The notes beneath the pieces are model-generated. The model made no database searches. It was not told the DNA's origin and worked only from the letters and a program-made list of their open reading frames with translations. The translations under genes and the position numbers were made by a program. Positions 1 through 64,000 of a stretch of 64,000 nt of DNA are shown here, in pieces. The stretch is from an uncultured Gemmatimonadaceae bacterium (GTDB lineage Bacteria; Gemmatimonadota; Gemmatimonadetes; Gemmatimonadales; Gemmatimonadaceae). How positions within the stretch are numbered: position 1 is the first letter of the stretch; each line of letters opens with the position of its first letter. The stretch covers positions 2,272,001 through 2,336,000 of the forward strand of contig OY970320.1 in the NCBI GenBank assembly GCA_963716745.1. The letters run 5' to 3'.

Positions 1-1
1 G

Positions 2-955
2 CCCAGCGGCACGAACGAACTCCTCATTGCCGTGAGCACGGTGAACGACCGCATCGTATGGGTGAGCGGCCAGCACGGCACGTGGCTGCGCACGACCGAT
101 GGCGGCATGCACTGGCAGGTGGGCCACGTGCCTGGTGCGGATTCGCTCCAGTTCCGCGATGTGCGCGCGGTGGATGCGAACACCGCGTATGTGTTGAGCA
201 TCGGCAACGGTTCGCAGTCGCGGATCTACAAGACCACAGATGCCGGCAAGCACTGGACGTTGCAGCTCACCAACAGCGATTCGGCCGGGTTCTACGACTG
301 CATGGATTTCTGGGACGCGAAGCGCGGGGTCATGGTCGGCGACGCCGTCGACGGACAAATCGTGATACTCACTACTATAAATGGTGGTGAGCGCTGGGAG
401 CGCGTGCGTGCGTCGGCGCTCCCGCCGGCGCTGCCGAACGAAGGGAGTTTCGCGGCGAGTGGTACATGCCTCGTCGCTCTCCCGGGAGGGAACGCCTGGA
501 TCGTGTCCAGCAACCCGTCGGAGGCGCGTCTCCTCCATACCTGGGATTTCGGCCAGAACTGGCGCCTCGAGAAACTACCCATCACGACGCACGCGGGGTC
601 GGGCCCGCAATCGGTGACTTTTCGCGACGCCGAGCACGGCGCCGTCTTCGGCGGCGGGAGCGCCGCGCTGCCGAGCGATCTGCTGGTGGCCACCACGAAC
701 GATGGCGGGCACACGTGGAAGCCGCGTGTGACGCCCGAACTGAAGCAGGCGATCTGGGCCGGAGTCTACGTGCCCGGCGCAAGTCCGACGGCGATCGTCG
801 CCGTGGGCCCCGGCGGCGCGGTGTACTCCCGTGACGACGGCGACACTTGGATCACGATCGACGACTTCGACTACTGGTCGGTAGGCTTCGCGTCTCCGCG
901 CGCCGGTTGGGCGGTGGGCGCGAAAGGGCGGATCACGAAATTATCGGGGTTCTGA
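2..955 (+). CDS. BNR/Asp-box (YCF48-like) beta-propeller protein, 5'-truncated by window edge
   Basis: Repeated Asp-box motifs (TTDGGMHW, TTDAGKHW, TINGGERW, TNDGGHTW, SRDDGDTW); frame open to window start. Confidence 0.85.
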   Translation, partial: PSGTNELLIAVSTVNDRIVWVSGQHGTWLRTTDGGMHWQVGHVPGADSLQFRDVRAVDANTAYVLSIGNGSQSRIYKTTDAGKHWTLQLTNSDSAGFYDCMDFWDAKRGVMVGDAVDGQIVILTTINGGERWERVRASALPPALPNEGSFAASGTCLVALPGGNAWIVSSNPSEARLLHTWDFGQNWRLEKLPITTHAGSGPQSVTFRDAEHGAVFGGGSAALPSDLLVATTNDGGHTWKPRVTPELKQAIWAGVYVPGASPTAIVAVGPGGAVYSRDDGDTWITIDDFDYWSVGFASPRAGWAVGAKGRITKLSGF

Positions 956-980
956 GAGATACTCTCGCAGCGAGGTTCAC

Positions 981-1445
981 ATGCGTCTCCACGTGTTGTT
1001 CGGCGTCGCGTTGTTCGCAGCGGCGTGCAAGCCCGCGCCCAAGCCCGTCACGAAAGAGGATGGGGAGGAGCAAGCCCAGGCGATGGCGGCAGCGGGTTCG
1101 CGACTGGATGTGCCGGCGCTCGTGAAGTTCATCCCGCAGACCGACCGCATCGTGTACGTGAGCGACACGAATCCGATCAGCGGCAATGCGTACGCGAAGG
1201 ACATCGGCGATTTCTACAAGACGCTGAGCAAACTGGATTATCACTGGGAGAAACTCGAATCGCTCCCCATCAGCGACAACGCCGTGATCGTGACGGGATG
1301 GGCGAGCATCACGACCGTGCCGCTCAAGGGCCAACCCGAGTCGGTGAAGGCGATCGTGACCATGGTGTTCGTGCGCGATTCGACGGGGTGGAAACGAGTG
1401 ATCTCGCACAAGACGACCATTCGTCCGGCCATGGCGCTCAAGTAG
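981..1445 (+). CDS. NTF2-like/DUF4440 lipoprotein
   Basis: Lipobox LFAAAC; NTF2-like C-terminus TMVFVRDSTGWKRVISH. Confidence 0.7.
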   Translation: MRLHVLFGVALFAAACKPAPKPVTKEDGEEQAQAMAAAGSRLDVPALVKFIPQTDRIVYVSDTNPISGNAYAKDIGDFYKTLSKLDYHWEKLESLPISDNAVIVTGWASITTVPLKGQPESVKAIVTMVFVRDSTGWKRVISHKTTIRPAMALK

Positions 1446-1454
1446 CGAGCATGA

Positions 1455-1489
1455 TTGACATGATTGTACCTGCGCTAGTATGGTAGAAT
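1455..1489 (+). promoter_or_regulatory. Possible sigma70 promoter (extended -10 TGnTAGAAT; TTGACA nearby)
   Basis: TTGACA 1455-1460 and TG-G-TAGAAT 1481-1489 in an AT-rich gap; -35 spacing non-canonical. Confidence 0.35.
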
Positions 1490-1514
1490 CGTGTCCCGCA
1501 CCATGGAGGATCGC

Positions 1515-2210
1515 ATGCGCTCTACCACCCTCTCCACTCGCGCGCTGATCGCGACTGGCGCGCTGTTCTTCGCAGCGGTTTCCTCGGCACAACAGGCGCC
1601 GCACTCGGTCACCTGCGTGGACGGCACCACCGACATGTCCAACGCGAAGGCGCCCTGCAACGGGCACGGCGGCATCAAGCCCGCACGTGGCGCCGTAGCC
1701 GTGAATGCCGCGCCCGCGGCCGGCGCGGTGGCGGTGAATACTCCCGGCTCCGCCTCGAGCACTACGGCACCCGCACACACCAAACCCAAGCCGAAGCCCG
1801 CACCCCCGCCAGCACCCGGCTCCAGTACCGCTCTCAACGGGGGCACGAAGATCGAATCATCGCCGCGCGACCCGGCATCGCCGCAGAAGATCTCCACGGC
1901 CGCCAGCGGCGGCATTGGCAACACGGCCGTGCATAAGGAGGGTCAGCTCGGCGGCACCGGCAACACGGCAGTCGAGAAGGAGGGGCAAATGAATAAGGCC
2001 GCGGGTGGCGTCGGCAACACCGCGGTCATGAAGGAAGGACAGATGGGCCACGGCTCCGGCGGCATCGGTCAGACCACGGAGAGCAAGGCCTTTAAGAGCA
2101 CCGGCCGCTGCAAGGACGGCACCTACTCCACGACGAAGGACGTCACGACGCAGTGCTCGAGCCACGGCGGCGTATCGAAGATCTACTCTACCGGCGCCAC
2201 TCCTCCCTGA
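1515..2210 (+). CDS. Secreted low-complexity protein with two DUF3761-like C-x-DGT..C-x2-HGG modules and internal repeats
   Basis: SD GGAGG at 1505; signal peptide; CVDGT..CNGHGG and CKDGT..CSSHGG; 3x GGxGNTAVxKEGQ. Confidence 0.7.
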   Translation: MRSTTLSTRALIATGALFFAAVSSAQQAPHSVTCVDGTTDMSNAKAPCNGHGGIKPARGAVAVNAAPAAGAVAVNTPGSASSTTAPAHTKPKPKPAPPPAPGSSTALNGGTKIESSPRDPASPQKISTAASGGIGNTAVHKEGQLGGTGNTAVEKEGQMNKAAGGVGNTAVMKEGQMGHGSGGIGQTTESKAFKSTGRCKDGTYSTTKDVTTQCSSHGGVSKIYSTGATPP

Positions 2211-2764
2211 CCGCTTTCCGCATCCGCCGCGGTATCCCCTCCGATGCCGCGGCGCTCGCGGCCTTCGCCGCGCGCACATTCACCGACACATTCGGTTCGG
2301 CGAACGAGGACGCCCATCTCGCGGCGCATCTCGAAGAGCACTACGGACTGCCTCAGCAGACCCGAGAGCTCACCGACCCAACGCAGGTCATCCTCCTCGC
2401 CGAACACGACAGCGCCCTCGCGGGCTATGCGCATCTGCGAACGGGCGCACCGCCGCCCTGCGTCACCGGAGAGGCACCGGTCGAGATCGCCCGCTTCTAC
2501 GTCGACCGCCCGCACCATGGATCCGGCCTCGCGCAACAATTGATGACGGCGGCCCGTAGTGCCGCTAGCGACATGGGCGCCCGCACGCTCTGGCTCGGCG
2601 TGTGGGAGCACAATCCTCGTGCCATCGCGTACTACGCCAAGAGCGGCTTGCGCGATGTCGGTTCGGCTGATTTCTTCGTCGGTCCGGATAGGCAGACGGA
2701 TCGCATCATGGTCGCGAGTTTGAGCGATCGAGACAACTCATCCACGGTGGAGAAGGCACAATGA
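2207..2764 (+). CDS. GNAT N-acetyltransferase (PaiA-like); start uncertain
   Basis: RFYVDRPHHGSGLA and LWLGVWEHNPRAIAYY motifs. Confidence 0.85.
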   Translation: MTAFRIRRGIPSDAAALAAFAARTFTDTFGSANEDAHLAAHLEEHYGLPQQTRELTDPTQVILLAEHDSALAGYAHLRTGAPPPCVTGEAPVEIARFYVDRPHHGSGLAQQLMTAARSAASDMGARTLWLGVWEHNPRAIAYYAKSGLRDVGSADFFVGPDRQTDRIMVASLSDRDNSSTVEKAQ

Positions 2765-5700
2765 AGCTCTTCGGTCTCTCGATGCGCGATGCACGATGCG
2801 CGATGTACGCTCTTCTGATCGCGACGCCGGCTACGGCCCAGACCAAACTGCTTCGATTCCCCGACGTGCACGGAGACAAGGTCGTCTTCACGTACGCCGG
2901 CGATCTCTGGACCGCCTCCACCTCCGGCGGCACCGCGACGCATCTCACCACGCATCCGGGCCTCGAACTCTTCGCGAAATTCTCCCCCGACGGGAAATGG
3001 ATCGCCTTCACCGGCCAGTACGACGGCGATGAACAGGTGTACGTGATCCCCGCCTCCGGCGGCGTGCCGAAGCAGCTCACGTTCTATCCCGCGCACGGCC
3101 CGCTCACGGAACGCTGGGGTTACGACAACCAAGTGGATGGCTGGACGCCCGACGGCAAGCGCATCGTCTATCGCAGCCTGCGCGGCAGTTGGACGCTCGG
3201 CACGAACCTCCTCTATACGGTACCGGTGGAAGGCGGCGCGTCGGTGCCGCTGCCGATGCCGATGGCGGGCTCCGGCTCGTATTCGCCCGACGGCAAGCAG
3301 ATGGTCTATTCGCCGCTCTTCCGCGACTTCCGCTCCGAGAAGCGCTACGGCGGCGGACAGGCGAATCGTCTCTGGATCTTCGATTTCGCGACGAATACCG
3401 CGAAGCCCATCTCCGAAGGGCCGCGCGCCGAGCGCGATGAGATGTGGATCGGCAGCACGATCTATTACAACACCGACAAGACCGGCACCTTCAATCTTTG
3501 GGCGTACGACGTCGCCACCGGCACACGCAAGCAGATCACGCAGAGCACGAAGTGGGACACGCGCTGGCCGAGCCGCGGCGACAATGGCCGCATCATCTAC
3601 GAGAGCGCCGGCGAGCTGCAGCTCCTCGACACGAAGACGGGCAAGAGCACGCCGATCTCGATCGACGTCCCCGACGATGGCGTCTCCTCGCGTCCCGCGC
3701 ACATCTCGGCGGCGAACAACATCGAATGGTTCTCGCTGAGCCCCAAGGGCGAGCGCGCGCTGTTCGCCGCGCGCGGCGACATCTTCACCGCGCCGGTGGA
3801 GAAGGGCCCCACGCGGAATCTCACGAACTCGTCCAACGCGCACGACCGCGACGCGCGCTGGTCGCCGAACGGCAAGGAGATCGCATACATCTCGGACCAG
3901 AGCGGCGAAGAAGAGATCTGGGTGGTCGCGCAGGACGGCAGCAGCAAGCCGCAGCAGCTCACCACCACGCTCAAGGCGCGGCTTTCCGCGCCCGAATGGT
4001 CGGCCGACAGCAAGAGTCTCGCGTTCGGCGACATCTACGGGCGCGTGTACGTGCTCGACCGCGGCGACAAGAAGCTCACCGAGGTCGCGCACGATCCGCG
4101 CAATCAGGTGTTCGACTACGTGTGGTCGCCACGCGGCAACTTCCTCGCGTTCACGCTCACCGACATGGTGGGTGAGCAGTCGGTGTACGTCTGGAACGGC
4201 GCCGATGGCAAAGTGCATCCCGTCACCGGCCATCCGTTCAGCGAATACCAGCCGGCGTGGGATCCGGACGGCAACTACTCTGTACTTCCTGAGCGACCGC
4301 GAGTACCAGCCGCTCATCTCGAACTTCGAATTCAACTACGCGGTGGCGCGCACAACGGGGATCTTCGCCGTCACGCTGCGCAAGGATGTGAAGAATCCGT
4401 TCCCGATGGAGAGCGATGAGGTCTCCACCGGCCCGGACACGACGGCGAAATCGGATTCCGCCAAAGGCGGCAAGGACGCGAAGAAGGAGCCGGACGCCGC
4501 GAAGCCGGCCCCGCTCACGATCGACTTCGATGGCATCGAGACGCGCGTCGCGCGCGTGCCGGTTGAGGCCGACAACATCGGCGGACTGAGCGCCAAGAAG
4601 GGCTCGCTCATCTATCTCGTCTTCGGCAATCCCTACTATGGCCGCGAGAGCGACCGGAAGACGGCGCTCAAGATCTTCGGCATGAAGGACCGCAAGGAGA
4701 ACATCCTCTACGACGATGTGAACGGTTACGAGCTCTCGGCCGACGGCAGCAAGATCCTGCTGTCGTCCGCCGGTGCCTACCAGATGATCGACGCGAGCGC
4801 CGGCGGCGGTTCGTCCAAGAAGACCGTCTCCACCGCGGGGCTGATGGTGGACCGCATTCCCTCGCAGGAATACGCGCAGATCTTCAACGAAGTGTGGCGT
4901 CGCTACCGCGACTACTTCTACGTGCAGAACATGCACGGCTACGACTGGAACGCGCTGCACGACCAGTACGCGCCGCTGCTCAAGTACGTGCAGCATCGCT
5001 CGGACCTGAACTACGTGATCGCCGAGATGCTGGCGGAACTCAGCATCCAGCACGCGTACATCGCGGGCGGCGACTGGCAGCGTCCGCAGCGGCCCGGTGT
5101 CGCGCTCGCGGGCGCGGTGTTCAACGTGGATTCGGCGAGCGGGCGTTATCGCATCGCGGCGATCTACCCGGGGCAGAACGAAGAGCCGTGGTACCGCTCG
5201 CCGCTCACCGAGGTCGGCGTGAACGCGTCGGCGGGCGAGTACGTGCTCAAGATCGACGGCCAGGATCTCACCGGCACTACCGACATCTACGAGATGCTGC
5301 GCTACAAGGCCGACCGCCCGGTGGAACTCACGCTCGCGAAGTCGGCGAAGGGCGACGGCATGCACACCACGACGTATCGGCCGATCCGCGCCGAGGACGA
5401 TCTCGTGTACTTCACGTGGGTGCAGGGCAACCGGCATCGCGTGGACTCGGCGACGGGCGGCAAGATCGCGTACCTGCACATTCCCGACATGGGGAGCGAA
5501 GGCATTCGCGAGTTCATCAAGTGGTACTACCCGCAGCTCCGAAAGCAGGGGATGATCGTGGACGTGCGCGCGAATGGCGGCGGCAACGTGTCACAGATGC
5601 TCATCGAGCGGCTGCAGCTCACCCTGCTCGCCACGGAATTCTCGCGCACCGATTCAGGCACGGGTGTGTATCCGGGCGCGGCGTTCCTCGGTCCGAAGGT

Positions 5701-6067
5701 GGCGCTGCTGGATGAACGGTCGAGTTCCGACGGCGACATCTTCCCGGCGATGTTCAAGGCGGCGAAGATCGGCCCGCTCATCGGCAAGCGCTCGTGGGGC
5801 GGCGTGGTGGGGATCAGCGACCACGGACAGCTGATCGACGGCGGCACCGTGAACGTGCCGGAGTCGGCGACCGCGAGCGCGAAGGGCGAGTGGATCATCG
5901 AGGGCTTCGGCGTGGAGCCGGACATCGAGGTGGAGAACGATCCGGCCTCCTTGATCGCCGGGAAGGACCCGCAGCTCGAGCGCGCGATCTCGGAAGTGAT
6001 GACCATGCTCAAGACGAATCCGGGGATCTTGCCCAAGCGGCCGGCGGATCGGGTGAAGACGCATTGA
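2761..6067 (+). CDS. Tricorn protease-like S41 peptidase; frameshift near 4280
   Basis: LLRFPDVHGDKVVFTYAGDLW N-terminus, WD40/PD40 repeats, PDZ, DVRANGGG and SSDGD catalytic motifs; two ORFs joined. Confidence 0.92.
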
Positions 6068-6074
6068 GTACGGC

Positions 6075-6098
6075 TCGGGAGTCGGGAGTCGGGAATCG
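6075..6098 (+). repeat. Heptamer tandem (TCGGGAR)x3
   Basis: TCGGGAG TCGGGAG TCGGGAA TCG, intergenic. Confidence 0.8.
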
Positions 6099-7469
6099 AT
6101 GACAGCGAACGGCCGAAGGATCGTTGCGCTCGCGCTCTCGTTGCCGCTTGCCCTGCACGGGCAAGCGGCAACGGGGGTGCAGCGCGTCACCGACTCGCTC
6201 GCGATGGCGTTCATCGCCGCGAAGGGCGCCCCCAGCGTCGCGATCTCCGTCGTGCGCGGCAACGATACGCTCGTGATGAAGGCGTGGGGGATGGCCGATC
6301 TCGAATTGTCCGTTCCCGCCACCGCGCGCAGCGTCTACAAGATCGGATCGGTCACGAAACAGTTCACGTCGTCAATGGTGATGCAGCTCGTCGAGCAGGG
6401 AAAGGTGAAGCTCGACGATTCGATCGCCACGTACCTTCCGGCACTTCCGCTCGCGTGGCACACGGTCACGGTGCGCCAACTGCTCAACCACACCTCGGGC
6501 ATTCCCAGCTACACCGACATTGGCCAGCGCTGGGTGCGGCGCTGGGGCGACGAGATGTCGCCGGACTCTCTCGTCGCGCTCACCGCCAATGACTCGATGT
6601 GGTTCGCGCCCGGCACGAAATGGCGCTACGACAATTCCGGCTACATCGTGCTCGGCATGCTCGTGGAGAAGATCACGGGCAAGTCATGGGGCGCGAACGT
6701 CATTGAACGCTTCGCCAAGCCGCTCGGCCTCCCCGATACGCGCGAATGCCTCACCGACCCGATCATCCCGCGCCGCGTCGCCGGCTACTATGCCGACAGC
6801 GGCACGTGGCACAACGCGCCGTACCTCGCGATGTCGCAGCCGTACGCGGCCGGCTCGCTTTGCTCCACCATTGGCGACCTCGCGAAGTGGAATCGCGCGC
6901 TCAATACTGGCCACGTGGTCTCGGCGGGATCCTACACCACGATGACGACGCCCACCGGTGCGGCCGCCGCCGTCCACTACGGGTTCGGGATCGGTGTCGA
7001 CTCGATCGCCGGGCACGCCGTCATCACTCACAATGGCGGCATTCACGGCTTCAGTTCTGCGAACATGTGGGTTCCAAGCGCGCAGCTGTCGGTGACGGTG
7101 CTCAGCAACGGCAACGACGCGCTCGTTGGCACGCTCGCCAAACAGATCGTGCGCGCCGCACTCGGCCTGCCGTTCGAGCAACCGCCGAAGGCGGTCGCTC
7201 TCACTGCCGCGGATCGCGCGAAATACCTTGGCATCTATGCATTGGTGCTTCCCGACGGCCCCCACGATTTCACGATCGCCGCCCAAGGCGAAGGATTGAC
7301 CGCGCAACTTGTGGGGCAGGGCGCCAATCCCATTCGATACCTGGGCAATGACACCTTCGGCGTGGATTTCGATCCGAAGTTGCGGATCACTTTCAGCGTA
7401 GAGAATGGCCGCGCGACGAAACTGACGCTCCTCCAGAACGGCGCGACGTTCCTGGGCACCAGGAAATAA
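6099..7469 (+). CDS. Serine hydrolase, beta-lactamase/AmpC-like family, with C-terminal accessory domain
   Basis: SVTK (SxxK), LLNHTSG, YDN, HNG motifs; signal peptide. Confidence 0.92.
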   Translation: MTANGRRIVALALSLPLALHGQAATGVQRVTDSLAMAFIAAKGAPSVAISVVRGNDTLVMKAWGMADLELSVPATARSVYKIGSVTKQFTSSMVMQLVEQGKVKLDDSIATYLPALPLAWHTVTVRQLLNHTSGIPSYTDIGQRWVRRWGDEMSPDSLVALTANDSMWFAPGTKWRYDNSGYIVLGMLVEKITGKSWGANVIERFAKPLGLPDTRECLTDPIIPRRVAGYYADSGTWHNAPYLAMSQPYAAGSLCSTIGDLAKWNRALNTGHVVSAGSYTTMTTPTGAAAAVHYGFGIGVDSIAGHAVITHNGGIHGFSSANMWVPSAQLSVTVLSNGNDALVGTLAKQIVRAALGLPFEQPPKAVALTAADRAKYLGIYALVLPDGPHDFTIAAQGEGLTAQLVGQGANPIRYLGNDTFGVDFDPKLRITFSVENGRATKLTLLQNGATFLGTRK

Positions 7470-7484
7470 TCCCCGCCGTCGTTA

Positions 7485-7513
7485 GCGACAGCCGACAGCC
7501 GACAGCCCGCTTC
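7485..7513 (+). repeat. (CCGACAG)3 mini-element
   Basis: GCGACAGCCGACAGCCGACAGCCCGCTTC; related copies at 10048(-), 35861, 37675, 57468. Confidence 0.8.
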
Positions 7514-7514
7514 T

Positions 7515-7535
7515 TCACGAAACCTGCACAACGCG
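7515..7535 (+). promoter_or_regulatory. Candidate OmpR-family binding site (autoregulation)
   Basis: TCACGAAACCTGCACAACGCG, 11-bp direct repeat matching 9969-9989. Confidence 0.6.
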
Positions 7536-7573
7536 TACCTCCCACCGCCGCGCTGCGGGCCGCAGTTTAGAGC

Positions 7574-9269
7574 ATGGCAAGAACCGCCCGACGCGTCCTC
7601 TGGCTCGAGCTCCTGCTCGTGGGCTCGCTCGCAGCGGTCGCGCTCATCCTCGCGCAGACTTACCGCGCCGCCACATCGAATCGCGGCGTGGCCGAAGGCG
7701 CGATGCGCGATTACGCCGGCTTTGCCGCGTGGAGTTATCGCGAGCACTTGATGACGCAGGTGCGCGACGCGATCGACGAGGCGCTCGGCCCGGTCAATCA
7801 TGGGACGGGGCTGCACATGGGCACCGAAGTCCCCGACGCGTCGGATCTCGCGCACTATCTGCGCTGGGATCCGACGTGCCAGTGTCACGTGCCGCGCCGC
7901 GGGCCGGTTCCCGAGCGCTACTATGCCTTCGCGCTCGGCAGCGACTCGTTGGCCATCGTCACGAATCGCGCTCCCGCCGGATCGCCCGGCTGGCTCGTGG
8001 ATCCGCCGCCGGGAGAGTCGCGGCGCCAACGCGCGCTCGAGCGCGCCACCGGCGACGCCGCGTGGATCAACGCACTGCTCACGAAGACCGCGCGCCACTT
8101 GCCGCGCTCGAACTGGGGCTACGACCTGATCGTGGCACCGCGCGGCGGTGAGCCGCATGTGTTCGCGTCGCGCTCCATGCCCACGGTGTACGGCGACACG
8201 ATCATCTATGCGCTCGAGTACGATCGCCCGGCGGTCGCCAAGGCGCTCGGCCAGGTGCTCGCATCGAATGATCTGCTCCCGCCGTCGCTGGTCGCCGCGC
8301 CAGGCGACAGCGGCGCCATCGATCTCGAAGTGACCGACGCCGACGGCAATTCGCTCTTCCGCACGAGCGACCACATCGACTGGCGGCAGCCCTCCGAGTC
8401 GCAGCTGCCCGCCGACTACGGCGGCCTTCGTGTGCGCGCGCAGCTCCATCCGCGCCTCGCCAACGCGCTGCTCATCGGCGGCACGCCGCGCTCGCGCGTG
8501 CCGCTGCTGCTGGTATTGCTCGCGCTCGCGATCGGGCTCACGGTGTTCGCCGCGGTGCTGCTGCGCCGCGAGGTGCGCTTCGCTGCCGAGCGTGCGGACT
8601 TCGTCGCGAGCGTCTCGCATGAACTGCGCACGCCGCTCACGCAGGTGCGGCTGGTGCTCGACACGCTGAGGCTTGGCCGCGAGGGCGATACGGCGACACG
8701 CGAGTCCGCACTCGGCATCGCCGACCGCGAAGTGCTGCGGTTGCAGCATCTCGGTGGAGGGCGTGCTGCGCTTCACGCGCGGACCACGCAAGGATGAATC
8801 GCCGCGCCTGGATGGCGACGTCCTCGCAGAGAGCCGCGAAGTCGTGCGCGAATTCCAGCCACTCGCCGAGCCGAAGGGAGTCACCGTGTGCGTGGAAGGG
8901 CAGGGCACTGTGACCGCCGCGATGCAGCGCGGAGCGCTCCGTCAGCTGCTGCTCAATCTCCTCGACAACGCGGTGAAGTACGGCCGCGATCGCAGCATAG
9001 TGACTGTGAACGTAAGCCCGCGCGAGGGCGGGGGCGCGCGCATCGCGGTGACCGACGCCGGCCCGGGCGTACCGGCAGCCGACCGCGAGCGCATCTGGCG
9101 CGCGTTCGAACGCGGCGGCGCGGCGCGTGCGCATGCGGCGGGCGGGAGCGGCATCGGCCTCACGATCGTGCGGCAGATCGCGGAGGAGCATGGCGGGCGC
9201 GCATGGGTGGAGGAGGCGAGCGGCGGCGGCGCGCGCTTCGTCGTGGACATCGGCGCGGCAGCAAGCTAG
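7574..9269 (+). CDS. Membrane sensor histidine kinase; frameshift near 8752
   Basis: Two TM segments, H-box SVSHELRTPL, NLLDNAVKY, DAGPG, GSGIGL. Confidence 0.92.
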
Positions 9270-9955
9270 TGCCGCGCGTACTGGTGGTGGAGGACCAGCG
9301 CGACCTCGCATCGCTGCTCGCGCACAATCTCAAGATCGAGGGGCTCGACGTTCGCACGGTGGAGGACGGCCGAGAAGTGATGCCGCTCGCGCGCTCATGG
9401 GCGCCCGACTTGGTGATCCTCGATCTCATGCTCCCGGGGATGGACGGCTACGAGGTGCTCCGCGCCCTGCGCGCAGTATGGGCCGATCTTCCCGTGCTCA
9501 TCCTGTCGGCGCGCGGCGAGGAGCAGGACAAGATTCGCGGGTTCCGGCTAGATGCCGATCAGTACGTCACCAAGCCGTTCAGCCTGCTCGAGCTGCTCGA
9601 GCGCGTGCACGCACTGCTCCGGCGCGCGTCGCGCGAAGCGGCCGCGCCGGCAACGGGACTGCTCAGCTTCGGCGACGTGATCGTGGACCCCTCGTCGCGC
9701 ACCGTCACGCGCGCGGGAGAATCGGTGACGCTCCCGCCCAAGGCGTTCGACCTGCTGCTGTCGCTCATCCGGCGCGACGGCAAGGTGGCCACGCGCGTGG
9801 AACTGCTGCGCGAGGTGTGGGGCTACGGGCCGCTCGTGCTCTCGCGCACGGTGGACTCGCACATCGTGGAACTGCGGCGCAAACTCGAGACCGATCCGGC
9901 CAATCCGCGGCACCTCGTCACGGTCTTCAAGATGGGATACCGCTTCGAACGCTGA
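9269..9955 (+). CDS. OmpR/PhoB-family response regulator
   Basis: VLVVEDQ, LDLMLPGMDG, KPF, winged-helix SRTVDSHIVELRRKLE..GYRF; GTG overlaps kinase stop. Confidence 0.95.
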   Translation: MPRVLVVEDQRDLASLLAHNLKIEGLDVRTVEDGREVMPLARSWAPDLVILDLMLPGMDGYEVLRALRAVWADLPVLILSARGEEQDKIRGFRLDADQYVTKPFSLLELLERVHALLRRASREAAAPATGLLSFGDVIVDPSSRTVTRAGESVTLPPKAFDLLLSLIRRDGKVATRVELLREVWGYGPLVLSRTVDSHIVELRRKLETDPANPRHLVTVFKMGYRFER

Positions 9956-9968
9956 GCCGCGGGCCGCG

Positions 9969-9989
9969 TCACAACTCCTGAACAACTCG
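9969..9989 (+). promoter_or_regulatory. Candidate OmpR-family binding site upstream of sulfur operon
   Basis: ACAACTC repeated at 9971 and 9982 (11-bp period). Confidence 0.65.
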
Positions 9990-10093
9990 CGCACGTGAAC
10001 GCCACCACTTCGTGGGGGGCGAACGGCATCGTTCTGCGAACAACGGACTGTTGGCTGTCGGCTGTGGCCAACTACTCAAATGGAGGCATGACG

Positions 10094-10996
10094 ATGACGA
10101 ATCCGATCAAGCTGCTCATCGCGGGGATCCTGATGCTCTTCTTCGGCGAGCCGAATCCGAAGCTTCTGATCACGCCCGCGGAACTCAACGCGAAGCTCAG
10201 CGATCCCAAGCTCGTGATCTTGCAGGTCGGGCCGCTCGAGGACTACGAGGCCGGTCACATTCCCGGCGCGCGGCTGGTCACGATGGAGGATCTCAACATC
10301 GAGCGCACGAGCACGGGCGTGGCGCTCGAGCTGCCCGACACCGCGACGCTGCGCAAGCGCCTGGAGAAGATCGGCATCTCGAACGACAGCTGGATCGTCG
10401 TCGCCGGCGGCGCCGACTGGGTGTCGCCTGCGACCCGGGTCGTGTTCACGCTCGAAGCGGCAGGCCTCGGTGCCCGGACGCAATTCCTGGATGGCGGCGC
10501 GAAGGGGTGGAAGCGTGCCGGTTTCGCGTTCACGACGGATGATCCGCCGGCGCCGCGCCACGGAACGCTCACGCTCGCGCAGGACCGCTGGGTCGTCGTG
10601 GATCACACCTGGATCCAGGCACACATCGGCGACCCGCACATTCGCATCATCGACGGCCGCGCGCCCGTGTTCTACGAAGGCGTCGGCATGCCTGAGCATG
10701 GCACGCCTGGCGGCCACATCGCCGGCGCGAAGAACATCCCCTTCAATACGCTCACCGACGATTCGCTTGTCGTCCTGCCGATGGATTCCCTCCGCAAAGT
10801 GTTCGCCGCCGCGGGCGTGAAGCCCGGCGACACGGTGGCCGCGTACTGCCATGTGGGACAACAGGCGACGGTCGTGATCTTCGCGGCGCGCTTGCTCGGC
10901 ATTCCCGCGCGCCTCTATGACGGTTCGATGACGGAATGGCAGTCGCTCAAGCTGCCGATCGAGAATCCCAACCCGAACGCGAAGCCGGCGCCGTGA
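10094..10996 (+). CDS. Tandem-domain rhodanese/sulfurtransferase, probably exported
   Basis: GHIPGA, GHIAGA, active-site YCHVGQQA, LYDGSMTEW; hydrophobic N-terminus; SD GGAGG. Confidence 0.92.
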   Translation: MTNPIKLLIAGILMLFFGEPNPKLLITPAELNAKLSDPKLVILQVGPLEDYEAGHIPGARLVTMEDLNIERTSTGVALELPDTATLRKRLEKIGISNDSWIVVAGGADWVSPATRVVFTLEAAGLGARTQFLDGGAKGWKRAGFAFTTDDPPAPRHGTLTLAQDRWVVVDHTWIQAHIGDPHIRIIDGRAPVFYEGVGMPEHGTPGGHIAGAKNIPFNTLTDDSLVVLPMDSLRKVFAAAGVKPGDTVAAYCHVGQQATVVIFAARLLGIPARLYDGSMTEWQSLKLPIENPNPNAKPAP

Positions 10997-11515
10997 GCCA
11001 CAGCGCGCCGCGTGGCTATGCCGATGCCGGCTGGAGTGGCATCGCGCTCGGCGCGCTCCTCGCGTTCTCCTTCATCGTCGCGGGGCGGGGGCTCGGTGCG
11101 TCTGGAGCCTTCGCCGCCGCGGCGGGTGATGCGCTCGCGCGCATGGCGCCCGCCGCCACCGCGGCCGATCCCACGCTCGCCGACCGGCTGCCGGCGGATG
11201 TTCCGCTGCTCGGCGATTGGATCGTGCTCGAGATCATCGGCGTCTTCGTGGGCGGCGCGATCTCGGCGTGGCTCGCAGGGCGCATGCACCGTTCGATCGT
11301 GCCGCTCTCGCCAATGCGAATCGCGCGCGCCGGCGCGGGCGGCGCGCTCATGGGCGTGGGCGCGCGACTCGCCTACGGCTGCACGAGCGGATTGGCGCTC
11401 ACGGGCGGTGCGCTGCTGTCTACCGGCGCGTGGATCTTCATCCCAGCTCGCGTTCGGCACGGCCATGATCGTGACGCTCGTCGCGCGCGGGCGGCGCGAG
11501 GATCCCGTCCCATGA
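10993..11515 (+). CDS. YeeE/YedE sulfur-compound transporter subunit; frameshift near 11445
   Basis: GRGLGASG and GARLAYGCTSG motifs. Confidence 0.85.
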
Positions 11516-12585
11516 ACGCGCTCCCGGTGTGGGCCACCGCGCTCCCCATCGGCATCGCGTTCGGATTCATCCTCGAACGCGCCGGGCTCGGCGATCCGCG
11601 CGTCATCCTCGGGCAACTGGTGCTCCGCGATTTCACGGTGATCCGCGTGATGTTCGGCGCGATCGTGACCGCGATGCTCGTCGTGATGCTCGGCAGTGCA
11701 TTCGGGCTCATCGACCTCCATGCGATCGCGATCCCGCCCACCGATGCCGGCGCGCAGTCGCTCGGCGCGGTCATTTTCGGCGGCGGCTTCGCGCTCGCGG
11801 CGCTCTGTCCCGGCACGGCGTGCGTGGCCGCGGCCAGCGGCCGGCGCGACGGCGTCATTGCCGTGATCGGGATATTCCTCGGAACACTCGCCACGCCGCT
11901 GCTCTGGCCCGTGCTCGGAACCGCGGCAGCGCCGGTGCCGCGCGAAGGCGCACAGTTGCCGGCCGATCTCGGCTGGCCCGTCTGGACGGTGGTGCTCGCG
12001 ATCACCGCGGCGGGGGTCGCGGCATCGATGATCGCGAGGCGCATGGAGCGTCGCGAGCAGGCGGCGCAGTGGCGCCCGACTCGCGTGGAACTCTCGGCGC
12101 TCACCCTTGCTCTGCTGTTCGCGGTACTGAGCGCCCGTCCGGCGCCCGGCACGCAGGATCGCGTGAGCGCGCTCGATCTCGCGGCCATGATCAAGGATCA
12201 TCGTGCAGGCTTGCGTGTGATCGACGTTCGTGTGGGGCTCGACTCGGATGCGTACATGATCCCCGGCGCCGAGCGCTTGTCGCAAGCGCTGCACCTGTCG
12301 CCGGGCGAGCAGGTGGTGATCTACGGCGACCACGACTTCGACGCCGAGCGCGCATGGCCGGCACTGCATTCGGCCGGCGCGGTGGATGTCAGGATCCTCG
12401 CTGGCGGCATGACCGCGTGGGAAGAGGAGGTACTCTCGCCCGTGGTCCCCGCTGTGCAAGCGGACAGCGCGCTGGCGCGTTATCGCGCGGCGCGCGCTCT
12501 CTCCCTCTACTTCGGCGGCGCTCCGAACGGCGGTCGCCGGCCAGGCGCGCGCGGCTCGGGCGCCAGGAGACGGAACATATGCTGA
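11512..12585 (+). CDS. YeeE/YedE subunit fused to C-terminal rhodanese-like domain
   Basis: FGFILERAGLG, LCPGT; then VIDVR..YMIPGA..ILAGGMTAW. Confidence 0.8.
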   Translation: MNALPVWATALPIGIAFGFILERAGLGDPRVILGQLVLRDFTVIRVMFGAIVTAMLVVMLGSAFGLIDLHAIAIPPTDAGAQSLGAVIFGGGFALAALCPGTACVAAASGRRDGVIAVIGIFLGTLATPLLWPVLGTAAAPVPREGAQLPADLGWPVWTVVLAITAAGVAASMIARRMERREQAAQWRPTRVELSALTLALLFAVLSARPAPGTQDRVSALDLAAMIKDHRAGLRVIDVRVGLDSDAYMIPGAERLSQALHLSPGEQVVIYGDHDFDAERAWPALHSAGAVDVRILAGGMTAWEEEVLSPVVPAVQADSALARYRAARALSLYFGGAPNGGRRPGARGSGARRRNIC

Positions 12586-13964
12586 CCATCGCCAATGCTC
12601 CCGAGATCGCGACGAGCGTCGCGAATGACGACGCTTTCTTCGCGGCATGGCGCGCGCGCGAACTCTCGCGCGTGGAGCGCGCTGGACTCGCCTATCTCGA
12701 CTACACCGGGGCGGCGCTGTACCCCGAATCGCTCGTGCGCGCCGATGCGGCGCGGCTCGAGCGCACCGTTCTCGGCAATCCGCACTCGGAGCACGGACCA
12801 TCGCGCGCGTCCACGGAGCATGTCGAGCGGGCGCGTGAGGCAGTACTCGCGTTCCTGCATGCGGATCCGGCGGAGTACACCGTGGTGCTCACGGCGAATG
12901 CGACCGCCGCATGCCGGCTGGTTGCTGAGAGTTTCCCGTTCACGCCGGAGAGCACGCTTCTGCTCACGGCGGACAATCACAATTCGGTGAACGGCATCCG
13001 CGAGTACGCACGCTCGCGCGGTGCGACGATCTCTACGATCGCACTGGACGAAGAACTCCGGCTCAACGATCCGCGCCGCGCGCTCTCCGTGCCGGTGCGC
13101 GGCGCATCGCTGTTCGCGTTGCCCGCGCAGTCGAATTTCTCCGGCGTGCGGCATCCGCTGTCGCTCATCGCTGAAGCGCAGGCACGCGGCTTCGTCGTGC
13201 TCCTCGATGCGGCGTCGTACGTGCCCACGATGGACCTTCGGCTCGACGAGATCCACCCCGACTTCGTCGCACTCTCCGTGTACAAGATCGCGGGCTATCC
13301 GTCCGGCGTCGGCGCGCTCGTCGCGCGGCGCGAGTCGCTGGCGAGATTGCGGCGGCCCTACTTCGCAGGGGGCACTGTGCAGTGGGTGAGTGTCGAGCAT
13401 CAGCGGCACCTGCTGATGAGCGGCCCGGGTGCATTCGAGGATGGCACCGTGCCATTCCTCGCGGTGGGCGCGGTGCCGGACGCGCTCGCGGCGGTGGGCG
13501 CGGTAGGTCGCGATCGCTTGGCGCGGCATACCGCACTTCTCACGGCGCAACTGCTGCGCGGGCTCGGCTGCGCTTCGGCACAGCAATGGCCACCCCGTCG
13601 CGATCATCCACGGACCGGCGAACATGGAGTCCCGCGGCGCGGCGGTGGCGCTCTCCGTGCTCGCGCCGAACGGCGTGGCCGTGCCGTATTGGGAGGTGGA
13701 GGAGCGCGCGCGCGAGAAGAAGCTCGCGCTTCGCGGCGGCTGCTTCTGCAATCCCGGGTGCGCGGAACGCGCGTTCGGATTCGCCTCGCGCGGCACTCAG
13801 GAGTGCCTCGATGAGCTCGGCGAGGACTTCACGATCCCGCGTTTCGCCGCCTGTCTGGGGGAAGGGACCGTCGGCGCGATCCGGATCTCGTTCGGGCTGG
13901 GAAGCGTGCAGGCCGATGTGGATCGGGCGATTGAGTTCATCGCCGAATACGCGGAATGCTTTGA
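12579..13964 (+). CDS. Class V PLP enzyme, Moco-sulfurase (ABA3/MOCOS) NifS-like cysteine desulfurase; frameshift near 13568; 3' end uncertain (ORF track runs to 14103)
   Basis: YLDYTGAA, GNPHS, SVYKIAGYPSG (PLP Lys), RGGCFCNPG. Confidence 0.85.
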
Positions 13965-13966
13965 CC

Positions 13967-14092
13967 GGGCCATCGACCATCGGCCATCGGCCATCGGCCC
14001 CTGCAACAAACCATTTCCGCCTCCGTACTGTCCAAGAACAGGCCGGCCCAATCGGGGCGGTTCGATGGCCGATGGCCGATGGCCGATGGCCC
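13967..14092. repeat. Inverted heptamer arrays (CCATCGG)4 / (CCGATGG)4 enclosing a promoter
   Basis: 31-nt arms at 13967-13997 and 14062-14092, 29/31 complementary. Confidence 0.85.
14009..14035 (+). promoter_or_regulatory. ECF-type promoter motif AAC-N17-TGTCCAA
   Basis: Same motif and spacing before all five permease units. Confidence 0.65.
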
Positions 14093-14116
14093 ACCGACGA
14101 TGAACGAGGATTGAGG

Positions 14117-16628
14117 ATGCGCCAATTGAAGTTCGCCTTCCGCACGCTCTTCAAGTCCCCCTTCGTCACTACGGTGGCGATCCTGTCGCTCGCGCTCGGC
14201 ATCGGCGCGAACGCGGCGATCTTCTCGCTCTTCGACCAGATGCTGCTCCGGCCGCTGCCGGTGCGCGCGCCGGGCGAGCTGGTGAATCTCTCGGCGCCCG
14301 GGCCCAAGCCGGGGTCGCAGTCGTGCAGCCAAGCGGGGGACTGCGAGCGATGTCTTCAGCTACCGGATGTTCCAGGATCTCGAGAAGATCGCAGACCGTC
14401 CTCACCGGACTCGCCGCGCACGTCGGGATTCGGCGTAAACCTCTCGTACGATCAGCAGCCGCGAAGCGGCGACGGGATGCTCGTGTCGGGGTCCTACTTC
14501 CCGGTGCTCGGGGTCACGCCCGCGGCCGGCCGACTGCTCGGCCCCTCCGATGACGAGACGATCGGCAGCAATTTCGTGACGGTCCTCAGCTACACCTACT
14601 GGCAGTCCCGCTTCGGCGGCGATCCGTCGATGATCGGCAAGCACGATCACGATCAACGGCCAGTCGATGACGATCGTCGGCGTCGCGCCCAAGGGCTTCG
14701 ATGGCACCACGCTCGGCTCGCGGCCGCTCGTGTTCGTGCCGATCTCGATGCGCAAGGTCATGTTGCCGTGGTTCGACGGCTTCGAGAATCGTCAGAATTA
14801 TTGGGCCTATCTCTTCGGCCGCGCTCAAGCCCGGGCGTATCGATCGCGCAGGCGAGGCGCGGACTGAACGCGCTCTACCATCCGATCATCAACGACGTGG
14901 AAGCGCCGCTGCAGAAGGGCATGAGCGACGCAGACGATGGCTCAAGTTCCAGCGCGAAGAGACTCGTCGTCGACGCCGGGCCAGCGCGGGCAGAGTTCGA
15001 TGCTCACCCAGGCGAAGACGCCGCTGTTCATGCTGTTCGGCGATCACGGCGATCGTGCTGCTCATTGCCTGCGCCAACATCGCGAACCTGCTGCTCGCCC
15101 GCGGCGCGAACCGCGCGATGGAGATGGGCGTGCGCCTCGCGCTCGGCGCGAGCCGGCGGCAGTTGCTCGACGCAGCTGCTCACCGAGTCCGTGTGCTCGC
15201 CGCGCTCGGCGGGCTCGCGAGCCTCGTCGTCGCGCAATGGACGCTCGGCGCGCATCGGCACGCTGCTGCCGCCGGACGCCGATTCCCACGCTGCACTTCC
15301 AGCTCGACCCGACCGTGCTTCGTCTTCGCCGCGCTGCTGTCCGTCGTCACCGGGATTGCTGTTCGGCATGTTCCCGGCGCTGCACAGCACGCGCGCCGAT
15401 CTCGTGACCACCATTCGCGCCAACGCCGGCCAGATCTCGGGCGCGCGCGCGGCGGCGCGATTCCGCGCCACGCTCGTAACGGCGCAGATCGCGCTCTCGA
15501 TGGCGCTGCTCATCTCGGCCGGTCTCTTCATGAAGAGCCTGTTGAACGTCAGCCGCGTGGACCTGGGCATGCACGTGGACAATGTCGTGACGTTCGGCGT
15601 ATCGCCTCAACGAGCGGCTATGACAGTGCGCACATGCAGCAGTTCTACGCGCGCGTCGAGGAAGCGCTCGCCGCGATCCCGGGTGTCACCGCGGTCACGT
15701 CGTCGCTCGTTCCGCTCCTGGCCGGTAACAACTGGGGGACTGACGTGCACGTGCAAGGCTATCCGACGGCCCCGACGTGGACAATAATTCGCGCTTCAAC
15801 GCGATCGGCCCGGGCTATTTCGGGACGCTCGGCATCACGCTGCTCTCCGGCCGCGAGTTCACCGACGGCCGACGTGGCCGGCGGCGCGAAGGTCGTGATC
15901 GTGAACGAGACCTTCGCGAAGAAGTTCGGGCTCGGGAAGGACGCTGTGGGCAAGTTCATGTCGATGGCGGAAACGCGATTCGCTCAACATCCAGATCGTC
16001 GGCCTGATCAAGGACGCGAAGTACAGCGACGTGAAGGACACGATCCCGCCGGTGTTCTACGTACCGTGGAAGCAGGACTGGCGACGCAACGAACATGAAC
16101 TACTACGTGCGCACCTCCATCCCGGGCAATCAGTTGCTCAAGGCGATCCCGGCGGCGATGAAGCAGCTTCGACGGCGCGTGCCGGTGGAGGACATCAGGA
16201 CCATGCCGCAGCAGATCCGCGACAACGTGTTCCTCGACCGGATGATCAGTATCCTCTCGGCAGCATTCGCGATGCTCGCCACGCTGCTCGCGGGCGTCGG
16301 CCTGTATGGCGTGTTGGCATACACCGTGGCGCAGCGCACGCGGGAGATCGGGGTTCGCATGGCCCTCGGCGCCAATGCCGGCCGCGTCCGGGTGATGGTG
16401 ATGCGCCAGGTCGGCTGGATGATGCTCATCGGCGGCGTGATCGGTGTGGTCGCCGCGTACTTCCTGGGACGCTACGCCGCATCGCTGCTGTATGAGCTGA
16501 ACGGTTTCGATCCACTCGTGTTCTCGCTCGCGATCGTCACACTCGCGGTCGTCGCCGCGGCCGCCGGCTGGTTGCCGGCGCGCAAGGCCTCGCGCATCGA
16601 TCCGATCAAGGCGTTGAGGTACGAGTAG
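14117..16628 (+). CDS. ADOP-type duplicated ABC permease (MacB-PCD/FtsX x2), heavily frameshifted (pseudogene or assembly errors)
   Basis: [52 protein letters not shown] spread over many frames. Confidence 0.85.
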
Positions 16629-16652
16629 CTCGGGCATCGGGCATCGGGCATC
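16629..16652 (+). repeat. Heptamer tandem (TCGGGCA)x3
   Basis: CTCGGGCATCGGGCATCGGGCATC directly after the stop codon. Confidence 0.75.
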
Positions 16653-16706
16653 TATCTTTGAAAGGCGACAGCAGCCGATCCACCCTTTCAGTCGATAGGA
16701 GATAGG

Positions 16707-17093
16707 ATGACGCACCGAGCATTTCTGTTTCCACTCGCGATGCTCGCCTTCGCACCGCAGCCCGTGAGCAGTCAAAGCGACAGCACCATCCGCGTGAAGC
16801 CGCGCGCGTATTTCGCGGCGGCACCGGCGAAGGGGGTGGTCGTTGGCGTGATCGACAAGGATGGCCGTCGGCTGCGGAGCGGTCCGCACGATTTCACCAT
16901 TGCCGAGCAAGGGAAGCAACTCACCGCGCCACTCGCGGGGCAGGACGCCGGCCCCATGCGCCTCCTGGGGAACGGCACATTCGGCATGGGCTTCGACGCC
17001 AAACTGCGTATCACGTTCACGGTGGAGAACGGCCGCGCGACGAAGCTGATGCTCCTACAGAACGGAGCGACCTTCCTCGGGAGCCGGAAGTAG
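16707..17093 (+). CDS. Internally deleted serine-hydrolase paralog (signal peptide + C-terminal domain only)
   Basis: C-terminal 70 aa GPHDFTI..VENGRATKL.LLQNGATFLG.RK match the 6099-7469 product; no SxxK. Confidence 0.75.
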   Translation: MTHRAFLFPLAMLAFAPQPVSSQSDSTIRVKPRAYFAAAPAKGVVVGVIDKDGRRLRSGPHDFTIAEQGKQLTAPLAGQDAGPMRLLGNGTFGMGFDAKLRITFTVENGRATKLMLLQNGATFLGSRK

Positions 17094-17100
17094 GGCGTTC

Positions 17101-17219
17101 TTCGTTCATCGCTCCTCGTTCCTCGGCGTAACAAACCATTTCCGCGCGAGTATTGTCGAAGCAGAGGCTCACCGCGCGGGGCGGTTCCGATGGCCGAGGC
17201 ACGATGCACGATGAACGAG
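17101..17219. repeat. Inverted degenerate heptamer arrays enclosing a promoter
   Basis: 27-nt arms at 17101-17127 and 17193-17219, 22/27 complementary. Confidence 0.7.
17134..17160 (+). promoter_or_regulatory. ECF-type promoter motif AAC-N17-TGTCGAA
   Basis: Shared permease leader motif. Confidence 0.65.
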
Positions 17220-17227
17220 GATGCAAA

Positions 17228-19729
17228 ATGAGACAGCTCAAGTTCGCGTTCAGAACGCTCTTCAAGTCCCCCTTCGTCACCACGGTGGCGATCCTGTCGC
17301 TCGCGCTCGGCATCGGAGCGAACGCGGCCATGTATTCGCTGTTCGACCAGACGCTCCTGCGCGCGGTGCCGGTGCCCGATGCCGGCCGCTTGGTCGATCT
17401 CAAGGGGCCCGGCCCGCAGTTCGGATCCAACTCGTGCAGCATGATCGGAGGGTGCGACGAGGTCTTCTCGTACGCAGATGTTCCAAGACCTGCGAGAAGA
17501 GCCAGACCGTGCTCTCGGGCCTCGCGGCGCACCGCGACGCGAGCTTCAGCATCTCGTACGACCAGCAGCCCACGAACGTGCGCGGGCTGCTCATCTCGGG
17601 ATCGTATTTCCCCACGCTCCAACTCAATCCCGCGGCCGGCCGCCTCATCGGCCCGTCCGACGATACGCCGATCGGCGCGAATTTCGTCGTGGTACTGGGC
17701 TACAACTTCTGGATCTCGCGCTTCGGCGGCGATCCGGCGATCGTCGGCAAGACGATGATCGTGAACGGCCAGACGATGACGATCATTGGCGTCGCACCCA
17801 GGGGATTCCAGAGCACCTCGCTGAGCGTCGATCCGCAGGTGTTCGCGCCGATCTCGATGCGGCATGAGCTGTCGCCCTGGTTCCACGACTTCGAGAATCG
17901 GCGCAGCTATTGGGTCTATCTCTTCGGCCGAATGAAGCCGGGCGTCACGCTCGCGCAGGCGGAGGCCGGCCTCAACAAGGTGTACAAGCCGATCATCAAC
18001 GACGTGGAGGCGCCGCTCCAGAAGGGGATGAGCGAGCAGACCCTCGCGAAGTTCAAGGCGAAAGAGGTGAAGGTCGAGGATGGGCGGCGCGGCCAGAGCG
18101 TGATCCATCAGGAGGCCAAGACGCCCATGACGCTGTTGTTGGGCATCACGGTCATCGTGCTGCTCATCGCGTGCGCGAACATCGCGAACCTTCTCCTTGC
18201 GCGCGGTGCGAATCGCGCCATGGAGATGGGCGTGCGCCTCGCGCTCGGCGCCAGCCGGCGCCAGCTCCTCACGCAGCTCATCACCGAGTCGCTGCTGTTG
18301 GCCGCCATGGGCGGCATCGCGAGCCTGTTCGTGGCGCAGTGGACGCTGCGCGCCGTCTCGACCATGCTCCCGAACGACGGCGCCGCATCGCTCACCTTCT
18401 CGCTCGAGCCGCGCATCCTGCTCTTCGCCGCAGCGCTCTCGGTCGTCACCGGTTTCCTGTTCGGGATGTTCCCGGCGCTCCACAGCACGCGCGGCGATCT
18501 GGTGACGACCATCCGCTCGAACGCCGGCCAGATCTCGGGTCACCGCACCGCGGCCCGCTTCCGCTCGTCGCTCGTCACCGCACAGATCGCGCTCTCCATG
18601 GCACTGCTCATCGCCGCCGGACTCTTCATGAAGAGCCTCTCGAACATCAGCCGAGTGGACCTCGGCGTGCACGTGGACGACGTCGTGGTGTTCGGCATGT
18701 CGCCCGAGCGCGCCGGCTACGACAGCACGCGCGCGCAATTGTTCTACGGTCAAGTGGAAGAGCGGCTCGCCGCGATCCCGGGTGTCACCGGCGTCACGTC
18801 TTCGATGGTGCCGCTCCTGGCGGGCGACAACTGGGGGAACAGCGTGAAGGTGCAGGGATTCCCCGATGGCCCGGACGTGGACAACAACTCGCGCATGAAC
18901 GAAGTGGGCGGCGGTTACTTCCACATGCTCGGCATCAAGATGCTCGCGGGGCGCGATCTCACGACCGCCGATGCGCAGGGCGCGGCGAAGGTGGTGGTGG
19001 TCAACGAATCGTTCGCCAAGAAATTCAAGCTCGGCAATGATGTCGTGGGCAAGTACATGGGCCTGGGCGGAGAACACGATTCGATGGACATCCAGATCGT
19101 GGGCCTCGTGCAGAACGCTAAATACAGCGACGTGAAGGACTCCGTGCCGCCCGTGTATTACCGCCCGTGGCGGCAGGACCGCAACGCGACGTACATGAAT
19201 TTCTACGTTCGCAGTTCGCTGCCACCGGCGGAGCTGCTCAAGCGCCGTTCCCGCGGCGATGCGCCGGCTGGACGCGACCGTGCCGGTGGAGGACCTCAAG
19301 ACGATGCCGCAGCAGATCCGCGAGAACGTGTCGCTCGACCGCATGATCTCCATTCTCTCGGCATCGTTCGCGGTGCTCGCGACGCTGCTCGCGGCCGTGG
19401 GACTCTACGGCGTGCTCGCGTACACCGTGGCGCAGCGCACGCGCGAGATCGGCGTGCGCATGGCGCTCGGCGCCAACTCCAGCAGTGTGCAGCTGATGGT
19501 GATGCGGCAGGTGGGCTGGATGATGCTCATCGGCGGCACCATCGGCCTCGCCGCGGCGTACGGCCTCGGTCGCGCGGCTGCTTCGCTGCTCTACCAGTTG
19601 AGCAGCTTCGACCCCGTGGTGTTCGTGATCGCCATCGTGACCCTCGCGATCGTCGCGAGCGGCGCGGGTTGGCTGCCGGCGAGAAAGGCGTCGAGAGTAG
19701 ATCCGATCAAGGCGCTCAGGTACGAGTAG
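17228..19729 (+). CDS. ADOP-type ABC permease; frameshifts near 17475 and 19240
   Basis: MRQLKFAFRTLFKSP..DPIKALRYE; duplicated FtsX motifs. Confidence 0.92.
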
Positions 19730-19745
19730 GCGACCAGGAACGTCA

Positions 19746-22243
19746 ATGCGCCAACTGAAGCTGGCCCTTCGGACCCTCTTCAAGAGTCCGTTCGTCACCG
19801 CCGTCGCGATCCTCTCGCTCGCGCTGGGGATCGGAGCGAACGCCGCGATCTTCTCGCTCTTCGACCAGCTGCTGCTCCGGCCGCTTCCGGTTCGCGACCC
19901 GGGCGAGCTCGTGGACCTCCACGCGCCGGGCCCGAATCCCGGCTCGCAGTCGTGCGGCTTCGCCGGCGACTGCCACGATGTCTTCTCGTATCCGATGTTC
20001 CGCGACCTCGAGAAGGGGCAAGCCGTCCTCGCGGGGCTCGCCGCGCACCGCACGCTCAGCGTGAGCCTCTCATACGAGCAACAACCCGTGAGCGGAGCGG
20101 GGATGCTCGTGTCGGGCTCCTACTTCCCGACGCTCGGCGTCTCGGCCGGCGCTCGGACGCCTCATCGGCCCCGACGACGACCGCGACCATCGGCGCGCAA
20201 TTCGTGACCGTGCTCAACTACGGCTTCTGGCAGTCGCGCTTCGGCGGCGATCCATCCGTGATCGGCAAGCAGATCACGGTGAACGGGAATCAGTTCACGA
20301 TCATTGGCGTCGCACCGATTGGTTTCGAAGGCACCACGCTGGGCGTGCATCCGCTCGTGTTCTTGCCCATCACCATGCGCCACGTGGTGTCGCCCTGGTT
20401 CACCGCGTTCGACAACCGGCAGAATTACTCGATCTATCTCTTCGGCCGGATGAAACCGGGCGTTACCATCGCGCAGACGGCGGCGGGACTCAATCGCGTG
20501 TACCAACCGATCATCAAGGATGTCGAAGCGCCGCAGCAAGAGATGATGAGCCCGCAGACGCTGGAGAAGTTCAGAGCGAAGGAGATCGTCGTCACGCCCG
20601 GGCAGCGGGGTCAGAGCACGGTGCACAAGCAGGTGCGGACGCCAATGATGCTGCTTATCGCGATCACAGCCATCGTGCTGCTCATCGCCTGCGCGAACAT
20701 CGCGAACCTGCTGCTCGCGCGCGGCGCGAATCGCGCGATGGAGATGAGCGTGCGCCTCGCGCTCGGCGCGAGCCGGCGCCAGCTGCTCGGGCAGCTGCTC
20801 ACGGAGTCGATGCTACTGGCAATCCTGGGCGGACTCGCCAGCCTCATCGTCGCCCAGTGGACGCTGAGCGCTCTGGGCGCGCTCCTGCCGCCCGACGGGA
20901 TCAAGACGCTTTCCTTCCATCTCGATCCGTCGGTGCTCGCCTTCTCCGCCGCGCTGGCGGTCGCCACCGGATTCCTCTTCGGGATGTTCCCGGCGCTGCA
21001 CAGCACACGCGGCGATCTCATCACCGGCATTCGCGCCGGTGCCGGCCAGATCTCGGGCGCGCGCGCGGCGGCGCGCTTCCGCTCATCGCTCGTCACCGCT
21101 CAGATCGCGCTCTCGATGACGCTCCTCATCGCCGCCGGCCTCTTCATGAAGAGTCTCGCGAACGTCGGGCATACGGACCTCGGCATGCAGCTCGACAACG
21201 TGGTGATGCTCGGAGTCTCGCCACAGCGCGCCGGCTACGACAGCGCGCACATGCAGCAGTTCTACGGCCGAGCGGAGGAAGCGCTCGCCGCGATCCCCGG
21301 CGTCACGTCGGTCACATCGTCGCTCGTGGGGGTACTTGGCGGCGACAGCTGGGGAAATGACGTGACCGTGCAGGGTTTCCCGAGCGGACCCGACGTGGAC
21401 CAGAACTCGCGGTACAACGAAGTGGGACCCGGCTACTTCACGAAGCTCGGCGTGAAGTTCGCATCCGGCCGCGATTTCACCGAAGCCGATGTCGGAGGGA
21501 GCGCGAAGGTCGTAATCATCAACGAAGCTTTTGCGAAGAAGTTCAAGCTGGGCAAGGACGCTGTTGGCAAGTTCATCTCGCAGGGGCACCACGACTCGCT
21601 CGACACGCAGATCGTGGGCGTCATTCGCGACGCCAAGTACAACGGAGTGAAGGACACCGTCATCGCCGTGTACTACGTGCCATGGAAGCAGATGGCCGAC
21701 GCGACCTACATGTACTACTACGTGAGCAGTGCGCTTCCCGCATCGCAGCTGCTGCGGGACATCCCGGCGGCCATGAAGCGCTTCGACGCGAACGTGCCGG
21801 TGGAAGGTCTCAAAACGATGCCGCAACAGATCAAGGACAACGTCTTCCTTGACCGGATGATCAGCATTCTCTCCGCGGCGTTCGCGGTGCTCGCGACGCT
21901 GCTCGCCGGCATCGGCCTCTACGGTGTGCTCGCGTACACCGTGGCGCAGCGCACGCGTGAGATCGGCGTACGCATGGCGCTCGGCGCGGACTCGGCCCGC
22001 GTGCAAGTGATGGTGCTGCGGCAGGTGGGCGTCATGGTGTTCATCGGCGGAACGATCGGGCTAGTGGCCGCGTACGGGCTCGGCCGCGCCGCGGCGTCGC
22101 TGCTCTACGAGCTGAAGAGCTTCGACCCGGTGGTCTTCTCGCTCGCGGTGCTCACGCTCGGGCTCGTTGCGATCTGCGCCGGTTGGCTGCCGGCGCGCAA
22201 AGCGTCGAAGGTGGATCCGATCAAGGCGCTGAGATACGAGTAG
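19746..22243 (+). CDS. ADOP-type ABC permease; frameshift(s) near 20150-20185
   Basis: Close paralog of the two preceding genes. Confidence 0.92.
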
Positions 22244-22480
22244 CTACTCGTCCAGCGCTGTGACACTCACATCGGCGCGCCCTTCGAGATCGTACGTCAC
22301 GTGCACCGTCCAGGGCTGGCAGCACACCTGGCAGTCCTCGACGTACTCCTGCGCCTCCCCGCTGTCCGGATCGAGCGCGATCTCGTTCTCCTCGCCGCAA
22401 TACGGGCAGAGTACGGTCGCCTCCGTGTCGGCGAGCGGCTGGTCGTCGGATGACTCGTCGAGCGAGTTTTCGTCGTCCAT
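22244..22480 (-). CDS. CPXCG-motif cysteine-rich protein
   Basis: CPYCGE..YVEDCQVCCQP. Confidence 0.9.
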   Translation of the reverse strand: MDDENSLDESSDDQPLADTEATVLCPYCGEENEIALDPDSGEAQEYVEDCQVCCQPWTVHVTYDLEGRADVSVTALDE

Positions 22481-22558
22481 CGTGAACACCTCGGTAGGAC
22501 CCACAAGCTAGCCGAGCGCCGCTATGGACGGAGGGGCACATGCGTCACAGTTTGGTGC

Positions 22559-23329
22559 ATGTTCGCACCGGCTCTGCTCCTCTGGCTCTCCGTCTTCGCG
22601 TCGCGTCCGCTCCCCGGCAATGTAGTGGACATTGCCGAGGGTGATTACTACATCACCGCACCGGATTCGATCCCTGCTGGGCTCACCACCCTGCGCCTTC
22701 GCACCGTTTCCGACGGTCATGGTGCGTGGCTCGTTCGACTGCCGGCTGGGAAGACGCTCGCCGACTGGATCGCGGCGACCAAAGAGCACGACATCGCAAC
22801 ATGGGCGGAGCATCTCGCCGGCCCTGGTTTTCCTGGTGCGGGCCGGACCGCGAATGCGACCTACCTGTTGTCCCCGGGCAACTACCTGATCGTCTGCTTC
22901 GTGCGCGGGTCGGATGGCGTGGCCCACACGAAGAAAGGGATGTTCCATGCGGTTCTCGTGACGCCTTCCTCTGCTACCGTTTCGTTGCCGGCGCCCGAAT
23001 TGACGGTGACGCTCACTGAATACAAGTTCGCGTTTTCGAACCCGCTCACGACGGGTCCGCATCTCGTGCGCGTCGTCAACGCGGGCACGACCTGGCACGA
23101 ATTCCGCCTGAGTCGAGTTCTGCCCGGTCACACCATGGAGGAGGCGATCAAGTGGGACCCGTCGTCGGGCAAGCCGCGCCTCGATGAGGACTATGGCGGC
23201 CTCACAACGCTCCCGGCCGGCACGAGCGTGCTCACCACCCTCGATCTTCCGCCGGGCGAATACGTGATCTTCTGCGTGCCGGAGTTCGAGCATGGGATGT
23301 TCCTGCCGCTCACGATCGCGAGGCAATGA
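22559..23329 (+). CDS. Secreted protein with two cupredoxin-like domains
   Basis: Signal peptide; PGNYLIVCF..H.KKGM and PGEYVIFC..HGM. Confidence 0.6.
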   Translation: MFAPALLLWLSVFASRPLPGNVVDIAEGDYYITAPDSIPAGLTTLRLRTVSDGHGAWLVRLPAGKTLADWIAATKEHDIATWAEHLAGPGFPGAGRTANATYLLSPGNYLIVCFVRGSDGVAHTKKGMFHAVLVTPSSATVSLPAPELTVTLTEYKFAFSNPLTTGPHLVRVVNAGTTWHEFRLSRVLPGHTMEEAIKWDPSSGKPRLDEDYGGLTTLPAGTSVLTTLDLPPGEYVIFCVPEFEHGMFLPLTIARQ

Positions 23330-23715
23330 CCGCGCCGCGCGTGCGGCCGCTCACGCGCATCCGCAAGCTCGCGCTCGCGCTGCCCGAGGCGCACGAGGTG
23401 AAAGCTTGGGGCGAGCCGACCTTCCGCGTGAAGAACAAACTCTTCGCGATGTTCGCGAGCGCCGGCAATCATCACGGCGGCGGCCGGCCCGCCGCGTGGA
23501 TCAAGGCCGCGGCCGTGAACCAAGGATTCCTTATCGCGGCGTCGCCCAAACGATTCTTCAAGCCGCCCTACGTCGGCCCGAGCGGATGGGTGGGCGTTTG
23601 GCTCGACGGCAACGTCCCATGGCGTGAAGTGGACGGCTTACTCCGCGACGGCTACCGTATGACGGCGCCAAAGAAACTGCTCGCGCTGCTCGATCCTCCG
23701 GAGGACGATGAGTGA
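23326..23715 (+). CDS. MmcQ/YjbR family protein
   Basis: WGEPTFRVKNKLFAM, FFKPPYVGPSGWVGV. Confidence 0.88.
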   Translation: MTAPRVRPLTRIRKLALALPEAHEVKAWGEPTFRVKNKLFAMFASAGNHHGGGRPAAWIKAAAVNQGFLIAASPKRFFKPPYVGPSGWVGVWLDGNVPWREVDGLLRDGYRMTAPKKLLALLDPPEDDE

Positions 23716-25355
23716 AACGACCGCACCCGCGCTGACCGCCGCCGAGATCCGCCGCGTCATCTTCGCGTCATCGCTTGGCACGGTATTCGAGTGGTACGAT
23801 TTCTACCTCTACGGATCGCTCGCGGCGATCATCAGCCGCCAATTCTTCTCCGCGGTGAATCCCACCGCCGCGTTCATCTTCGCGCTGCTCGCCTTCGCCG
23901 CCGGATTCGCCGTGCGGCCGTTCGGCGCGCTCGTCTTCGGACGCGTCGGCGATCTCGTGGGCCGGAAGTACACCTTCCTGCTCACGATCATGATCATGGG
24001 ATCGGCCACGTTCATCGTGGGCGTCCTGCCGTCGTACGCGAAGATCGGCATCCTCGCGCCGGTCGCCCTCGTAGCGCTGCGACTGCTGCAGGGCCTCGCG
24101 CTGGGCGGCGAGTACGGCGGCGCGGCGACGTATGTTGCCGAATATGCGCCGGCGGGGAAGCGCGGCGCGTACACGTCGTGGATCCAGACCACGGCCACGC
24201 TCGGACTGTTCCTGTCGCTGCTCGTGATCCTCGGCTGTCGCATTGCGCTCGGCACCGAGGCGTTCGAGGCGTGGGGATGGCGCATCCCATTCCTCGTTTC
24301 GCTCATACTGCTGGGCATCTCCGTCTGGATAAGGCTCAAGCTGCACGAGAGTCCGTTGTTCGAGCGCATGAAAGCGCAGGGGAAGGGCAGCAAGGCGCCG
24401 CTCACCGATTCGTTCGCGCGCTGGGGGAATCTGCGCATCGTGCTGCATCGCGCTCTTCGGGCTCACCGCGGGGCAGGCGGTGGTGTGGTACACGGGGCAG
24501 TTCTATACCCTGTTCTTCCTCACGCAAACGCTGAAGGTGGACGCGCAGACCGCGAACATTCTCGTCGCACTCTCGCTGCTCCTGGGGACGCCGTTCTTCC
24601 TCGTATTCGGCGCGATGTCCGACCGGATCGGCCGGAAGCCGGTGATCATGGCGGGCTGCGCGCTCGCGGCGCTCACATATTTCCCGATCTTCAAGGCGAT
24701 CACGCACTACGCGAATCCGGCACTCGCCGAGGCGCAGGCCGTAGCGCCGGTGACCGTGCTCGCGGATCCGACGGGGTGTTCGGTGCAGTTCAATCCAGTG
24801 GGCACGTCGAAGTTCACATCGCCATGTGACGTGGCGAAGGCGGCCTTGGTTCGGCACGGCGTTCCGTACACGAATGAGACCGCCTCGAGCGGCGCGAGCA
24901 TTCACGTGGGCGAGACCGTGATCGACTCATACGATGCGAAGGCGCCCGACGCGAAGGATCGTGCCACGGCGTTCGAGAAATCCCTCGGCGACGCGCTCGG
25001 CGCCGCGAAGTATCCGGCGAAGGCGGACGGTGCATCGATGAACAAGCCGATGGTCGTGTTCCTGCTCTGGATCCTCGTGATCTACGTGACGCTGGTGTAC
25101 GGTCCGATCGCCGCGATGCTCGTGGAGATGTTCCCGACGCGTATTCGCTACACGTCCATGTCGCTGCCGTATCACATCGGGAACGGGTGGTTCGGCGGGT
25201 TCCTGCCGACCACCGCGTTCGCGATCGTCGCGGCCACGGGGAATATCTATTCGGGGTTGTGGTATCCCGTGGGCATCGCGACGCTCACGCTCGTGGTGGG
25301 GATGATCTTTGTGAAGGAGACGAAGGACGTGGACATCACAGCGGACGCGCGATAG
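23708..25355 (+). CDS. MFS transporter, metabolite:H+ symporter family; frameshift near 24447
   Basis: [40 protein letters not shown]. Confidence 0.93.
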
Positions 25356-25906
25356 TGGGCGACTCCATAACCACCGTCCAATTCTCCCTCGACCGCGGCG
25401 AGCGCCAACTCTGGGCTGGCGTGCCGCGGCAGGGCCTTACGCTCGGGCCGAACGATCTCGTCGTCGTCCCGTTCAGCTTGCTGTGGGGCGGATTCGCGAT
25501 CTTCTGGGAGTGGGGAGTGTTCCATTCCGGCGCGCCCTTCTTCTTTCGGCTCTGGGGGGTGCCGTTCGTCCTGCTGGGCCTTTACATGATCGTTGGGCGC
25601 TTCTTCTACGATTCGTATCGCCGAGCGCGCACGACGTACGCCGTCACGTCCGATCGCATCATCATCCAGAGCGGCGCCGGCTCCCTGAAGTCCATCCCGA
25701 TCCGCACGCTAGGCGAAGTCACGCTGAGAGAAAGCGCGGATGGATCCGGCACGATCGCATTCGGCCCACTGCCCACCGGAATGAAGCTCGCATTGCCACT
25801 CACGAGGCCCGGCACGGAGAGCATCCCAATGTTCGAGATGATCCCCAACGCGCGCGCGGTCTACGACATCATCCGCGACGCTCAGCGCGCGCCGGCCAGC
25901 GGCTGA
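25355..25906 (+). CDS. Two-TM membrane protein with probable bacterial PH domain
   Basis: [10 protein letters not shown], two TMs, [19 protein letters not shown]. Confidence 0.7.
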
Positions 25907-25926
25907 TTCCTTAAGCGAGAGGCGCA

Positions 25927-26616
25927 ATGCGACAAGTAGAGCTGCATTACTCCCAACGCATCGGCTGGCTCCGCGCCGCGGTACTCGGCGCCGACGATGG
26001 CATCGTCTCCACGGCGAGTCTCATCCTCGGCGTCGCGGCCGCGGGCGCGCCGACCAGTGGCGTGCTCATCGCCGGCGTCGCCGGCCTCGCCGCGGGCTCG
26101 ATGTCCATGGCCGCCGGAGAGTACGTGTCCGTCAGCTCTCAGTCGGATACTGAGAATGCGGATCTCGCACGCGAGAAGAAGGAATTGAAGGAACACAATG
26201 CCGCCGAGCACCGGGAACTGGCGGAGATCTACGAGAAACGCGGCCTCGATCCCACACTCGCGAGACAAGTTGCGCAGCAGCTCATGGCGCACGATGCGCT
26301 CGGCGCGCACGCGCGCGATGAGCTCGGCATCACCGAGATCCATCGCGCGCGCCCTGTGCAAGCGGCGCTCGCCTCCGCGGCGTCGTTCGCCGTTGGCGCC
26401 GCGCTGCCTCTCGTCATGGTGCTCGTCGCGCCTCGCACGATGCTCACCGCACTCGTGGTCGCCGTCTCGCTGATCTGCCTCGGCAGCCTCGGCGCGATCG
26501 CCTCACGCGCCGGCGGGGCGAAGGCATGGGTCGGCGCGCTGCGGGTGACCTTCTGGGGCGCGCTCGCAATGGGGATCACCTATGGGGTGGGCGTGTTGTT
26601 CAAGGTGAACGTCTAG
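25927..26616 (+). CDS. VIT1/CCC1 Fe/Mn transporter
   Basis: LRAAVLGADDGIVS, SMAAGEYVSVSSQ, HARDELG. Confidence 0.95.
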   Translation: MRQVELHYSQRIGWLRAAVLGADDGIVSTASLILGVAAAGAPTSGVLIAGVAGLAAGSMSMAAGEYVSVSSQSDTENADLAREKKELKEHNAAEHRELAEIYEKRGLDPTLARQVAQQLMAHDALGAHARDELGITEIHRARPVQAALASAASFAVGAALPLVMVLVAPRTMLTALVVAVSLICLGSLGAIASRAGGAKAWVGALRVTFWGALAMGITYGVGVLFKVNV

Positions 26617-26621
26617 CTGGC

Positions 26622-27083
26622 ATGGACCTACTTATCCGGCGTGCCATCGCCGAGGATTCCCTCGCGCTCACCGCGCTCGCGCGCCGCAGCAAGGCGGACT
26701 GGGGCTACCCGCCGGAGTGGCTCAAACTCTGGGAGCCCGATCTCACGATCAGCGCCGAATACATCAAGGAGAATCGTGTCTACGTCGCGACCGTGGACGG
26801 CAAGCTCGCCGGCATGATCGCGGTGGAGGATCGCACGTTGTCGTGGACGCTCGAGCATGTGTGGGTGGAACCCGGGCAGCAGGGGATGGGCGTCGGCACC
26901 GCGCTCGTGCGGCACGCGCTCGCCGAGATCCGCGCGGTGCGCCATGGTATGGTGCAGGTCGCGTCCGATCCGCACGCCACCGGATTCTATGTCGCACTCG
27001 GCGCCGTCGCGGCAGGGAACGCGCCGGCGCCAATGCCTAACGCGCCGGGCCGGACGTTGCCATTGTTCAAGTTCACCGTATGA
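26622..27083 (+). CDS. GNAT N-acetyltransferase
   Basis: SKADWGY, WVEPGQQGMGVG, SDPHATGFY. Confidence 0.9.
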   Translation: MDLLIRRAIAEDSLALTALARRSKADWGYPPEWLKLWEPDLTISAEYIKENRVYVATVDGKLAGMIAVEDRTLSWTLEHVWVEPGQQGMGVGTALVRHALAEIRAVRHGMVQVASDPHATGFYVALGAVAAGNAPAPMPNAPGRTLPLFKFTV

Positions 27084-27104
27084 GCGACCCCGAGGGAGGA
27101 ACCC

Positions 27105-27497
27105 ATGGCGACAGCTGATCTCTCCGAAGCGACCGTCGGCCAACTGATGATCCCGGTGACGGACCTCGACGACGCCGTCGCATTCTATCGCGATGTGCTC
27201 GGCCTGAAATTCCTCTTCGCCGCGCCGCCGCAGATGAGCTTCTGGCAGACGGGCAACGTGCGCCTGCTCGTCGCCGTGCCCGAGGGCGGGGAGAAAGCGA
27301 ATCGCGGCTCGATGATCTATTTCAGAGTCGCGGACATCCACGCCGTGCATAAGACCCTCGCCGGCCGCGGCGTGAAATTCTTCACCGAGCCGCACCTCGT
27401 GCACCGTACGCCCACGAGCGAACTGTGGCTCACCGAGTTCCGCGATCCCGACGGCAATCAGCTCGCGCTCATGAGCGAAGTGGCGGTGAAGGCGTAG
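27105..27497 (+). CDS. VOC/glyoxalase family protein
   Basis: VTDLDDAVAFYRDVLG, FRDPDGNQLAL. Confidence 0.92.
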   Translation: MATADLSEATVGQLMIPVTDLDDAVAFYRDVLGLKFLFAAPPQMSFWQTGNVRLLVAVPEGGEKANRGSMIYFRVADIHAVHKTLAGRGVKFFTEPHLVHRTPTSELWLTEFRDPDGNQLALMSEVAVKA

Positions 27498-27498
27498 C

Positions 27499-27813
27499 AT
27501 GATCGAACGCAGCTGGCACGGCCGCGTGCCCGCCGCGAAGGGCGACGCGTATCACGCCTATCTCATGCGCAGCGGCGTGCCCGCGCTCGCCTCGACACGC
27601 GGCAATCTCGGCGTCGCGGTGCTGCGCCGCCTCGAAGGCGATGTCGAGCATTTCATCGTGTCGTCCCAATGGGATTCGCTCGAGTCGATCAAGCGCTTCG
27701 CCGGCGAAGACTACCTTCGCGCCCGCTACTTCCCCGAGGACGACGAATACCTCCTCGAGCGCGAACCCAACGTCACGCACTACGATCTCTTCCTCATCGC
27801 CCCCGCGCCGTAA
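27499..27813 (+). CDS. Antibiotic biosynthesis monooxygenase-like protein
   Basis: MIERSWHG..WDSLESIKRFAGED..YFPED. Confidence 0.8.
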   Translation: MIERSWHGRVPAAKGDAYHAYLMRSGVPALASTRGNLGVAVLRRLEGDVEHFIVSSQWDSLESIKRFAGEDYLRARYFPEDDEYLLEREPNVTHYDLFLIAPAP

Positions 27814-27911
27814 CTAACCGGCCTCGCTCGCCCTTTCATTAGGATTGTCTTAGGTTGCGTGGCGCTGTCGAGCAGGTCTGCGCGCAGGTCGAACGAATCA
27901 GGGGGTGTAGT

Positions 27912-29540
27912 ATGGTACGAATTCTCCGTTCCACCGCGGCGGCTGCCGCCATGCTCGTCGCCGGCGTCATGCCGGCCATCGGGCAGGCCACGGCCAAGAA
28001 GCCCAACATCGTCGTCATCATGGCGGACGACATCGGCTGGTTCAACATCGGCGCCTACAATCGGGGGATCATGGCGGGCAAGACGCCCAACCTCGATCAG
28101 ATGGCCGCCGAAGGGATGCTCTTCACCGACTACTACGCCGAGGCCAGCTGCACGGCCGGACGCGCGAACTTCATCACCGGTGAACTGCCGATCCGCACGG
28201 GGCTCACGACGGTGGGCCAGGCCGGCTCGCTGATCGGGATCCCGGCCGAAGCGGTCACGATCGCGCAGGTGCTCAAGTCGATGGGCTACGCCACCGGCCA
28301 GTTCGGCAAGAACCACCTGGGGGATCACAACAATTTCCTCCCCTGCGTGCACGGCTTCGACGAGTTCTTCGGCTACCTCTATCACTTGGACGCGATGGAG
28401 GATCCCGACCACAAGAATTATCCGCAGAACCTTCGCGCCACGGTCGGCCCGCGGAACATGGTGTCGTGCGTGGGCGACCGCGAAGAACGACGCCACGGTG
28501 CAGCCGCGCTGGGGCGAGATCGGCATGCAAACGATCAAGGATGAGGGACCGCTGCCGCCGCTCCGTATGGAGACGGTGGACGACGAGATCCTCGCACGCG
28601 CGATCACGTTCCTCGACAAGTCGAAGAAGGACAAGAAGCCGTTCTTCCTTGTGGCTGAATCCCACGCGCATGCACGTGATGACGCATCTCGCGCCCGAAG
28701 TACAACAACATGCGAAATGCGGAGAACGGCTGGTCGATCCAGGAAGCCGGCATGTTCCAGCTCGACGAGATCGTCGGCAGCGTGATGAAGAAACTCAAGG
28801 ACATGGGCGTGGACGACAATACGATCGTCGTCTTCACCACGGACAACGGCGCCGAGAACTTCACCTGGCCCGACGGCGGCCAGACGCCGTTCGCCGGCGG
28901 CAAGGGCACGGTGCTCGAGGGCGGCTTCCGCGTGCCGGCGATCGCGCGCTTGCCCGGCAAGATCCGGCCGGACACAGTGCAGAACGGCATTTTCTCGGGA
29001 CTCGACTGGTTCCCGACGTTCATCGCGATGGCCGGCAACGACAAGATCTCCGATCAAGCTGAAAGCCGGCGTTCAGATCGGCGACATGAAGTACAAAGTG
29101 CATCTCGACGGCTACAATCAGACGGATGCTGCTCATGGGCAAGGGCCCGTCGGCGCGGCACGAGGTGTTCTATTTCGCCGAGGGCACGCTCGGCGCGCTC
29201 CGGCTCGATGACTACAAGTACCGCTTCATCGACCAGCCGCAGCGGCTGGCTCGGCGGCACGATCAAGCCCGATTGGCCCATTCTCGTGAACCTGCGTCTC
29301 GATCCCTTCGAGCGCACCGGATTGCCGAGCGGGGCGCAGGGCTCGCTCGCGTTCTACAATTGGTATGCATACGAGTTCTGGCGGTTCGTGTACGCGACCA
29401 ACGAGATCGGCGCGTACGCGCAGACGTTCCTGGAATACCCGCCGATGCAGAAGGGCGCGAGCTTCAACTCTCCGCGCTCAAGGCGGAACTCGAAGCGAAG
29501 ATGGCGGCGATGGCGAGGCAGGCGAGTAGGTATATTGATC
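27912..29540 (+). CDS. Arylsulfatase (Cys-type); several frameshifts, end approximate
   Basis: [46 protein letters not shown]. Confidence 0.9.
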
Positions 29541-29547
29541 AGCAGCG

Positions 29548-29581
29548 ACGGCCCCGCGCAGATCATTGCGCGGGGCCGTTT
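29548..29581 (+). terminator. Probable intrinsic terminator
   Basis: 13-bp stem ACGGCCCCGCGCA/TGCGCGGGGCCGT, 6-nt loop, short T tail. Confidence 0.55.
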
Positions 29582-29607
29582 CCATCTCATTACATTCATG
29601 GACGCCT

Positions 29608-29844
29608 ATGATCACACTGCGCGATAAGGACAACGGTCAGCTCATCGGCTCCGTGACCGACGAGGAATTCCAGGTGCTCGTGGACGCGCTCGAGGAGGAA
29701 TCGGAGGAAGACACCGATTATTACATCGAGGCCGGCACGATCGACATGCTGGAGGACGACGGCGCGCCGGAGAGTCTCGTGAAGCTGCTGCGGGATGCGC
29801 TGGGGACGAGGGATGGAGTGGAAATATCCTGGACGAGGGCGTGA
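29608..29844 (+). CDS. Small acidic conserved hypothetical protein
   Basis: [27 protein letters not shown]; typical codon use. Confidence 0.75.
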
Positions 29845-29886
29845 ATGGTCGATAGGCAGTCGTTGGTCATACGAGTTTAGAACTAC

Positions 29887-29913
29887 AACTAATCGCGCGG
29901 TGAAGATGTCCAA
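29887..29913 (+). promoter_or_regulatory. ECF-type promoter motif AAC-N17-TGTCCAA
   Basis: 25 nt before the permease ATG. Confidence 0.65.
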
Positions 29914-29938
29914 CCGGGGTCGACCACCCGGGAGTGCC

Positions 29939-32366
29939 ATGCTCGCGACACTTCTCCAAGACGCCCGTTACGCCCTTCGCGGCCTCCTCGCGCGGCGTGG
30001 CTTCAGTGCCATCATCGTCGCGACGCTTGCGCTCGGCATCGGCGCCAATGCGGCGATATTCTCGGTCGTGAATGCGGTCCTCATCCGGCCGCTCCCGTAT
30101 CGCGAGCCGGAACGGATCCTCACGCTGCAGCACGACGATCCATACTGGAACGTGTCGGAGCCCGAGTTCAAGGACTATGCCACGAGCGTGCCGGCGTTCT
30201 CGCGCGTGGCCGCGCTCACCGGCGGGTCGGGCACCCTCCAAATAGGCGACCAGCCCACGAAGGTCTCGGCCGCACGCGTGTCCGACGGGTTCTTCCAGAT
30301 CCTTGGCGTGACGCCGGCGCTGGGTCGCATTTTCGCTCCCGAGGAAGACCGCCCGACTGCGCCGCGCGTCGTGATCCTCAGTCACGCGCTCTGGGCGACG
30401 GCCATGGGCTCCGATCCCGCGGTGATCGGCAAGGAGCTCATTCTGAACGGCATCCCGCGCACGATCGTGGGCGTCATGCCATCGGATTTCGACTATCCGT
30501 CGCACGACGTCGCGATCTGGACGCCGCTCCGGCTCAATCCCGACAGTCTCTGGACGCGCAACAATCACTACCTCACGCTTCTCGCGCAGCTGCGCCCGGG
30601 CGTTGCGCGCGAACAGGCGCTCGCGCAATTGGTGGCGCTCGACCATCGGTGGATGACGGACTATCCCGGCATCTACCAGGCGGCGCATCCGATCGTGCCC
30701 GTGCTCGCACCGGTGCGCGAGAAGTTCGTCGGCGAATCGCGGCCGTATCTCATCGCGCTCATCGGCGCGGTGGGTTTCGTGCTCCTCGTCGCGTGCGTGA
30801 ACGTCGCGAACCTTCTGCTCGCGCGCGGCGAATCGCGCCGGCGCGAACTCGCCATTCGCGCCGCACTCGGCGCGTCGCGCCAGCGGCTCATCACGCAGGC
30901 GCTCACCGAGAGCGGGATGCTCGCGCTGGCGGGTGGCGGGCTCGGGCTCATCATCGCGGCGGTGAGCCAGCGCGCCTTGATCGCGCTCGCGCCGCCGCAG
31001 ATCCCGCGCCTCGAGAGCGCGCACGTTGACGGCGTCGTGCTTGGTGTTCACGCTCGCGGTCTCGCTGCTCACCGGCCTCGTGTTCGGTGTACTCCCCGCG
31101 CAGCGTGCCGCGGGCGGCGATCCGGCCGGCGCGCTGAAGGATGGCGGGAAGTCGCCGGCACAGCACGGTAGCACGCGATTCGCGCGGCGCGCGCTCGTGG
31201 TGTCGGAAGTGGCGCTCGCGGTGATGATGCTCATTGGCAGTGGGCTGATGCTGCGCAGCCTGTGGTCACTGCAAGCCACCGACCTGGGCTTCGACAAGGT
31301 GAGCGCGCTCACCGCGAAAATCTCACTGCCAGCGCAGTCGTACACGCCCGCGCGCCGAGTGCGCTTCTACGATGATCTCGTGGCGCGCCTCCGCGCCGCG
31401 CCCGGCGTGAAGCAGGTCGCGATGATGAACTGGACTCCGATCGTGGACGGCGAGGATGGCTGGTCCATCATGGTGGATGGCCGCGTGATCAAGAACATCG
31501 GCGACTCGCCTACCATCACGCCGCAGCAGGTGACGCCCGGTTATTTCCCGGCGATGGGCATCGGGCTCGTGAGCGGCCGCGTGTTCGACGAGCGCGACCG
31601 CATGGGCGCGCCGTACGTGTGCGTCGTGAACGAGACGCTCGCCAAGACACTCTGGCCCGGCGAGAACGCATTAGGTCACACGATCAAGATGTTTGACTCC
31701 GTCGCGCCGTGGGTGACCGTGGTGGGCGTGGTGAGAGACATCCGTTCGACGGGAGTGCAGGACAAGATCCCGCCCGTGGCGTTCTTCCCGTACGCACAGG
31801 CGGAGAGCAGCGCGTATTACACGCCCGCGAACATGACCGTGCTGGCGCGCACGAGCGGCGATCCGATCGCCCTCGCGGGCGTCGTGCGGCAGGCCGTGCA
31901 CGAGCTCGACGTGACTGTGCCCGTGAGTGATGTGCGCACGCTCGACGACGCCGTGGGTTCGGCATTCGCGGGGCGGCGTTTCAGCACGTTGCTTCTCGCG
32001 GGCTTTGCGGCCTTGGCGTTGGTACTGACCGGTATCGGGATCTACGGCGTGATCTCGTACGGCGTGTCGCAGCGCACGTATGAGATCGGATTGCGCATGG
32101 CGATGGGCGCGGGGGCCGGGTCGGTGCTGAGGCTGGTGATCTCCGAGGGCGTGAGGCTGGCGCTGATCGGACTTGGCATCGGCCTCGCCGGCGGCGTCGC
32201 GATCTCCATCGTGGCGCGCAGTTTGCTCGTGGGCGTGACCGCGTTCGATGCGCCAACGATCCTCTTGGTGTCGGCGGTGCTGCTGGCGGTCGCGGCGCTG
32301 GCGTCCTTCGTGCCGGCGAGGAGGGCGGTCGCGGTGAGCCCGACGGAGGCACTGCGGGGAGGTTGA
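29939..32366 (+). CDS. ADOP-type ABC permease; frameshift near 31040
   Basis: [39 protein letters not shown]. Confidence 0.92.
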
Positions 32367-32446
32367 GGGCGGAGTGGGGAGTTCCTGCTGGACCAGCCTC
32401 GTCGTAAGTTGGTCGCATCGGCAGCCAATATCCCGACACGCAGTCC

Positions 32447-33205
32447 GTGAGGCACCCAGTGAGCGGCAAGGTTGTGATCATCACCGGCGCGAGCAGCGGC
32501 ATCGGCGCCACGCTCGGCGAACTCCTCGCAAAGCGGGGCGACTCGCTGGTCCTCGTCGCCCGTCGCGCCGACGCGCTCAAGGCCGTCGTCGATCGCTGCG
32601 GCCCCAACGCCCTCGCCATCGTCGCCGATGTCACTCGTCGCGAGGACGTGAAGCGCATGATCGCCGAATCCATCGCGCGGTTCGGCCATGTCGACGTCCT
32701 CGTGAACAATGTGGGGCAGGGGATCACCCGCCCGCCGTCGGAACTCACGGACGACGACATCGACGACATGATGCGAGCCAATGTGAAGTCCGCCATCTAT
32801 GGTATGCAGGAGATTCTGCCGCATTTCAAATCGCGCGGCACGGGCCACGTGATCAACATCTCCTCAATGCTCGGCCGCATGCCGCTCGCGATGTTCCGGT
32901 CGGCGTACATTGGCGCGAAGCATTTTCTGAATGCGATCACCGCCACGTTCCGCGAAGAAGTGCAGGCGACGCATCCGAACATCCAGTTCTCACTCGTGTC
33001 GCCGCCGGTGGTATACACGGAATTCGGCGTGCACGCGAAGCACGGCGGCCCCGATTCGCGGCAACTCGCCGGCGGGCAGGATGTGGGCGATGCCGCCGCC
33101 GTGATCGCCGATGTGATCGTATCGCGGCGGCCGGATGTGTATACGCGCGCTGGGTCCAAGGCCGCGGTGAGCGCCTATTTCGAGAGAGTTGGCGAGGACC
33201 CGTGA
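32447..33205 (+). CDS. Short-chain dehydrogenase/reductase
   Basis: TGASSGIG, NNVG, YIGAK. Confidence 0.93.
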   Translation: MRHPVSGKVVIITGASSGIGATLGELLAKRGDSLVLVARRADALKAVVDRCGPNALAIVADVTRREDVKRMIAESIARFGHVDVLVNNVGQGITRPPSELTDDDIDDMMRANVKSAIYGMQEILPHFKSRGTGHVINISSMLGRMPLAMFRSAYIGAKHFLNAITATFREEVQATHPNIQFSLVSPPVVYTEFGVHAKHGGPDSRQLAGGQDVGDAAAVIADVIVSRRPDVYTRAGSKAAVSAYFERVGEDP

Positions 33206-33253
33206 TGCGCGGGCGAACCGAACGCACGTAACCCAAGCCGGAGAGTTGAGTCA

Positions 33254-33790
33254 ATGCCACAACGCGTGCCAAGACCGCTGCAATGGTTCCTCACGCTCGC
33301 CGTGCTCGGTACGAGCCTTCGACTGTGGGCGGGGATCAGGGCGCCCGTGCTCAATGTGAGCGACAAAGGTCAGCTTTGGGCCGCGTTGGGCATGGGAGTG
33401 GTCGTGGCATTCGCCGCCCGATATTTCACTCGAGGGCGAGATCTGGGAATGGGCAATGCGCCCCCCTTCGTCGCCTCCATGATCGTGGCACTGATGGGAT
33501 TCTCGCTCGGCGCGCTGCTCGGCTCGGGACTCTATCTCACGGGCAACGCGGTGTTCGACGGTACGCCGGTGAAGTGGACAGTATTCACCGTTGAGGGCCA
33601 TCCGCGCGCGCGAAATGGGAGTCAGCTCGAGTTGCGCGAATATTCCGCCGAAGGATCGGTGCACGAGGTTTGGATCGCGGATACGAGGGCAACGGCGAAT
33701 CTATCGATCGGGGATAAGGTGGAAGTGCCTGTGAAGCCCGGGGCGTTCGGGACGGCTTGGATCGACGGGGAAGCGCGAACGGCGAAATAG
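33254..33790 (+). CDS. Hypothetical membrane protein
   Basis: Three hydrophobic segments followed by a soluble tail. Confidence 0.6.
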   Translation: MPQRVPRPLQWFLTLAVLGTSLRLWAGIRAPVLNVSDKGQLWAALGMGVVVAFAARYFTRGRDLGMGNAPPFVASMIVALMGFSLGALLGSGLYLTGNAVFDGTPVKWTVFTVEGHPRARNGSQLELREYSAEGSVHEVWIADTRATANLSIGDKVEVPVKPGAFGTAWIDGEARTAK

Positions 33791-33808
33791 GCCGCCAGGG
33801 CGCTTAAG

Positions 33809-33990
33809 GTTGCAGAGAACAGTAAACAGTCACGAGTACCTGCCAGTCGACAGTCAACAGCTCATAGGTCACAGAGAACGGATCAGCTTTGGGAGAGATC
33901 TCTCTCCCATTCGTGATCCGCTTTCTGTGACCTGTTGACTGTTGACTGTCGACTGGCAGTCACTCGTGACTGTTTTCTGTTGACTGCAAC
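33809..33990. repeat. Long heptamer-built palindromic element, copy 1
   Basis: GTTGCAG..CACGAGT..GCCAGTCGACAGTCAACAG..centre..CTGTTGACTGTCGACTGGC..ACTCGTG..CTGCAAC. Confidence 0.95.
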
Positions 33991-34080
33991 CCTCATTTCC
34001 TGGTGGCAAAGCAGTCCCCGCCTTGCCATCTCCCACGCACAGGGCCAACATAAATAAGCCCCGCCCCATGGGAGATCTCC

Positions 34081-35898
34081 GTGGCTCCGACGAATGTTTC
34101 CGATCCACAGTACTACCATAAAGTCGTCGACTGCCAATGGGCATGTCCTGCCCACACGAACGTCCCAGAATACCTCCGCCTCATCGCGCAGGGGCAGTAC
34201 ACCGATTCCTATATGCTCAACCGGGAATCGAACGTTTTCCCCGGAATTCTTGGCAGCACCTGCGACCGCCCCTGTGAACCCGCGTGCCGCCGAGGACGCG
34301 TCGACGGGAAACCGGTCGCGATCTGCCGCCTGAAACGCGTCGCCGCCGATCTGCGCGATGACATCACCGACCGCCTCCCCACCGCCCCACTCGTCAAGAA
34401 CGGAAAACGCATCGCCCTCGTCGGCTGCGGGCCTGCCTCGCTCACGGTCGCGAACGATCTCATGCCACTCGGCTACGAGTGCGTGATCTTCGAGAAGATG
34501 GACCGCTCGGGCGGACTCATGCGCATCAACATTCCCGCCTTCCGTCTTCCGGCCCACGTCCTGGATGAGGAGATCGAGTACATCACCAACATGGGCGTCG
34601 ACGTGCGCTACAACGCCCCCGTGAACAGCATGAAAGCGCTACTCGACGAGGGCTACGACGCGGTGTTCGTCGGCAGCGGCGCGCCCAAGGGGAAAGAGCT
34701 CGACATTCCGGGCCGCAACGACCCCGCGATCGCCGCGAACATCCAGATCGGCATCGAGTGGCTCGCCTCGGTCCACTTCGGCCACATCGAGAAGATCGGC
34801 AAGCGCGTGCTCATCATCGGCGTCGGCAATACGGCCATGGACTGCTGCCGCACGTCGAAGCGCCTCGGCGCGACGGATGTGAAGGTCATCGCGCGCCGCG
34901 GCCGGAAGTACTTCAAGGCGAGCCCGTGGGAGCTCGAAGATGCTGAAGAGGAATTGGTCGAGATCGTCGAGAACCACGCGCCCAAGAATTTCGTGATCAA
35001 GAATGGAAAGCTGGTCGGCATGGAGTTCGAAGTGCTGCGCTGGACCGTAAGCGCCGACGGCAAGCAGAGCAGTGAAGTGCTCGACACCGTCACCCTCCCG
35101 TGCGACGACGTGATCCTCGCGATCGGCCAGGACAATTCATTCCCCTGGATCGAGCGCGATATCGGGATCGAGTTCGACAAGTGGGAGATGCCGGTGGTGG
35201 ACAAGACCACGTACCAGTGCACGCGCCCCGGCGTCTTCTTCGGCGGCGACGCGGCGTGGGGGCCGCTGAATATCATTTGGGCCGTGGAGCACGGACACCA
35301 AGCGGCGATCTCCATCCACAACCAGTGCCAGAACCTCCCGATCACGGACCGCCCCGCCTTCGGCATGAATCTCGTGAGCGCCAAGGTCGGCATGCACGCC
35401 TGGAGCTACAGCAACGACTACAATCCGAGCCCTCGCGCCAAGATGAATCACGAGGAGCTCGTGAAGCGCTTCACCGATGTGCACATCGAAGTCGAACTCG
35501 GCTTCACTCCCGAGCAGACCGCGCGCGAAGTGGAGCGCTGCCTCAATTGCGATATCGAGACCCATTTCGCCGCGAACCTCTGCATCGAATGCGACGCCTG
35601 CGTCGACGTGTGCCCCGTGAACTGTCTCACTATCGCCCCCGGCGGCGACGAGAAGGACCTCCGCACGCGCCTCATGGCCCCCGCGACGAATCTGACGCAG
35701 GACCTGTACGTGAGCGCCGAGCTCCCCCAAACGAAGCGTGTGATGCTGAAGGATGAGGACGTATGCCTCCACTGCGGCCTCTGCGCCGAGCGCTGCCCCA
35801 CAGCAGCGTGGGACATGCGGAAGTTCGAACTGGAGGTCCCCTACGCGTTCGCAGTTGCAGGCGACAGCCGACAGCCGACAGCCGGGGTTGGTCGTTAG
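34081..35898 (+). CDS. FAD/4Fe-4S oxidoreductase (GltD-like with C-terminal ferredoxin domain; KorC-like)
   Basis: CQWACP, CDRPCEPAC, GCGPAS, GVGNTAMD, CIECDACVDVCP, CLHCGLCAERCP. Confidence 0.92.
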   Translation: MAPTNVSDPQYYHKVVDCQWACPAHTNVPEYLRLIAQGQYTDSYMLNRESNVFPGILGSTCDRPCEPACRRGRVDGKPVAICRLKRVAADLRDDITDRLPTAPLVKNGKRIALVGCGPASLTVANDLMPLGYECVIFEKMDRSGGLMRINIPAFRLPAHVLDEEIEYITNMGVDVRYNAPVNSMKALLDEGYDAVFVGSGAPKGKELDIPGRNDPAIAANIQIGIEWLASVHFGHIEKIGKRVLIIGVGNTAMDCCRTSKRLGATDVKVIARRGRKYFKASPWELEDAEEELVEIVENHAPKNFVIKNGKLVGMEFEVLRWTVSADGKQSSEVLDTVTLPCDDVILAIGQDNSFPWIERDIGIEFDKWEMPVVDKTTYQCTRPGVFFGGDAAWGPLNIIWAVEHGHQAAISIHNQCQNLPITDRPAFGMNLVSAKVGMHAWSYSNDYNPSPRAKMNHEELVKRFTDVHIEVELGFTPEQTAREVERCLNCDIETHFAANLCIECDACVDVCPVNCLTIAPGGDEKDLRTRLMAPATNLTQDLYVSAELPQTKRVMLKDEDVCLHCGLCAERCPTAAWDMRKFELEVPYAFAVAGDSRQPTAGVGR

Positions 35899-37737
35899 AT
35901 GTCCGCCGTCAATGATTTCTCGCTGAAGATCGCCACCGTCAACGGAACCGGTTCGGCCTCTGCGAACTCGCTCCTCATGCAGACCATCTTCCGCATGGGC
36001 ATCCCTGTCAGCGGAAAGAACATCTTCCCGTCCAACATCCAGGGCCTCCCCACCTGGTACGAGATCCGCGTCTCGGCGCACGGCTACACGGCGCGTCCGC
36101 CCGAGATCGATCTCGTGGTCGCGCTCAACAACGCCACGTACGCGAAGGATGTCGCCACGGTGCGCCCCGGCGGCTATCTGCTCTACGATTCCAGCTGGCC
36201 GCTCGACGCCGCGCTCAAGCGCGAGGACATCACGATCCTCGGTGTCCCCTTCGGGAAAATGTGCGTGGATGCCTTCGAGCGGGACCGCGATCGCACGCTG
36301 CTTCGCAACATCGCATACGCCGGCGCACTCGCGGCGCTGTTGTCGATCGACATGGATGTCATCACCGAAGCGCTCACCGAGAAATTCAGCAAGAAGAAGG
36401 CGTTGCTCGACGCGAATTTCACCGCGATCAGACTCGGTCACGATTTCGCGAAGGCGAACTTCACGTGTCCGCTGCCGTTCCATCTCAAGAAGATGGACGC
36501 CACGAAAGGGCACATCCTGATCGACGGCAATACGTCCGCCGCGCTCGGCGCTGTATACGCGGGCGCTACCGTGGGCGCGTGGTATCCGATCACGCCGGCC
36601 ACGTCGCTCATGGAGGCGTTCAAGGAATTCTGCGAGCGCTATCGCGTGGACCCGAAAACGAAGGAGAAGCGCTACTGCATCATCCAGGCGGAAGATGAAT
36701 TGGCGGCGGCCGGCATCGTGATCGGCGCGTGCTGGGCTGGGGCGCGGTCGTTCACGTCCACCGCGGGTCCCGGCATCGATCTCATGAGCGAGTTCATCGG
36801 GCTCGCGTACTATACCGAGACGCCGGCCGTCTTCTACGACATCCAGCGCACCGGCCCGAGCACCGGCATGCCGACGCGCACGCAGCAGGGCGATTTTCTG
36901 TCCATCGCGTATGCCTCGCACGGCGACACGAAGCACATCATGATCTTCCCGCGCGATCCGGAAGAGTGTTTCTCGATGAGCGTGGAGAGTTTCGATCTCG
37001 CCGAGCGTTTCCAGACGCCGGTGTTCGTCGTGAGCGATCTCGATATCGGGATGAACGACTGGATGTGCCCGCGGCTCAAGTGGAGCGACAAGTTCCGCCC
37101 CGACCGCGGCAAGGTGCTCGGCCCGGCGGAGTTGGAGAAGATCAAGAAGTTCAATCGCTATCTCGATCTCGACGGCGACGGCATCGCAGCGCGCACGCTT
37201 CCCGGGCAGGATGCGAAAGGCGCCTTCTTCTCTCGCGGCTCGGGCCATGACAAGTACGGCGCCTACACCGAGGAGAGCGACGCGTACAAGGAGGTCGTGG
37301 ACCGGATCGCGCGAAAGATCAATGGTTCCGCCGAGTCGCTGCCGGCCCCGGAGATCGTGAAGCAGAAGGACGCGAAGATCGGTCTCGTGAGCATCGGCGG
37401 CTGCGACGCCGCCGTGCGCGAAGCGTGCGATTCGTTGGCCGCGCAGAGCACAAAGGTGGACTACATGCGCATCCGCGCCTTCCCATTCGCGAAGGCGGTC
37501 TTGGAATTCCTCGAGTCCCACGACCGCATCTTCGTGATCGAGCAGAACCGCGACGCACAATTGCGGTCGCTGCTCACCATCGAGACCGGCTTCCCCCGCG
37601 ACCAAATGACGCCCGTCTTGGACTACGCCGGCTTGCCCCTCACCGCAAAGGTAGTCGTAGACGCCGTGTCGCCTGCGACAGCCAACAGCCGACAGCCCGC
37701 TTCAGTAGTTAAGAAGCGCAAGCCCGCCCGCACATGA
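35899..37737 (+). CDS. 2-oxoacid:acceptor oxidoreductase subunit alpha (gamma-alpha fusion)
   Basis: WYPITPAT, QAEDELAA, QRTGPSTGMPT. Confidence 0.95.
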   Translation: MSAVNDFSLKIATVNGTGSASANSLLMQTIFRMGIPVSGKNIFPSNIQGLPTWYEIRVSAHGYTARPPEIDLVVALNNATYAKDVATVRPGGYLLYDSSWPLDAALKREDITILGVPFGKMCVDAFERDRDRTLLRNIAYAGALAALLSIDMDVITEALTEKFSKKKALLDANFTAIRLGHDFAKANFTCPLPFHLKKMDATKGHILIDGNTSAALGAVYAGATVGAWYPITPATSLMEAFKEFCERYRVDPKTKEKRYCIIQAEDELAAAGIVIGACWAGARSFTSTAGPGIDLMSEFIGLAYYTETPAVFYDIQRTGPSTGMPTRTQQGDFLSIAYASHGDTKHIMIFPRDPEECFSMSVESFDLAERFQTPVFVVSDLDIGMNDWMCPRLKWSDKFRPDRGKVLGPAELEKIKKFNRYLDLDGDGIAARTLPGQDAKGAFFSRGSGHDKYGAYTEESDAYKEVVDRIARKINGSAESLPAPEIVKQKDAKIGLVSIGGCDAAVREACDSLAAQSTKVDYMRIRAFPFAKAVLEFLESHDRIFVIEQNRDAQLRSLLTIETGFPRDQMTPVLDYAGLPLTAKVVVDAVSPATANSRQPASVVKKRKPART

Positions 37738-38789
37738 CCTCCATCACAAAACCCCCCGTCACCCACCCCGGCCTCCGGAAGAACCAGTTAGGCCTGACGA
37801 CAAGGGATTATGAAGGTTCCATGTCCACCCTCTGCGCCGGTTGCGGCCACGATTCCGTCACCGCCGCGCTGATCACCGCTTTCTGGGAATGCGACGTGCC
37901 GCCCCACATGGCCGCGAAGCTCAGCGGCATCGGCTGCTCGTCCAAGACCACCGCGTATTTCATGAAGCAATCGCACGGATTCAATTCCGTGCACGGCCGC
38001 ATGCCCGCGCTCGCGAGCGGCGCGAACGCGGCGAACCGCGATCTCATGTGCATCGGCATCTCCGGCGACGGCGATTCACTCTCGATCGGACTCGGCCAGC
38101 TCAGTCACGCCATCCGCCGGAACATTAGTCTGCTCTACGTGATCGAGAACAACGGCGTGTACGGACTCACCAAGGGACAATTCTCCGCGTCGTCTGACGT
38201 CGGATCGAAATCGAAGAAAGGCGAAGCCAACGTTTCGCCCCCGATCGATCCCTGCCTGCTCGCGCTCACGCTCGGCGCCACCTTCGTCGCGCGATGTTTT
38301 TCTGGCGACAAGAAACAACTCGTGCCCATTCTCAGCGCCGGCCTGCGCCACAAGGGACTGGCATTGATCGACGTGATCAGCCCCTGCGTCACCTTCAACG
38401 ATCACGAAGGCTCGACCAAGAGCTATCGCTACACCCGCGAGCACACGAGCGAGGTGGAGTGGGGCGATATGGTGCCATTACGCCGCGAGATCACCGCGCC
38501 CGACGCCGACACCAATGTCGTGACCGTCATGATGCATGACGGTGTGCCAATGCGATTCCGGAAGACCAGCGGCGGCTACGATCCCACCGATCGCGAAGCG
38601 GCATATAGTCACGTGCGCGCCTGCCAGAAGCGCGGCGAAGTGGCGACAGGACTGCTATTCATCGATGAGTCGGGGAACGACATGCACGCCGTGAACCACA
38701 CCGTCGCGCGCCCGCTCGTGAACGTACCCTACGAGGACCTGTGCCCCGGCAGCGCGGCGCTCGAGGAGTTGATGGGGGAGTTCCGCTGA
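37734..38789 (+). CDS. 2-oxoacid:ferredoxin oxidoreductase subunit beta
   Basis: CAGCGH, SGIGCS, HGR, GDGD..NNGVYGLTKGQ, SPCVTFN. Confidence 0.95.
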   Translation: MTSITKPPVTHPGLRKNQLGLTTRDYEGSMSTLCAGCGHDSVTAALITAFWECDVPPHMAAKLSGIGCSSKTTAYFMKQSHGFNSVHGRMPALASGANAANRDLMCIGISGDGDSLSIGLGQLSHAIRRNISLLYVIENNGVYGLTKGQFSASSDVGSKSKKGEANVSPPIDPCLLALTLGATFVARCFSGDKKQLVPILSAGLRHKGLALIDVISPCVTFNDHEGSTKSYRYTREHTSEVEWGDMVPLRREITAPDADTNVVTVMMHDGVPMRFRKTSGGYDPTDREAAYSHVRACQKRGEVATGLLFIDESGNDMHAVNHTVARPLVNVPYEDLCPGSAALEELMGEFR

Positions 38790-39148
38790 GCGAGCCGTCT
38801 GCGCTCGGGAGCGCCCGCACACCGTGGCCGGCGATTCTCGCCGGCGCAATTATCGTCGCCAGCGGATTCATCCTGGGCGCCCCCAGCGTCCTCATCATCA
38901 TGATCACGACCGTGATCGGGATGACTGTCTGGTCATATGGATGTTTTCGATGGGCTCAGGGCGCTGCGCCCGTACCGTTGGTGCTTTGGGGCCTCGTGCT
39001 CGCCGGCGCAGCTCCCACATCCATCCCGTTCATCCGGACGCCCGATGATTGGGAGATGTGGCTCGGCATGACTGGTGCCATCGCGTCCGCCGTAGGATTG
39101 GCGTTCCTCGTTACAGGGGTGGTCCGACTGTCGAGAGCTCTCCAATGA
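38786..39148 (+). CDS. Hypothetical membrane protein; start uncertain
   Basis: Four hydrophobic segments; fills the gap with 4-nt overlaps on both sides. Confidence 0.55.
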   Translation: MSEPSALGSARTPWPAILAGAIIVASGFILGAPSVLIIMITTVIGMTVWSYGCFRWAQGAAPVPLVLWGLVLAGAAPTSIPFIRTPDDWEMWLGMTGAIASAVGLAFLVTGVVRLSRALQ

Positions 39149-39774
39149 ATCTTCTGATCCTCGGCGCCTCTGGCGGCACCGGCCGGCAGCTAGTTTCCCA
39201 AGCGCTCGCGGCGGGGCATCGCGTCACCGCAGTGTCGCGCCATCCCGATGGTTCAGGCGTTCCGCACCGGAATCTGTCGCTGGCGACGGCCGACGTCGCC
39301 GAGGATCCTAGTGCGATCGACCGCGTACTTCCGGGGCATGACGCGGTGCTCAGCGCGCTTGGGAGAGGGCTCTCGTTCGCGCCGAAACATCTCAGCGCGC
39401 ATACGGCCGCGAGATTGATTCCCGCGATGGAGCGTCTCGGCCCGAAGCGTCTCGTGTGGCTGTCGGCATGCGGTGTCGCGCCCGATTACGACGGCGCGAC
39501 CGGGCTCTCGAGATTGTTCTTCCGCACGCTGCTGAAAGGGATATATGCTGACAAATCGATCGGCGATGCGGCGGTGCGCGAGAGTCGGTTGGAGTGGACG
39601 ATCATTTGTCCGGTGATGCTTACGAATGATCGGGCGATCGGGAAATATCGGGTCGGGGAGCGGCTGGACGGCGTGAGTGGTGCGAAGATCTCACGGGCAA
39701 CGGTCGCGTCGTTCATGTTGCGATGTGCGACGGAAAGAGAGGCGGCGGTGAAGCGGTTGATCATCTCGTCTTAG
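39145..39774 (+). CDS. NAD(P)-binding oxidoreductase (flavin reductase/BVR-B-like)
   Basis: LILGASGGTG, HDAVLSALG, LEWTIICP, ISRATVA. Confidence 0.88.
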   Translation: MNLLILGASGGTGRQLVSQALAAGHRVTAVSRHPDGSGVPHRNLSLATADVAEDPSAIDRVLPGHDAVLSALGRGLSFAPKHLSAHTAARLIPAMERLGPKRLVWLSACGVAPDYDGATGLSRLFFRTLLKGIYADKSIGDAAVRESRLEWTIICPVMLTNDRAIGKYRVGERLDGVSGAKISRATVASFMLRCATEREAAVKRLIISS

Positions 39775-39811
39775 GGCGGGGGACTTCGGCGGCATCACCA
39801 GGGGGCTTAGG

Positions 39812-39996
39812 GTTGCAGTCAACAGCAAACAGTCACGAGTACCGGCCAGTCGACAGTCAACAGCTCACAGGTCACAGAAAACGGATCACGATATGGGCGA
39901 GCGATCTCTCCCTTATTCGTGATCCGTTTTCTGTGACCTGTTGACTGTTGACTGTCGACTGGCAGTCACTCGTGACTGTTTACTGTTTTCTGCAAC
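39812..39996. repeat. Long palindromic element, copy 2
   Basis: Same arms; centre ACGGATCACGA..TCGTGATCCGT; abuts the stop of the minus-strand gene. Confidence 0.95.
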
Positions 39997-41091
39997 TCAA
40001 TGCACACTGGTGGCTCGCGCCGTTGCAGTTTCAATCGACCACAACAGGATCTCCCTCGCTCTCATGACCCACGCGCGGTAAGCGGCATTATTCGTGCGCG
40101 CAGGCAATCGCGAAATCCCATCAAGATCGAACGCCGCCCCCCACGCTCCCAATCCCGCCTTCACCCCATCAAGCGCATTCAGCATTTGCTCAACATGCCC
40201 CTCAACCGGCACCATGAACACCGCTTTCCCCAACACCCCCGCCTCCGCCACCGACTCGAATCCCGCAGTCGACACCACGCACTTACACCCCGCCATCATC
40301 TGCAGAAATAACTCTCCGTCCAGTCGATGGAACGTCAAAGTATCGTCATGCCGAAATTCCTTCGGCGCACCAGGCTTATCATAGAAACAATGGATCTCCG
40401 TCTCCGGATGCCGTCCATGCCACTCGAGCACATGCTCGGCGTAACCATGATTCACCATATAGACCAAGACGAAATGCCCGGCGGGATCGGTCTCCAACTC
40501 GAATAGATGCTTCCTCAGCAACGGCGGTGCGACGGACATTCGTTCGTGCGGCAGATCCGGCGCCTCATAGTGTGACAGCGCCAGCCACGAAGACCGCGCG
40601 CCCACAAGCCGAGTGTACCACATGAGCCCCGCCTGCTGCGCGCGCATCTCGCGCATGTTCGGGAACGCGGGATGTTCCTGCAGGAACTGATGCCCGAGCG
40701 CGATGATCGGCGGCCGCGCGCGATACGCAAGCGCGTACACGCCCGTGAGCACTTCGTAGAAATTCAGGATCACATCAGGACTCCGCTCGCGCACGAGCGT
40801 CGCGAGCGCGCGCACGCTGCGCGCATACTCAGGCAGTCGCCGCAGCGCCCTCGCGATCGTGGCCGGCATATTCACCGACCGATTCCCCGTGAACGCGAAC
40901 TCCAGCGTCGGGATCACCGTCAACGCCACCGGCATCGCCGAAGCGAAGTAGTCCGGCAATTTCCTCTCGCGCCCCATCCCGACCACCACGCCCACGATCT
41001 CGTGCCCCGCGCTCTCGACGATCTCCTTGGCCGCCATCGCCTGGGTCAAGTGACCCCGTCCCTCGCCCTGTACGCAGAAGAGGATTCGCAT
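39997..41091 (-). CDS. Glycosyltransferase, MJ1255-like GT-B family
   Basis: MRILFCVQGEGRGH, TAGFESVAEA, VPVEGHVEQMLNA. Confidence 0.85.
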   Translation of the reverse strand: MRILFCVQGEGRGHLTQAMAAKEIVESAGHEIVGVVVGMGRERKLPDYFASAMPVALTVIPTLEFAFTGNRSVNMPATIARALRRLPEYARSVRALATLVRERSPDVILNFYEVLTGVYALAYRARPPIIALGHQFLQEHPAFPNMREMRAQQAGLMWYTRLVGARSSWLALSHYEAPDLPHERMSVAPPLLRKHLFELETDPAGHFVLVYMVNHGYAEHVLEWHGRHPETEIHCFYDKPGAPKEFRHDDTLTFHRLDGELFLQMMAGCKCVVSTAGFESVAEAGVLGKAVFMVPVEGHVEQMLNALDGVKAGLGAWGAAFDLDGISRLPARTNNAAYRAWVMRAREILLWSIETATARATSVH

Positions 41092-41812
41092 GGAGCTCGA
41101 GTAAAGTGATGACGCCGTCGAAATCCTCGACCAGCGCAGTGCAACTCTCCACCCAATCGCCGCAATTGAGATAGCGCACGCCGCCAATATCCTTCATCTC
41201 CGCGCGGTGGATATGACCGCAGATCACGCCGTCGGCGCCCTCACGGCGAGCCATCTGTGCGATCGTGCGCTCGTAGTCCGACATGTAGGCGACTGCGGCC
41301 TTGGCCTTCCCCTTGAGGTAGGCGGCGACGGACCAGTAGCCGAAGCCGAGCGTCCGGCGCAGGCGGTTGAAATGGAGATTGAAATCGAGGATCCAGTCGT
41401 AGAGATGGGATCCCACGCGCTCGAGCAGGGGGCCGATGCTCGTGAGACCGTCGGCCTGGTGTCCGTGGAGGACGAGATAGCGCTTGCCGTCGGCGCCGAC
41501 GTGGATCACTTGGCGCGCGATGGTCACGCTGCCGAATTGCAGCCCCGCGAAATCCTCGAGGAATTCGTCATGATTGCCCGTGATATAGATCACGCGCGTC
41601 TGCTTACGGCTCTTTCGCAGCAGTTTTTGGATCAGAACATTGTAATCATCGTGCCAATGCCACTTCGACTTCAATTGCCAGCCATCGACGATATCGCCGA
41701 CAAGGTAGAGATAGTCGGAATCGTTGTGTTTCAGGAATTCGAGGAGAAGATCGGGGCGGGAATGTTTTGTGCCGAGGTGGAGGTCGGAGAGCCAGATTGT
41801 GCGATAGTGCAT
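40829..41812 (-). CDS. LpxH/PlcP-family metallophosphoesterase; C-terminal ~88 aa overlap the glycosyltransferase, so the true stop may be near 41090
   Basis: SDLHLG, LVGDIVDGW, GNHD, HGH, ICGHIH, NCGDWVE. Confidence 0.88.
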   Translation of the reverse strand: MHYRTIWLSDLHLGTKHSRPDLLLEFLKHNDSDYLYLVGDIVDGWQLKSKWHWHDDYNVLIQKLLRKSRKQTRVIYITGNHDEFLEDFAGLQFGSVTIARQVIHVGADGKRYLVLHGHQADGLTSIGPLLERVGSHLYDWILDFNLHFNRLRRTLGFGYWSVAAYLKGKAKAAVAYMSDYERTIAQMARREGADGVICGHIHRAEMKDIGGVRYLNCGDWVESCTALVEDFDGVITLLELHANPLLRTGRGTGSLDPGDGGQGDRRERGARDRGRGGRDGAREEIAGLLRFGDAGGVDGDPDAGVRVHGESVGEYAGHDREGAAATA

Positions 41813-41903
41813 GTCATTCAATTCACTGCATCACGGTCATCGTTAGGGGGTGAATGGGTAACGTTTGGGTCACAACGGCGCTTTCATCACCAGGGTGCTT
41901 ACG

Positions 41904-42087
41904 GTTGCAGAAAACAGTAAACAGTCACGAGTAACTGCCAGTCGACAGTCTACAGTCAACAGGTCACAGAAAACGGATCACGATTCGGCGCGATGCATCG
42001 CACGCTATCGTGATCTGTGTTCTGTGACCTGTGAGCTGTTGACTGTCGACTGGCAGTCACTCGTGACTGTTTACTGTTGACTGCAGC
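41904..42087. repeat. Long palindromic element, copy 3
   Basis: Same arms; ends CTGCAGC. Confidence 0.95.
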
Positions 42088-42192
42088 CTTCCGAAGCATG
42101 TGGCTCAGCGTCCTTCCGCCGTTCCCCCATGGAACCTCCGCAACGATTGGGGTAGCAAAGCACTTACCACCCGCACCAGGAGGTCGAACCTC

Positions 42193-42618
42193 ATGCGCCT
42201 CTACGTCCGTTCGCTCCTCGTCCTATCCGCCGTCGCGGTCGCCGCCTGCAGTACCGATTCTAATCTTTCCCAAAGCCAGATCACGGCCGAGCACCTGAAC
42301 GGCACGTGGTCAGAACCGTTCACGATCCCCGGCGAATCGTTCGTGCTGCATCTCACTACGCACGATACGACTGTCACGGGCGACGGCTTCTTCAGTTTCG
42401 AGGCCGGACCGGCGGGAATGCTGACTGTCACCGGCACGGTATCGGGCAAGCAGGTCGATCTCGATATCGTCTATAGCTTTGGCCTCCATCAGCATATCCG
42501 CGCGGATCTCGAGTTCGGCACGCTGAGCGGCTACGTGTATACGACACCGGTGGGCGATCCTGCGCCGATCACGCTCAAGCGAACTTTGTTGCCGCCGGGC
42601 GCGGAGCCTCCAGTATGA
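42193..42618 (+). CDS. Hypothetical beta-rich lipoprotein
   Basis: SD AGGAGG; lipobox VAVAAC; LNGTW..LHLT. Confidence 0.75.
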   Translation: MRLYVRSLLVLSAVAVAACSTDSNLSQSQITAEHLNGTWSEPFTIPGESFVLHLTTHDTTVTGDGFFSFEAGPAGMLTVTGTVSGKQVDLDIVYSFGLHQHIRADLEFGTLSGYVYTTPVGDPAPITLKRTLLPPGAEPPV

Positions 42619-43016
42619 TGCGCGCACTCACGGTCGCTGCGATCGCCGCCGCCGCCCTCGGCTGCTCGGATATGCCATCGCAGCCGCCTTCCGACGCAGA
42701 TATCACGGGGACATGGCAGTGGGTATCTCCTGGGAATCCGAACAACCCGGCGGGCCCGAGAACGGTCACGTTGCATTTGACTTCGATCGGGGGCGCGATC
42801 ACCGGGAGTGGCAGCAACTCTTGGATCGGTGGGCCGGTGCCGCTGACCATTACCGGTACGATGGCCGGCAATGACGTCGATCTGGAGATGGCATCCAGCT
42901 CAGAGCCTACGATGACGTTCCACGGGCATCTGATCCTGCGCCGCATTCTGAGCGGGGTCGAGCAAATCGACCCAGCAGGCTCTTACGGGTCGATCGCCTA
43001 TCAAAGACTGGACTGA
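42615..43016 (+). CDS. Hypothetical lipoprotein, paralog of the upstream gene
   Basis: Lipobox AALGC; ITGTW..LHLT..LTITGT..DVDL. Confidence 0.75.
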   Translation: MMRALTVAAIAAAALGCSDMPSQPPSDADITGTWQWVSPGNPNNPAGPRTVTLHLTSIGGAITGSGSNSWIGGPVPLTITGTMAGNDVDLEMASSSEPTMTFHGHLILRRILSGVEQIDPAGSYGSIAYQRLD

Positions 43017-43158
43017 ACCGCCGGCAGTCGTCATGCATGTTGGGCTCGCGGCGGTGTCTTATGAGTTCACCGCGGTTGCGAGTTAGGGGTCGTGATGGCG
43101 GCTGCCGGCTGTCCCTATTCACTACTGACTGCGAACGACTGTCACCAGCGCGGGGAGA

Positions 43159-43342
43159 GTTGCAGTAAACAGAAAACAGTCACGAGTGACTGCCAGTCGA
43201 CAGTCAACAGTTCACAGCTCACAGAAAACGGATCACGATAGGGCGAGAGACCTCGCCCCTCCTCGTGATCCGTTTTCTGTGACCTGTGAGCTGTTGACTC
43301 TCGACTGGCCGGTACTCGTGACTGTTTACTGTTCACTGCAAC
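43159..43342. repeat. Long palindromic element, copy 4
   Basis: Same arms; inner arm variants reversed relative to copy 2. Confidence 0.95.
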
Positions 43343-43360
43343 GCCGGATGTCTCTGATGG

Positions 43361-45363
43361 TCAATTCGGCTTAATCCCCACCGCCTTATCCAGCTCCGCC
43401 GGCGAATAGAGCACGCCGTTCTTCATCACCACCGACACCTTCCGGATGTCCGAAATATTCTCCGCAGGATGTCCATCCACAACGATCATATCCGCGAACT
43501 TTCCCACCGTCACAGAGCCGAGCGATTTATCCATCTTCATCACTCTCGCCGCGCCAAGAGTCGCGATCTGCAGCACTTCCGGAGGCGTGATCCCAGCCTG
43601 CCCATAGAGTTCCAACTCCCGATCATACGCGAAGCCAGGAAATCCATCCGTCCCCGCGACGATCACGAGCCCATTGTCATGCATCATCTTCACCATCTTG
43701 AGCATCGCCGCAAAACTGTCCTTATACCGCTGATCCATCCCCTCCGGCACGGGCAATCCACCGGTCAATAATCCACGCCGCACACCGGCCGGAAGACGAT
43801 CCGCGATCATCGCGTAGCCAGGATCGAGCGTCCCCTTCCGCGCGACGAACATATTCTCGAACACATTCACTGTGGGATCGAGCACGGTGTGATGCGCTTT
43901 CAAGAGCGCGACGAAATCCTGCACGCTGGGCGACCCCAGATCCAACTGCGCCGCCTTCTGCGCCACGGCCGTGAAGCGCGCCGGCGTGCGCGTGTCGGGC
44001 ACGGAATCGATCCAGAAATTCAGGAAGAGGAAATTCGCGTGCTGGATCTCATCATATCCCGCATTCACCGCCTGCGCGGCCGTCATGAACGCCGGGACAT
44101 GTCCGCTCACGCGCAGCCCCAGCTTGTGCGCCTCGGCGGCGATCACCGGGCACCAGCTCGGGCTTCACGGAGCTGTAGATCTTGATCTGCACGTAGCCCA
44201 ATTTCGCGACGCGGTCCACGATCGCGCGCGCGGTGTCGGGATTGTCGGCCAGCAGCTTGGTGGGACCGGCGAACGGGCCGGGTCCGTCGATCAAAGCCGC
44301 GAGGATGAGCCGAGGACCGAGCAGGGAACCGTTGCCGAATCGCTTCTGCCGGACGAGCGATTCGTCGACGTCGTTCCCGAGATCGCGCACCGTGGTGATG
44401 CCCGCCTGCAGGAACATGAGACCGTCATCGTCGCCGGTGTGGACATGCATATCCCACATGCCCGGCATCACCGTCTTGCCCGTCGCCTCGATCACCTGCG
44501 TGCCGGCTGGGATTTTCACTTTCCCATTGGGTCCAACGGCAGTGATCTTGTCGCCGTGCACGACGATGGTCGTGTGCGGCACGATCTTGCCCGTCACCGC
44601 GTCGAACAGATCGGCATCGTGGAACGCCACCGCGCCTTTCGGCTTGTGCGCGAGCGTCGCGGCCATGTGCGCCGTGCGCACGGAATCGCCAACGGACTGG
44701 ATCGCGATCAGCTCCGCCGCGGTCGATTCCCAGCCCTTTCGGATGATGCTCATCCAACTGTTCGGTGCCGCGAACAGCGTGGTGTCGGTATCGTACCAGA
44801 GCGAGACGGGGGTGAAGCCGAAGCCGGTGAACGAATAATGGATCACAGTGCGGGTCTCGCCGTTCGCATGCAGCGTCGCCGAGCCCACACTGTCGATATG
44901 CGCCTCGCCCGCGGGCAGCATCTTCATCGAATGCCCCGGCGCGCGCAGCAACAACTTTGCGAGCAGAGTATTCTCGATCGTCGCGCCATCCATGCTGTTA
45001 TAGAACACGGGCACGGTGATCGGCGCGCTCCCCGCCTCCGCCGAATTCTTCCAGATCGCCGTTCCATTCATCACGGAATAGCTCTCGGCGACCGGAGTTT
45101 TCAGATAATCGTGACCGGTGGTGCTGACGGTGAGTTGCGTGCCATTCGGCGCGAGGGTGATGGTCTCATCATATGACGGTCCTCGGCCGCGGTCGTTGAA
45201 TTCATAATGCGCGTTCCAGCTACCATTTGCGGAGCGCCATTCTTTTTCGTAGCCGGCGGGGTGGCCGGCCATGAGGATGGTGTAGCGACGTGGTATCGGT
45301 CGTTTGCGCCATTGAAACGGCGGAAAGGCCGAAGATCATTGCGGCGGCGAAGGTAGTGCGCAT
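43361..45363 (-). CDS. Secreted amidohydrolase-family protein; frameshifts near 45289 and 44150
   Basis: Signal peptide; PGMWDMHVH, GITTVRDLG, QIKIY, VSGH, EIQH, AGTD, GKFAD. Confidence 0.9.
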
Positions 45364-45401
45364 GGCGTGTGTCCGGAGTGGGGAGTACGAGGGTGCTTAG
45401 A

Positions 45402-45584
45402 ATTGCAGTCAACAGCAAACAGTCACGAGTGACTGCCAGTCTACAGTCAACAGTCTACAGCTCACAGAAAACTGACTGCGAAAGGCCGCAAACAGCAATG
45501 GCCCCATTGCGCCGCTTTCTGTGACCTGTTGACTGTTGACTGTCGACTGGCAGTCACTCGTGACTGTTTTCTGTTTACTGCCGC
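45402..45584. repeat. Long palindromic element, copy 5
   Basis: Same arms; unrelated centre; flanked by GCTTAG/CTAAGC. Confidence 0.95.
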
Positions 45585-45591
45585 CCTAAGC

Positions 45592-48093
45592 TCACTCAGA
45601 GCGAAGTGCAGTCAACGGATCGACCTTCCCAGCCCGTCGTGCCGGTACCAAGCTTGCCACCGCAGCGACACCCAGCAGTACCACCCCCACTCCCACGAAC
45701 ACCACCGGATCATACGGCGAAACCTGGAACAACATCGGCCTCACCCACTTTCCTGCCACCGCCGCGATCCCGCCGCCGATGATCACTCCCACCGAAGCCA
45801 AGATCATCCCTTCGCCGAGCACTAATCTCACGACATCCGAAACCTGAGCCCCGAGCGCGACGCGCACGCCCAATTCATGCGTCCGCTGAGCAACATTGTA
45901 CGCGATCACGGAATACAACCCGATCGCTGCCAAGATCAATGCCAACACTCCGAACACAGTGAACATCGCCGCGCCCAGCCGCCATGATTGCGTCTCGCGT
46001 CCAACGATGTCCGAGAAGGGAGTCACGGTCACGTAACTCGCCCCCGGCATCACGGCCTGCAAGCGCTTGCGCAGTGTCTCCCGATCCGCCGGCCGCGCGC
46101 CATTCGTGCGCACGAGGATCGCGGAATGATTCGCCTGATTCTCCTGCGCGGCGCTCAGGTAGTAGAAATAACCCGGATCGTCCGAGAAATTGCGCGACTT
46201 CGTATTCTCCGCGATCCCCACCACATACGTGCACGGCATAGTGTCGGATCCGACTTTCATGCATTGCCCAAGTGCGTCGGTCTTGGGCCACAGCACCTTC
46301 GCCATCGCCTCGCTCACCACCGCCGACCTCGGCGCACCCGCGACGTCGGTCGCCGTGATCCCTCGGCCTCGCACGATGCGCGTGCCCACCGTATTGAAGA
46401 AATCGGGCGTCACCGCGTTCATATCGAACTCGCCGAGCTTGTCCACCGAATCGATCCCGGCCACGTGGAGGTCCTCGCTCCACATGCTCCAGAAGGGGAG
46501 CGTCGCGCTCAGCGCCACGTGCTCGACGCCCGGCGTGGCCTTCGCCGTCTCGAGCAGGCTGAGCAGCAATTGCTCGGTATGCGCGCTGTCCAACTTCACG
46601 CCGCGCATGATCGGATCGATCACGGTGACCCGCGTGGCGTCGTAGCCGAGGCTCATGGCATTGACGTTGTGCAACGAGCGCACGAACAGGCCCGCGCCCA
46701 CGAGCAGCACGACGCTCAGCGCGCCCTGGAATACGAGGAGTCCAATGCGCAGGCGCGAACAATGCACCGCGCCCTCGCGCGCTCCGGCCTTGAGATCGAG
46801 CGTGAGATCGGCGCTCCGCGTCTGGACGATCGGCGCGAGCCCGGTGAGCAGACCAGCCACGAGCGCCGCGAGGCCGGCGAAGACGAGAACTCGCGGATCG
46901 CCGATCACCGCGGCGCCTTCGGTCTTGGGCAGCATGGTCGTGCGCAGAATGCCGCCGCCCAATTGTGCGATCACGATCCCCACCACGCCGCCGAGCGCGG
47001 CGAGCAGAACGCTCTCGGTGAGCAATTGCGCCGCGAGCCGGCCGCGGCTCACGCCGAGCGCGAGGCGCACGGCCACTTCACGTTTCCGGCGCAGTGCGCG
47101 CGCGAGCAACAAGTTCGCGACATTCGCGCAGGCGATGAGCCATACCACGACCGCGACGCCAGCGATCCAGCCTGCGACCTTCGCCTCGCTCGATTGCTGC
47201 GGCCCACGCTCGGCTAATATCAATGCGACGATCGCGTGTGGCTTCGCCAGTTCGGGCGGTGTCTCGTTCTTGTCGGCCGCGGCCTGCGCGGCGTATTCGC
47301 GCTGAAACGCGCCGCTGATGTCCGCCGTAGCCTGCTCAAGCGAGACGTCCGGCTTCCGCTCGGCGATCATGCGTGCCCACTGCCAATGATACGTCACGTC
47401 CCACGACTCGCCGAGCAGGCGGAGGCCTTCGCCCAGCTCGTGACCGTACGCCGAGATCGGGATGAAGGCGGCGGGGGGCTGCGACGGCGAGAGTCCGACG
47501 AAGCCTGCCGGCGTGACGCCGATGATCGTGTAGCGCGTGGCGCCTATTTGTATCGGCTGCCCGATCGCATCGGCGCGTCCGCCGTACTGCGTTTGCCAGA
47601 GTCCGTAGCTGAGTACTGCGACGGCCGTACCGACCGGCGCGACATCTTCGCTCGCGGTGAAGTAGCGGCCGGCGGCAGGCGGCGCAGTGAAGAAGCCGAA
47701 GAAGGAGGCGCTCACGGCGGATACCTGCATCTCGCGCGAATCGAGACCGTCGCCGATCGCGAGCTTGCGGTCGAACATCGCCGCCGTTCGCGTGAAGGAA
47801 TTGGTCTCTTTCGTGAGATTCTGGATCCGCGCGTAGGGCAGGGAACCGCCCGCGAATTCTTTGCCGCGATAGCTGGTGGCGAGATAGATCCTGTGCGTGC
47901 GCGCGGGGTTGGCGAGCATGGGCGGAGCGCGGAAGAGCAGTTGATCTACTATGGAGAAGATCGCGGCGTTGGCTCCGATGCCGAGTGCGAGCGTGAGGAT
48001 CACGGCGACGGTGAAGCCCGGTTTGTTCTTGAGACCGCGGAGGGCGTAGGTGAGGTCTTGTTTTGTCGCTTGCCAGCGGCTTTCGGTGGACAT
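45592..48093 (-). CDS. ADOP-type ABC permease (intact)
   Basis: [47 protein letters not shown]. Confidence 0.95.
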   Translation of the reverse strand: MSTESRWQATKQDLTYALRGLKNKPGFTVAVILTLALGIGANAAIFSIVDQLLFRAPPMLANPARTHRIYLATSYRGKEFAGGSLPYARIQNLTKETNSFTRTAAMFDRKLAIGDGLDSREMQVSAVSASFFGFFTAPPAAGRYFTASEDVAPVGTAVAVLSYGLWQTQYGGRADAIGQPIQIGATRYTIIGVTPAGFVGLSPSQPPAAFIPISAYGHELGEGLRLLGESWDVTYHWQWARMIAERKPDVSLEQATADISGAFQREYAAQAAADKNETPPELAKPHAIVALILAERGPQQSSEAKVAGWIAGVAVVVWLIACANVANLLLARALRRKREVAVRLALGVSRGRLAAQLLTESVLLAALGGVVGIVIAQLGGGILRTTMLPKTEGAAVIGDPRVLVFAGLAALVAGLLTGLAPIVQTRSADLTLDLKAGAREGAVHCSRLRIGLLVFQGALSVVLLVGAGLFVRSLHNVNAMSLGYDATRVTVIDPIMRGVKLDSAHTEQLLLSLLETAKATPGVEHVALSATLPFWSMWSEDLHVAGIDSVDKLGEFDMNAVTPDFFNTVGTRIVRGRGITATDVAGAPRSAVVSEAMAKVLWPKTDALGQCMKVGSDTMPCTYVVGIAENTKSRNFSDDPGYFYYLSAAQENQANHSAILVRTNGARPADRETLRKRLQAVMPGASYVTVTPFSDIVGRETQSWRLGAAMFTVFGVLALILAAIGLYSVIAYNVAQRTHELGVRVALGAQVSDVVRLVLGEGMILASVGVIIGGGIAAVAGKWVRPMLFQVSPYDPVVFVGVGVVLLGVAAVASLVPARRAGKVDPLTALRSE

Positions 48094-48120
48094 TTTCGGA
48101 GCTCCGCGAGGTGGTCGGGA

Positions 48121-48147
48121 TTTGACACCAAACTATTCCCGACGGTT
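48121..48147 (-). promoter_or_regulatory. ECF-type promoter motif AAC-N17-TGTCAAA
   Basis: 27 nt before the minus-strand permease start. Confidence 0.65.
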
Positions 48148-48189
48148 GGCTGGGTTGCGGACGAAACTACTGTCGCCAGGACGCTTAGA

Positions 48190-48368
48190 ATTGCAGTGAA
48201 CAGTAAACAGTCGCGAGTACCGGCCAGTCAACAGTCTACAGTCAACAGGTCACAGAAATCGGGTCAGCGCGACGGATGATCCAACGCGCATGGAGCAGTT
48301 TTCTGTGACCTGTTGACTGTAGACTGTAGACTGGCAGTCACTCGTGACTGTTTACTGTTAGCTGCCGC
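48190..48368. repeat. Long palindromic element, copy 6
   Basis: Same arms; centre is an inverted homolog of the copy 7 centre. Confidence 0.95.
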
Positions 48369-48404
48369 CTTCCCCCGGGCCGGACTTTCCGGTAGTGTCG
48401 TACC

Positions 48405-48431
48405 AACCCTCCCCCCACCGGGTGTGTCGAA
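48405..48431 (+). promoter_or_regulatory. ECF-type promoter motif AAC-N17-TGTCGAA (implies a near-leaderless mRNA)
   Basis: 5 nt before ATG 48437. Confidence 0.65.
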
Positions 48432-48436
48432 CGATC

Positions 48437-50911
48437 ATGCCCTCCCTCCGCTCCCTCACCCGCACCCCAGCCTTCACCACCGCCGCCGTCCTGACTCTCG
48501 GACTCGGCATGGGCGCTACGACCTCGATCTACACTCTACTCAAACGAGTCGTCCTCGACCCCCTGCCATATCCCCACCCAGAACAATTGGTCCGCCTCAC
48601 GAACCCTATGCCTTCCGTGGGGCATGACGTCGAGTGGAGTCTCAGTACCGCGCAATATTTCTATTTCTCGCAACATGCCAAGACCCTGTCCGCCATCGGA
48701 CTCTTTCGCGAAGGCGGGCTGAATTTCGCCTCGAACGTGCCAGGCGCCGAACCCCAGCACGTTCACGCCGCCGAGGTCACGGCGTCGATGATGGATCTCC
48801 TTGGCGCTAACGCGATCCTTGGCCGCCTGATCAATAGGAATGATGACGTTCCGGGGGCCCCACGGGTCGCAATGCTTTCGCGCGGTTTCTGGCGCCGGCA
48901 ATTCGGTGCGGACCCATCGATCATCGGCACGACGATCAGGCTCGATGACGCGCCGGTGCAAGTCATCGGCATCATGGCGCCCGGCGTCGAAGTCCCGCTC
49001 GAACGCGGGCAGGCGGTGGGTGTCGCGACCAATGTGTGGACCGCGCGCCGGCTCGATCCGGCCGGTCCGTTCTACAATAACCATGTGAATCCTGGCATCG
49101 CGCGCCTCGCCCCCGGCGCGACGGTCGCTTCGGTGAGCGCGGAATTGGATCAGCTCACGAAGCAATTCCCCGCGGCGTTCCCGGTCGCGTATTCCGAGAA
49201 TTTCATCAAGAACTTCCATACGCGCCCGTATCCGCTCAAGGAGTATGTCGTGGGCGGCGCGGCGCGGAATCTCTGGATCCTGTTCGGCGCCGTCGCGCTC
49301 GTGCTGCTGATCGCGTGCGCGAACGTCATCAATCTATTCCTCGTGCGCTTCGAGGCCCGGCGCAGAGAATTCGCCATTCGCGCAGCGTTGGGCGCCGGCT
49401 GGCGCGATATCGCAATCGATTCCTTCCGCGAATCGGCGATCCTCACGCTGGCCGGCGCTGCGGTCGCGCTCGTGCTGGGCTACTCCGCCACGCGCTGGCT
49501 CGTCGCGCTCGCACCATCGAGCCTGCCACGACTGGCCGACCTGCAGCTCGATCCGGGCGTCTTCGCATTCACCATCATTCTAGCCCTTCTGATCGCTGGG
49601 ATCCTCGCACTCGTACCCGTTCTACGCACGAACCGCCCGGACGCCATAGGTGCACTCGGCGATGGCGGCCGGTCCGGCACCGCCAACGTCCAACGTCAGC
49701 GCTTCCGCAGCATTTTGGTCGTCTCGCAGGTCGCATTGGCGCTCGTGCTCGTCGTCGGTGCCGGATTATTGCTCGAATCCTTCCATCGCCTGAGCAAGGT
49801 GAGTCCCGGGATCGATAGCCGAGGAACGATGACTGTGGAACTGTACCCTTCGTCGCAGCGATATGAGACGATGGAGAAGTTGTGGCAATTCTATGCGCAG
49901 GTCATCGCGAAAGTGGACGCAATTCCCGGCGTCGCATCGGCCGGATTGACCGAGGAATTGCCCTTCAGCGGCGATTTCGGATGCACCGTGCAAGGATTCG
50001 AGGATGCCGGTGTCTATGAACAACTGAAACGCTCGCACCAGACCGAGTGCGCCGGGCAGGAGACCACATCACCCGGCTATTTCGCCGCAATGGGCATCCC
50101 GGTCCTGAAGGGCAGGGAATTCGTGGCGGGCGATAACGATTCTCCATTGGGCGGCGCTGTTGTCGTGAGCAAGACATTCGCCGACCGCTTCTGGCCCGGC
50201 GAGGATCCGATCGGCAAAGGCACCGCGCCCAATGGCAACGGCAAAGGCCCGTTCTATCATGTGGTCGGAGTCGTCGGCAATGTCCATATCTCCAGCCTCG
50301 ACGGCGAAATGGCCAACGCGATCTATTATCCCATCGTCGCGATCCCGCATACCGGGCAATGGTTCGATGGTGAAATGGCCCTCGTCATCAGAACAACGCG
50401 CGGCAGCCCCGATTCCTACCTGAATGCGGTCCGGCGTGCCGTCGCCGAAGTCGATCCGGCAGTCCCGATCGCGAACGCGCAGGAAATGGAAACGGTCGTC
50501 GCACGTTCAATGAGCCGCCTCACCTTCACGATGACGCTGCTCGGCGTCGCCGGCGTCACGGCGCTCCTTCTTGCCGCGATCGGATTATACGGACTCATTG
50601 CCTACATAGTAGAACGTCGCACGAACGAGATCGGCGTTCGTTTGGCACTCGGCGCGCAACCGATACAGGTGGAAGGAATGGTCGTGCGCGGCGCGATGAA
50701 GCTCACGATTGCAGGATTGGCCGTCGGAGCCGTTGTCGCGCTCCTGTTCTCGCGATTGCTCGGCTCACTCTTGTACGGAATCGCACCGTGGGATTTTGGA
50801 GCATATCTCGGCGCGATCGGAGTGCTCGGAGTTGTGGCGTTATTGGCGGGGTGGGTGCCGGCGCGGAGAGCTGGTCGGATCGATCCGGCGGTGGCGCTGC
50901 GCTCGGAGTGA
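48437..50911 (+). CDS. ADOP-type ABC permease (intact)
   Basis: LTLGLGMGATTSIY, LLIACANVINL, RRTNEIGVRLALGA, DPAVALRSE. Confidence 0.95.
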   Translation: MPSLRSLTRTPAFTTAAVLTLGLGMGATTSIYTLLKRVVLDPLPYPHPEQLVRLTNPMPSVGHDVEWSLSTAQYFYFSQHAKTLSAIGLFREGGLNFASNVPGAEPQHVHAAEVTASMMDLLGANAILGRLINRNDDVPGAPRVAMLSRGFWRRQFGADPSIIGTTIRLDDAPVQVIGIMAPGVEVPLERGQAVGVATNVWTARRLDPAGPFYNNHVNPGIARLAPGATVASVSAELDQLTKQFPAAFPVAYSENFIKNFHTRPYPLKEYVVGGAARNLWILFGAVALVLLIACANVINLFLVRFEARRREFAIRAALGAGWRDIAIDSFRESAILTLAGAAVALVLGYSATRWLVALAPSSLPRLADLQLDPGVFAFTIILALLIAGILALVPVLRTNRPDAIGALGDGGRSGTANVQRQRFRSILVVSQVALALVLVVGAGLLLESFHRLSKVSPGIDSRGTMTVELYPSSQRYETMEKLWQFYAQVIAKVDAIPGVASAGLTEELPFSGDFGCTVQGFEDAGVYEQLKRSHQTECAGQETTSPGYFAAMGIPVLKGREFVAGDNDSPLGGAVVVSKTFADRFWPGEDPIGKGTAPNGNGKGPFYHVVGVVGNVHISSLDGEMANAIYYPIVAIPHTGQWFDGEMALVIRTTRGSPDSYLNAVRRAVAEVDPAVPIANAQEMETVVARSMSRLTFTMTLLGVAGVTALLLAAIGLYGLIAYIVERRTNEIGVRLALGAQPIQVEGMVVRGAMKLTIAGLAVGAVVALLFSRLLGSLLYGIAPWDFGAYLGAIGVLGVVALLAGWVPARRAGRIDPAVALRSE

Positions 50912-50946
50912 CGGGCAACTGCGTTCCACCCACCAGCGCCGGTAGC

Positions 50947-51126
50947 GTTGCAGTCAACAGTAAACTGTCACGAGTACCTGCCAGTCAACAGTCTACAGTC
51001 AACAGGTCACAGAAAACCGTTCCACGTGCGCCAGGAGCTGCCGTCGCGCTGAGCCGATTTCTGTGAGCTGTTGACTGTTGACTGTTGACTGGCAGGTACT
51101 CGTGACTGTTTACTGTTAGCTGCCGC
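50947..51126. repeat. Long palindromic element, copy 7
   Basis: Same arms; ends CTGCCGC. Confidence 0.95.
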
Positions 51127-51204
51127 CTTCCCAGCCTGGTGGCCGAAGTCTTTTTTCAGTATCGCGGGTAATACTGCACTATCCCTCACCATAGTAGGCG
51201 CCCC

Positions 51205-51654
51205 ATGCATCTCCCAAAGTCCTCCCTCCTACTCACCGCCCTCGTAGTCGCCGCCTGCAATAATTCAACAACCCCAACCTCACCCGCCGCGAGCAGCGCG
51301 GCACCGGGCGACACAACCCACGTCGCGCCGAATACAATAATCCTTTCCGGCCACGTCTTCGCCATGCAAGCGACTCCCGCCGCGATGGGATCGGATACGC
51401 TGCACTATATCCCCATCGCGAACGTCAGTCTGCGCTTGATGCATAATATTCTCGTGAACGGCAATTCCGCGCAGGAGCTTGCGGGCAATGCTATCTCCGC
51501 GGCGGACGGCAGTTATCGATTCCCGAATCTCCCGAGCGGCTACTATGTCCTCTACGCCACGCCGTCGAGCGCGTCGGGATATTCTGGATCGTATTCGTTG
51601 GTGCCGGGCCAGAGTGCTAGTACGGTTGTGGATGTATTCGTCTGGAAGAATTGA
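51205..51654 (+). CDS. Lipoprotein with carboxypeptidase-regulatory/Cna-B-like domain
   Basis: Lipobox VVAAC; SAADGSYRFPNLPSGYY. Confidence 0.75.
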   Translation: MHLPKSSLLLTALVVAACNNSTTPTSPAASSAAPGDTTHVAPNTIILSGHVFAMQATPAAMGSDTLHYIPIANVSLRLMHNILVNGNSAQELAGNAISAADGSYRFPNLPSGYYVLYATPSSASGYSGSYSLVPGQSASTVVDVFVWKN

Positions 51655-51693
51655 CGAGAAGCCAACTGCGGCCTGACCACTTGCCGTCACTAG

Positions 51694-51854
51694 CTTGCAG
51701 AAAACAGTAAACAGTCACGAGAACTGCACCGCAGTCTACAGTCAACAGTCAACAGCTCTCAGAAAACGGCGCTACGTTGAACCACTTTCTGTGACCTGTT
51801 GACTGTAGACTGTAGACTGGCAGTCACTCGTGACTGTTTACTGTTCCCTGCCGC
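51694..51854. repeat. Long palindromic element, copy 8 (short centre)
   Basis: Same arms; centre CGGCGCTACGTTGAACCAC. Confidence 0.93.
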
Positions 51855-51961
51855 TTTCCACCGGGTTCGGAGCCGAACGCAGTTGCCCTCCCGCCTTGCG
51901 CCGAGAAGGGATATATCGCCTCTTTCCTGAGCCCTTCTCCCTCAGGATCGCGACAAGAACC

Positions 51962-52447
51962 TTGCCCGATAAACCACCTCCCCGCCGCTCAACCACTCGC
52001 CGCTCCACCACCAGCCGCGCGAGCACGGCCGCGCGCCTCAGCTCCCAACGTCTCCCGGCGATCGAACCGGAGGCGGTGGAAGCGAAAGTGACTTGGCGTC
52101 AAATGCTGCGCCCGGTGGCGATCGTGGTCGTTGGCGTCCTGCTCTGGTGGCTCGGACTCGGCGGCGTGTACGGCAGCACGATGTTCATCGTGCGCTGGAT
52201 CGGGATCTTGCTGGCGATCGCGGGCATCGTGATGTGGGCGCGCATCGCGCCGCCGAGTCATCTGATGACGTGGGGCGCGCTGTTTCAGCTGCCGTTCGTG
52301 GTGAACGCCGGTCCGTTGCTCAATACCAGTACGACGCTCTTGGGATTCACCATCCCGATCGTCCCCATGATCGGCATCGCGCTGCTCATCGCCGGCTTTA
52401 CGCGCTGGGCACGCGGCGAGGATAGTTGGTTAACGCGGAGATATTAG
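51962..52447 (+). CDS. Hypothetical membrane protein; start uncertain (TTG)
   Basis: Four hydrophobic segments with GC3-rich codons. Confidence 0.6.
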   Translation: MPDKPPPRRSTTRRSTTSRASTAARLSSQRLPAIEPEAVEAKVTWRQMLRPVAIVVVGVLLWWLGLGGVYGSTMFIVRWIGILLAIAGIVMWARIAPPSHLMTWGALFQLPFVVNAGPLLNTSTTLLGFTIPIVPMIGIALLIAGFTRWARGEDSWLTRRY

Positions 52448-52822
52448 TCCGAGCAGCGTGTGTATGTAGGAATGATTAGAACGGCCCCGGCAATCGCATG
52501 CGCGGGGCCGTTGTCGCTTCCGGACGTCTGGCGGCGAGCAGTGGCTCGGTCGGAACGACTGAATATCTCGTCAAACACGCGTCAGACTATCGGAGCCTGC
52601 CTCCGTTGCAGCGCTCTAATCCGGCCGGTGACGAGTCGGTGACGCCTATGTCGTATCGATTTTCCACATTAAGGACCGAATAATTGCGAGAGCGCGGTCA
52701 TAGGTGAACCTACTCTAATAGTAGGACCTTTCGCGCCGTTGCTCCGGTAGCTATTGTGCGCCCCCACGGAGAGAGGTTAGTCCCGAAGCGAATGTGCAAG
52801 TTGCGAGTCGCTGTGCATCACA

Positions 52823-53881
52823 ATGGGAGGAAAGATGCTGAAGCCTCAGGGACATTTCGACGAAGGGCCTGAGCCGAGCATGAGAAGATCCCACGACGAC
52901 CCGCGCCCGTGCACTCGTGCGCGCGAGACATTCGACTGCGATGATCCCGTTTGCCTCAGTGAGGCATTTCGCGGCGTACTCGACGAACTGCGCCGTTACG
53001 CGCGGATCCCTAGCGTCGCGATCCTCCTGCAAGGAGAATCCGGCACGGGCAAGACGATGCTCGCCGAATATGTCCATAAACACTCGCCGCGCGCCGCGAA
53101 GCCATTCGTCGTGGTCGATCTTGCCGCGATCCCCAATGCGCTGATCTCCTCAGAACTGCTCGGCCACGTGCGCGGCGCCTTCACGGGCGCCAGCGGGAAT
53201 CGCACGGGGCGATTCGCCGAAGCGAGCGGCGGCACACTCTTCTTCGACGAAGTGGGCAAAGCGAGCCTGGACGCGCAGAAGTATCTCCTGCGCGGCGTGG
53301 ACGAGCAGCGGATAACGCCGGTCGGATCGAATCGCGAACTCAAAGTGGATGTGCGCTTCGTATCCGCGACTATAAACGCGTTGCCGGATCTCGTGAAACG
53401 CGGAGCGTTCCTGGCCGATCTCGTGCCGCGCCTCGCGCGTCACACGGTGGTGATTCCACCGCTTCGTCAGCACCGCCGCGACATTCCGCTGCTGGTCGAA
53501 CGGTTCATCGCCCGCCTCGCCGACGAGATCGAATACAAGGCGCTCCCATCGGTGGCACCCGATCTCATGGCGGCACTGGTGCGCGCACCGTGGCCCGACA
53601 ATGTCCGCGAGCTCGCGACAGCAGTGCAGGGCCTCATGATCGAGGGCTATCCTTCGCCCGTGTTGGAGTTGAAGCATCTCCCTCGCGAGTTCAAGCATTT
53701 GTGCGCGAGAGTGAACGGGCGGTGCCCGACGCTGGAAGAGCTCCAGTCTGCCACGAGCGAGACTAAGACCAAGGCCGAAGCCGCCGCACTTCTCGGAAAG
53801 AGCCGTGCAACGCTCTATCGCTGGAAGAAGAAGCTCGAACAAGACCAAGTGCAGGATCGGACCGAGCCTCGCGCCGGCTGA
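52823..53881 (+). CDS. Sigma54 enhancer-binding protein lacking a recognisable sensory domain
   Basis: GESGTGKT, ELLGHVRGAFTGA, FFDEV, WPDNVREL, Fis-type HTH AALLGKSRATLYR. Confidence 0.9.
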   Translation: MGGKMLKPQGHFDEGPEPSMRRSHDDPRPCTRARETFDCDDPVCLSEAFRGVLDELRRYARIPSVAILLQGESGTGKTMLAEYVHKHSPRAAKPFVVVDLAAIPNALISSELLGHVRGAFTGASGNRTGRFAEASGGTLFFDEVGKASLDAQKYLLRGVDEQRITPVGSNRELKVDVRFVSATINALPDLVKRGAFLADLVPRLARHTVVIPPLRQHRRDIPLLVERFIARLADEIEYKALPSVAPDLMAALVRAPWPDNVRELATAVQGLMIEGYPSPVLELKHLPREFKHLCARVNGRCPTLEELQSATSETKTKAEAAALLGKSRATLYRWKKKLEQDQVQDRTEPRAG

Positions 53882-53897
53882 AGAAGTCTTCGCGCGC

Positions 53898-53923
53898 GCC
53901 GAGACAGTGTGAGACGTCTCGGC
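53898..53923. promoter_or_regulatory. Candidate upstream activator sequence
   Basis: GCCGAGAC-AGTGT-GAGAC-GTCTCGGC direct plus inverted repeat ~110-135 bp before the predicted TSS. Confidence 0.5.
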
Positions 53924-54005
53924 GAGGCGCGATCTCCGCACACCGGCGCCGGTAGGAATGCCTAAAGCGTAGTCGTCGAGCGCGTTACGCGACGCGCGCT
54001 ACTCC

Positions 54006-54021
54006 TGGCCCGAGTCATGCA
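54006..54021 (+). promoter_or_regulatory. Sigma54 -24/-12 promoter
   Basis: TGGCCCG-AGTC-ATGCA, GG-N10-GC, between the bEBP gene and gspE. Confidence 0.7.
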
Positions 54022-54033
54022 ATAGCTCCGTGC

Positions 54034-55509
54034 ATGACCGCGCCGCACGCTCCCGCGTTCGCACTCGCCGAAGGCATCTCGCGCGAGTATCTCCTCCACC
54101 ATCGCGTGTGTCCTCGCGCCATCGGCGAGAGCGGCGCGGTGATCGTGAGCGTCGCGCCCGGCGCACGCCTTGATGCGCTCGACGACATCGCGCTCGCCTA
54201 CCGCCGCACGGTGACGACAGAGGATGCGACGGCCGACGAGATCGACCGCCTCATCGAGCGCCTCACCAATCGCGCCGAGCGCGAGATCGAGCTCGCGCGC
54301 GCCGACGCCGGCGGCGACGAGGATCTCTCGACCGATGTGCGCGATCTCGCGAATCAGCCGCCGGTGGTGCGCTATGTGAATCTGCTCGTGCGCGATGCGT
54401 ACGACGCGGGCGCGAGCGATATCCATCTCGAGGCGACGCGCTCCGGCCTCGCGGCGCGGTTCCGGCTGGACGGCGTTCTTTCCGCCGCGCCCGAACCGCC
54501 GCGCGAGATGCATCATGCCGTTGTCTCGCGCATCAAGCTCCTCGCTGAGATCGACATCGCGGAGCGGCGCCGTCCGCAGGACGGCCGCATTCGCGTGCGC
54601 ATGGAGGAGCGCGAGCTGGACCTTCGCGTCTCCACCGTGCCCACGATGTACGGCGAGAGCGTCGTGCTCCGTTTGCTCGACCGCGGCGGGCGCCCGGTGG
54701 GGCTCGCGGAACTCGGGATGGATCCCGCGACGCTCGAGAGCATGACCACGCTCGCGAACAAGCCGCACGGCATGCTGCTCGTGACCGGCCCGACGGGTTC
54801 CGGTAAGACCACGACGCTCTACGCCGCGCTCATGCGCCGGCTCACGCACGCCGAGAAGATCATAACTGTCGAGGACCCGATCGAGTATCAACTCGACGGT
54901 GTGACGCAGGTGCCCGTGCACCGCCAAGCCGGCGTCACCTTCGGCTCCGCACTGCGCTCGATCCTGCGCCAGGATCCCGACGTCATCATGGTAGGCGAGA
55001 TGCGCGATCCTGAGACGGCGGAGATCGCGATCCAGGCGGCGATGACGGGGCATCTCGTCTTCTCCACGCTGCATACGAACAATGCGATCGCCACGATCCC
55101 GCGATTGCTCGACCTTGGCGTGCCCGACTATCTCGTTGGCGCGACACTCGAGGCCGTGCTCGCTCAGCGGCTCGTGCGGCGCATCTGCGAGGCGTGCCGC
55201 GTGGACTATCGGCCCAGCCCCGAGAGCGTGTCGCAGATCTCCGGGCGTCCGGTGGGAAAGGTGAAATTGACGAAAGGCGCTGGCTGCGCGCGCTGCGGCA
55301 ACACCGGCTTCCGAGGGCGCGTCGGCCTGTTCGAACTGCTGGTGCTCGACGATCAGCTCAAGGACGCGATCGTGCGCGGCGTCACGCGCATCGAATTGCG
55401 CACAATGGCTGAAGAGCACGGCATGCGGCCGCTTCGCGTGGATGGCTGGAGCAAGGTCGAAGCGGGGCTCACTACGGTAGAGGAGGTGCTGCGTGTCGTT
55501 CAACAATGA
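54034..55509 (+). CDS. gspE: Type II secretion ATPase GspE
   Basis: ASDIH, DIAERRRPQDG, GPTGSGKTTT, LRQDPD, tetra-Cys motif. Confidence 0.95.
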   Translation: MTAPHAPAFALAEGISREYLLHHRVCPRAIGESGAVIVSVAPGARLDALDDIALAYRRTVTTEDATADEIDRLIERLTNRAEREIELARADAGGDEDLSTDVRDLANQPPVVRYVNLLVRDAYDAGASDIHLEATRSGLAARFRLDGVLSAAPEPPREMHHAVVSRIKLLAEIDIAERRRPQDGRIRVRMEERELDLRVSTVPTMYGESVVLRLLDRGGRPVGLAELGMDPATLESMTTLANKPHGMLLVTGPTGSGKTTTLYAALMRRLTHAEKIITVEDPIEYQLDGVTQVPVHRQAGVTFGSALRSILRQDPDVIMVGEMRDPETAEIAIQAAMTGHLVFSTLHTNNAIATIPRLLDLGVPDYLVGATLEAVLAQRLVRRICEACRVDYRPSPESVSQISGRPVGKVKLTKGAGCARCGNTGFRGRVGLFELLVLDDQLKDAIVRGVTRIELRTMAEEHGMRPLRVDGWSKVEAGLTTVEEVLRVVQQ

Positions 55510-55960
55510 CGGCGGGCGGCGCCCGCGCCGCGGGGGCTTCACGCTCATCGAGCTGCTCGTGGTGATCGCGATCATCGCGACGCTCGCGGCCGTGGTCGCG
55601 CCGCAGATCTTCCGGAACGTGGGCGACGCTAAGGCGAGTGCGGCCAAGAGTCAGATCGAGATCTTCGCGCTCGCGCTCGATTCATACCGGCTCGACAACG
55701 ACAATTATCCCACGTCGGACCAGGGGTTGGGCGCATTGCGCACGGCGCCGACAACAGGCGAACTGCCGCGGAATTGGCGCGGACCGTACCTGCGGAAAAC
55801 AGTGCCGCTGGACCCATGGGGGCGGCCGTACGTGTTCGTGTCGCCCGGGCATGAGAACCCCGGATCGTACGATCTCTACTCGCTGGGCCGCGACGGCAAG
55901 GCGGGCGGCGAGGGCGAAGACGCCGACATCACTTCGTGGGGCGGCGCGGTGAAGCCATGA
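55493..55960 (+). CDS. gspG: Major pseudopilin GspG
   Basis: GFTLIELLVV, YPT..QGL.AL, WRGPYL, DPWG, S.G.DG..GGEGEDADI. Confidence 0.95.
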   Translation: MSFNNDGGRRPRRGGFTLIELLVVIAIIATLAAVVAPQIFRNVGDAKASAAKSQIEIFALALDSYRLDNDNYPTSDQGLGALRTAPTTGELPRNWRGPYLRKTVPLDPWGRPYVFVSPGHENPGSYDLYSLGRDGKAGGEGEDADITSWGGAVKP

Positions 55961-57159
55961 GCCCCGCGATCGCCGGCACCGCGTACAACTACCGCGCGGC
56001 GCGTCTCGACGGCGCGCTCGAGAGCGGCGTGCTCGACGCCGAGTCGCGCGCTGCGGCGTCGGCGGCGCTCACCGAACGCGGGCTCTTCCCGATCGAGATC
56101 TCCATCGCCCGCGAGCACGCGAGCGAACGCGTCGCGCTCCCGGTGGCGGATCTCGCCGTGGGACTGCGCGTGCTCGCGACGCTCATTGAGAGCGGTCTCT
56201 CCATGTCGCGCGTGCTCGCGACATTCGCCGAGCTGGCGCCGGCGTCGTGGGAGAAGCTCACGCCGTCGCTCGCCGAGGCGGTGCGGTCGGGCAGCAGTCT
56301 GGGCGCGGCGCTCGCCGCGGCGCCGGTGGAGATCCCGCCCGTGGTGGTGGGTATCATCCAAGCTGGCGAAGGTGGAAGCGGGATCGCCACGGCGGTTCGT
56401 CGCGCCGCCGAACTCACCGAGAGCACCGCCGCGCGGCGAGCGGCCATTCGCGCCGCGCTCGCGTATCCCGTGATCCTCGCGGTGGCCGGCACCGCATCGG
56501 TTGCGCTGCTCGTGGGCGTCGTGCTCCCGCGCTTCTCCGCGATCCTCGCCGATCTCGGACAAGCGCTCCCTCCAGCAACGCGGCTCGTGCTCTCGCTGTC
56601 TGAGTTCGTTCGCGCCGCGGCGTTCCCGGGACTCATTGCGCTCATCGCTGTCGCGCTCGCATGGCGTGCATGGGTGCGCACGGACGCCGGCGCGCGGCGA
56701 TGGAACGAGCTGCTTCTCGGAATTCCCCTGGTGGGCGCGATCCGGCTCTCCGCCGCGAGCGCCCGCGTTTGCGCCGCGCTCGCGTCGCTGCTCGAGAGTG
56801 GCGTGTCGGTGTCCGGTGCCATGCTGCATGCCGCGCGCGCTGCCGGCGATGCGGAGATCGCGGTGCGCGTTCGCGCGTCGCGCGAGTCCGTGGTCGCGGG
56901 GCAGGGCATGGCGCGCGCACTTGGCGCCACGACCGCCGTCACCGGCACCGCGGTGCGCCTCATCCGCGCGGGCGAAGAGACCGGCCAATTGCCCGCGATG
57001 CTCTGGCACGCCGCCAAACTCGAAGGCGAGTTGGCAGAGCGCCGGCTGCGCGACATCGTGCGCCTGCTCGAACCCGCGCTGATCGTGATCTTCGGCGGCA
57101 TGGTCGCACTTGTCGCGGCGGCCCTCCTGCAGGCGATCTACTCGGTGCGCGCCACATGA
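55957..57159 (+). CDS. gspF: Type II secretion platform protein GspF
   Basis: LIESG, AGE.G, ALAYP, AGEETGQL, LLEPALI. Confidence 0.92.
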   Translation: MSPAIAGTAYNYRAARLDGALESGVLDAESRAAASAALTERGLFPIEISIAREHASERVALPVADLAVGLRVLATLIESGLSMSRVLATFAELAPASWEKLTPSLAEAVRSGSSLGAALAAAPVEIPPVVVGIIQAGEGGSGIATAVRRAAELTESTAARRAAIRAALAYPVILAVAGTASVALLVGVVLPRFSAILADLGQALPPATRLVLSLSEFVRAAAFPGLIALIAVALAWRAWVRTDAGARRWNELLLGIPLVGAIRLSAASARVCAALASLLESGVSVSGAMLHAARAAGDAEIAVRVRASRESVVAGQGMARALGATTAVTGTAVRLIRAGEETGQLPAMLWHAAKLEGELAERRLRDIVRLLEPALIVIFGGMVALVAAALLQAIYSVRAT

Positions 57160-57464
57160 TACCGCGCGCCGGAGTGACGCTCGTGGAACTCATCGTCGTG
57201 ATCGCGATGCTCGGCGTGATCGCCGGCGTCACCGGCGTCGCGTTCACGCGCGCGCGCCCGGTGAGGAGCATCGATGCGAACGCCGCGATAGTCGCGGCGG
57301 CGCGGGATTCAGCGCTCAGAACTGGGCGTGCGGTGACACTGCAGGTCTCGGCGCTCGGCGCCCGGCGTTCGGCGGAATTCACGGCGTATCCGGACGGTCG
57401 TGTGATCGCCGACTCATCGCTCGGCATCGACGAGCTTACCGGGAGGCCCGCCCATGCTCCATAA
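57156..57464 (+). CDS. Minor pseudopilin (GspH-like, short)
   Basis: Prepilin motif GVTLVELIVV. Confidence 0.75.
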   Translation: MIPRAGVTLVELIVVIAMLGVIAGVTGVAFTRARPVRSIDANAAIVAAARDSALRTGRAVTLQVSALGARRSAEFTAYPDGRVIADSSLGIDELTGRPAHAP

Positions 57465-57846
57465 CCGCCGACAGCCGACAGCCGACAGCCCGGTTCACCG
57501 CCGTTCGGGTGCGGTCTTACTGGAAGCCATGATCGCCCTCGTGATCCTCGCGAGCGCCGGCATCGTCGTGGTGTCCCTCGTCGCGGAATCGGCGCGCGCC
57601 GTGGAGCGCGTGCACGAATCCGAGAGCGAGATGCGCGCCGCGAACGCGTTCTTCAATGCCGTGGCGCTCTGGTCGCGCGACGGATCTCGACCGCCACCTG
57701 GGTGACCGGCACAGGGACACTGGATCATGCGCGTGGACCGCCCCGGCGCGACGCTGTATGTGGTGACGCTCAGCGACTCCATCACGCGCGCGACCGTGCT
57801 CAGCACATCGCTCTACCGGCCGGAGCTGCAGCATGCCGCGCCGTAG
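57454..57846 (+). CDS. Minor pseudopilin (GspI-like); frameshift(s) near 57680-57715
   Basis: GAVLLEAMIALVIL; gene order. Confidence 0.7.
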
Positions 57847-58364
57847 CGGGTTCACGATCATCGAGGTCATGGTGGCGCTCGTGGTGAGCGGCATCGTGCT
57901 CGTGGGCGCGCGGTCGATCCTGGAGACCGTGGCCGATCGTGCGGGCAGCATCACGCGCGCGGCGAGCGTGGCGGACCGCGATGCGAACGGCGAGAGAATG
58001 CTCCGCGCCCTCGTGGACCGGCTGGAAGTGGGCACCGGCCCGGGCACCGAGTTCGGCGGGGATCCGACATCCACGGCGTTCGCATCGTGGTGCGAGGTAG
58101 CCGGCGGATGGCAGGAGCGGTGCACCGTGAACATCGAGCTGGTGCGCGACAGCTCGGCTGTCGATCTCGTGTCTGCGCACATCGCTCGGCGATCGCATCG
58201 TGCTGCGCCACGGGCTCAAGAACGGTGCGATCCGCTACCTGAGCACGCCGGACGGCGGAGGAACGTGGATCAGGGTATGGGGCGCCGGGATCACCGCGCC
58301 TGTGGCGATCGGCGTCTTCCTCGAACGCGACACGCTCTATCTGCGCGTGGGAGAGCGCGGATGA
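57833..58364 (+). CDS. Minor pseudopilin (GspJ-like); frameshift near 58180
   Basis: GFTIIEVMVALVV. Confidence 0.75.
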
Positions 58365-59267
58365 GCGCGCGCCCGCGTCGCGGCTTCGCACTGCTGGCGG
58401 TGCTCTGGGTGATCGCCGGCCTCGCCGCGCTCGCGCTTGGCGTGTCGCTCGCCGCGCGAGAGGCGGTGGCGTCCGCGCACAACCGGAACGATCTCGTGCG
58501 CGCGCAGTGGCGCGCGGAGGAATGTGTCGAGCAGGCGCGTGCGATCATCGCGGCCGCGATGGCCGGCGGTGAATGGCGGCGGCTGGACAAAGTCGTTGCC
58601 GCGGCCACGCATGCGCATTCGGATTGCGAAGTGATCATGCGCGCGGCCGGCACGCGCCTCGATGTGAACACGATCGATGCCGATGCGCTGGGCGTGTTGC
58701 TTGGCCGCCTGGGAGTTCCGGTTCACGAGCGCGATTCGCTCACCGATGCACTGCTCGATTGGCGCGATCGCGACGACGATCCGCGGCCCAACGGCGCCGA
58801 GAGAGGCTGGTACCTGTCGCGCGGCCTGCCGGTGCCCCGCAACGGTCCGCTCGCCGACGTGCGCGAGCTGAGGCGGGTCCGCGGATTCGACCGCGTGCAC
58901 GGCCTCGACAGCTTGCTCGGCACCGAGAACGAACGGATCGCGCTCGAGCATGCGCCGCTCGCGGTGTTGGCGGCGCTGCCGGGATTCTCGCCCGAAGCCG
59001 TGAGCCGTGTGGCTGAGCTTCGCGCGCGCGGCGAGAGCATCGGCGATCTCATCGTGTTCGCGGGTGGACTCTCACCGAATGCGAAGGATGCGTTGCTGGC
59101 GCGCTACTCCGACCTCGCCGCGCGTACCACTGTGGACCCCGATGCGTTCACCGCTGATCTCGATCGCCACCGTCGGCTCGCCGGCGGTGCGCGCGGCGAT
59201 CGAGATTCGCCTCGTTCGGTCCGGCGCGCGCGCCGCGATCGTTCGGCGGCGCACGTGGGTGCTATGA
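58361..59267 (+). CDS. gspK: Pseudopilin GspK; frameshift near 59150
   Basis: GFALLAVLWV, LDVN, DALLDWRDRD, GAE..Y, ELRRVRG. Confidence 0.85.
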
Positions 59268-60448
59268 GCGCGTCGATAGGTCTCGCAGTGGCGAGCGATG
59301 AGTTGCGCGCGGTGCTGGTGCGCGACGGCACTGTGCTGTGGGCCGGGCGCAGTGGCCGCACGGCCGACGCGCCGTTGCCGGATCAAGTCCGCGATCTGCT
59401 CGCGCAGGCGCCTGCCCGCCGCTGGATGCGTCCCCGCGTGACCGGCGCCGTGGGCGCGAGCGCATCGCAGGTGAAACGTATCGAAGGGCTACCGCCAGTG
59501 AGCGATGCGGCCGCGCTCGCGCTCATCGTGCGCGAGGGTGCGGGCCGGTTCTTCATGCGGAACGGCATCCCGCTCGAGACGAGCGGCGTTCGCCCGGTCG
59601 AAGCCGGCGCCGCGTGGGCAGCGGCGTTCGAGCGGCCGATCATCGCGCAGATCGAGGCCGGAAGCCGCGCGGCCGGTCTGCGCGTCCGCGCGATCGTGCC
59701 GGCCGTGGTCGCGCTCGCACGCGCCAACGCGGACGCGCACGCGCAATGGGACGACGGCGATTGCCGCATCGAATTCACCGTGAGTGCTGGCGAACTTCGA
59801 TCGGTTCGCCGGATCGTGGCCGGCAACGTGCCGGAGCTGCCGTCCGTTCCCGCCGCTCTCGCATCACTCGGCGACGATGGTTGGCGATTCGCCGATGCGT
59901 ACGGCGCATCGCTCGTGCCGGACTCCGAGCCGCTCGCTATCCGCCCGCGTGGCGCGATCCACGCCGAGATCTCGCGCAGGCGGCTCACTATCGCCGCGGC
60001 CGCATGTGTGCTCGCGGCGTTCCTCGCGGCGGCGGCGCCCGGCATCGGCGCGGCGATCGATCGTGCGCGCGCCGAACGCGAGTTCGCGCAGTTGAGCCCG
60101 CACGTTCGAGCCGCGGCCGTCAGCGCGGAAGAGCTTCACCGTATGACCCGCGCGCTCGCGGAGTCCAATGCGCTCGCGGCTTCGCGCCGCTCGCCTACCG
60201 CCTTGATCGCCGCACTCGCGCTCGCACTTGGCTCCGGGTCCGCGCTCGTGACCTTGCGCGCGGACAGCGCGGGCGGGATGCTCGTGCTGCTTGCACCGCA
60301 CGCGGCCCGCGCCATCGCCGCACTCGACAGCGTGCCCGGCCTGATCGCACCCGAGATCGTGGGCCCGGTCACGCGCGAGGTGATGGGCAAGAGCGAAGTG
60401 GAACGCGTCACCGTGCGGTTCCGGCTCGTGCCCGTGGCCGCCAAGTGA
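59264..60448 (+). CDS. GspL-like assembly protein
   Basis: Position after gspK; cytoplasmic domain, one TM, periplasmic tail. Confidence 0.6.
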   Translation: MSASIGLAVASDELRAVLVRDGTVLWAGRSGRTADAPLPDQVRDLLAQAPARRWMRPRVTGAVGASASQVKRIEGLPPVSDAAALALIVREGAGRFFMRNGIPLETSGVRPVEAGAAWAAAFERPIIAQIEAGSRAAGLRVRAIVPAVVALARANADAHAQWDDGDCRIEFTVSAGELRSVRRIVAGNVPELPSVPAALASLGDDGWRFADAYGASLVPDSEPLAIRPRGAIHAEISRRRLTIAAAACVLAAFLAAAAPGIGAAIDRARAEREFAQLSPHVRAAAVSAEELHRMTRALAESNALAASRRSPTALIAALALALGSGSALVTLRADSAGGMLVLLAPHAARAIAALDSVPGLIAPEIVGPVTREVMGKSEVERVTVRFRLVPVAAK

Positions 60449-61038
60449 CGCGCCTCAAACTCGGCAAACGCGACGGCCGCGCCTTGCTGCGCGGCGCGGC
60501 GGCGATCGCGCTGGTGCTCGCGGCCACGCGCGGCATCCCCGCCTGGCTCGACTGGCAGCGCGAATCGCGCGGCGCCGACGAAGAGACGCGCAATGCGCTC
60601 GCGCGCGATCGTGCGCTCGTGATGAACGAAGCCGCCGTGCGCGAGAGCACCATCGCGCGCGGCCGACGGCTCATCGCGCTAGCGCCGTCCATCCTCAGCG
60701 GCGACTCGCCGGGGAACGCCGGCGCGACACTGGCGGGCGTGCTCTCCGGAGCGGCCGCGCTCTCCGGCGTCCGCCTGGGATCCGTGCAGCTCCGCGGCGA
60801 CTCATTGTCGCGCACGGCGTTCACTCGCATCGGCGCGCGCATGGACGCCACTGGCGACATCCGCGGCGTGATCGCGATGCTCTCGGCGATCGAGAGCGGC
60901 CCAACGCTGCTCTCCGTGCGGTCGCTGTCGATCTCGCAGCCCGATCTCACCGCCGGCGACGATCGGGTAGAGGCACTGCACGTGGAGCTCGAAGTGGAGG
61001 GCTTGATGCTCAACCCCGCGAAACGGAGCGCCCCATGA
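60445..61038 (+). CDS. GspM-like assembly protein
   Basis: N-terminal TM; GDI.G...L.AIESG..LL.V. Confidence 0.65.
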   Translation: MTRLKLGKRDGRALLRGAAAIALVLAATRGIPAWLDWQRESRGADEETRNALARDRALVMNEAAVRESTIARGRRLIALAPSILSGDSPGNAGATLAGVLSGAAALSGVRLGSVQLRGDSLSRTAFTRIGARMDATGDIRGVIAMLSAIESGPTLLSVRSLSISQPDLTAGDDRVEALHVELEVEGLMLNPAKRSAP

Positions 61039-61525
61039 ATGCGCGCCGGCTTGAGATCGCACTATGGTCGGCCACAGGGCTCCTGGTGATCGTCGCTGCG
61101 CTCCGCGCCGTCCCGCGACTCGCCGCCGCCGATCCGCGCGCCGACGATATGATCCTGCCCGCCCGGGCCAGTTGCTCAGCGCCCAGCGCCCAGCGCCGAG
61201 CGCCTTCAGTCCGCAGTCAACCACGATCCCTTCCGTCTCGAGCGACATCCATCGCCCATCGCGTACAAGCCTGAACTCGAGGGTGTCGCGGCGCCGCCAC
61301 CGCCGCCCGAAGCCACCGCGGCCGCAGCTCGTGCTCGCTGGAATACTCGGCGGCCCGCCGTGGGAGGCGCTGCTCGAGGGATTGCCCGACAAGACCGGCT
61401 CCGTGGTGGTCCACGCCGGCGATGTGTTCGGCGACTTGAAAGTGCGATCCGTGACTCGTGACAGCGTGATCATTCGCGGGGCCGATACCACGTGGCGCCT
61501 CGGCATCAAGGGGAGTTGGCAATGA
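61035..61525 (+). CDS. GspC-like/hypothetical T2SS protein; frameshifted
   Basis: N-terminal TM; Pro-rich linker; LVLAGILGG..VVHAGD..V..VTRDSVII. Confidence 0.55.
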
Positions 61526-62998
61526 GGAACTGTCGCAGAATGATGTTCGCCGTCGCCATGTCGTATCTCGTCGTGATCCCGGCGCGATCGGCCGCTCAAG
61601 CGGCGACGACAAATATCGACACTCACGGCGACAGTGTGAGCATTCGGTTCGTGGATACCGATCTGCGCGCGGCGGTGCAGTCGCTGTCGCGATATCTGGA
61701 TCGCCCCGTGGTTTTTGGCGCCGTGACCAACGCGCGCGTGACCATCGAGACCCCGGGCCCCGTGCCGAGGTGGCAGGTGCTGCAGGTGCTCAAGGGCGTG
61801 CTGTTGAGTCAGAACTTCGAGTTGGTTTCCGACTCAGGATTGTATCGCGTGCAACCACGCGCGCCTCCCGTGGCGGCGGACCCCACGCCGCACCCGGTTC
61901 ACGAGGGCGGCCCCATCGAGCTATTCACCATCCACCTGCGCCACGCGCGCGCGGCGGATGTGGCCGTCACCGTGAACGCGCTGTACGGGCGCGTCGCCGC
62001 GATCGGCGAGATCGGCGCGCCGCCGCAGATGCTGAATCAGCAACTCCGCGATGACCGCATTCCGCCGGGGCAGATCACGTCACCTGGAGCACCGCAGCCG
62101 ATCGTCGGGCGCGTAGCGGTACTCAGCGGCGAGATCACCATCGTGCCTGACGGGCGCAGCAACAGCCTGCTCATCCGCGCGACTCCCGAAGATTTCGAAC
62201 TGATTCAGGCGGCGGTGAAGGAGTTGGACATCCGCCCGCTGCAGGTGCTCATCGAGGTGCTGATCGCCGAAGTGCGCACCAACGGCAGCTTCTTCCTGGG
62301 CGTGGACGCGCAGGCCGGGCCGTTCACCACGAAGAACGGTGCGACCGTCACGACCACGCAGAACAGTAACTCGAGCGTGAACGACTTCGTGATGCAGGTG
62401 ATGCACCTGGGCGGGATCAATCTCAACGCGACCATCACCGCGGCGGCCGAGAAGGGTGACGTGCACATCCTGAGCCGCCCGGTGATCGTTGCCGCGAACA
62501 ACCAGCAGGCGCAGATCCTGGTGGGCAGTCAGCGGCCGTTCATCCAGGTGTCGCGGTCGCTGCCGACCGACGCGGCCACGCGAGATCAAGTGGTGCAGTA
62601 CAAGGACGTGGGCACGAGCCTGATCGTGCGTCCCACTATTAGTCCTGATGGGTATGTGGTGCTCGAAGTGACGCAGGAAGTGAACCTCGCGACGAGCGAG
62701 GTGGAGTTCAACGCGCCGGTGATCAGCACGCGGCAAGTGCAGACGCAGCTGCTTGATCAAGGATGGCCAGACCGTGGCGCTCGGCGGCCTGAGCGACCGG
62801 GAGAAGGACGCGACTCAGGGGGGCGTGCCGGTGCTGTCGAGCATCCCGTTCATCGGCGGACTGTTCGGGCACGTGAGCCGCACGAGCGAGCAGACCGAGC
62901 TGTTCCTGTTCCTGACGCCGCACGTGATCCGCACCGATCAGGAGGCGGACAGCATCAGCGCGCCGCTGCTGAAGAAGGCCGTGGAGGGCACGCCATGA
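61522..62998 (+). CDS. gspD: Secretin GspD (short form); frameshift near 62755
   Basis: LDIRPLQVLIEVLIAEV, ILSRP, YKDVG, DGQTVALGGL, GVPVLSSIPFIGGLF, LFLTPHVI. Confidence 0.92.
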
Positions 62999-63973
62999 GC
63001 AATCCGGCGACGGCACTGTTGCTTGGCGATTCGCCCGCGATGAAGAATGCGCGCACCCTCATCGAGCGGTTCGGGCCCACGCGGCTGAACGTGCTGCTCG
63101 AGGGCCCGACGGGCTCGGGTAAAGAGCTGGCAGCGCAGGCATTGCACGTGGCGAGTGGGCGGGCGGGGAAGCTCGTGGCGTTCAATGTGTGCGCGATCCC
63201 GGACCGAGATGTTCGAGGACGCACTATTCGGCCACGTGCGGGGCGCGTTCAGTGGCGCGACCGCGGATCATCACGGTTATCTGAGCGAGGCCGATTGCGG
63301 CACGGTATTTCTGGATGAGGTGAGTACGCTGGCACCTCAGTCGCAGGTGAAGCTGTTGCGAGCGATCGAGACGAGAGAATTCCGTCCAGTGGGCGCGCGC
63401 GCGGACAAGAGCAGCGATTTCCGGTTGGTGAGCGCGACGAACATAGATCTCCGTACCGTCATTTCGAACGGCACGTTCCGGGAGGATCTGGCGCACAGGC
63501 TGGCTACCGCCGTGATTCGACTCCCTGCGCTTCGCGAGCGCATGCAGGACATGCCGGCGCTCGTCGCGGGAATACTCGGGCAGCTCGATCCATCGGGGGC
63601 GCTCACGTTCACCACCGCGGCGCTGCGGCCGCTGCTCTTGCACAGGTGGCCCGGTAACGTGCGCGAATTGCGCAGCGTGCTCGAACGTGCAGCGGCGCTC
63701 ACCGTGAGCCGGGTGATCGACCGCGAAGACACCGAGCGTGCGTTGCACAATGGCAGCGCGCACGGCGAGCCGGCGGCAATGCGCAGTGAGTTCACCCAAC
63801 GCCGGATCCTCGAAGTGCTCGACGAGACGGGCTGGAACATCGTCGCGGCCGCGCGCGTGCTCGGTGTGCACCGCGCGACCCTTTATCGCCGCATGCGACG
63901 GTTGGGGATGGTGGACACCGTCAAGGTCCTCAACTCGCCCGAGGCACCGCGGAGCGCGGAGTCGACCGCGTAG
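62995..63973 (+). CDS. Second sigma54 enhancer-binding protein with no regulatory domain (GAFSGA variant); frameshift near 63205
   Basis: LLGDSPAM, GPTGSGKE, LFGHVRGAFSGA, FLDEV, WPGNVREL, HTH AARVLGVHRATLYR. Confidence 0.9.
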
Positions 63974-63975
63974 TG

Positions 63976-63999
63976 AGTGTCGCAAAGTGTCGCGCGACA
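63976..63999. promoter_or_regulatory. Candidate activator site
   Basis: AGTGTCGC-AA-AGTGTCGC-GCGACA: 10-bp direct repeat plus palindrome, same architecture as 53898-53923. Confidence 0.45.
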
Positions 64000-64000
64000 A

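Follow-up and report, generated by a model that had tools for sequence, protein, structure and literature searches.

Eight gene-less, heptad-built intergenic palindromes in a soil Gemmatimonadaceae bacterium belong to a hairpin family with a gene-bearing copy nearby

The window, a stretch of 64,000 nucleotides from the closed 3.29-Mb genome of a soil Gemmatimonadaceae bacterium (assembly marker completeness 89.8%), contains eight long palindromes, each located between protein-coding ORFs and none within a 23S rRNA helix. An earlier note, made from the letters of this stretch, had described eight intergenic elements with inverted arms of phased heptamers around a variable centre. A repeat search of the window finds inverted arms at all eight places (73-96 nt, 84-91% complementary), and a profile built from the eight copies matches exactly eight loci within the window, with E-values from 1e-51 to 1e-68 on the + strand. 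For the last element the seeded arm is 34 nt only, and alignment shows both full arms plus a variant linker. The length first given, 160-185 bp, is too short, as the elements reach about 195-260 bp once the outer stems and the outermost AACTAC/AACTGC motif are counted. Their greater AT-richness is borne out by a GC content of 0.514, against 0.651 in the whole window. The elements, with arm length and arm complementarity in parentheses, are as follows.

e1, 33790..34008, gene-less A-family palindrome; arms 33808-33898 / 33901-33991 (91 nt, 84%); its start coincides with the stop codon of ORF 33254-33790, and ORF 34081-35898 follows 72 nt downstream.
e2, 39794..40015, gene-less A-family palindrome; arms 39796-39891 / 39917-40012 (96 nt, 85%); lies where ORFs 39049-39774 (+) and 39997-41187 (-) converge, between their stop codons.
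e3, 41886..42105, gene-less A-family palindrome; arms 41903-41995 / 41996-42088 (93 nt, 85%); lies where ORFs 40829-41821 (-) and 42100-42618 (+) diverge, between their start codons.
e4, 43141..43360, gene-less A-family palindrome; arms 43159-43249 / 43252-43342 (91 nt, 86%); 18 nt separate its end from the stop codon of ORF 43361-44146 (-).
e5, 45385..45597, gene-less A-family palindrome; arms 45389-45470 / 45516-45597 (82 nt, 87%); shares bases with the stop codon of ORF 45592-48093 (-), which encodes an 833-aa MacB/FtsX permease.
e6, 48172..48377, gene-less A-family palindrome; arms 48193-48265 / 48293-48365 (73 nt, 86%); between the starts of divergent permease ORFs 45592-48093 (-) and 48395-50911 (+), 17 nt from the + start codon.
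e7, 50931..51144, gene-less A-family palindrome; arms 50950-51022 / 51051-51123 (73 nt, 89%); 19 nt past the stop of ORF 48395-50911.
e8, 51676..51870, gene-less A-family palindrome with a short centre; seeded arms 51732-51765 / 51786-51819 (34 nt, 91%), left arm with a variant linker; ORF 51205-51654 stops 21 nt before it.

The phased heptamer units that the note had reported are visible both in the sequence and in the alignment. Each arm is built from phased NNNACAG heptads, nine units in all, and measures about 95-115 nt overall. Read from outside to inside, it consists of an AACTAC/AACTGC tip, a short outer stem (consensus CACCAGGGCGCTTAGGG / CCCT..CTGGTGGC), four heptads (TTGCAG TCAACAG TAAACAG TCACGAG), a 10-nt linker, five further heptads (CCAG TCGACAG TCAACAG TCAACAG GTCACAG) and an inner stem. 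The centre between the arms varies from 0 to 45 nt among the eight window copies and holds no ORF. Folded as RNA, e2 reaches -168.4 kcal/mol, against -79.7 +/- 4.9 in 200 shuffles (z = -18). Comparison of the whole window with Rfam, proposed in the note, gave no match at gathering score, rRNA included, and e2 found no blastn match in plasmid and phage collections. Contigs from four soil or rhizosphere DNA runs that fall on 33.0-52.9 kb are short and mostly end at the elements; one contig joins 45467 to 48298 at depth 6, a joint that could be an assembly artefact across repeats.

Scanning the genome with an nhmmer profile of the arms, as the note had suggested, recovered 37 loci between 749,991 and 2,521,775, here called the A family: 28 gene-less palindromes, two "inside-out" pairs, six single arms and one gene-bearing copy. 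The description of a purely local array thus holds within the window, with its eight loci, but not in the genome, where 29 more loci are spread over 0.75-2.52 Mb. All copies fall within one 1.77-Mb arc of the chromosome; cumulative GC skew showed no clear origin or terminus to which the arc could be related, and therefore we make nothing of this placement. The gene-bearing copy, which we call the master copy, is split, with arm matches at genome positions 2,350,854 and 2,351,413, and occupies 2,350,854-2,351,520, 27 kb beyond e8. It encloses an ORF of about 125 codons that matches PF05635 (E 4e-31), TIGR02436 (7e-30) and PDB entry 2gsc (5e-24). The model of its product has a pLDDT of 97 and superposes on 2gsc with a TM score of 0.89, and on 2rld and the diversity-generating retroelement (DGR) protein Avd with TM scores of 0.81-0.85. 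The product is a four-helix-bundle protein of the 23S-rRNA intervening sequence (IVS) or "S23p" type, with the pentameric 2GSC type of structure and an Avd-like fold. We know of no catalytic activity for any PF05635 family protein. The gene is present in only one of the 37 loci, and the eight palindromes of the window are gene-less copies of one hairpin family with a gene-bearing copy nearby.

The link between gene and arms extends beyond the A family. Long palindromes number 271 in the genome and fall into at least ten families, and all seven of its PF05635-like genes or gene fragments lie inside palindromes, each of a different repeat family. In six genomes from this genus, every one of the 18 PF05635-type genes examined lies between inverted arms of tandem units. 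Among loci from multiple phyla with enough flanking sequence, 31 of 75 reach an inverted-repeat score of at least 18, compared with one of 75 controls with mismatched flanks, and all 31 strong pairs of arms are periodic, with a period of 7 in 26 loci and of 8 in five. The PF05635 gene and inverted tandem-unit arms are linked, then, in this genome and in other taxa. All families of this genus share an AAC(N)(R)C end motif, the A-family ends reading AAC(T/G)(A/G)C...G(Y)(N)GTT. As a hallmark of the element class this motif was rejected, since none of the 31 cassettes from other phyla has it at both ends and two of 31 have it at one end. We found no literature linking PF05635/S23p genes to heptamer-repeat palindromes outside rRNA, in a search whose coverage excluded subscription journals.

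The note's statement that the window encodes no recombinase or transposase is borne out for the 22 ORFs scanned (29.8-55.6 kb) and for six families searched genome-wide. No match was found in the genome to PF01797 (Y1/HUH), for which a control search was positive in six of 14 reference genomes, nor to PF01609 (DDE_Tnp_1, the sole DDE family searched), PF01548 (IS110), PF07282 (TnpB) or PF00078 (reverse transcriptase). Tyrosine-recombinase matches (PF00589) occur at four places, 0.30, 0.51, 1.44 and 2.78 Mb, none within the window and none near any copy. REP and REPIN sequences are short palindromic units found singly and as inverted pairs of both arrangements; they are amplified between genes, often past stop codons, their units also flank one or a few protein genes, and they are passed on vertically at fixed sites. 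The elements described here are likewise amplified intergenic inverted pairs and single units, often past stop codons, with one gene flanked, and are inherited vertically at fixed sites, but that gene encodes a four-helix bundle rather than a Y1/HUH transposase, and the units are tandem-heptad arrays, far longer than REP units, as had been noted. REP/REPIN with RAYT was rejected in view of the missing repeat-flanked Y1/HUH gene. A MITE of a DDE or IS110 element was rejected likewise: no parent insertion sequence was found among the families searched (PF01609, PF01548 and PF07282), and the one empty site (see below) shows an ambiguous target duplication. Like these elements, integron attC sites are imperfect palindromes that follow individual genes at their 3' ends, form local arrays and have differences in gene content beside them. 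The arms here, however, are tandem heptads, ORFs lie on both strands, and the ends differ from the attC core consensus (RYYYAAC...GTTRRRY), in agreement with the note; an attC array was rejected on these grounds and on the distribution of PF00589. Palindromic, intergenic and clustered elements that are separated by single genes or operons, with differences in gene content alongside, are what REP/REPIN or MITE repeats moved by a RAYT or DDE transposase, or attC-like sites, would produce. With no match to the transposase families searched, recombinase matches distant from every copy, intervening genes pointing both ways, unlike ends, and a four-helix-bundle gene as the only gene ever found between arms, such an origin is largely refuted for this assembly (89.8% marker completeness) and retains hardly any probability. 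Long-loop palindromes of this genome hold no transposase-like ORF.

A close known parallel is the 23S rRNA IVS. One paper (PMC4990558) describes IVS with an S23p/PF05635 ORF in Coxiella burnetii and Leptospira, which its authors regard as selfish elements of unknown origin; in Coxiella, the IVS has a 28-bp stem, shown experimentally to be cut by RNase III, and tandem GACAGAT heptamers in its 5' part. The designs agree: in both, terminal inverted repeats make a long stem that encloses a four-helix-bundle ORF, and tandem heptamers are present. The A family has inverted arms and tandem 7-8-nt units, and its master copy carries the PF05635/TIGR02436 ORF, which the eight window copies lack. It differs in lying between protein-coding genes instead of in 23S rRNA, in having no ORF at 36 of 37 loci, in arms several times longer than the 28-bp stem reported, and in forming dozens of copies beside at least nine other families. 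Here an IVS-type hairpin design is multiplied, in dozens of copies, between ordinary genes. Avd (PDB 4dwl, 8ub7) is predicted from the model to share the four-helix-bundle fold, at a sequence identity of 13-14%; going by PDB entry titles, Avd in solved DGR complexes belongs to a ribonucleoprotein with reverse transcriptase. A DGR was rejected as a candidate here, as no reverse transcriptase gene (PF00078) accompanies the Avd-like gene anywhere in the genome.

The source genome (G000) was compared with three others of the genus, G002, G004 (a 76% complete assembly) and G005. G002 shows the same state as G000 at every one of the eight window sites and at 19 of the 24 sites compared in total, at 91-96% identity, and the centres of orthologous copies are largely retained. 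Comparable sites are filled in 24 of 24 cases in G002 (23 of them by a palindrome) and 16 of 16 in G005. The occupant can differ: the e1 site holds the same element in G002 and a different palindrome, of GACAGGAT units, in G005, while e2 has orthologous copies in both, and palindromes of other families stand at some orthologous sites. The site at 777,483 carries a copy in G000 and G002 and is empty in G004, with an ambiguous target duplication (CCGTAR); a stack of nested elements stands opposite an empty site in G005. Neighbouring genes are intact at the empty G004 site and at the empty G005 one, and differences in gene content occur beside copies. About 20 A-type copies persist in G005, where the master copy's orthologue has TCATCAG-type arms and a broken gene; in G004 (76% complete), TCATCAG-type copies are present with no matching gene found. 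The protein, therefore, is not needed for persistence.

Arms are 86.3% identical between orthologous G000/G005 copies and 85.6% between non-orthologous ones, and 87.6-88.8% identical within one genome. The two arms of the same element, 86.7-88.8% alike, resemble each other no more than arms of different elements do, and there is therefore no sign of selection for pairing as opposed to arm sequence. Copies no more than 12 kb apart are slightly more alike (0.858 vs 0.842). An ungapped comparison with G005 orthologues counted 198 one-sided changes, 18 two-sided compensatory changes and 46 other two-sided changes over 637 positions, a tally distorted by shifts from linker indels. Sites are thus conserved between species while the occupant family turns over and arms are homogenised within each genome. 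Conservation of arm sequence rather than pairing, the phasing of the heptads and the confinement of all copies to one arc might suggest arrays bound as double-stranded DNA by a repeat-binding protein, centromere-like or nucleoid-organising and without mobility. We consider this very improbable, since it is opposed by at least ten unrelated families of the same architecture in one genome, by the change of occupant family at fixed sites, by the same architecture inside rRNA genes elsewhere (PMC4990558), and by a GC skew that gives the arc no clear origin or terminus.

These comparisons bear on the proposal in the earlier note of a non-autonomous family served in trans. In its favor are the gene between the same arms at one of 37 loci, the differences between species in whether a copy is present, absent or replaced, and the restriction of the A family to one genus. 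Among the partners that had been named, only the four-helix-bundle association has support; HUH/Y1 has no gene in the genome, and tyrosine recombinase has four matches, far from the copies.

The copies sit at the boundaries of genes, most of them directly beside a stop codon. A stop codon lies within 30 nt of at least 24 of the 37 A-family loci (by a crude ORF caller) and adjoins six of the eight window copies (by the window ORF list), with ORFs between window copies on both strands. In 150-nt flanks, the strand leading into the hairpin has third-position C at 0.174 and G at 0.537, compared with 0.394 and 0.418 in control gaps, and the strand leading out has C at 0.536 and G at 0.188. This GC3-skew switch, with skew up to 0.5 in neighbouring gene ends, rises with arm length (rho 0.28, p 2e-6) and is independent of the orientation of the flanking genes. 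Where C is lost at third positions, G gains more (+0.12) than T does (+0.085). Consensus scans of 33.0-52.9 kb found promoter-like sites (5 vs 5.0 expected) and terminator-like sites (13 vs 12.7 expected) at chance levels; the terminator-like matches inside arms are a small internal hairpin, CAGTCAC..GTGACTG, and no U-tract follows the hairpins.

One explanation, which overlaps our preferred one and differs only in the force that maintains the elements, is that selection maintains them because they serve the host at gene ends, whether as Rho-assisted stops working in both directions, as insulators or as hairpins that stabilise RNA, with selfish origin and gene incidental. Sites nearly always filled by some palindrome (24/24 in G002, 16/16 in G005), tight placement at stop codons, a skew switch that ignores gene orientation and scales with arm length, and a rise in third-position G as well as T, which C-to-T damage alone would not give, all agree with such modules. 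But a transcription stop would be of little use where e3 and e6 are found, between the starts of divergent genes; U-tracts are absent and terminator-like sites are not above chance; two orthologous sites, one in G004 and one in G005, are empty with genes intact; and arm sequence is conserved well beyond what a hairpin needs. We regard selection for such a service as a possible but tentative account of why the elements persist.

The flank data also bear on a second alternative, in which the hairpins or cruciforms are breakage hot spots, cut in SbcCD fashion during replication and mended by recombination, with no role in RNA. Such breakage would entail homogenisation by ectopic repair, variable centres and a strand-biased footprint in the flanks. 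Consistent with this, it is the C-poor strand whose 3' end meets the hairpin on either side, regardless of how the genes are oriented, the flank effect rises with arm length, orthology signal is lost while a genome-specific consensus appears, and closely spaced copies are slightly more alike. However, the excess of C-to-G over C-to-T replacement is unlike simple deamination, and the largely retained centres of orthologous G000/G002 copies speak against this alternative. We judge breakage unlikely as the explanation.

Our preferred reading, to which we assign a probability of roughly 0.8, is that the palindromes are non-autonomous members of a genus-specific family of the IVS type that also serve as RNA hairpins at gene ends. 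By analogy with the 23S-rRNA IVS of Coxiella, the arms would be transcribed with their neighbours into a duplex of about 90 bp and cut by RNase III, and we propose that such cutting therefore renders an insertion harmless and marks a transcript end. The hairpins, with C-poor upstream and G-poor downstream flanks, may then constitute two-way transcript-end or insulator modules. The four-helix-bundle protein would be trans-acting, with the heptads of its family as target, and copies would be renewed or replaced at fixed sites by copy-and-replace, not classical transposition, perhaps through gene conversion or cassette exchange via termini shared across the genus. No movement was observed directly: there is one clean empty site, and most G000/G002 sites are unchanged, which counts against this reading. 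So do the single gene among 37 loci, the persistence of A-type copies in G005, arms that are no more alike within an element than between elements, and promoter-like and terminator-like sites at chance level.

A bolder and rather doubtful version makes the hairpins and the four-helix-bundle gene a transposase-free mobile or self-renewing element, whose ring protein reads heptads and directs cassette replacement. Each subunit of a pentameric ring might bind one heptad, much as TRAP binds GAG repeats, the inner block of the A-family arm having exactly five, and the protein might direct replacement of whole cassettes at gene-boundary sites via the AAC(N)(R)C ends. If this were true, the element would explain fixed sites with changing families, arm homogenisation within genomes and the strand-specific flank footprint, and bacterial heptamer repeats and rRNA intervening sequences would be one system with its own protein. 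These are two old unexplained features of bacteria, and this locus shows both clearly as one. The A family lends itself to such study by its very long arms, single master copy, 36 gene-less loci and related species that allow site-by-site comparison. Occupant exchange, a shared end motif and flank recoding scaled to hairpin length provide leads to a mechanism of spread or to a transcript-ending or insulating role.

One of the cyanobacterial STRR heptamers is probably a cyclic permutation of the A-family unit, a match for which we found no support in the literature. Other bacterial heptamers have been reported. Xanthomonas genomes each carry 70-75 convergent pairs of GGGAATC, and Nostoc has GGGGA(C/T)T (PMC4692102); the unit in Beggiatoaceae is TAACTGA (PMC4679880). 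In these two papers, the heptamers are read as G-quadruplex or regulatory elements, and the terms "S23", "intervening sequence" and "four helix" do not occur. So far as described there, they resemble the A-family heptads as intergenic tandem 7-mers, often in convergent inverted pairs, of a type kept between related species; the A-family unit differs in not being G-rich and in belonging to a much larger composite arm. The TAACTGA unit, as given there, places stop codons in all frames, as do the AACTAC/AACTGC tips of the palindromes described here.

An inverted-repeat scan of the whole window, with the sequence at 33.7-34.1 kb also read, found every one of the eight long palindromes that an earlier note had reported (here e1 to e8, in order, window 33790-51870). 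In seven of them the scan gives arms of 73-96 nt with 84-89% complementarity; in e8 its seed is 34 nt long at 91%, and an alignment of all eight (mean column identity 71%) shows both arms of e8 to be complete, with a variant linker. The centres do differ, as claimed, and the elements are indeed AT-rich, with a GC content of 0.514 against 0.651 for the window; the length of 160-185 bp becomes somewhat greater with the outer stems counted, the rest of that observation standing. From the outer end inward, the consensus arm reads CACCAGGGCGCTTAGGG / TTGCAG TCAACAG TAAACAG TCACGAG / TGACTGCCAG / TCGACAG TCAACAG TCAACAG GTCACAG / AAAACGGATCACGA, a layout of four heptads, a 10-nt phase-shifting linker, five heptads and an inner stem. 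Across the 44 of 58 genomic arms with the standard linker, ACAG is at least 90% conserved in every heptad, and variation falls on position 3 of TC[N]ACAG and, in the final two units, on positions 1 and 2. Folded as RNA, e2 forms a single hairpin of -168.4 kcal/mol against -79.7 +/- 4.9 for 200 shuffles, hence z = -18. Rfam has no match in the whole window. Each arm also contains an internal hairpin, CAGTCAC GAG/CTC GTGACTG (for example window 33955-33974 and 39961-39980), placed where the four-heptad block meets the five-heptad block. An alternative linker allele, GAGTACCTGCC, abolishes this hairpin; it occurs on both arms in 0 of 22 elements tabulated by eye, against 1.4 expected, a difference that is not significant.

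The window spans positions 2,272,001-2,336,000 of a single 3,292,296-bp contig, in which a profile built from e1 to e8 finds 37 loci of the same repeat family, characterized by TCAACAG-type heptads and termed the A family.

Forms of A-family loci in the genome
Gene-less palindromes: 28 loci, e1 to e8 among them (profile search, sequences inspected)
Inside-out pairs (right arm, outer stems, left arm): 2 loci, 769,476 and 1,083,862
Single arms: 6 loci
Split, gene-bearing copy: 1 locus

Because these 37 loci spread between 749,991 and 2,521,775, and include clusters of ten at 750-782 kb and four at 831-851 kb besides the eight in the window, the description of e1 to e8 as a local array is apt within the window and fails at genome scale. 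Copies at most 12 kb apart are slightly more similar than others (0.858 against 0.842; naive permutation p about 0.0002, on pairs that are non-independent). The inside-out members, 769,476-769,667 and 1,083,862-1,084,024, have right and left arms joined via the outer stems with a 4-6-nt loop, and are perfect palindromes again with opposite handedness; at the first of these sites, G004 and G005, two other genomes of the genus, carry instead a normal-handed palindrome of the TCATCAG type.

In the split copy, here called the master copy, at 2,350,854-2,351,520 and 27 kb past e8, left and right arms surround about 460 bp with a single ORF. Its product matches PF05635 (23S_rRNA_IVP, E 4e-31), TIGR02436 ("four helix bundle protein", E 7e-30) and the five-chain crystal entry 2gsc (E 5e-24). 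The AlphaFold model is a four-helix bundle with pLDDT 97.3, superposing on 2gsc (TM 0.89), on 2rld ("S23 ribosomal protein family") and on Avd, the accessory protein of diversity-generating retroelements (TM 0.81-0.85 at 13-14% identity). Of the three enzymes the earlier note had proposed to serve the family in trans, the four-helix-bundle option is supported, which bears out that note's interpretation in part.

The association between gene and arms extends well past this copy. PF05635 has seven matches in the genome (four of full length, two partial above the cut-off and one below it), all of which sit in palindromes, each with a different building unit: TCAACAG, CCGACAG, GCGGGAA, CCGGGAACCG.. 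and three longer composites. The four-helix-bundle protein is the sole protein found between such arms, apart from a few long-loop "palindromes" that enclose ordinary secreted-protein genes. Six genomes of the genus contributed 18 PF05635-like genes to the examination, and every one is framed by inverted arms made of tandem units, for the most part 7-mers. A wider survey, started from an alignment of ten of these proteins, gave 80 loci spread over many bacterial phyla and two archaeal lineages; 75 of them had 200 nt or more of flank on each side. An inverted-repeat score of at least 18 was reached by 31 of these 75, and by 1 of 75 in a control that combined upstream flanks with the downstream flanks of other loci. 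Arm period in the 31 strong loci is 7 (26 loci) or 8 (5 loci). Given this link in the genome, the genus and 31 of 75 survey loci, e1 to e8 are gene-less cassettes of a widespread type, unusual here in copy number and in arm length, the arms measuring about 95-115 nt where most survey loci have 20-45 nt.

In population structure the closest analogue is REP/REPIN with RAYT, and a rival reading would place the elements among REP, MITE or attC sequences. The closest described thing is the ORF-bearing rRNA intervening sequence (IVS). In the Coxiella 23S IVS an S23p ORF is accompanied by tandem GACAGAT heptamers, RNase III cuts the stem, and the authors consider the element a selfish one of unknown origin (PMC4990558). 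Abundant intergenic heptamers are described in Xanthomonas (GGGAATC, 70-75 convergent pairs per genome; PMC4692102) and Beggiatoaceae (TAACTGA; PMC4679880), and the terms "S23", "intervening sequence" and "four helix" are absent from both papers. In the full-text literature covered, which excludes subscription journals, no paper ties such repeats to PF05635 genes outside rRNA. The window elements are the IVS design in an intergenic, amplified, long-armed and mostly gene-less form, and we put at roughly 80% the probability that e1 to e8 belong, as gene-less members, to a hairpin family of the IVS type with a four-helix-bundle gene. Contributions of this locus are the single master copy, an end motif common to several families, sites that persist while occupant families change, the want of any match to five transposase and reverse-transcriptase families, and the magnitude of flank recoding.

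Within the genus, three of the five other genomes carry the A family; 35 genomes from different genera of the same taxonomic family and order are all without it. An exact 20-base arm pattern has 44 loci among 185,579 species representatives, all in three Gemmatimonadaceae genomes and one Gemmatimonadales contig, and plasmid and phage collections gave no match to e2. The window cluster is present 8/8 in G002 (flanks about 95% identical) and 7/8 in G005 (about 80%). At the e1 site, G005 has another palindrome, of GACAGGAT units, in the same space between the stop codon and a conserved promoter region.

Occupancy of palindrome sites of any family in relatives, four aligned regions
G002: 24 comparable sites; same family 19, other palindrome 4, not palindromic 1
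G005: 16 comparable sites (8 more not comparable); same family 10, other palindrome 6, other none
G004: 4 comparable sites; same family 0, other palindrome 2, weak or chimeric arms 2

One clean empty site was found, in G004, where two convergent genes end one base apart (..CCGTAG/TTCAG..) and the source genome and G002 are filled (copy at 777,483). CCGTA(A/G) stands at both junctions of the filled site in G002 and less cleanly in the source genome, so a 6-7-bp target duplication is possible there and not established. At 2,355,640-2,355,920 three different elements are stacked in the source genome, part of them in G002 (flanks 96%) and none in G005. In G005 the locus orthologous to the master copy is framed by TCATCAG-type arms, and an internal stop interrupts its gene; the protein is 57-69% identical to that of the source genome, the flanks 85%.

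Between the source genome and G005, arms at orthologous sites are 86.3% identical (n=7) and those at different sites 85.6% (n=49), against 87.6-88.8% within one genome; G005 has an arm consensus of its own, with CAGCTAACAGCAAACAG, for instance, in the two arms of most copies. Orthology is still detectable against G002 (96.0% versus 87.7%). Since the two arms of one element are no more alike than arms of different elements (86.7-88.8%), the maintained feature is the arm sequence. Sites stay, what occupies them is renewed or exchanged, and each genome's arm consensus drifts separately.

A genome-wide scan (arms of at least 30 nt at 80% or more) found 271 palindromes in at least ten sequence families, many of which start exactly with AAC(N)(A/G)C, most commonly AACGGC, AACTGC or AACTAC; A-family arms have one to three such units outside the outer stem.

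AAC(N)(A/G)C at palindrome ends
271 palindromes: both ends 99/271; one end or more 175/271
Random places: both ends 0.4%; one end or more 10%
Palindromes moved 60 nt outward: both ends 4/271; one end or more 46/271

None of the 31 strong cassettes of other phyla has the motif at both ends, and it is a trait of the lineage, not of the cassette class. The genome, at 89.8% marker completeness, has no match to any of the five enzyme families searched (Y1_Tnp, RVT_1, the TnpB zinc-ribbon, IS110 DEDD and DDE_Tnp_1). Phage_integrase has matches at four places, none close to an A-family copy.

Elements e1, e2, e4, e5, e7 and e8 overlap a stop codon or have one end no more than about 20 nt from it, and e3 and e6 occupy the gap between divergent start codons, the end of e6 lying 17 nt ahead of where ORF 48395-50911 starts. 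A crude ORF caller covering 78% of the genome puts at least 24 of the 37 A-family loci within 30 nt of a gene's 3' end. The genes around e1 to e8 are of ordinary chromosomal kinds (MacB/FtsX permeases, a 2-oxoacid:ferredoxin oxidoreductase operon, a glycosyltransferase, an amidohydrolase, a sigma-54 activator). Directly next to palindromes, the source genome, G002 and G005 differ in the presence of whole small genes: G002 has an additional ORF of ~130 codons ahead of e2 (L024 7140-7696 against window 39759-39787), nothing in G005 (L023) matches the stretch of ORF 42615-43016 ahead of e4 (window 42585-43016), and in G005 (L052 against L048 8217-9727) a gene is missing along with both palindromes flanking it.

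The flanks themselves are recoded.

GC skew (plus strand) beside palindromes
A family (29 copies): 100-50 nt before +0.30; 50-100 nt after -0.35
All 271 palindromes: 100-50 nt before +0.16; 50-100 nt after -0.15
974 palindrome-free gaps: 100-50 nt before +0.02; 50-100 nt after -0.02

Third-codon-position composition, 150 nt adjoining A-family copies
Coding strand into hairpin: C 0.174, G 0.537, T 0.177
Control running in: C 0.394, G 0.418, T 0.092
Coding strand out of hairpin: C 0.536, G 0.188, A 0.168
Control running out: C 0.426, G 0.378, A 0.088

The switch is present in all four orientations of flanking genes and is stronger beside longer arms (Spearman 0.28, p 2e-6; with the A family left out, 0.20, p 0.002), and GC3 skew beside A-family copies is +0.51/-0.48 against +0.03/-0.06 in control gaps. 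Genome-wide, and in the flanks of all eight window elements, third positions avoid C on the strand into the hairpin and G on the strand out, so that RNA leaving the hairpin either way is C-rich and G-poor, the composition of a Rho-loading site. The skew could instead be the footprint of recurrent single-strandedness of the strand ending 3' at the hairpin, but G rises more than T, which favours selection over deamination, though not decisively. The elements may cause the skew, or may settle at such sites.

Rival readings take the elements as terminators serving the host, as breakage hot spots or as arrays of double-stranded binding sites. In the working we propose for IVS-type hairpins, e1 to e8 would be transcribed together with their neighbours, form a duplex of ~90 bp and then be cut, which would make insertion at a gene end harmless and define the transcript end; with the recoded flanks, they may act as two-way stops or insulators. 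The four-helix-bundle protein would act on the heptads of its own family, and copy-and-replace may renew copies at fixed sites, perhaps via the shared end motif. G005 has kept about twenty copies without an intact cognate gene, which argues against the protein being strictly necessary.

A second heptad family, GCGACAG CCGACAG CCGACAG, has 58 arms genome-wide and its own four-helix-bundle gene (genome 2,198,608-2,198,922).

Single arms of the second family in the window
7485-7505
10048-10068
35861-35881
37675-37695

The last two fall in the 2-oxoacid:ferredoxin oxidoreductase operon, inside the final codons of its first and second genes, and each extends the ORF and provides its stop codon (..GTTAG ATG; ..GTAGTTAA). 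The arm at the first junction is common to G002 and G005; G001 and G003 are without it and have a shorter C-terminus. A third heptad family, of GGCCATC units, is found at window 13967-14092 (30-nt arms, 97% complementary, 66 nt apart), and some palindrome families use 9-nt units (TTGACAGGA/TTAACATGA type; CCGTCCGAT type), for example at genome 901,205-901,300 and 907,696-907,846.
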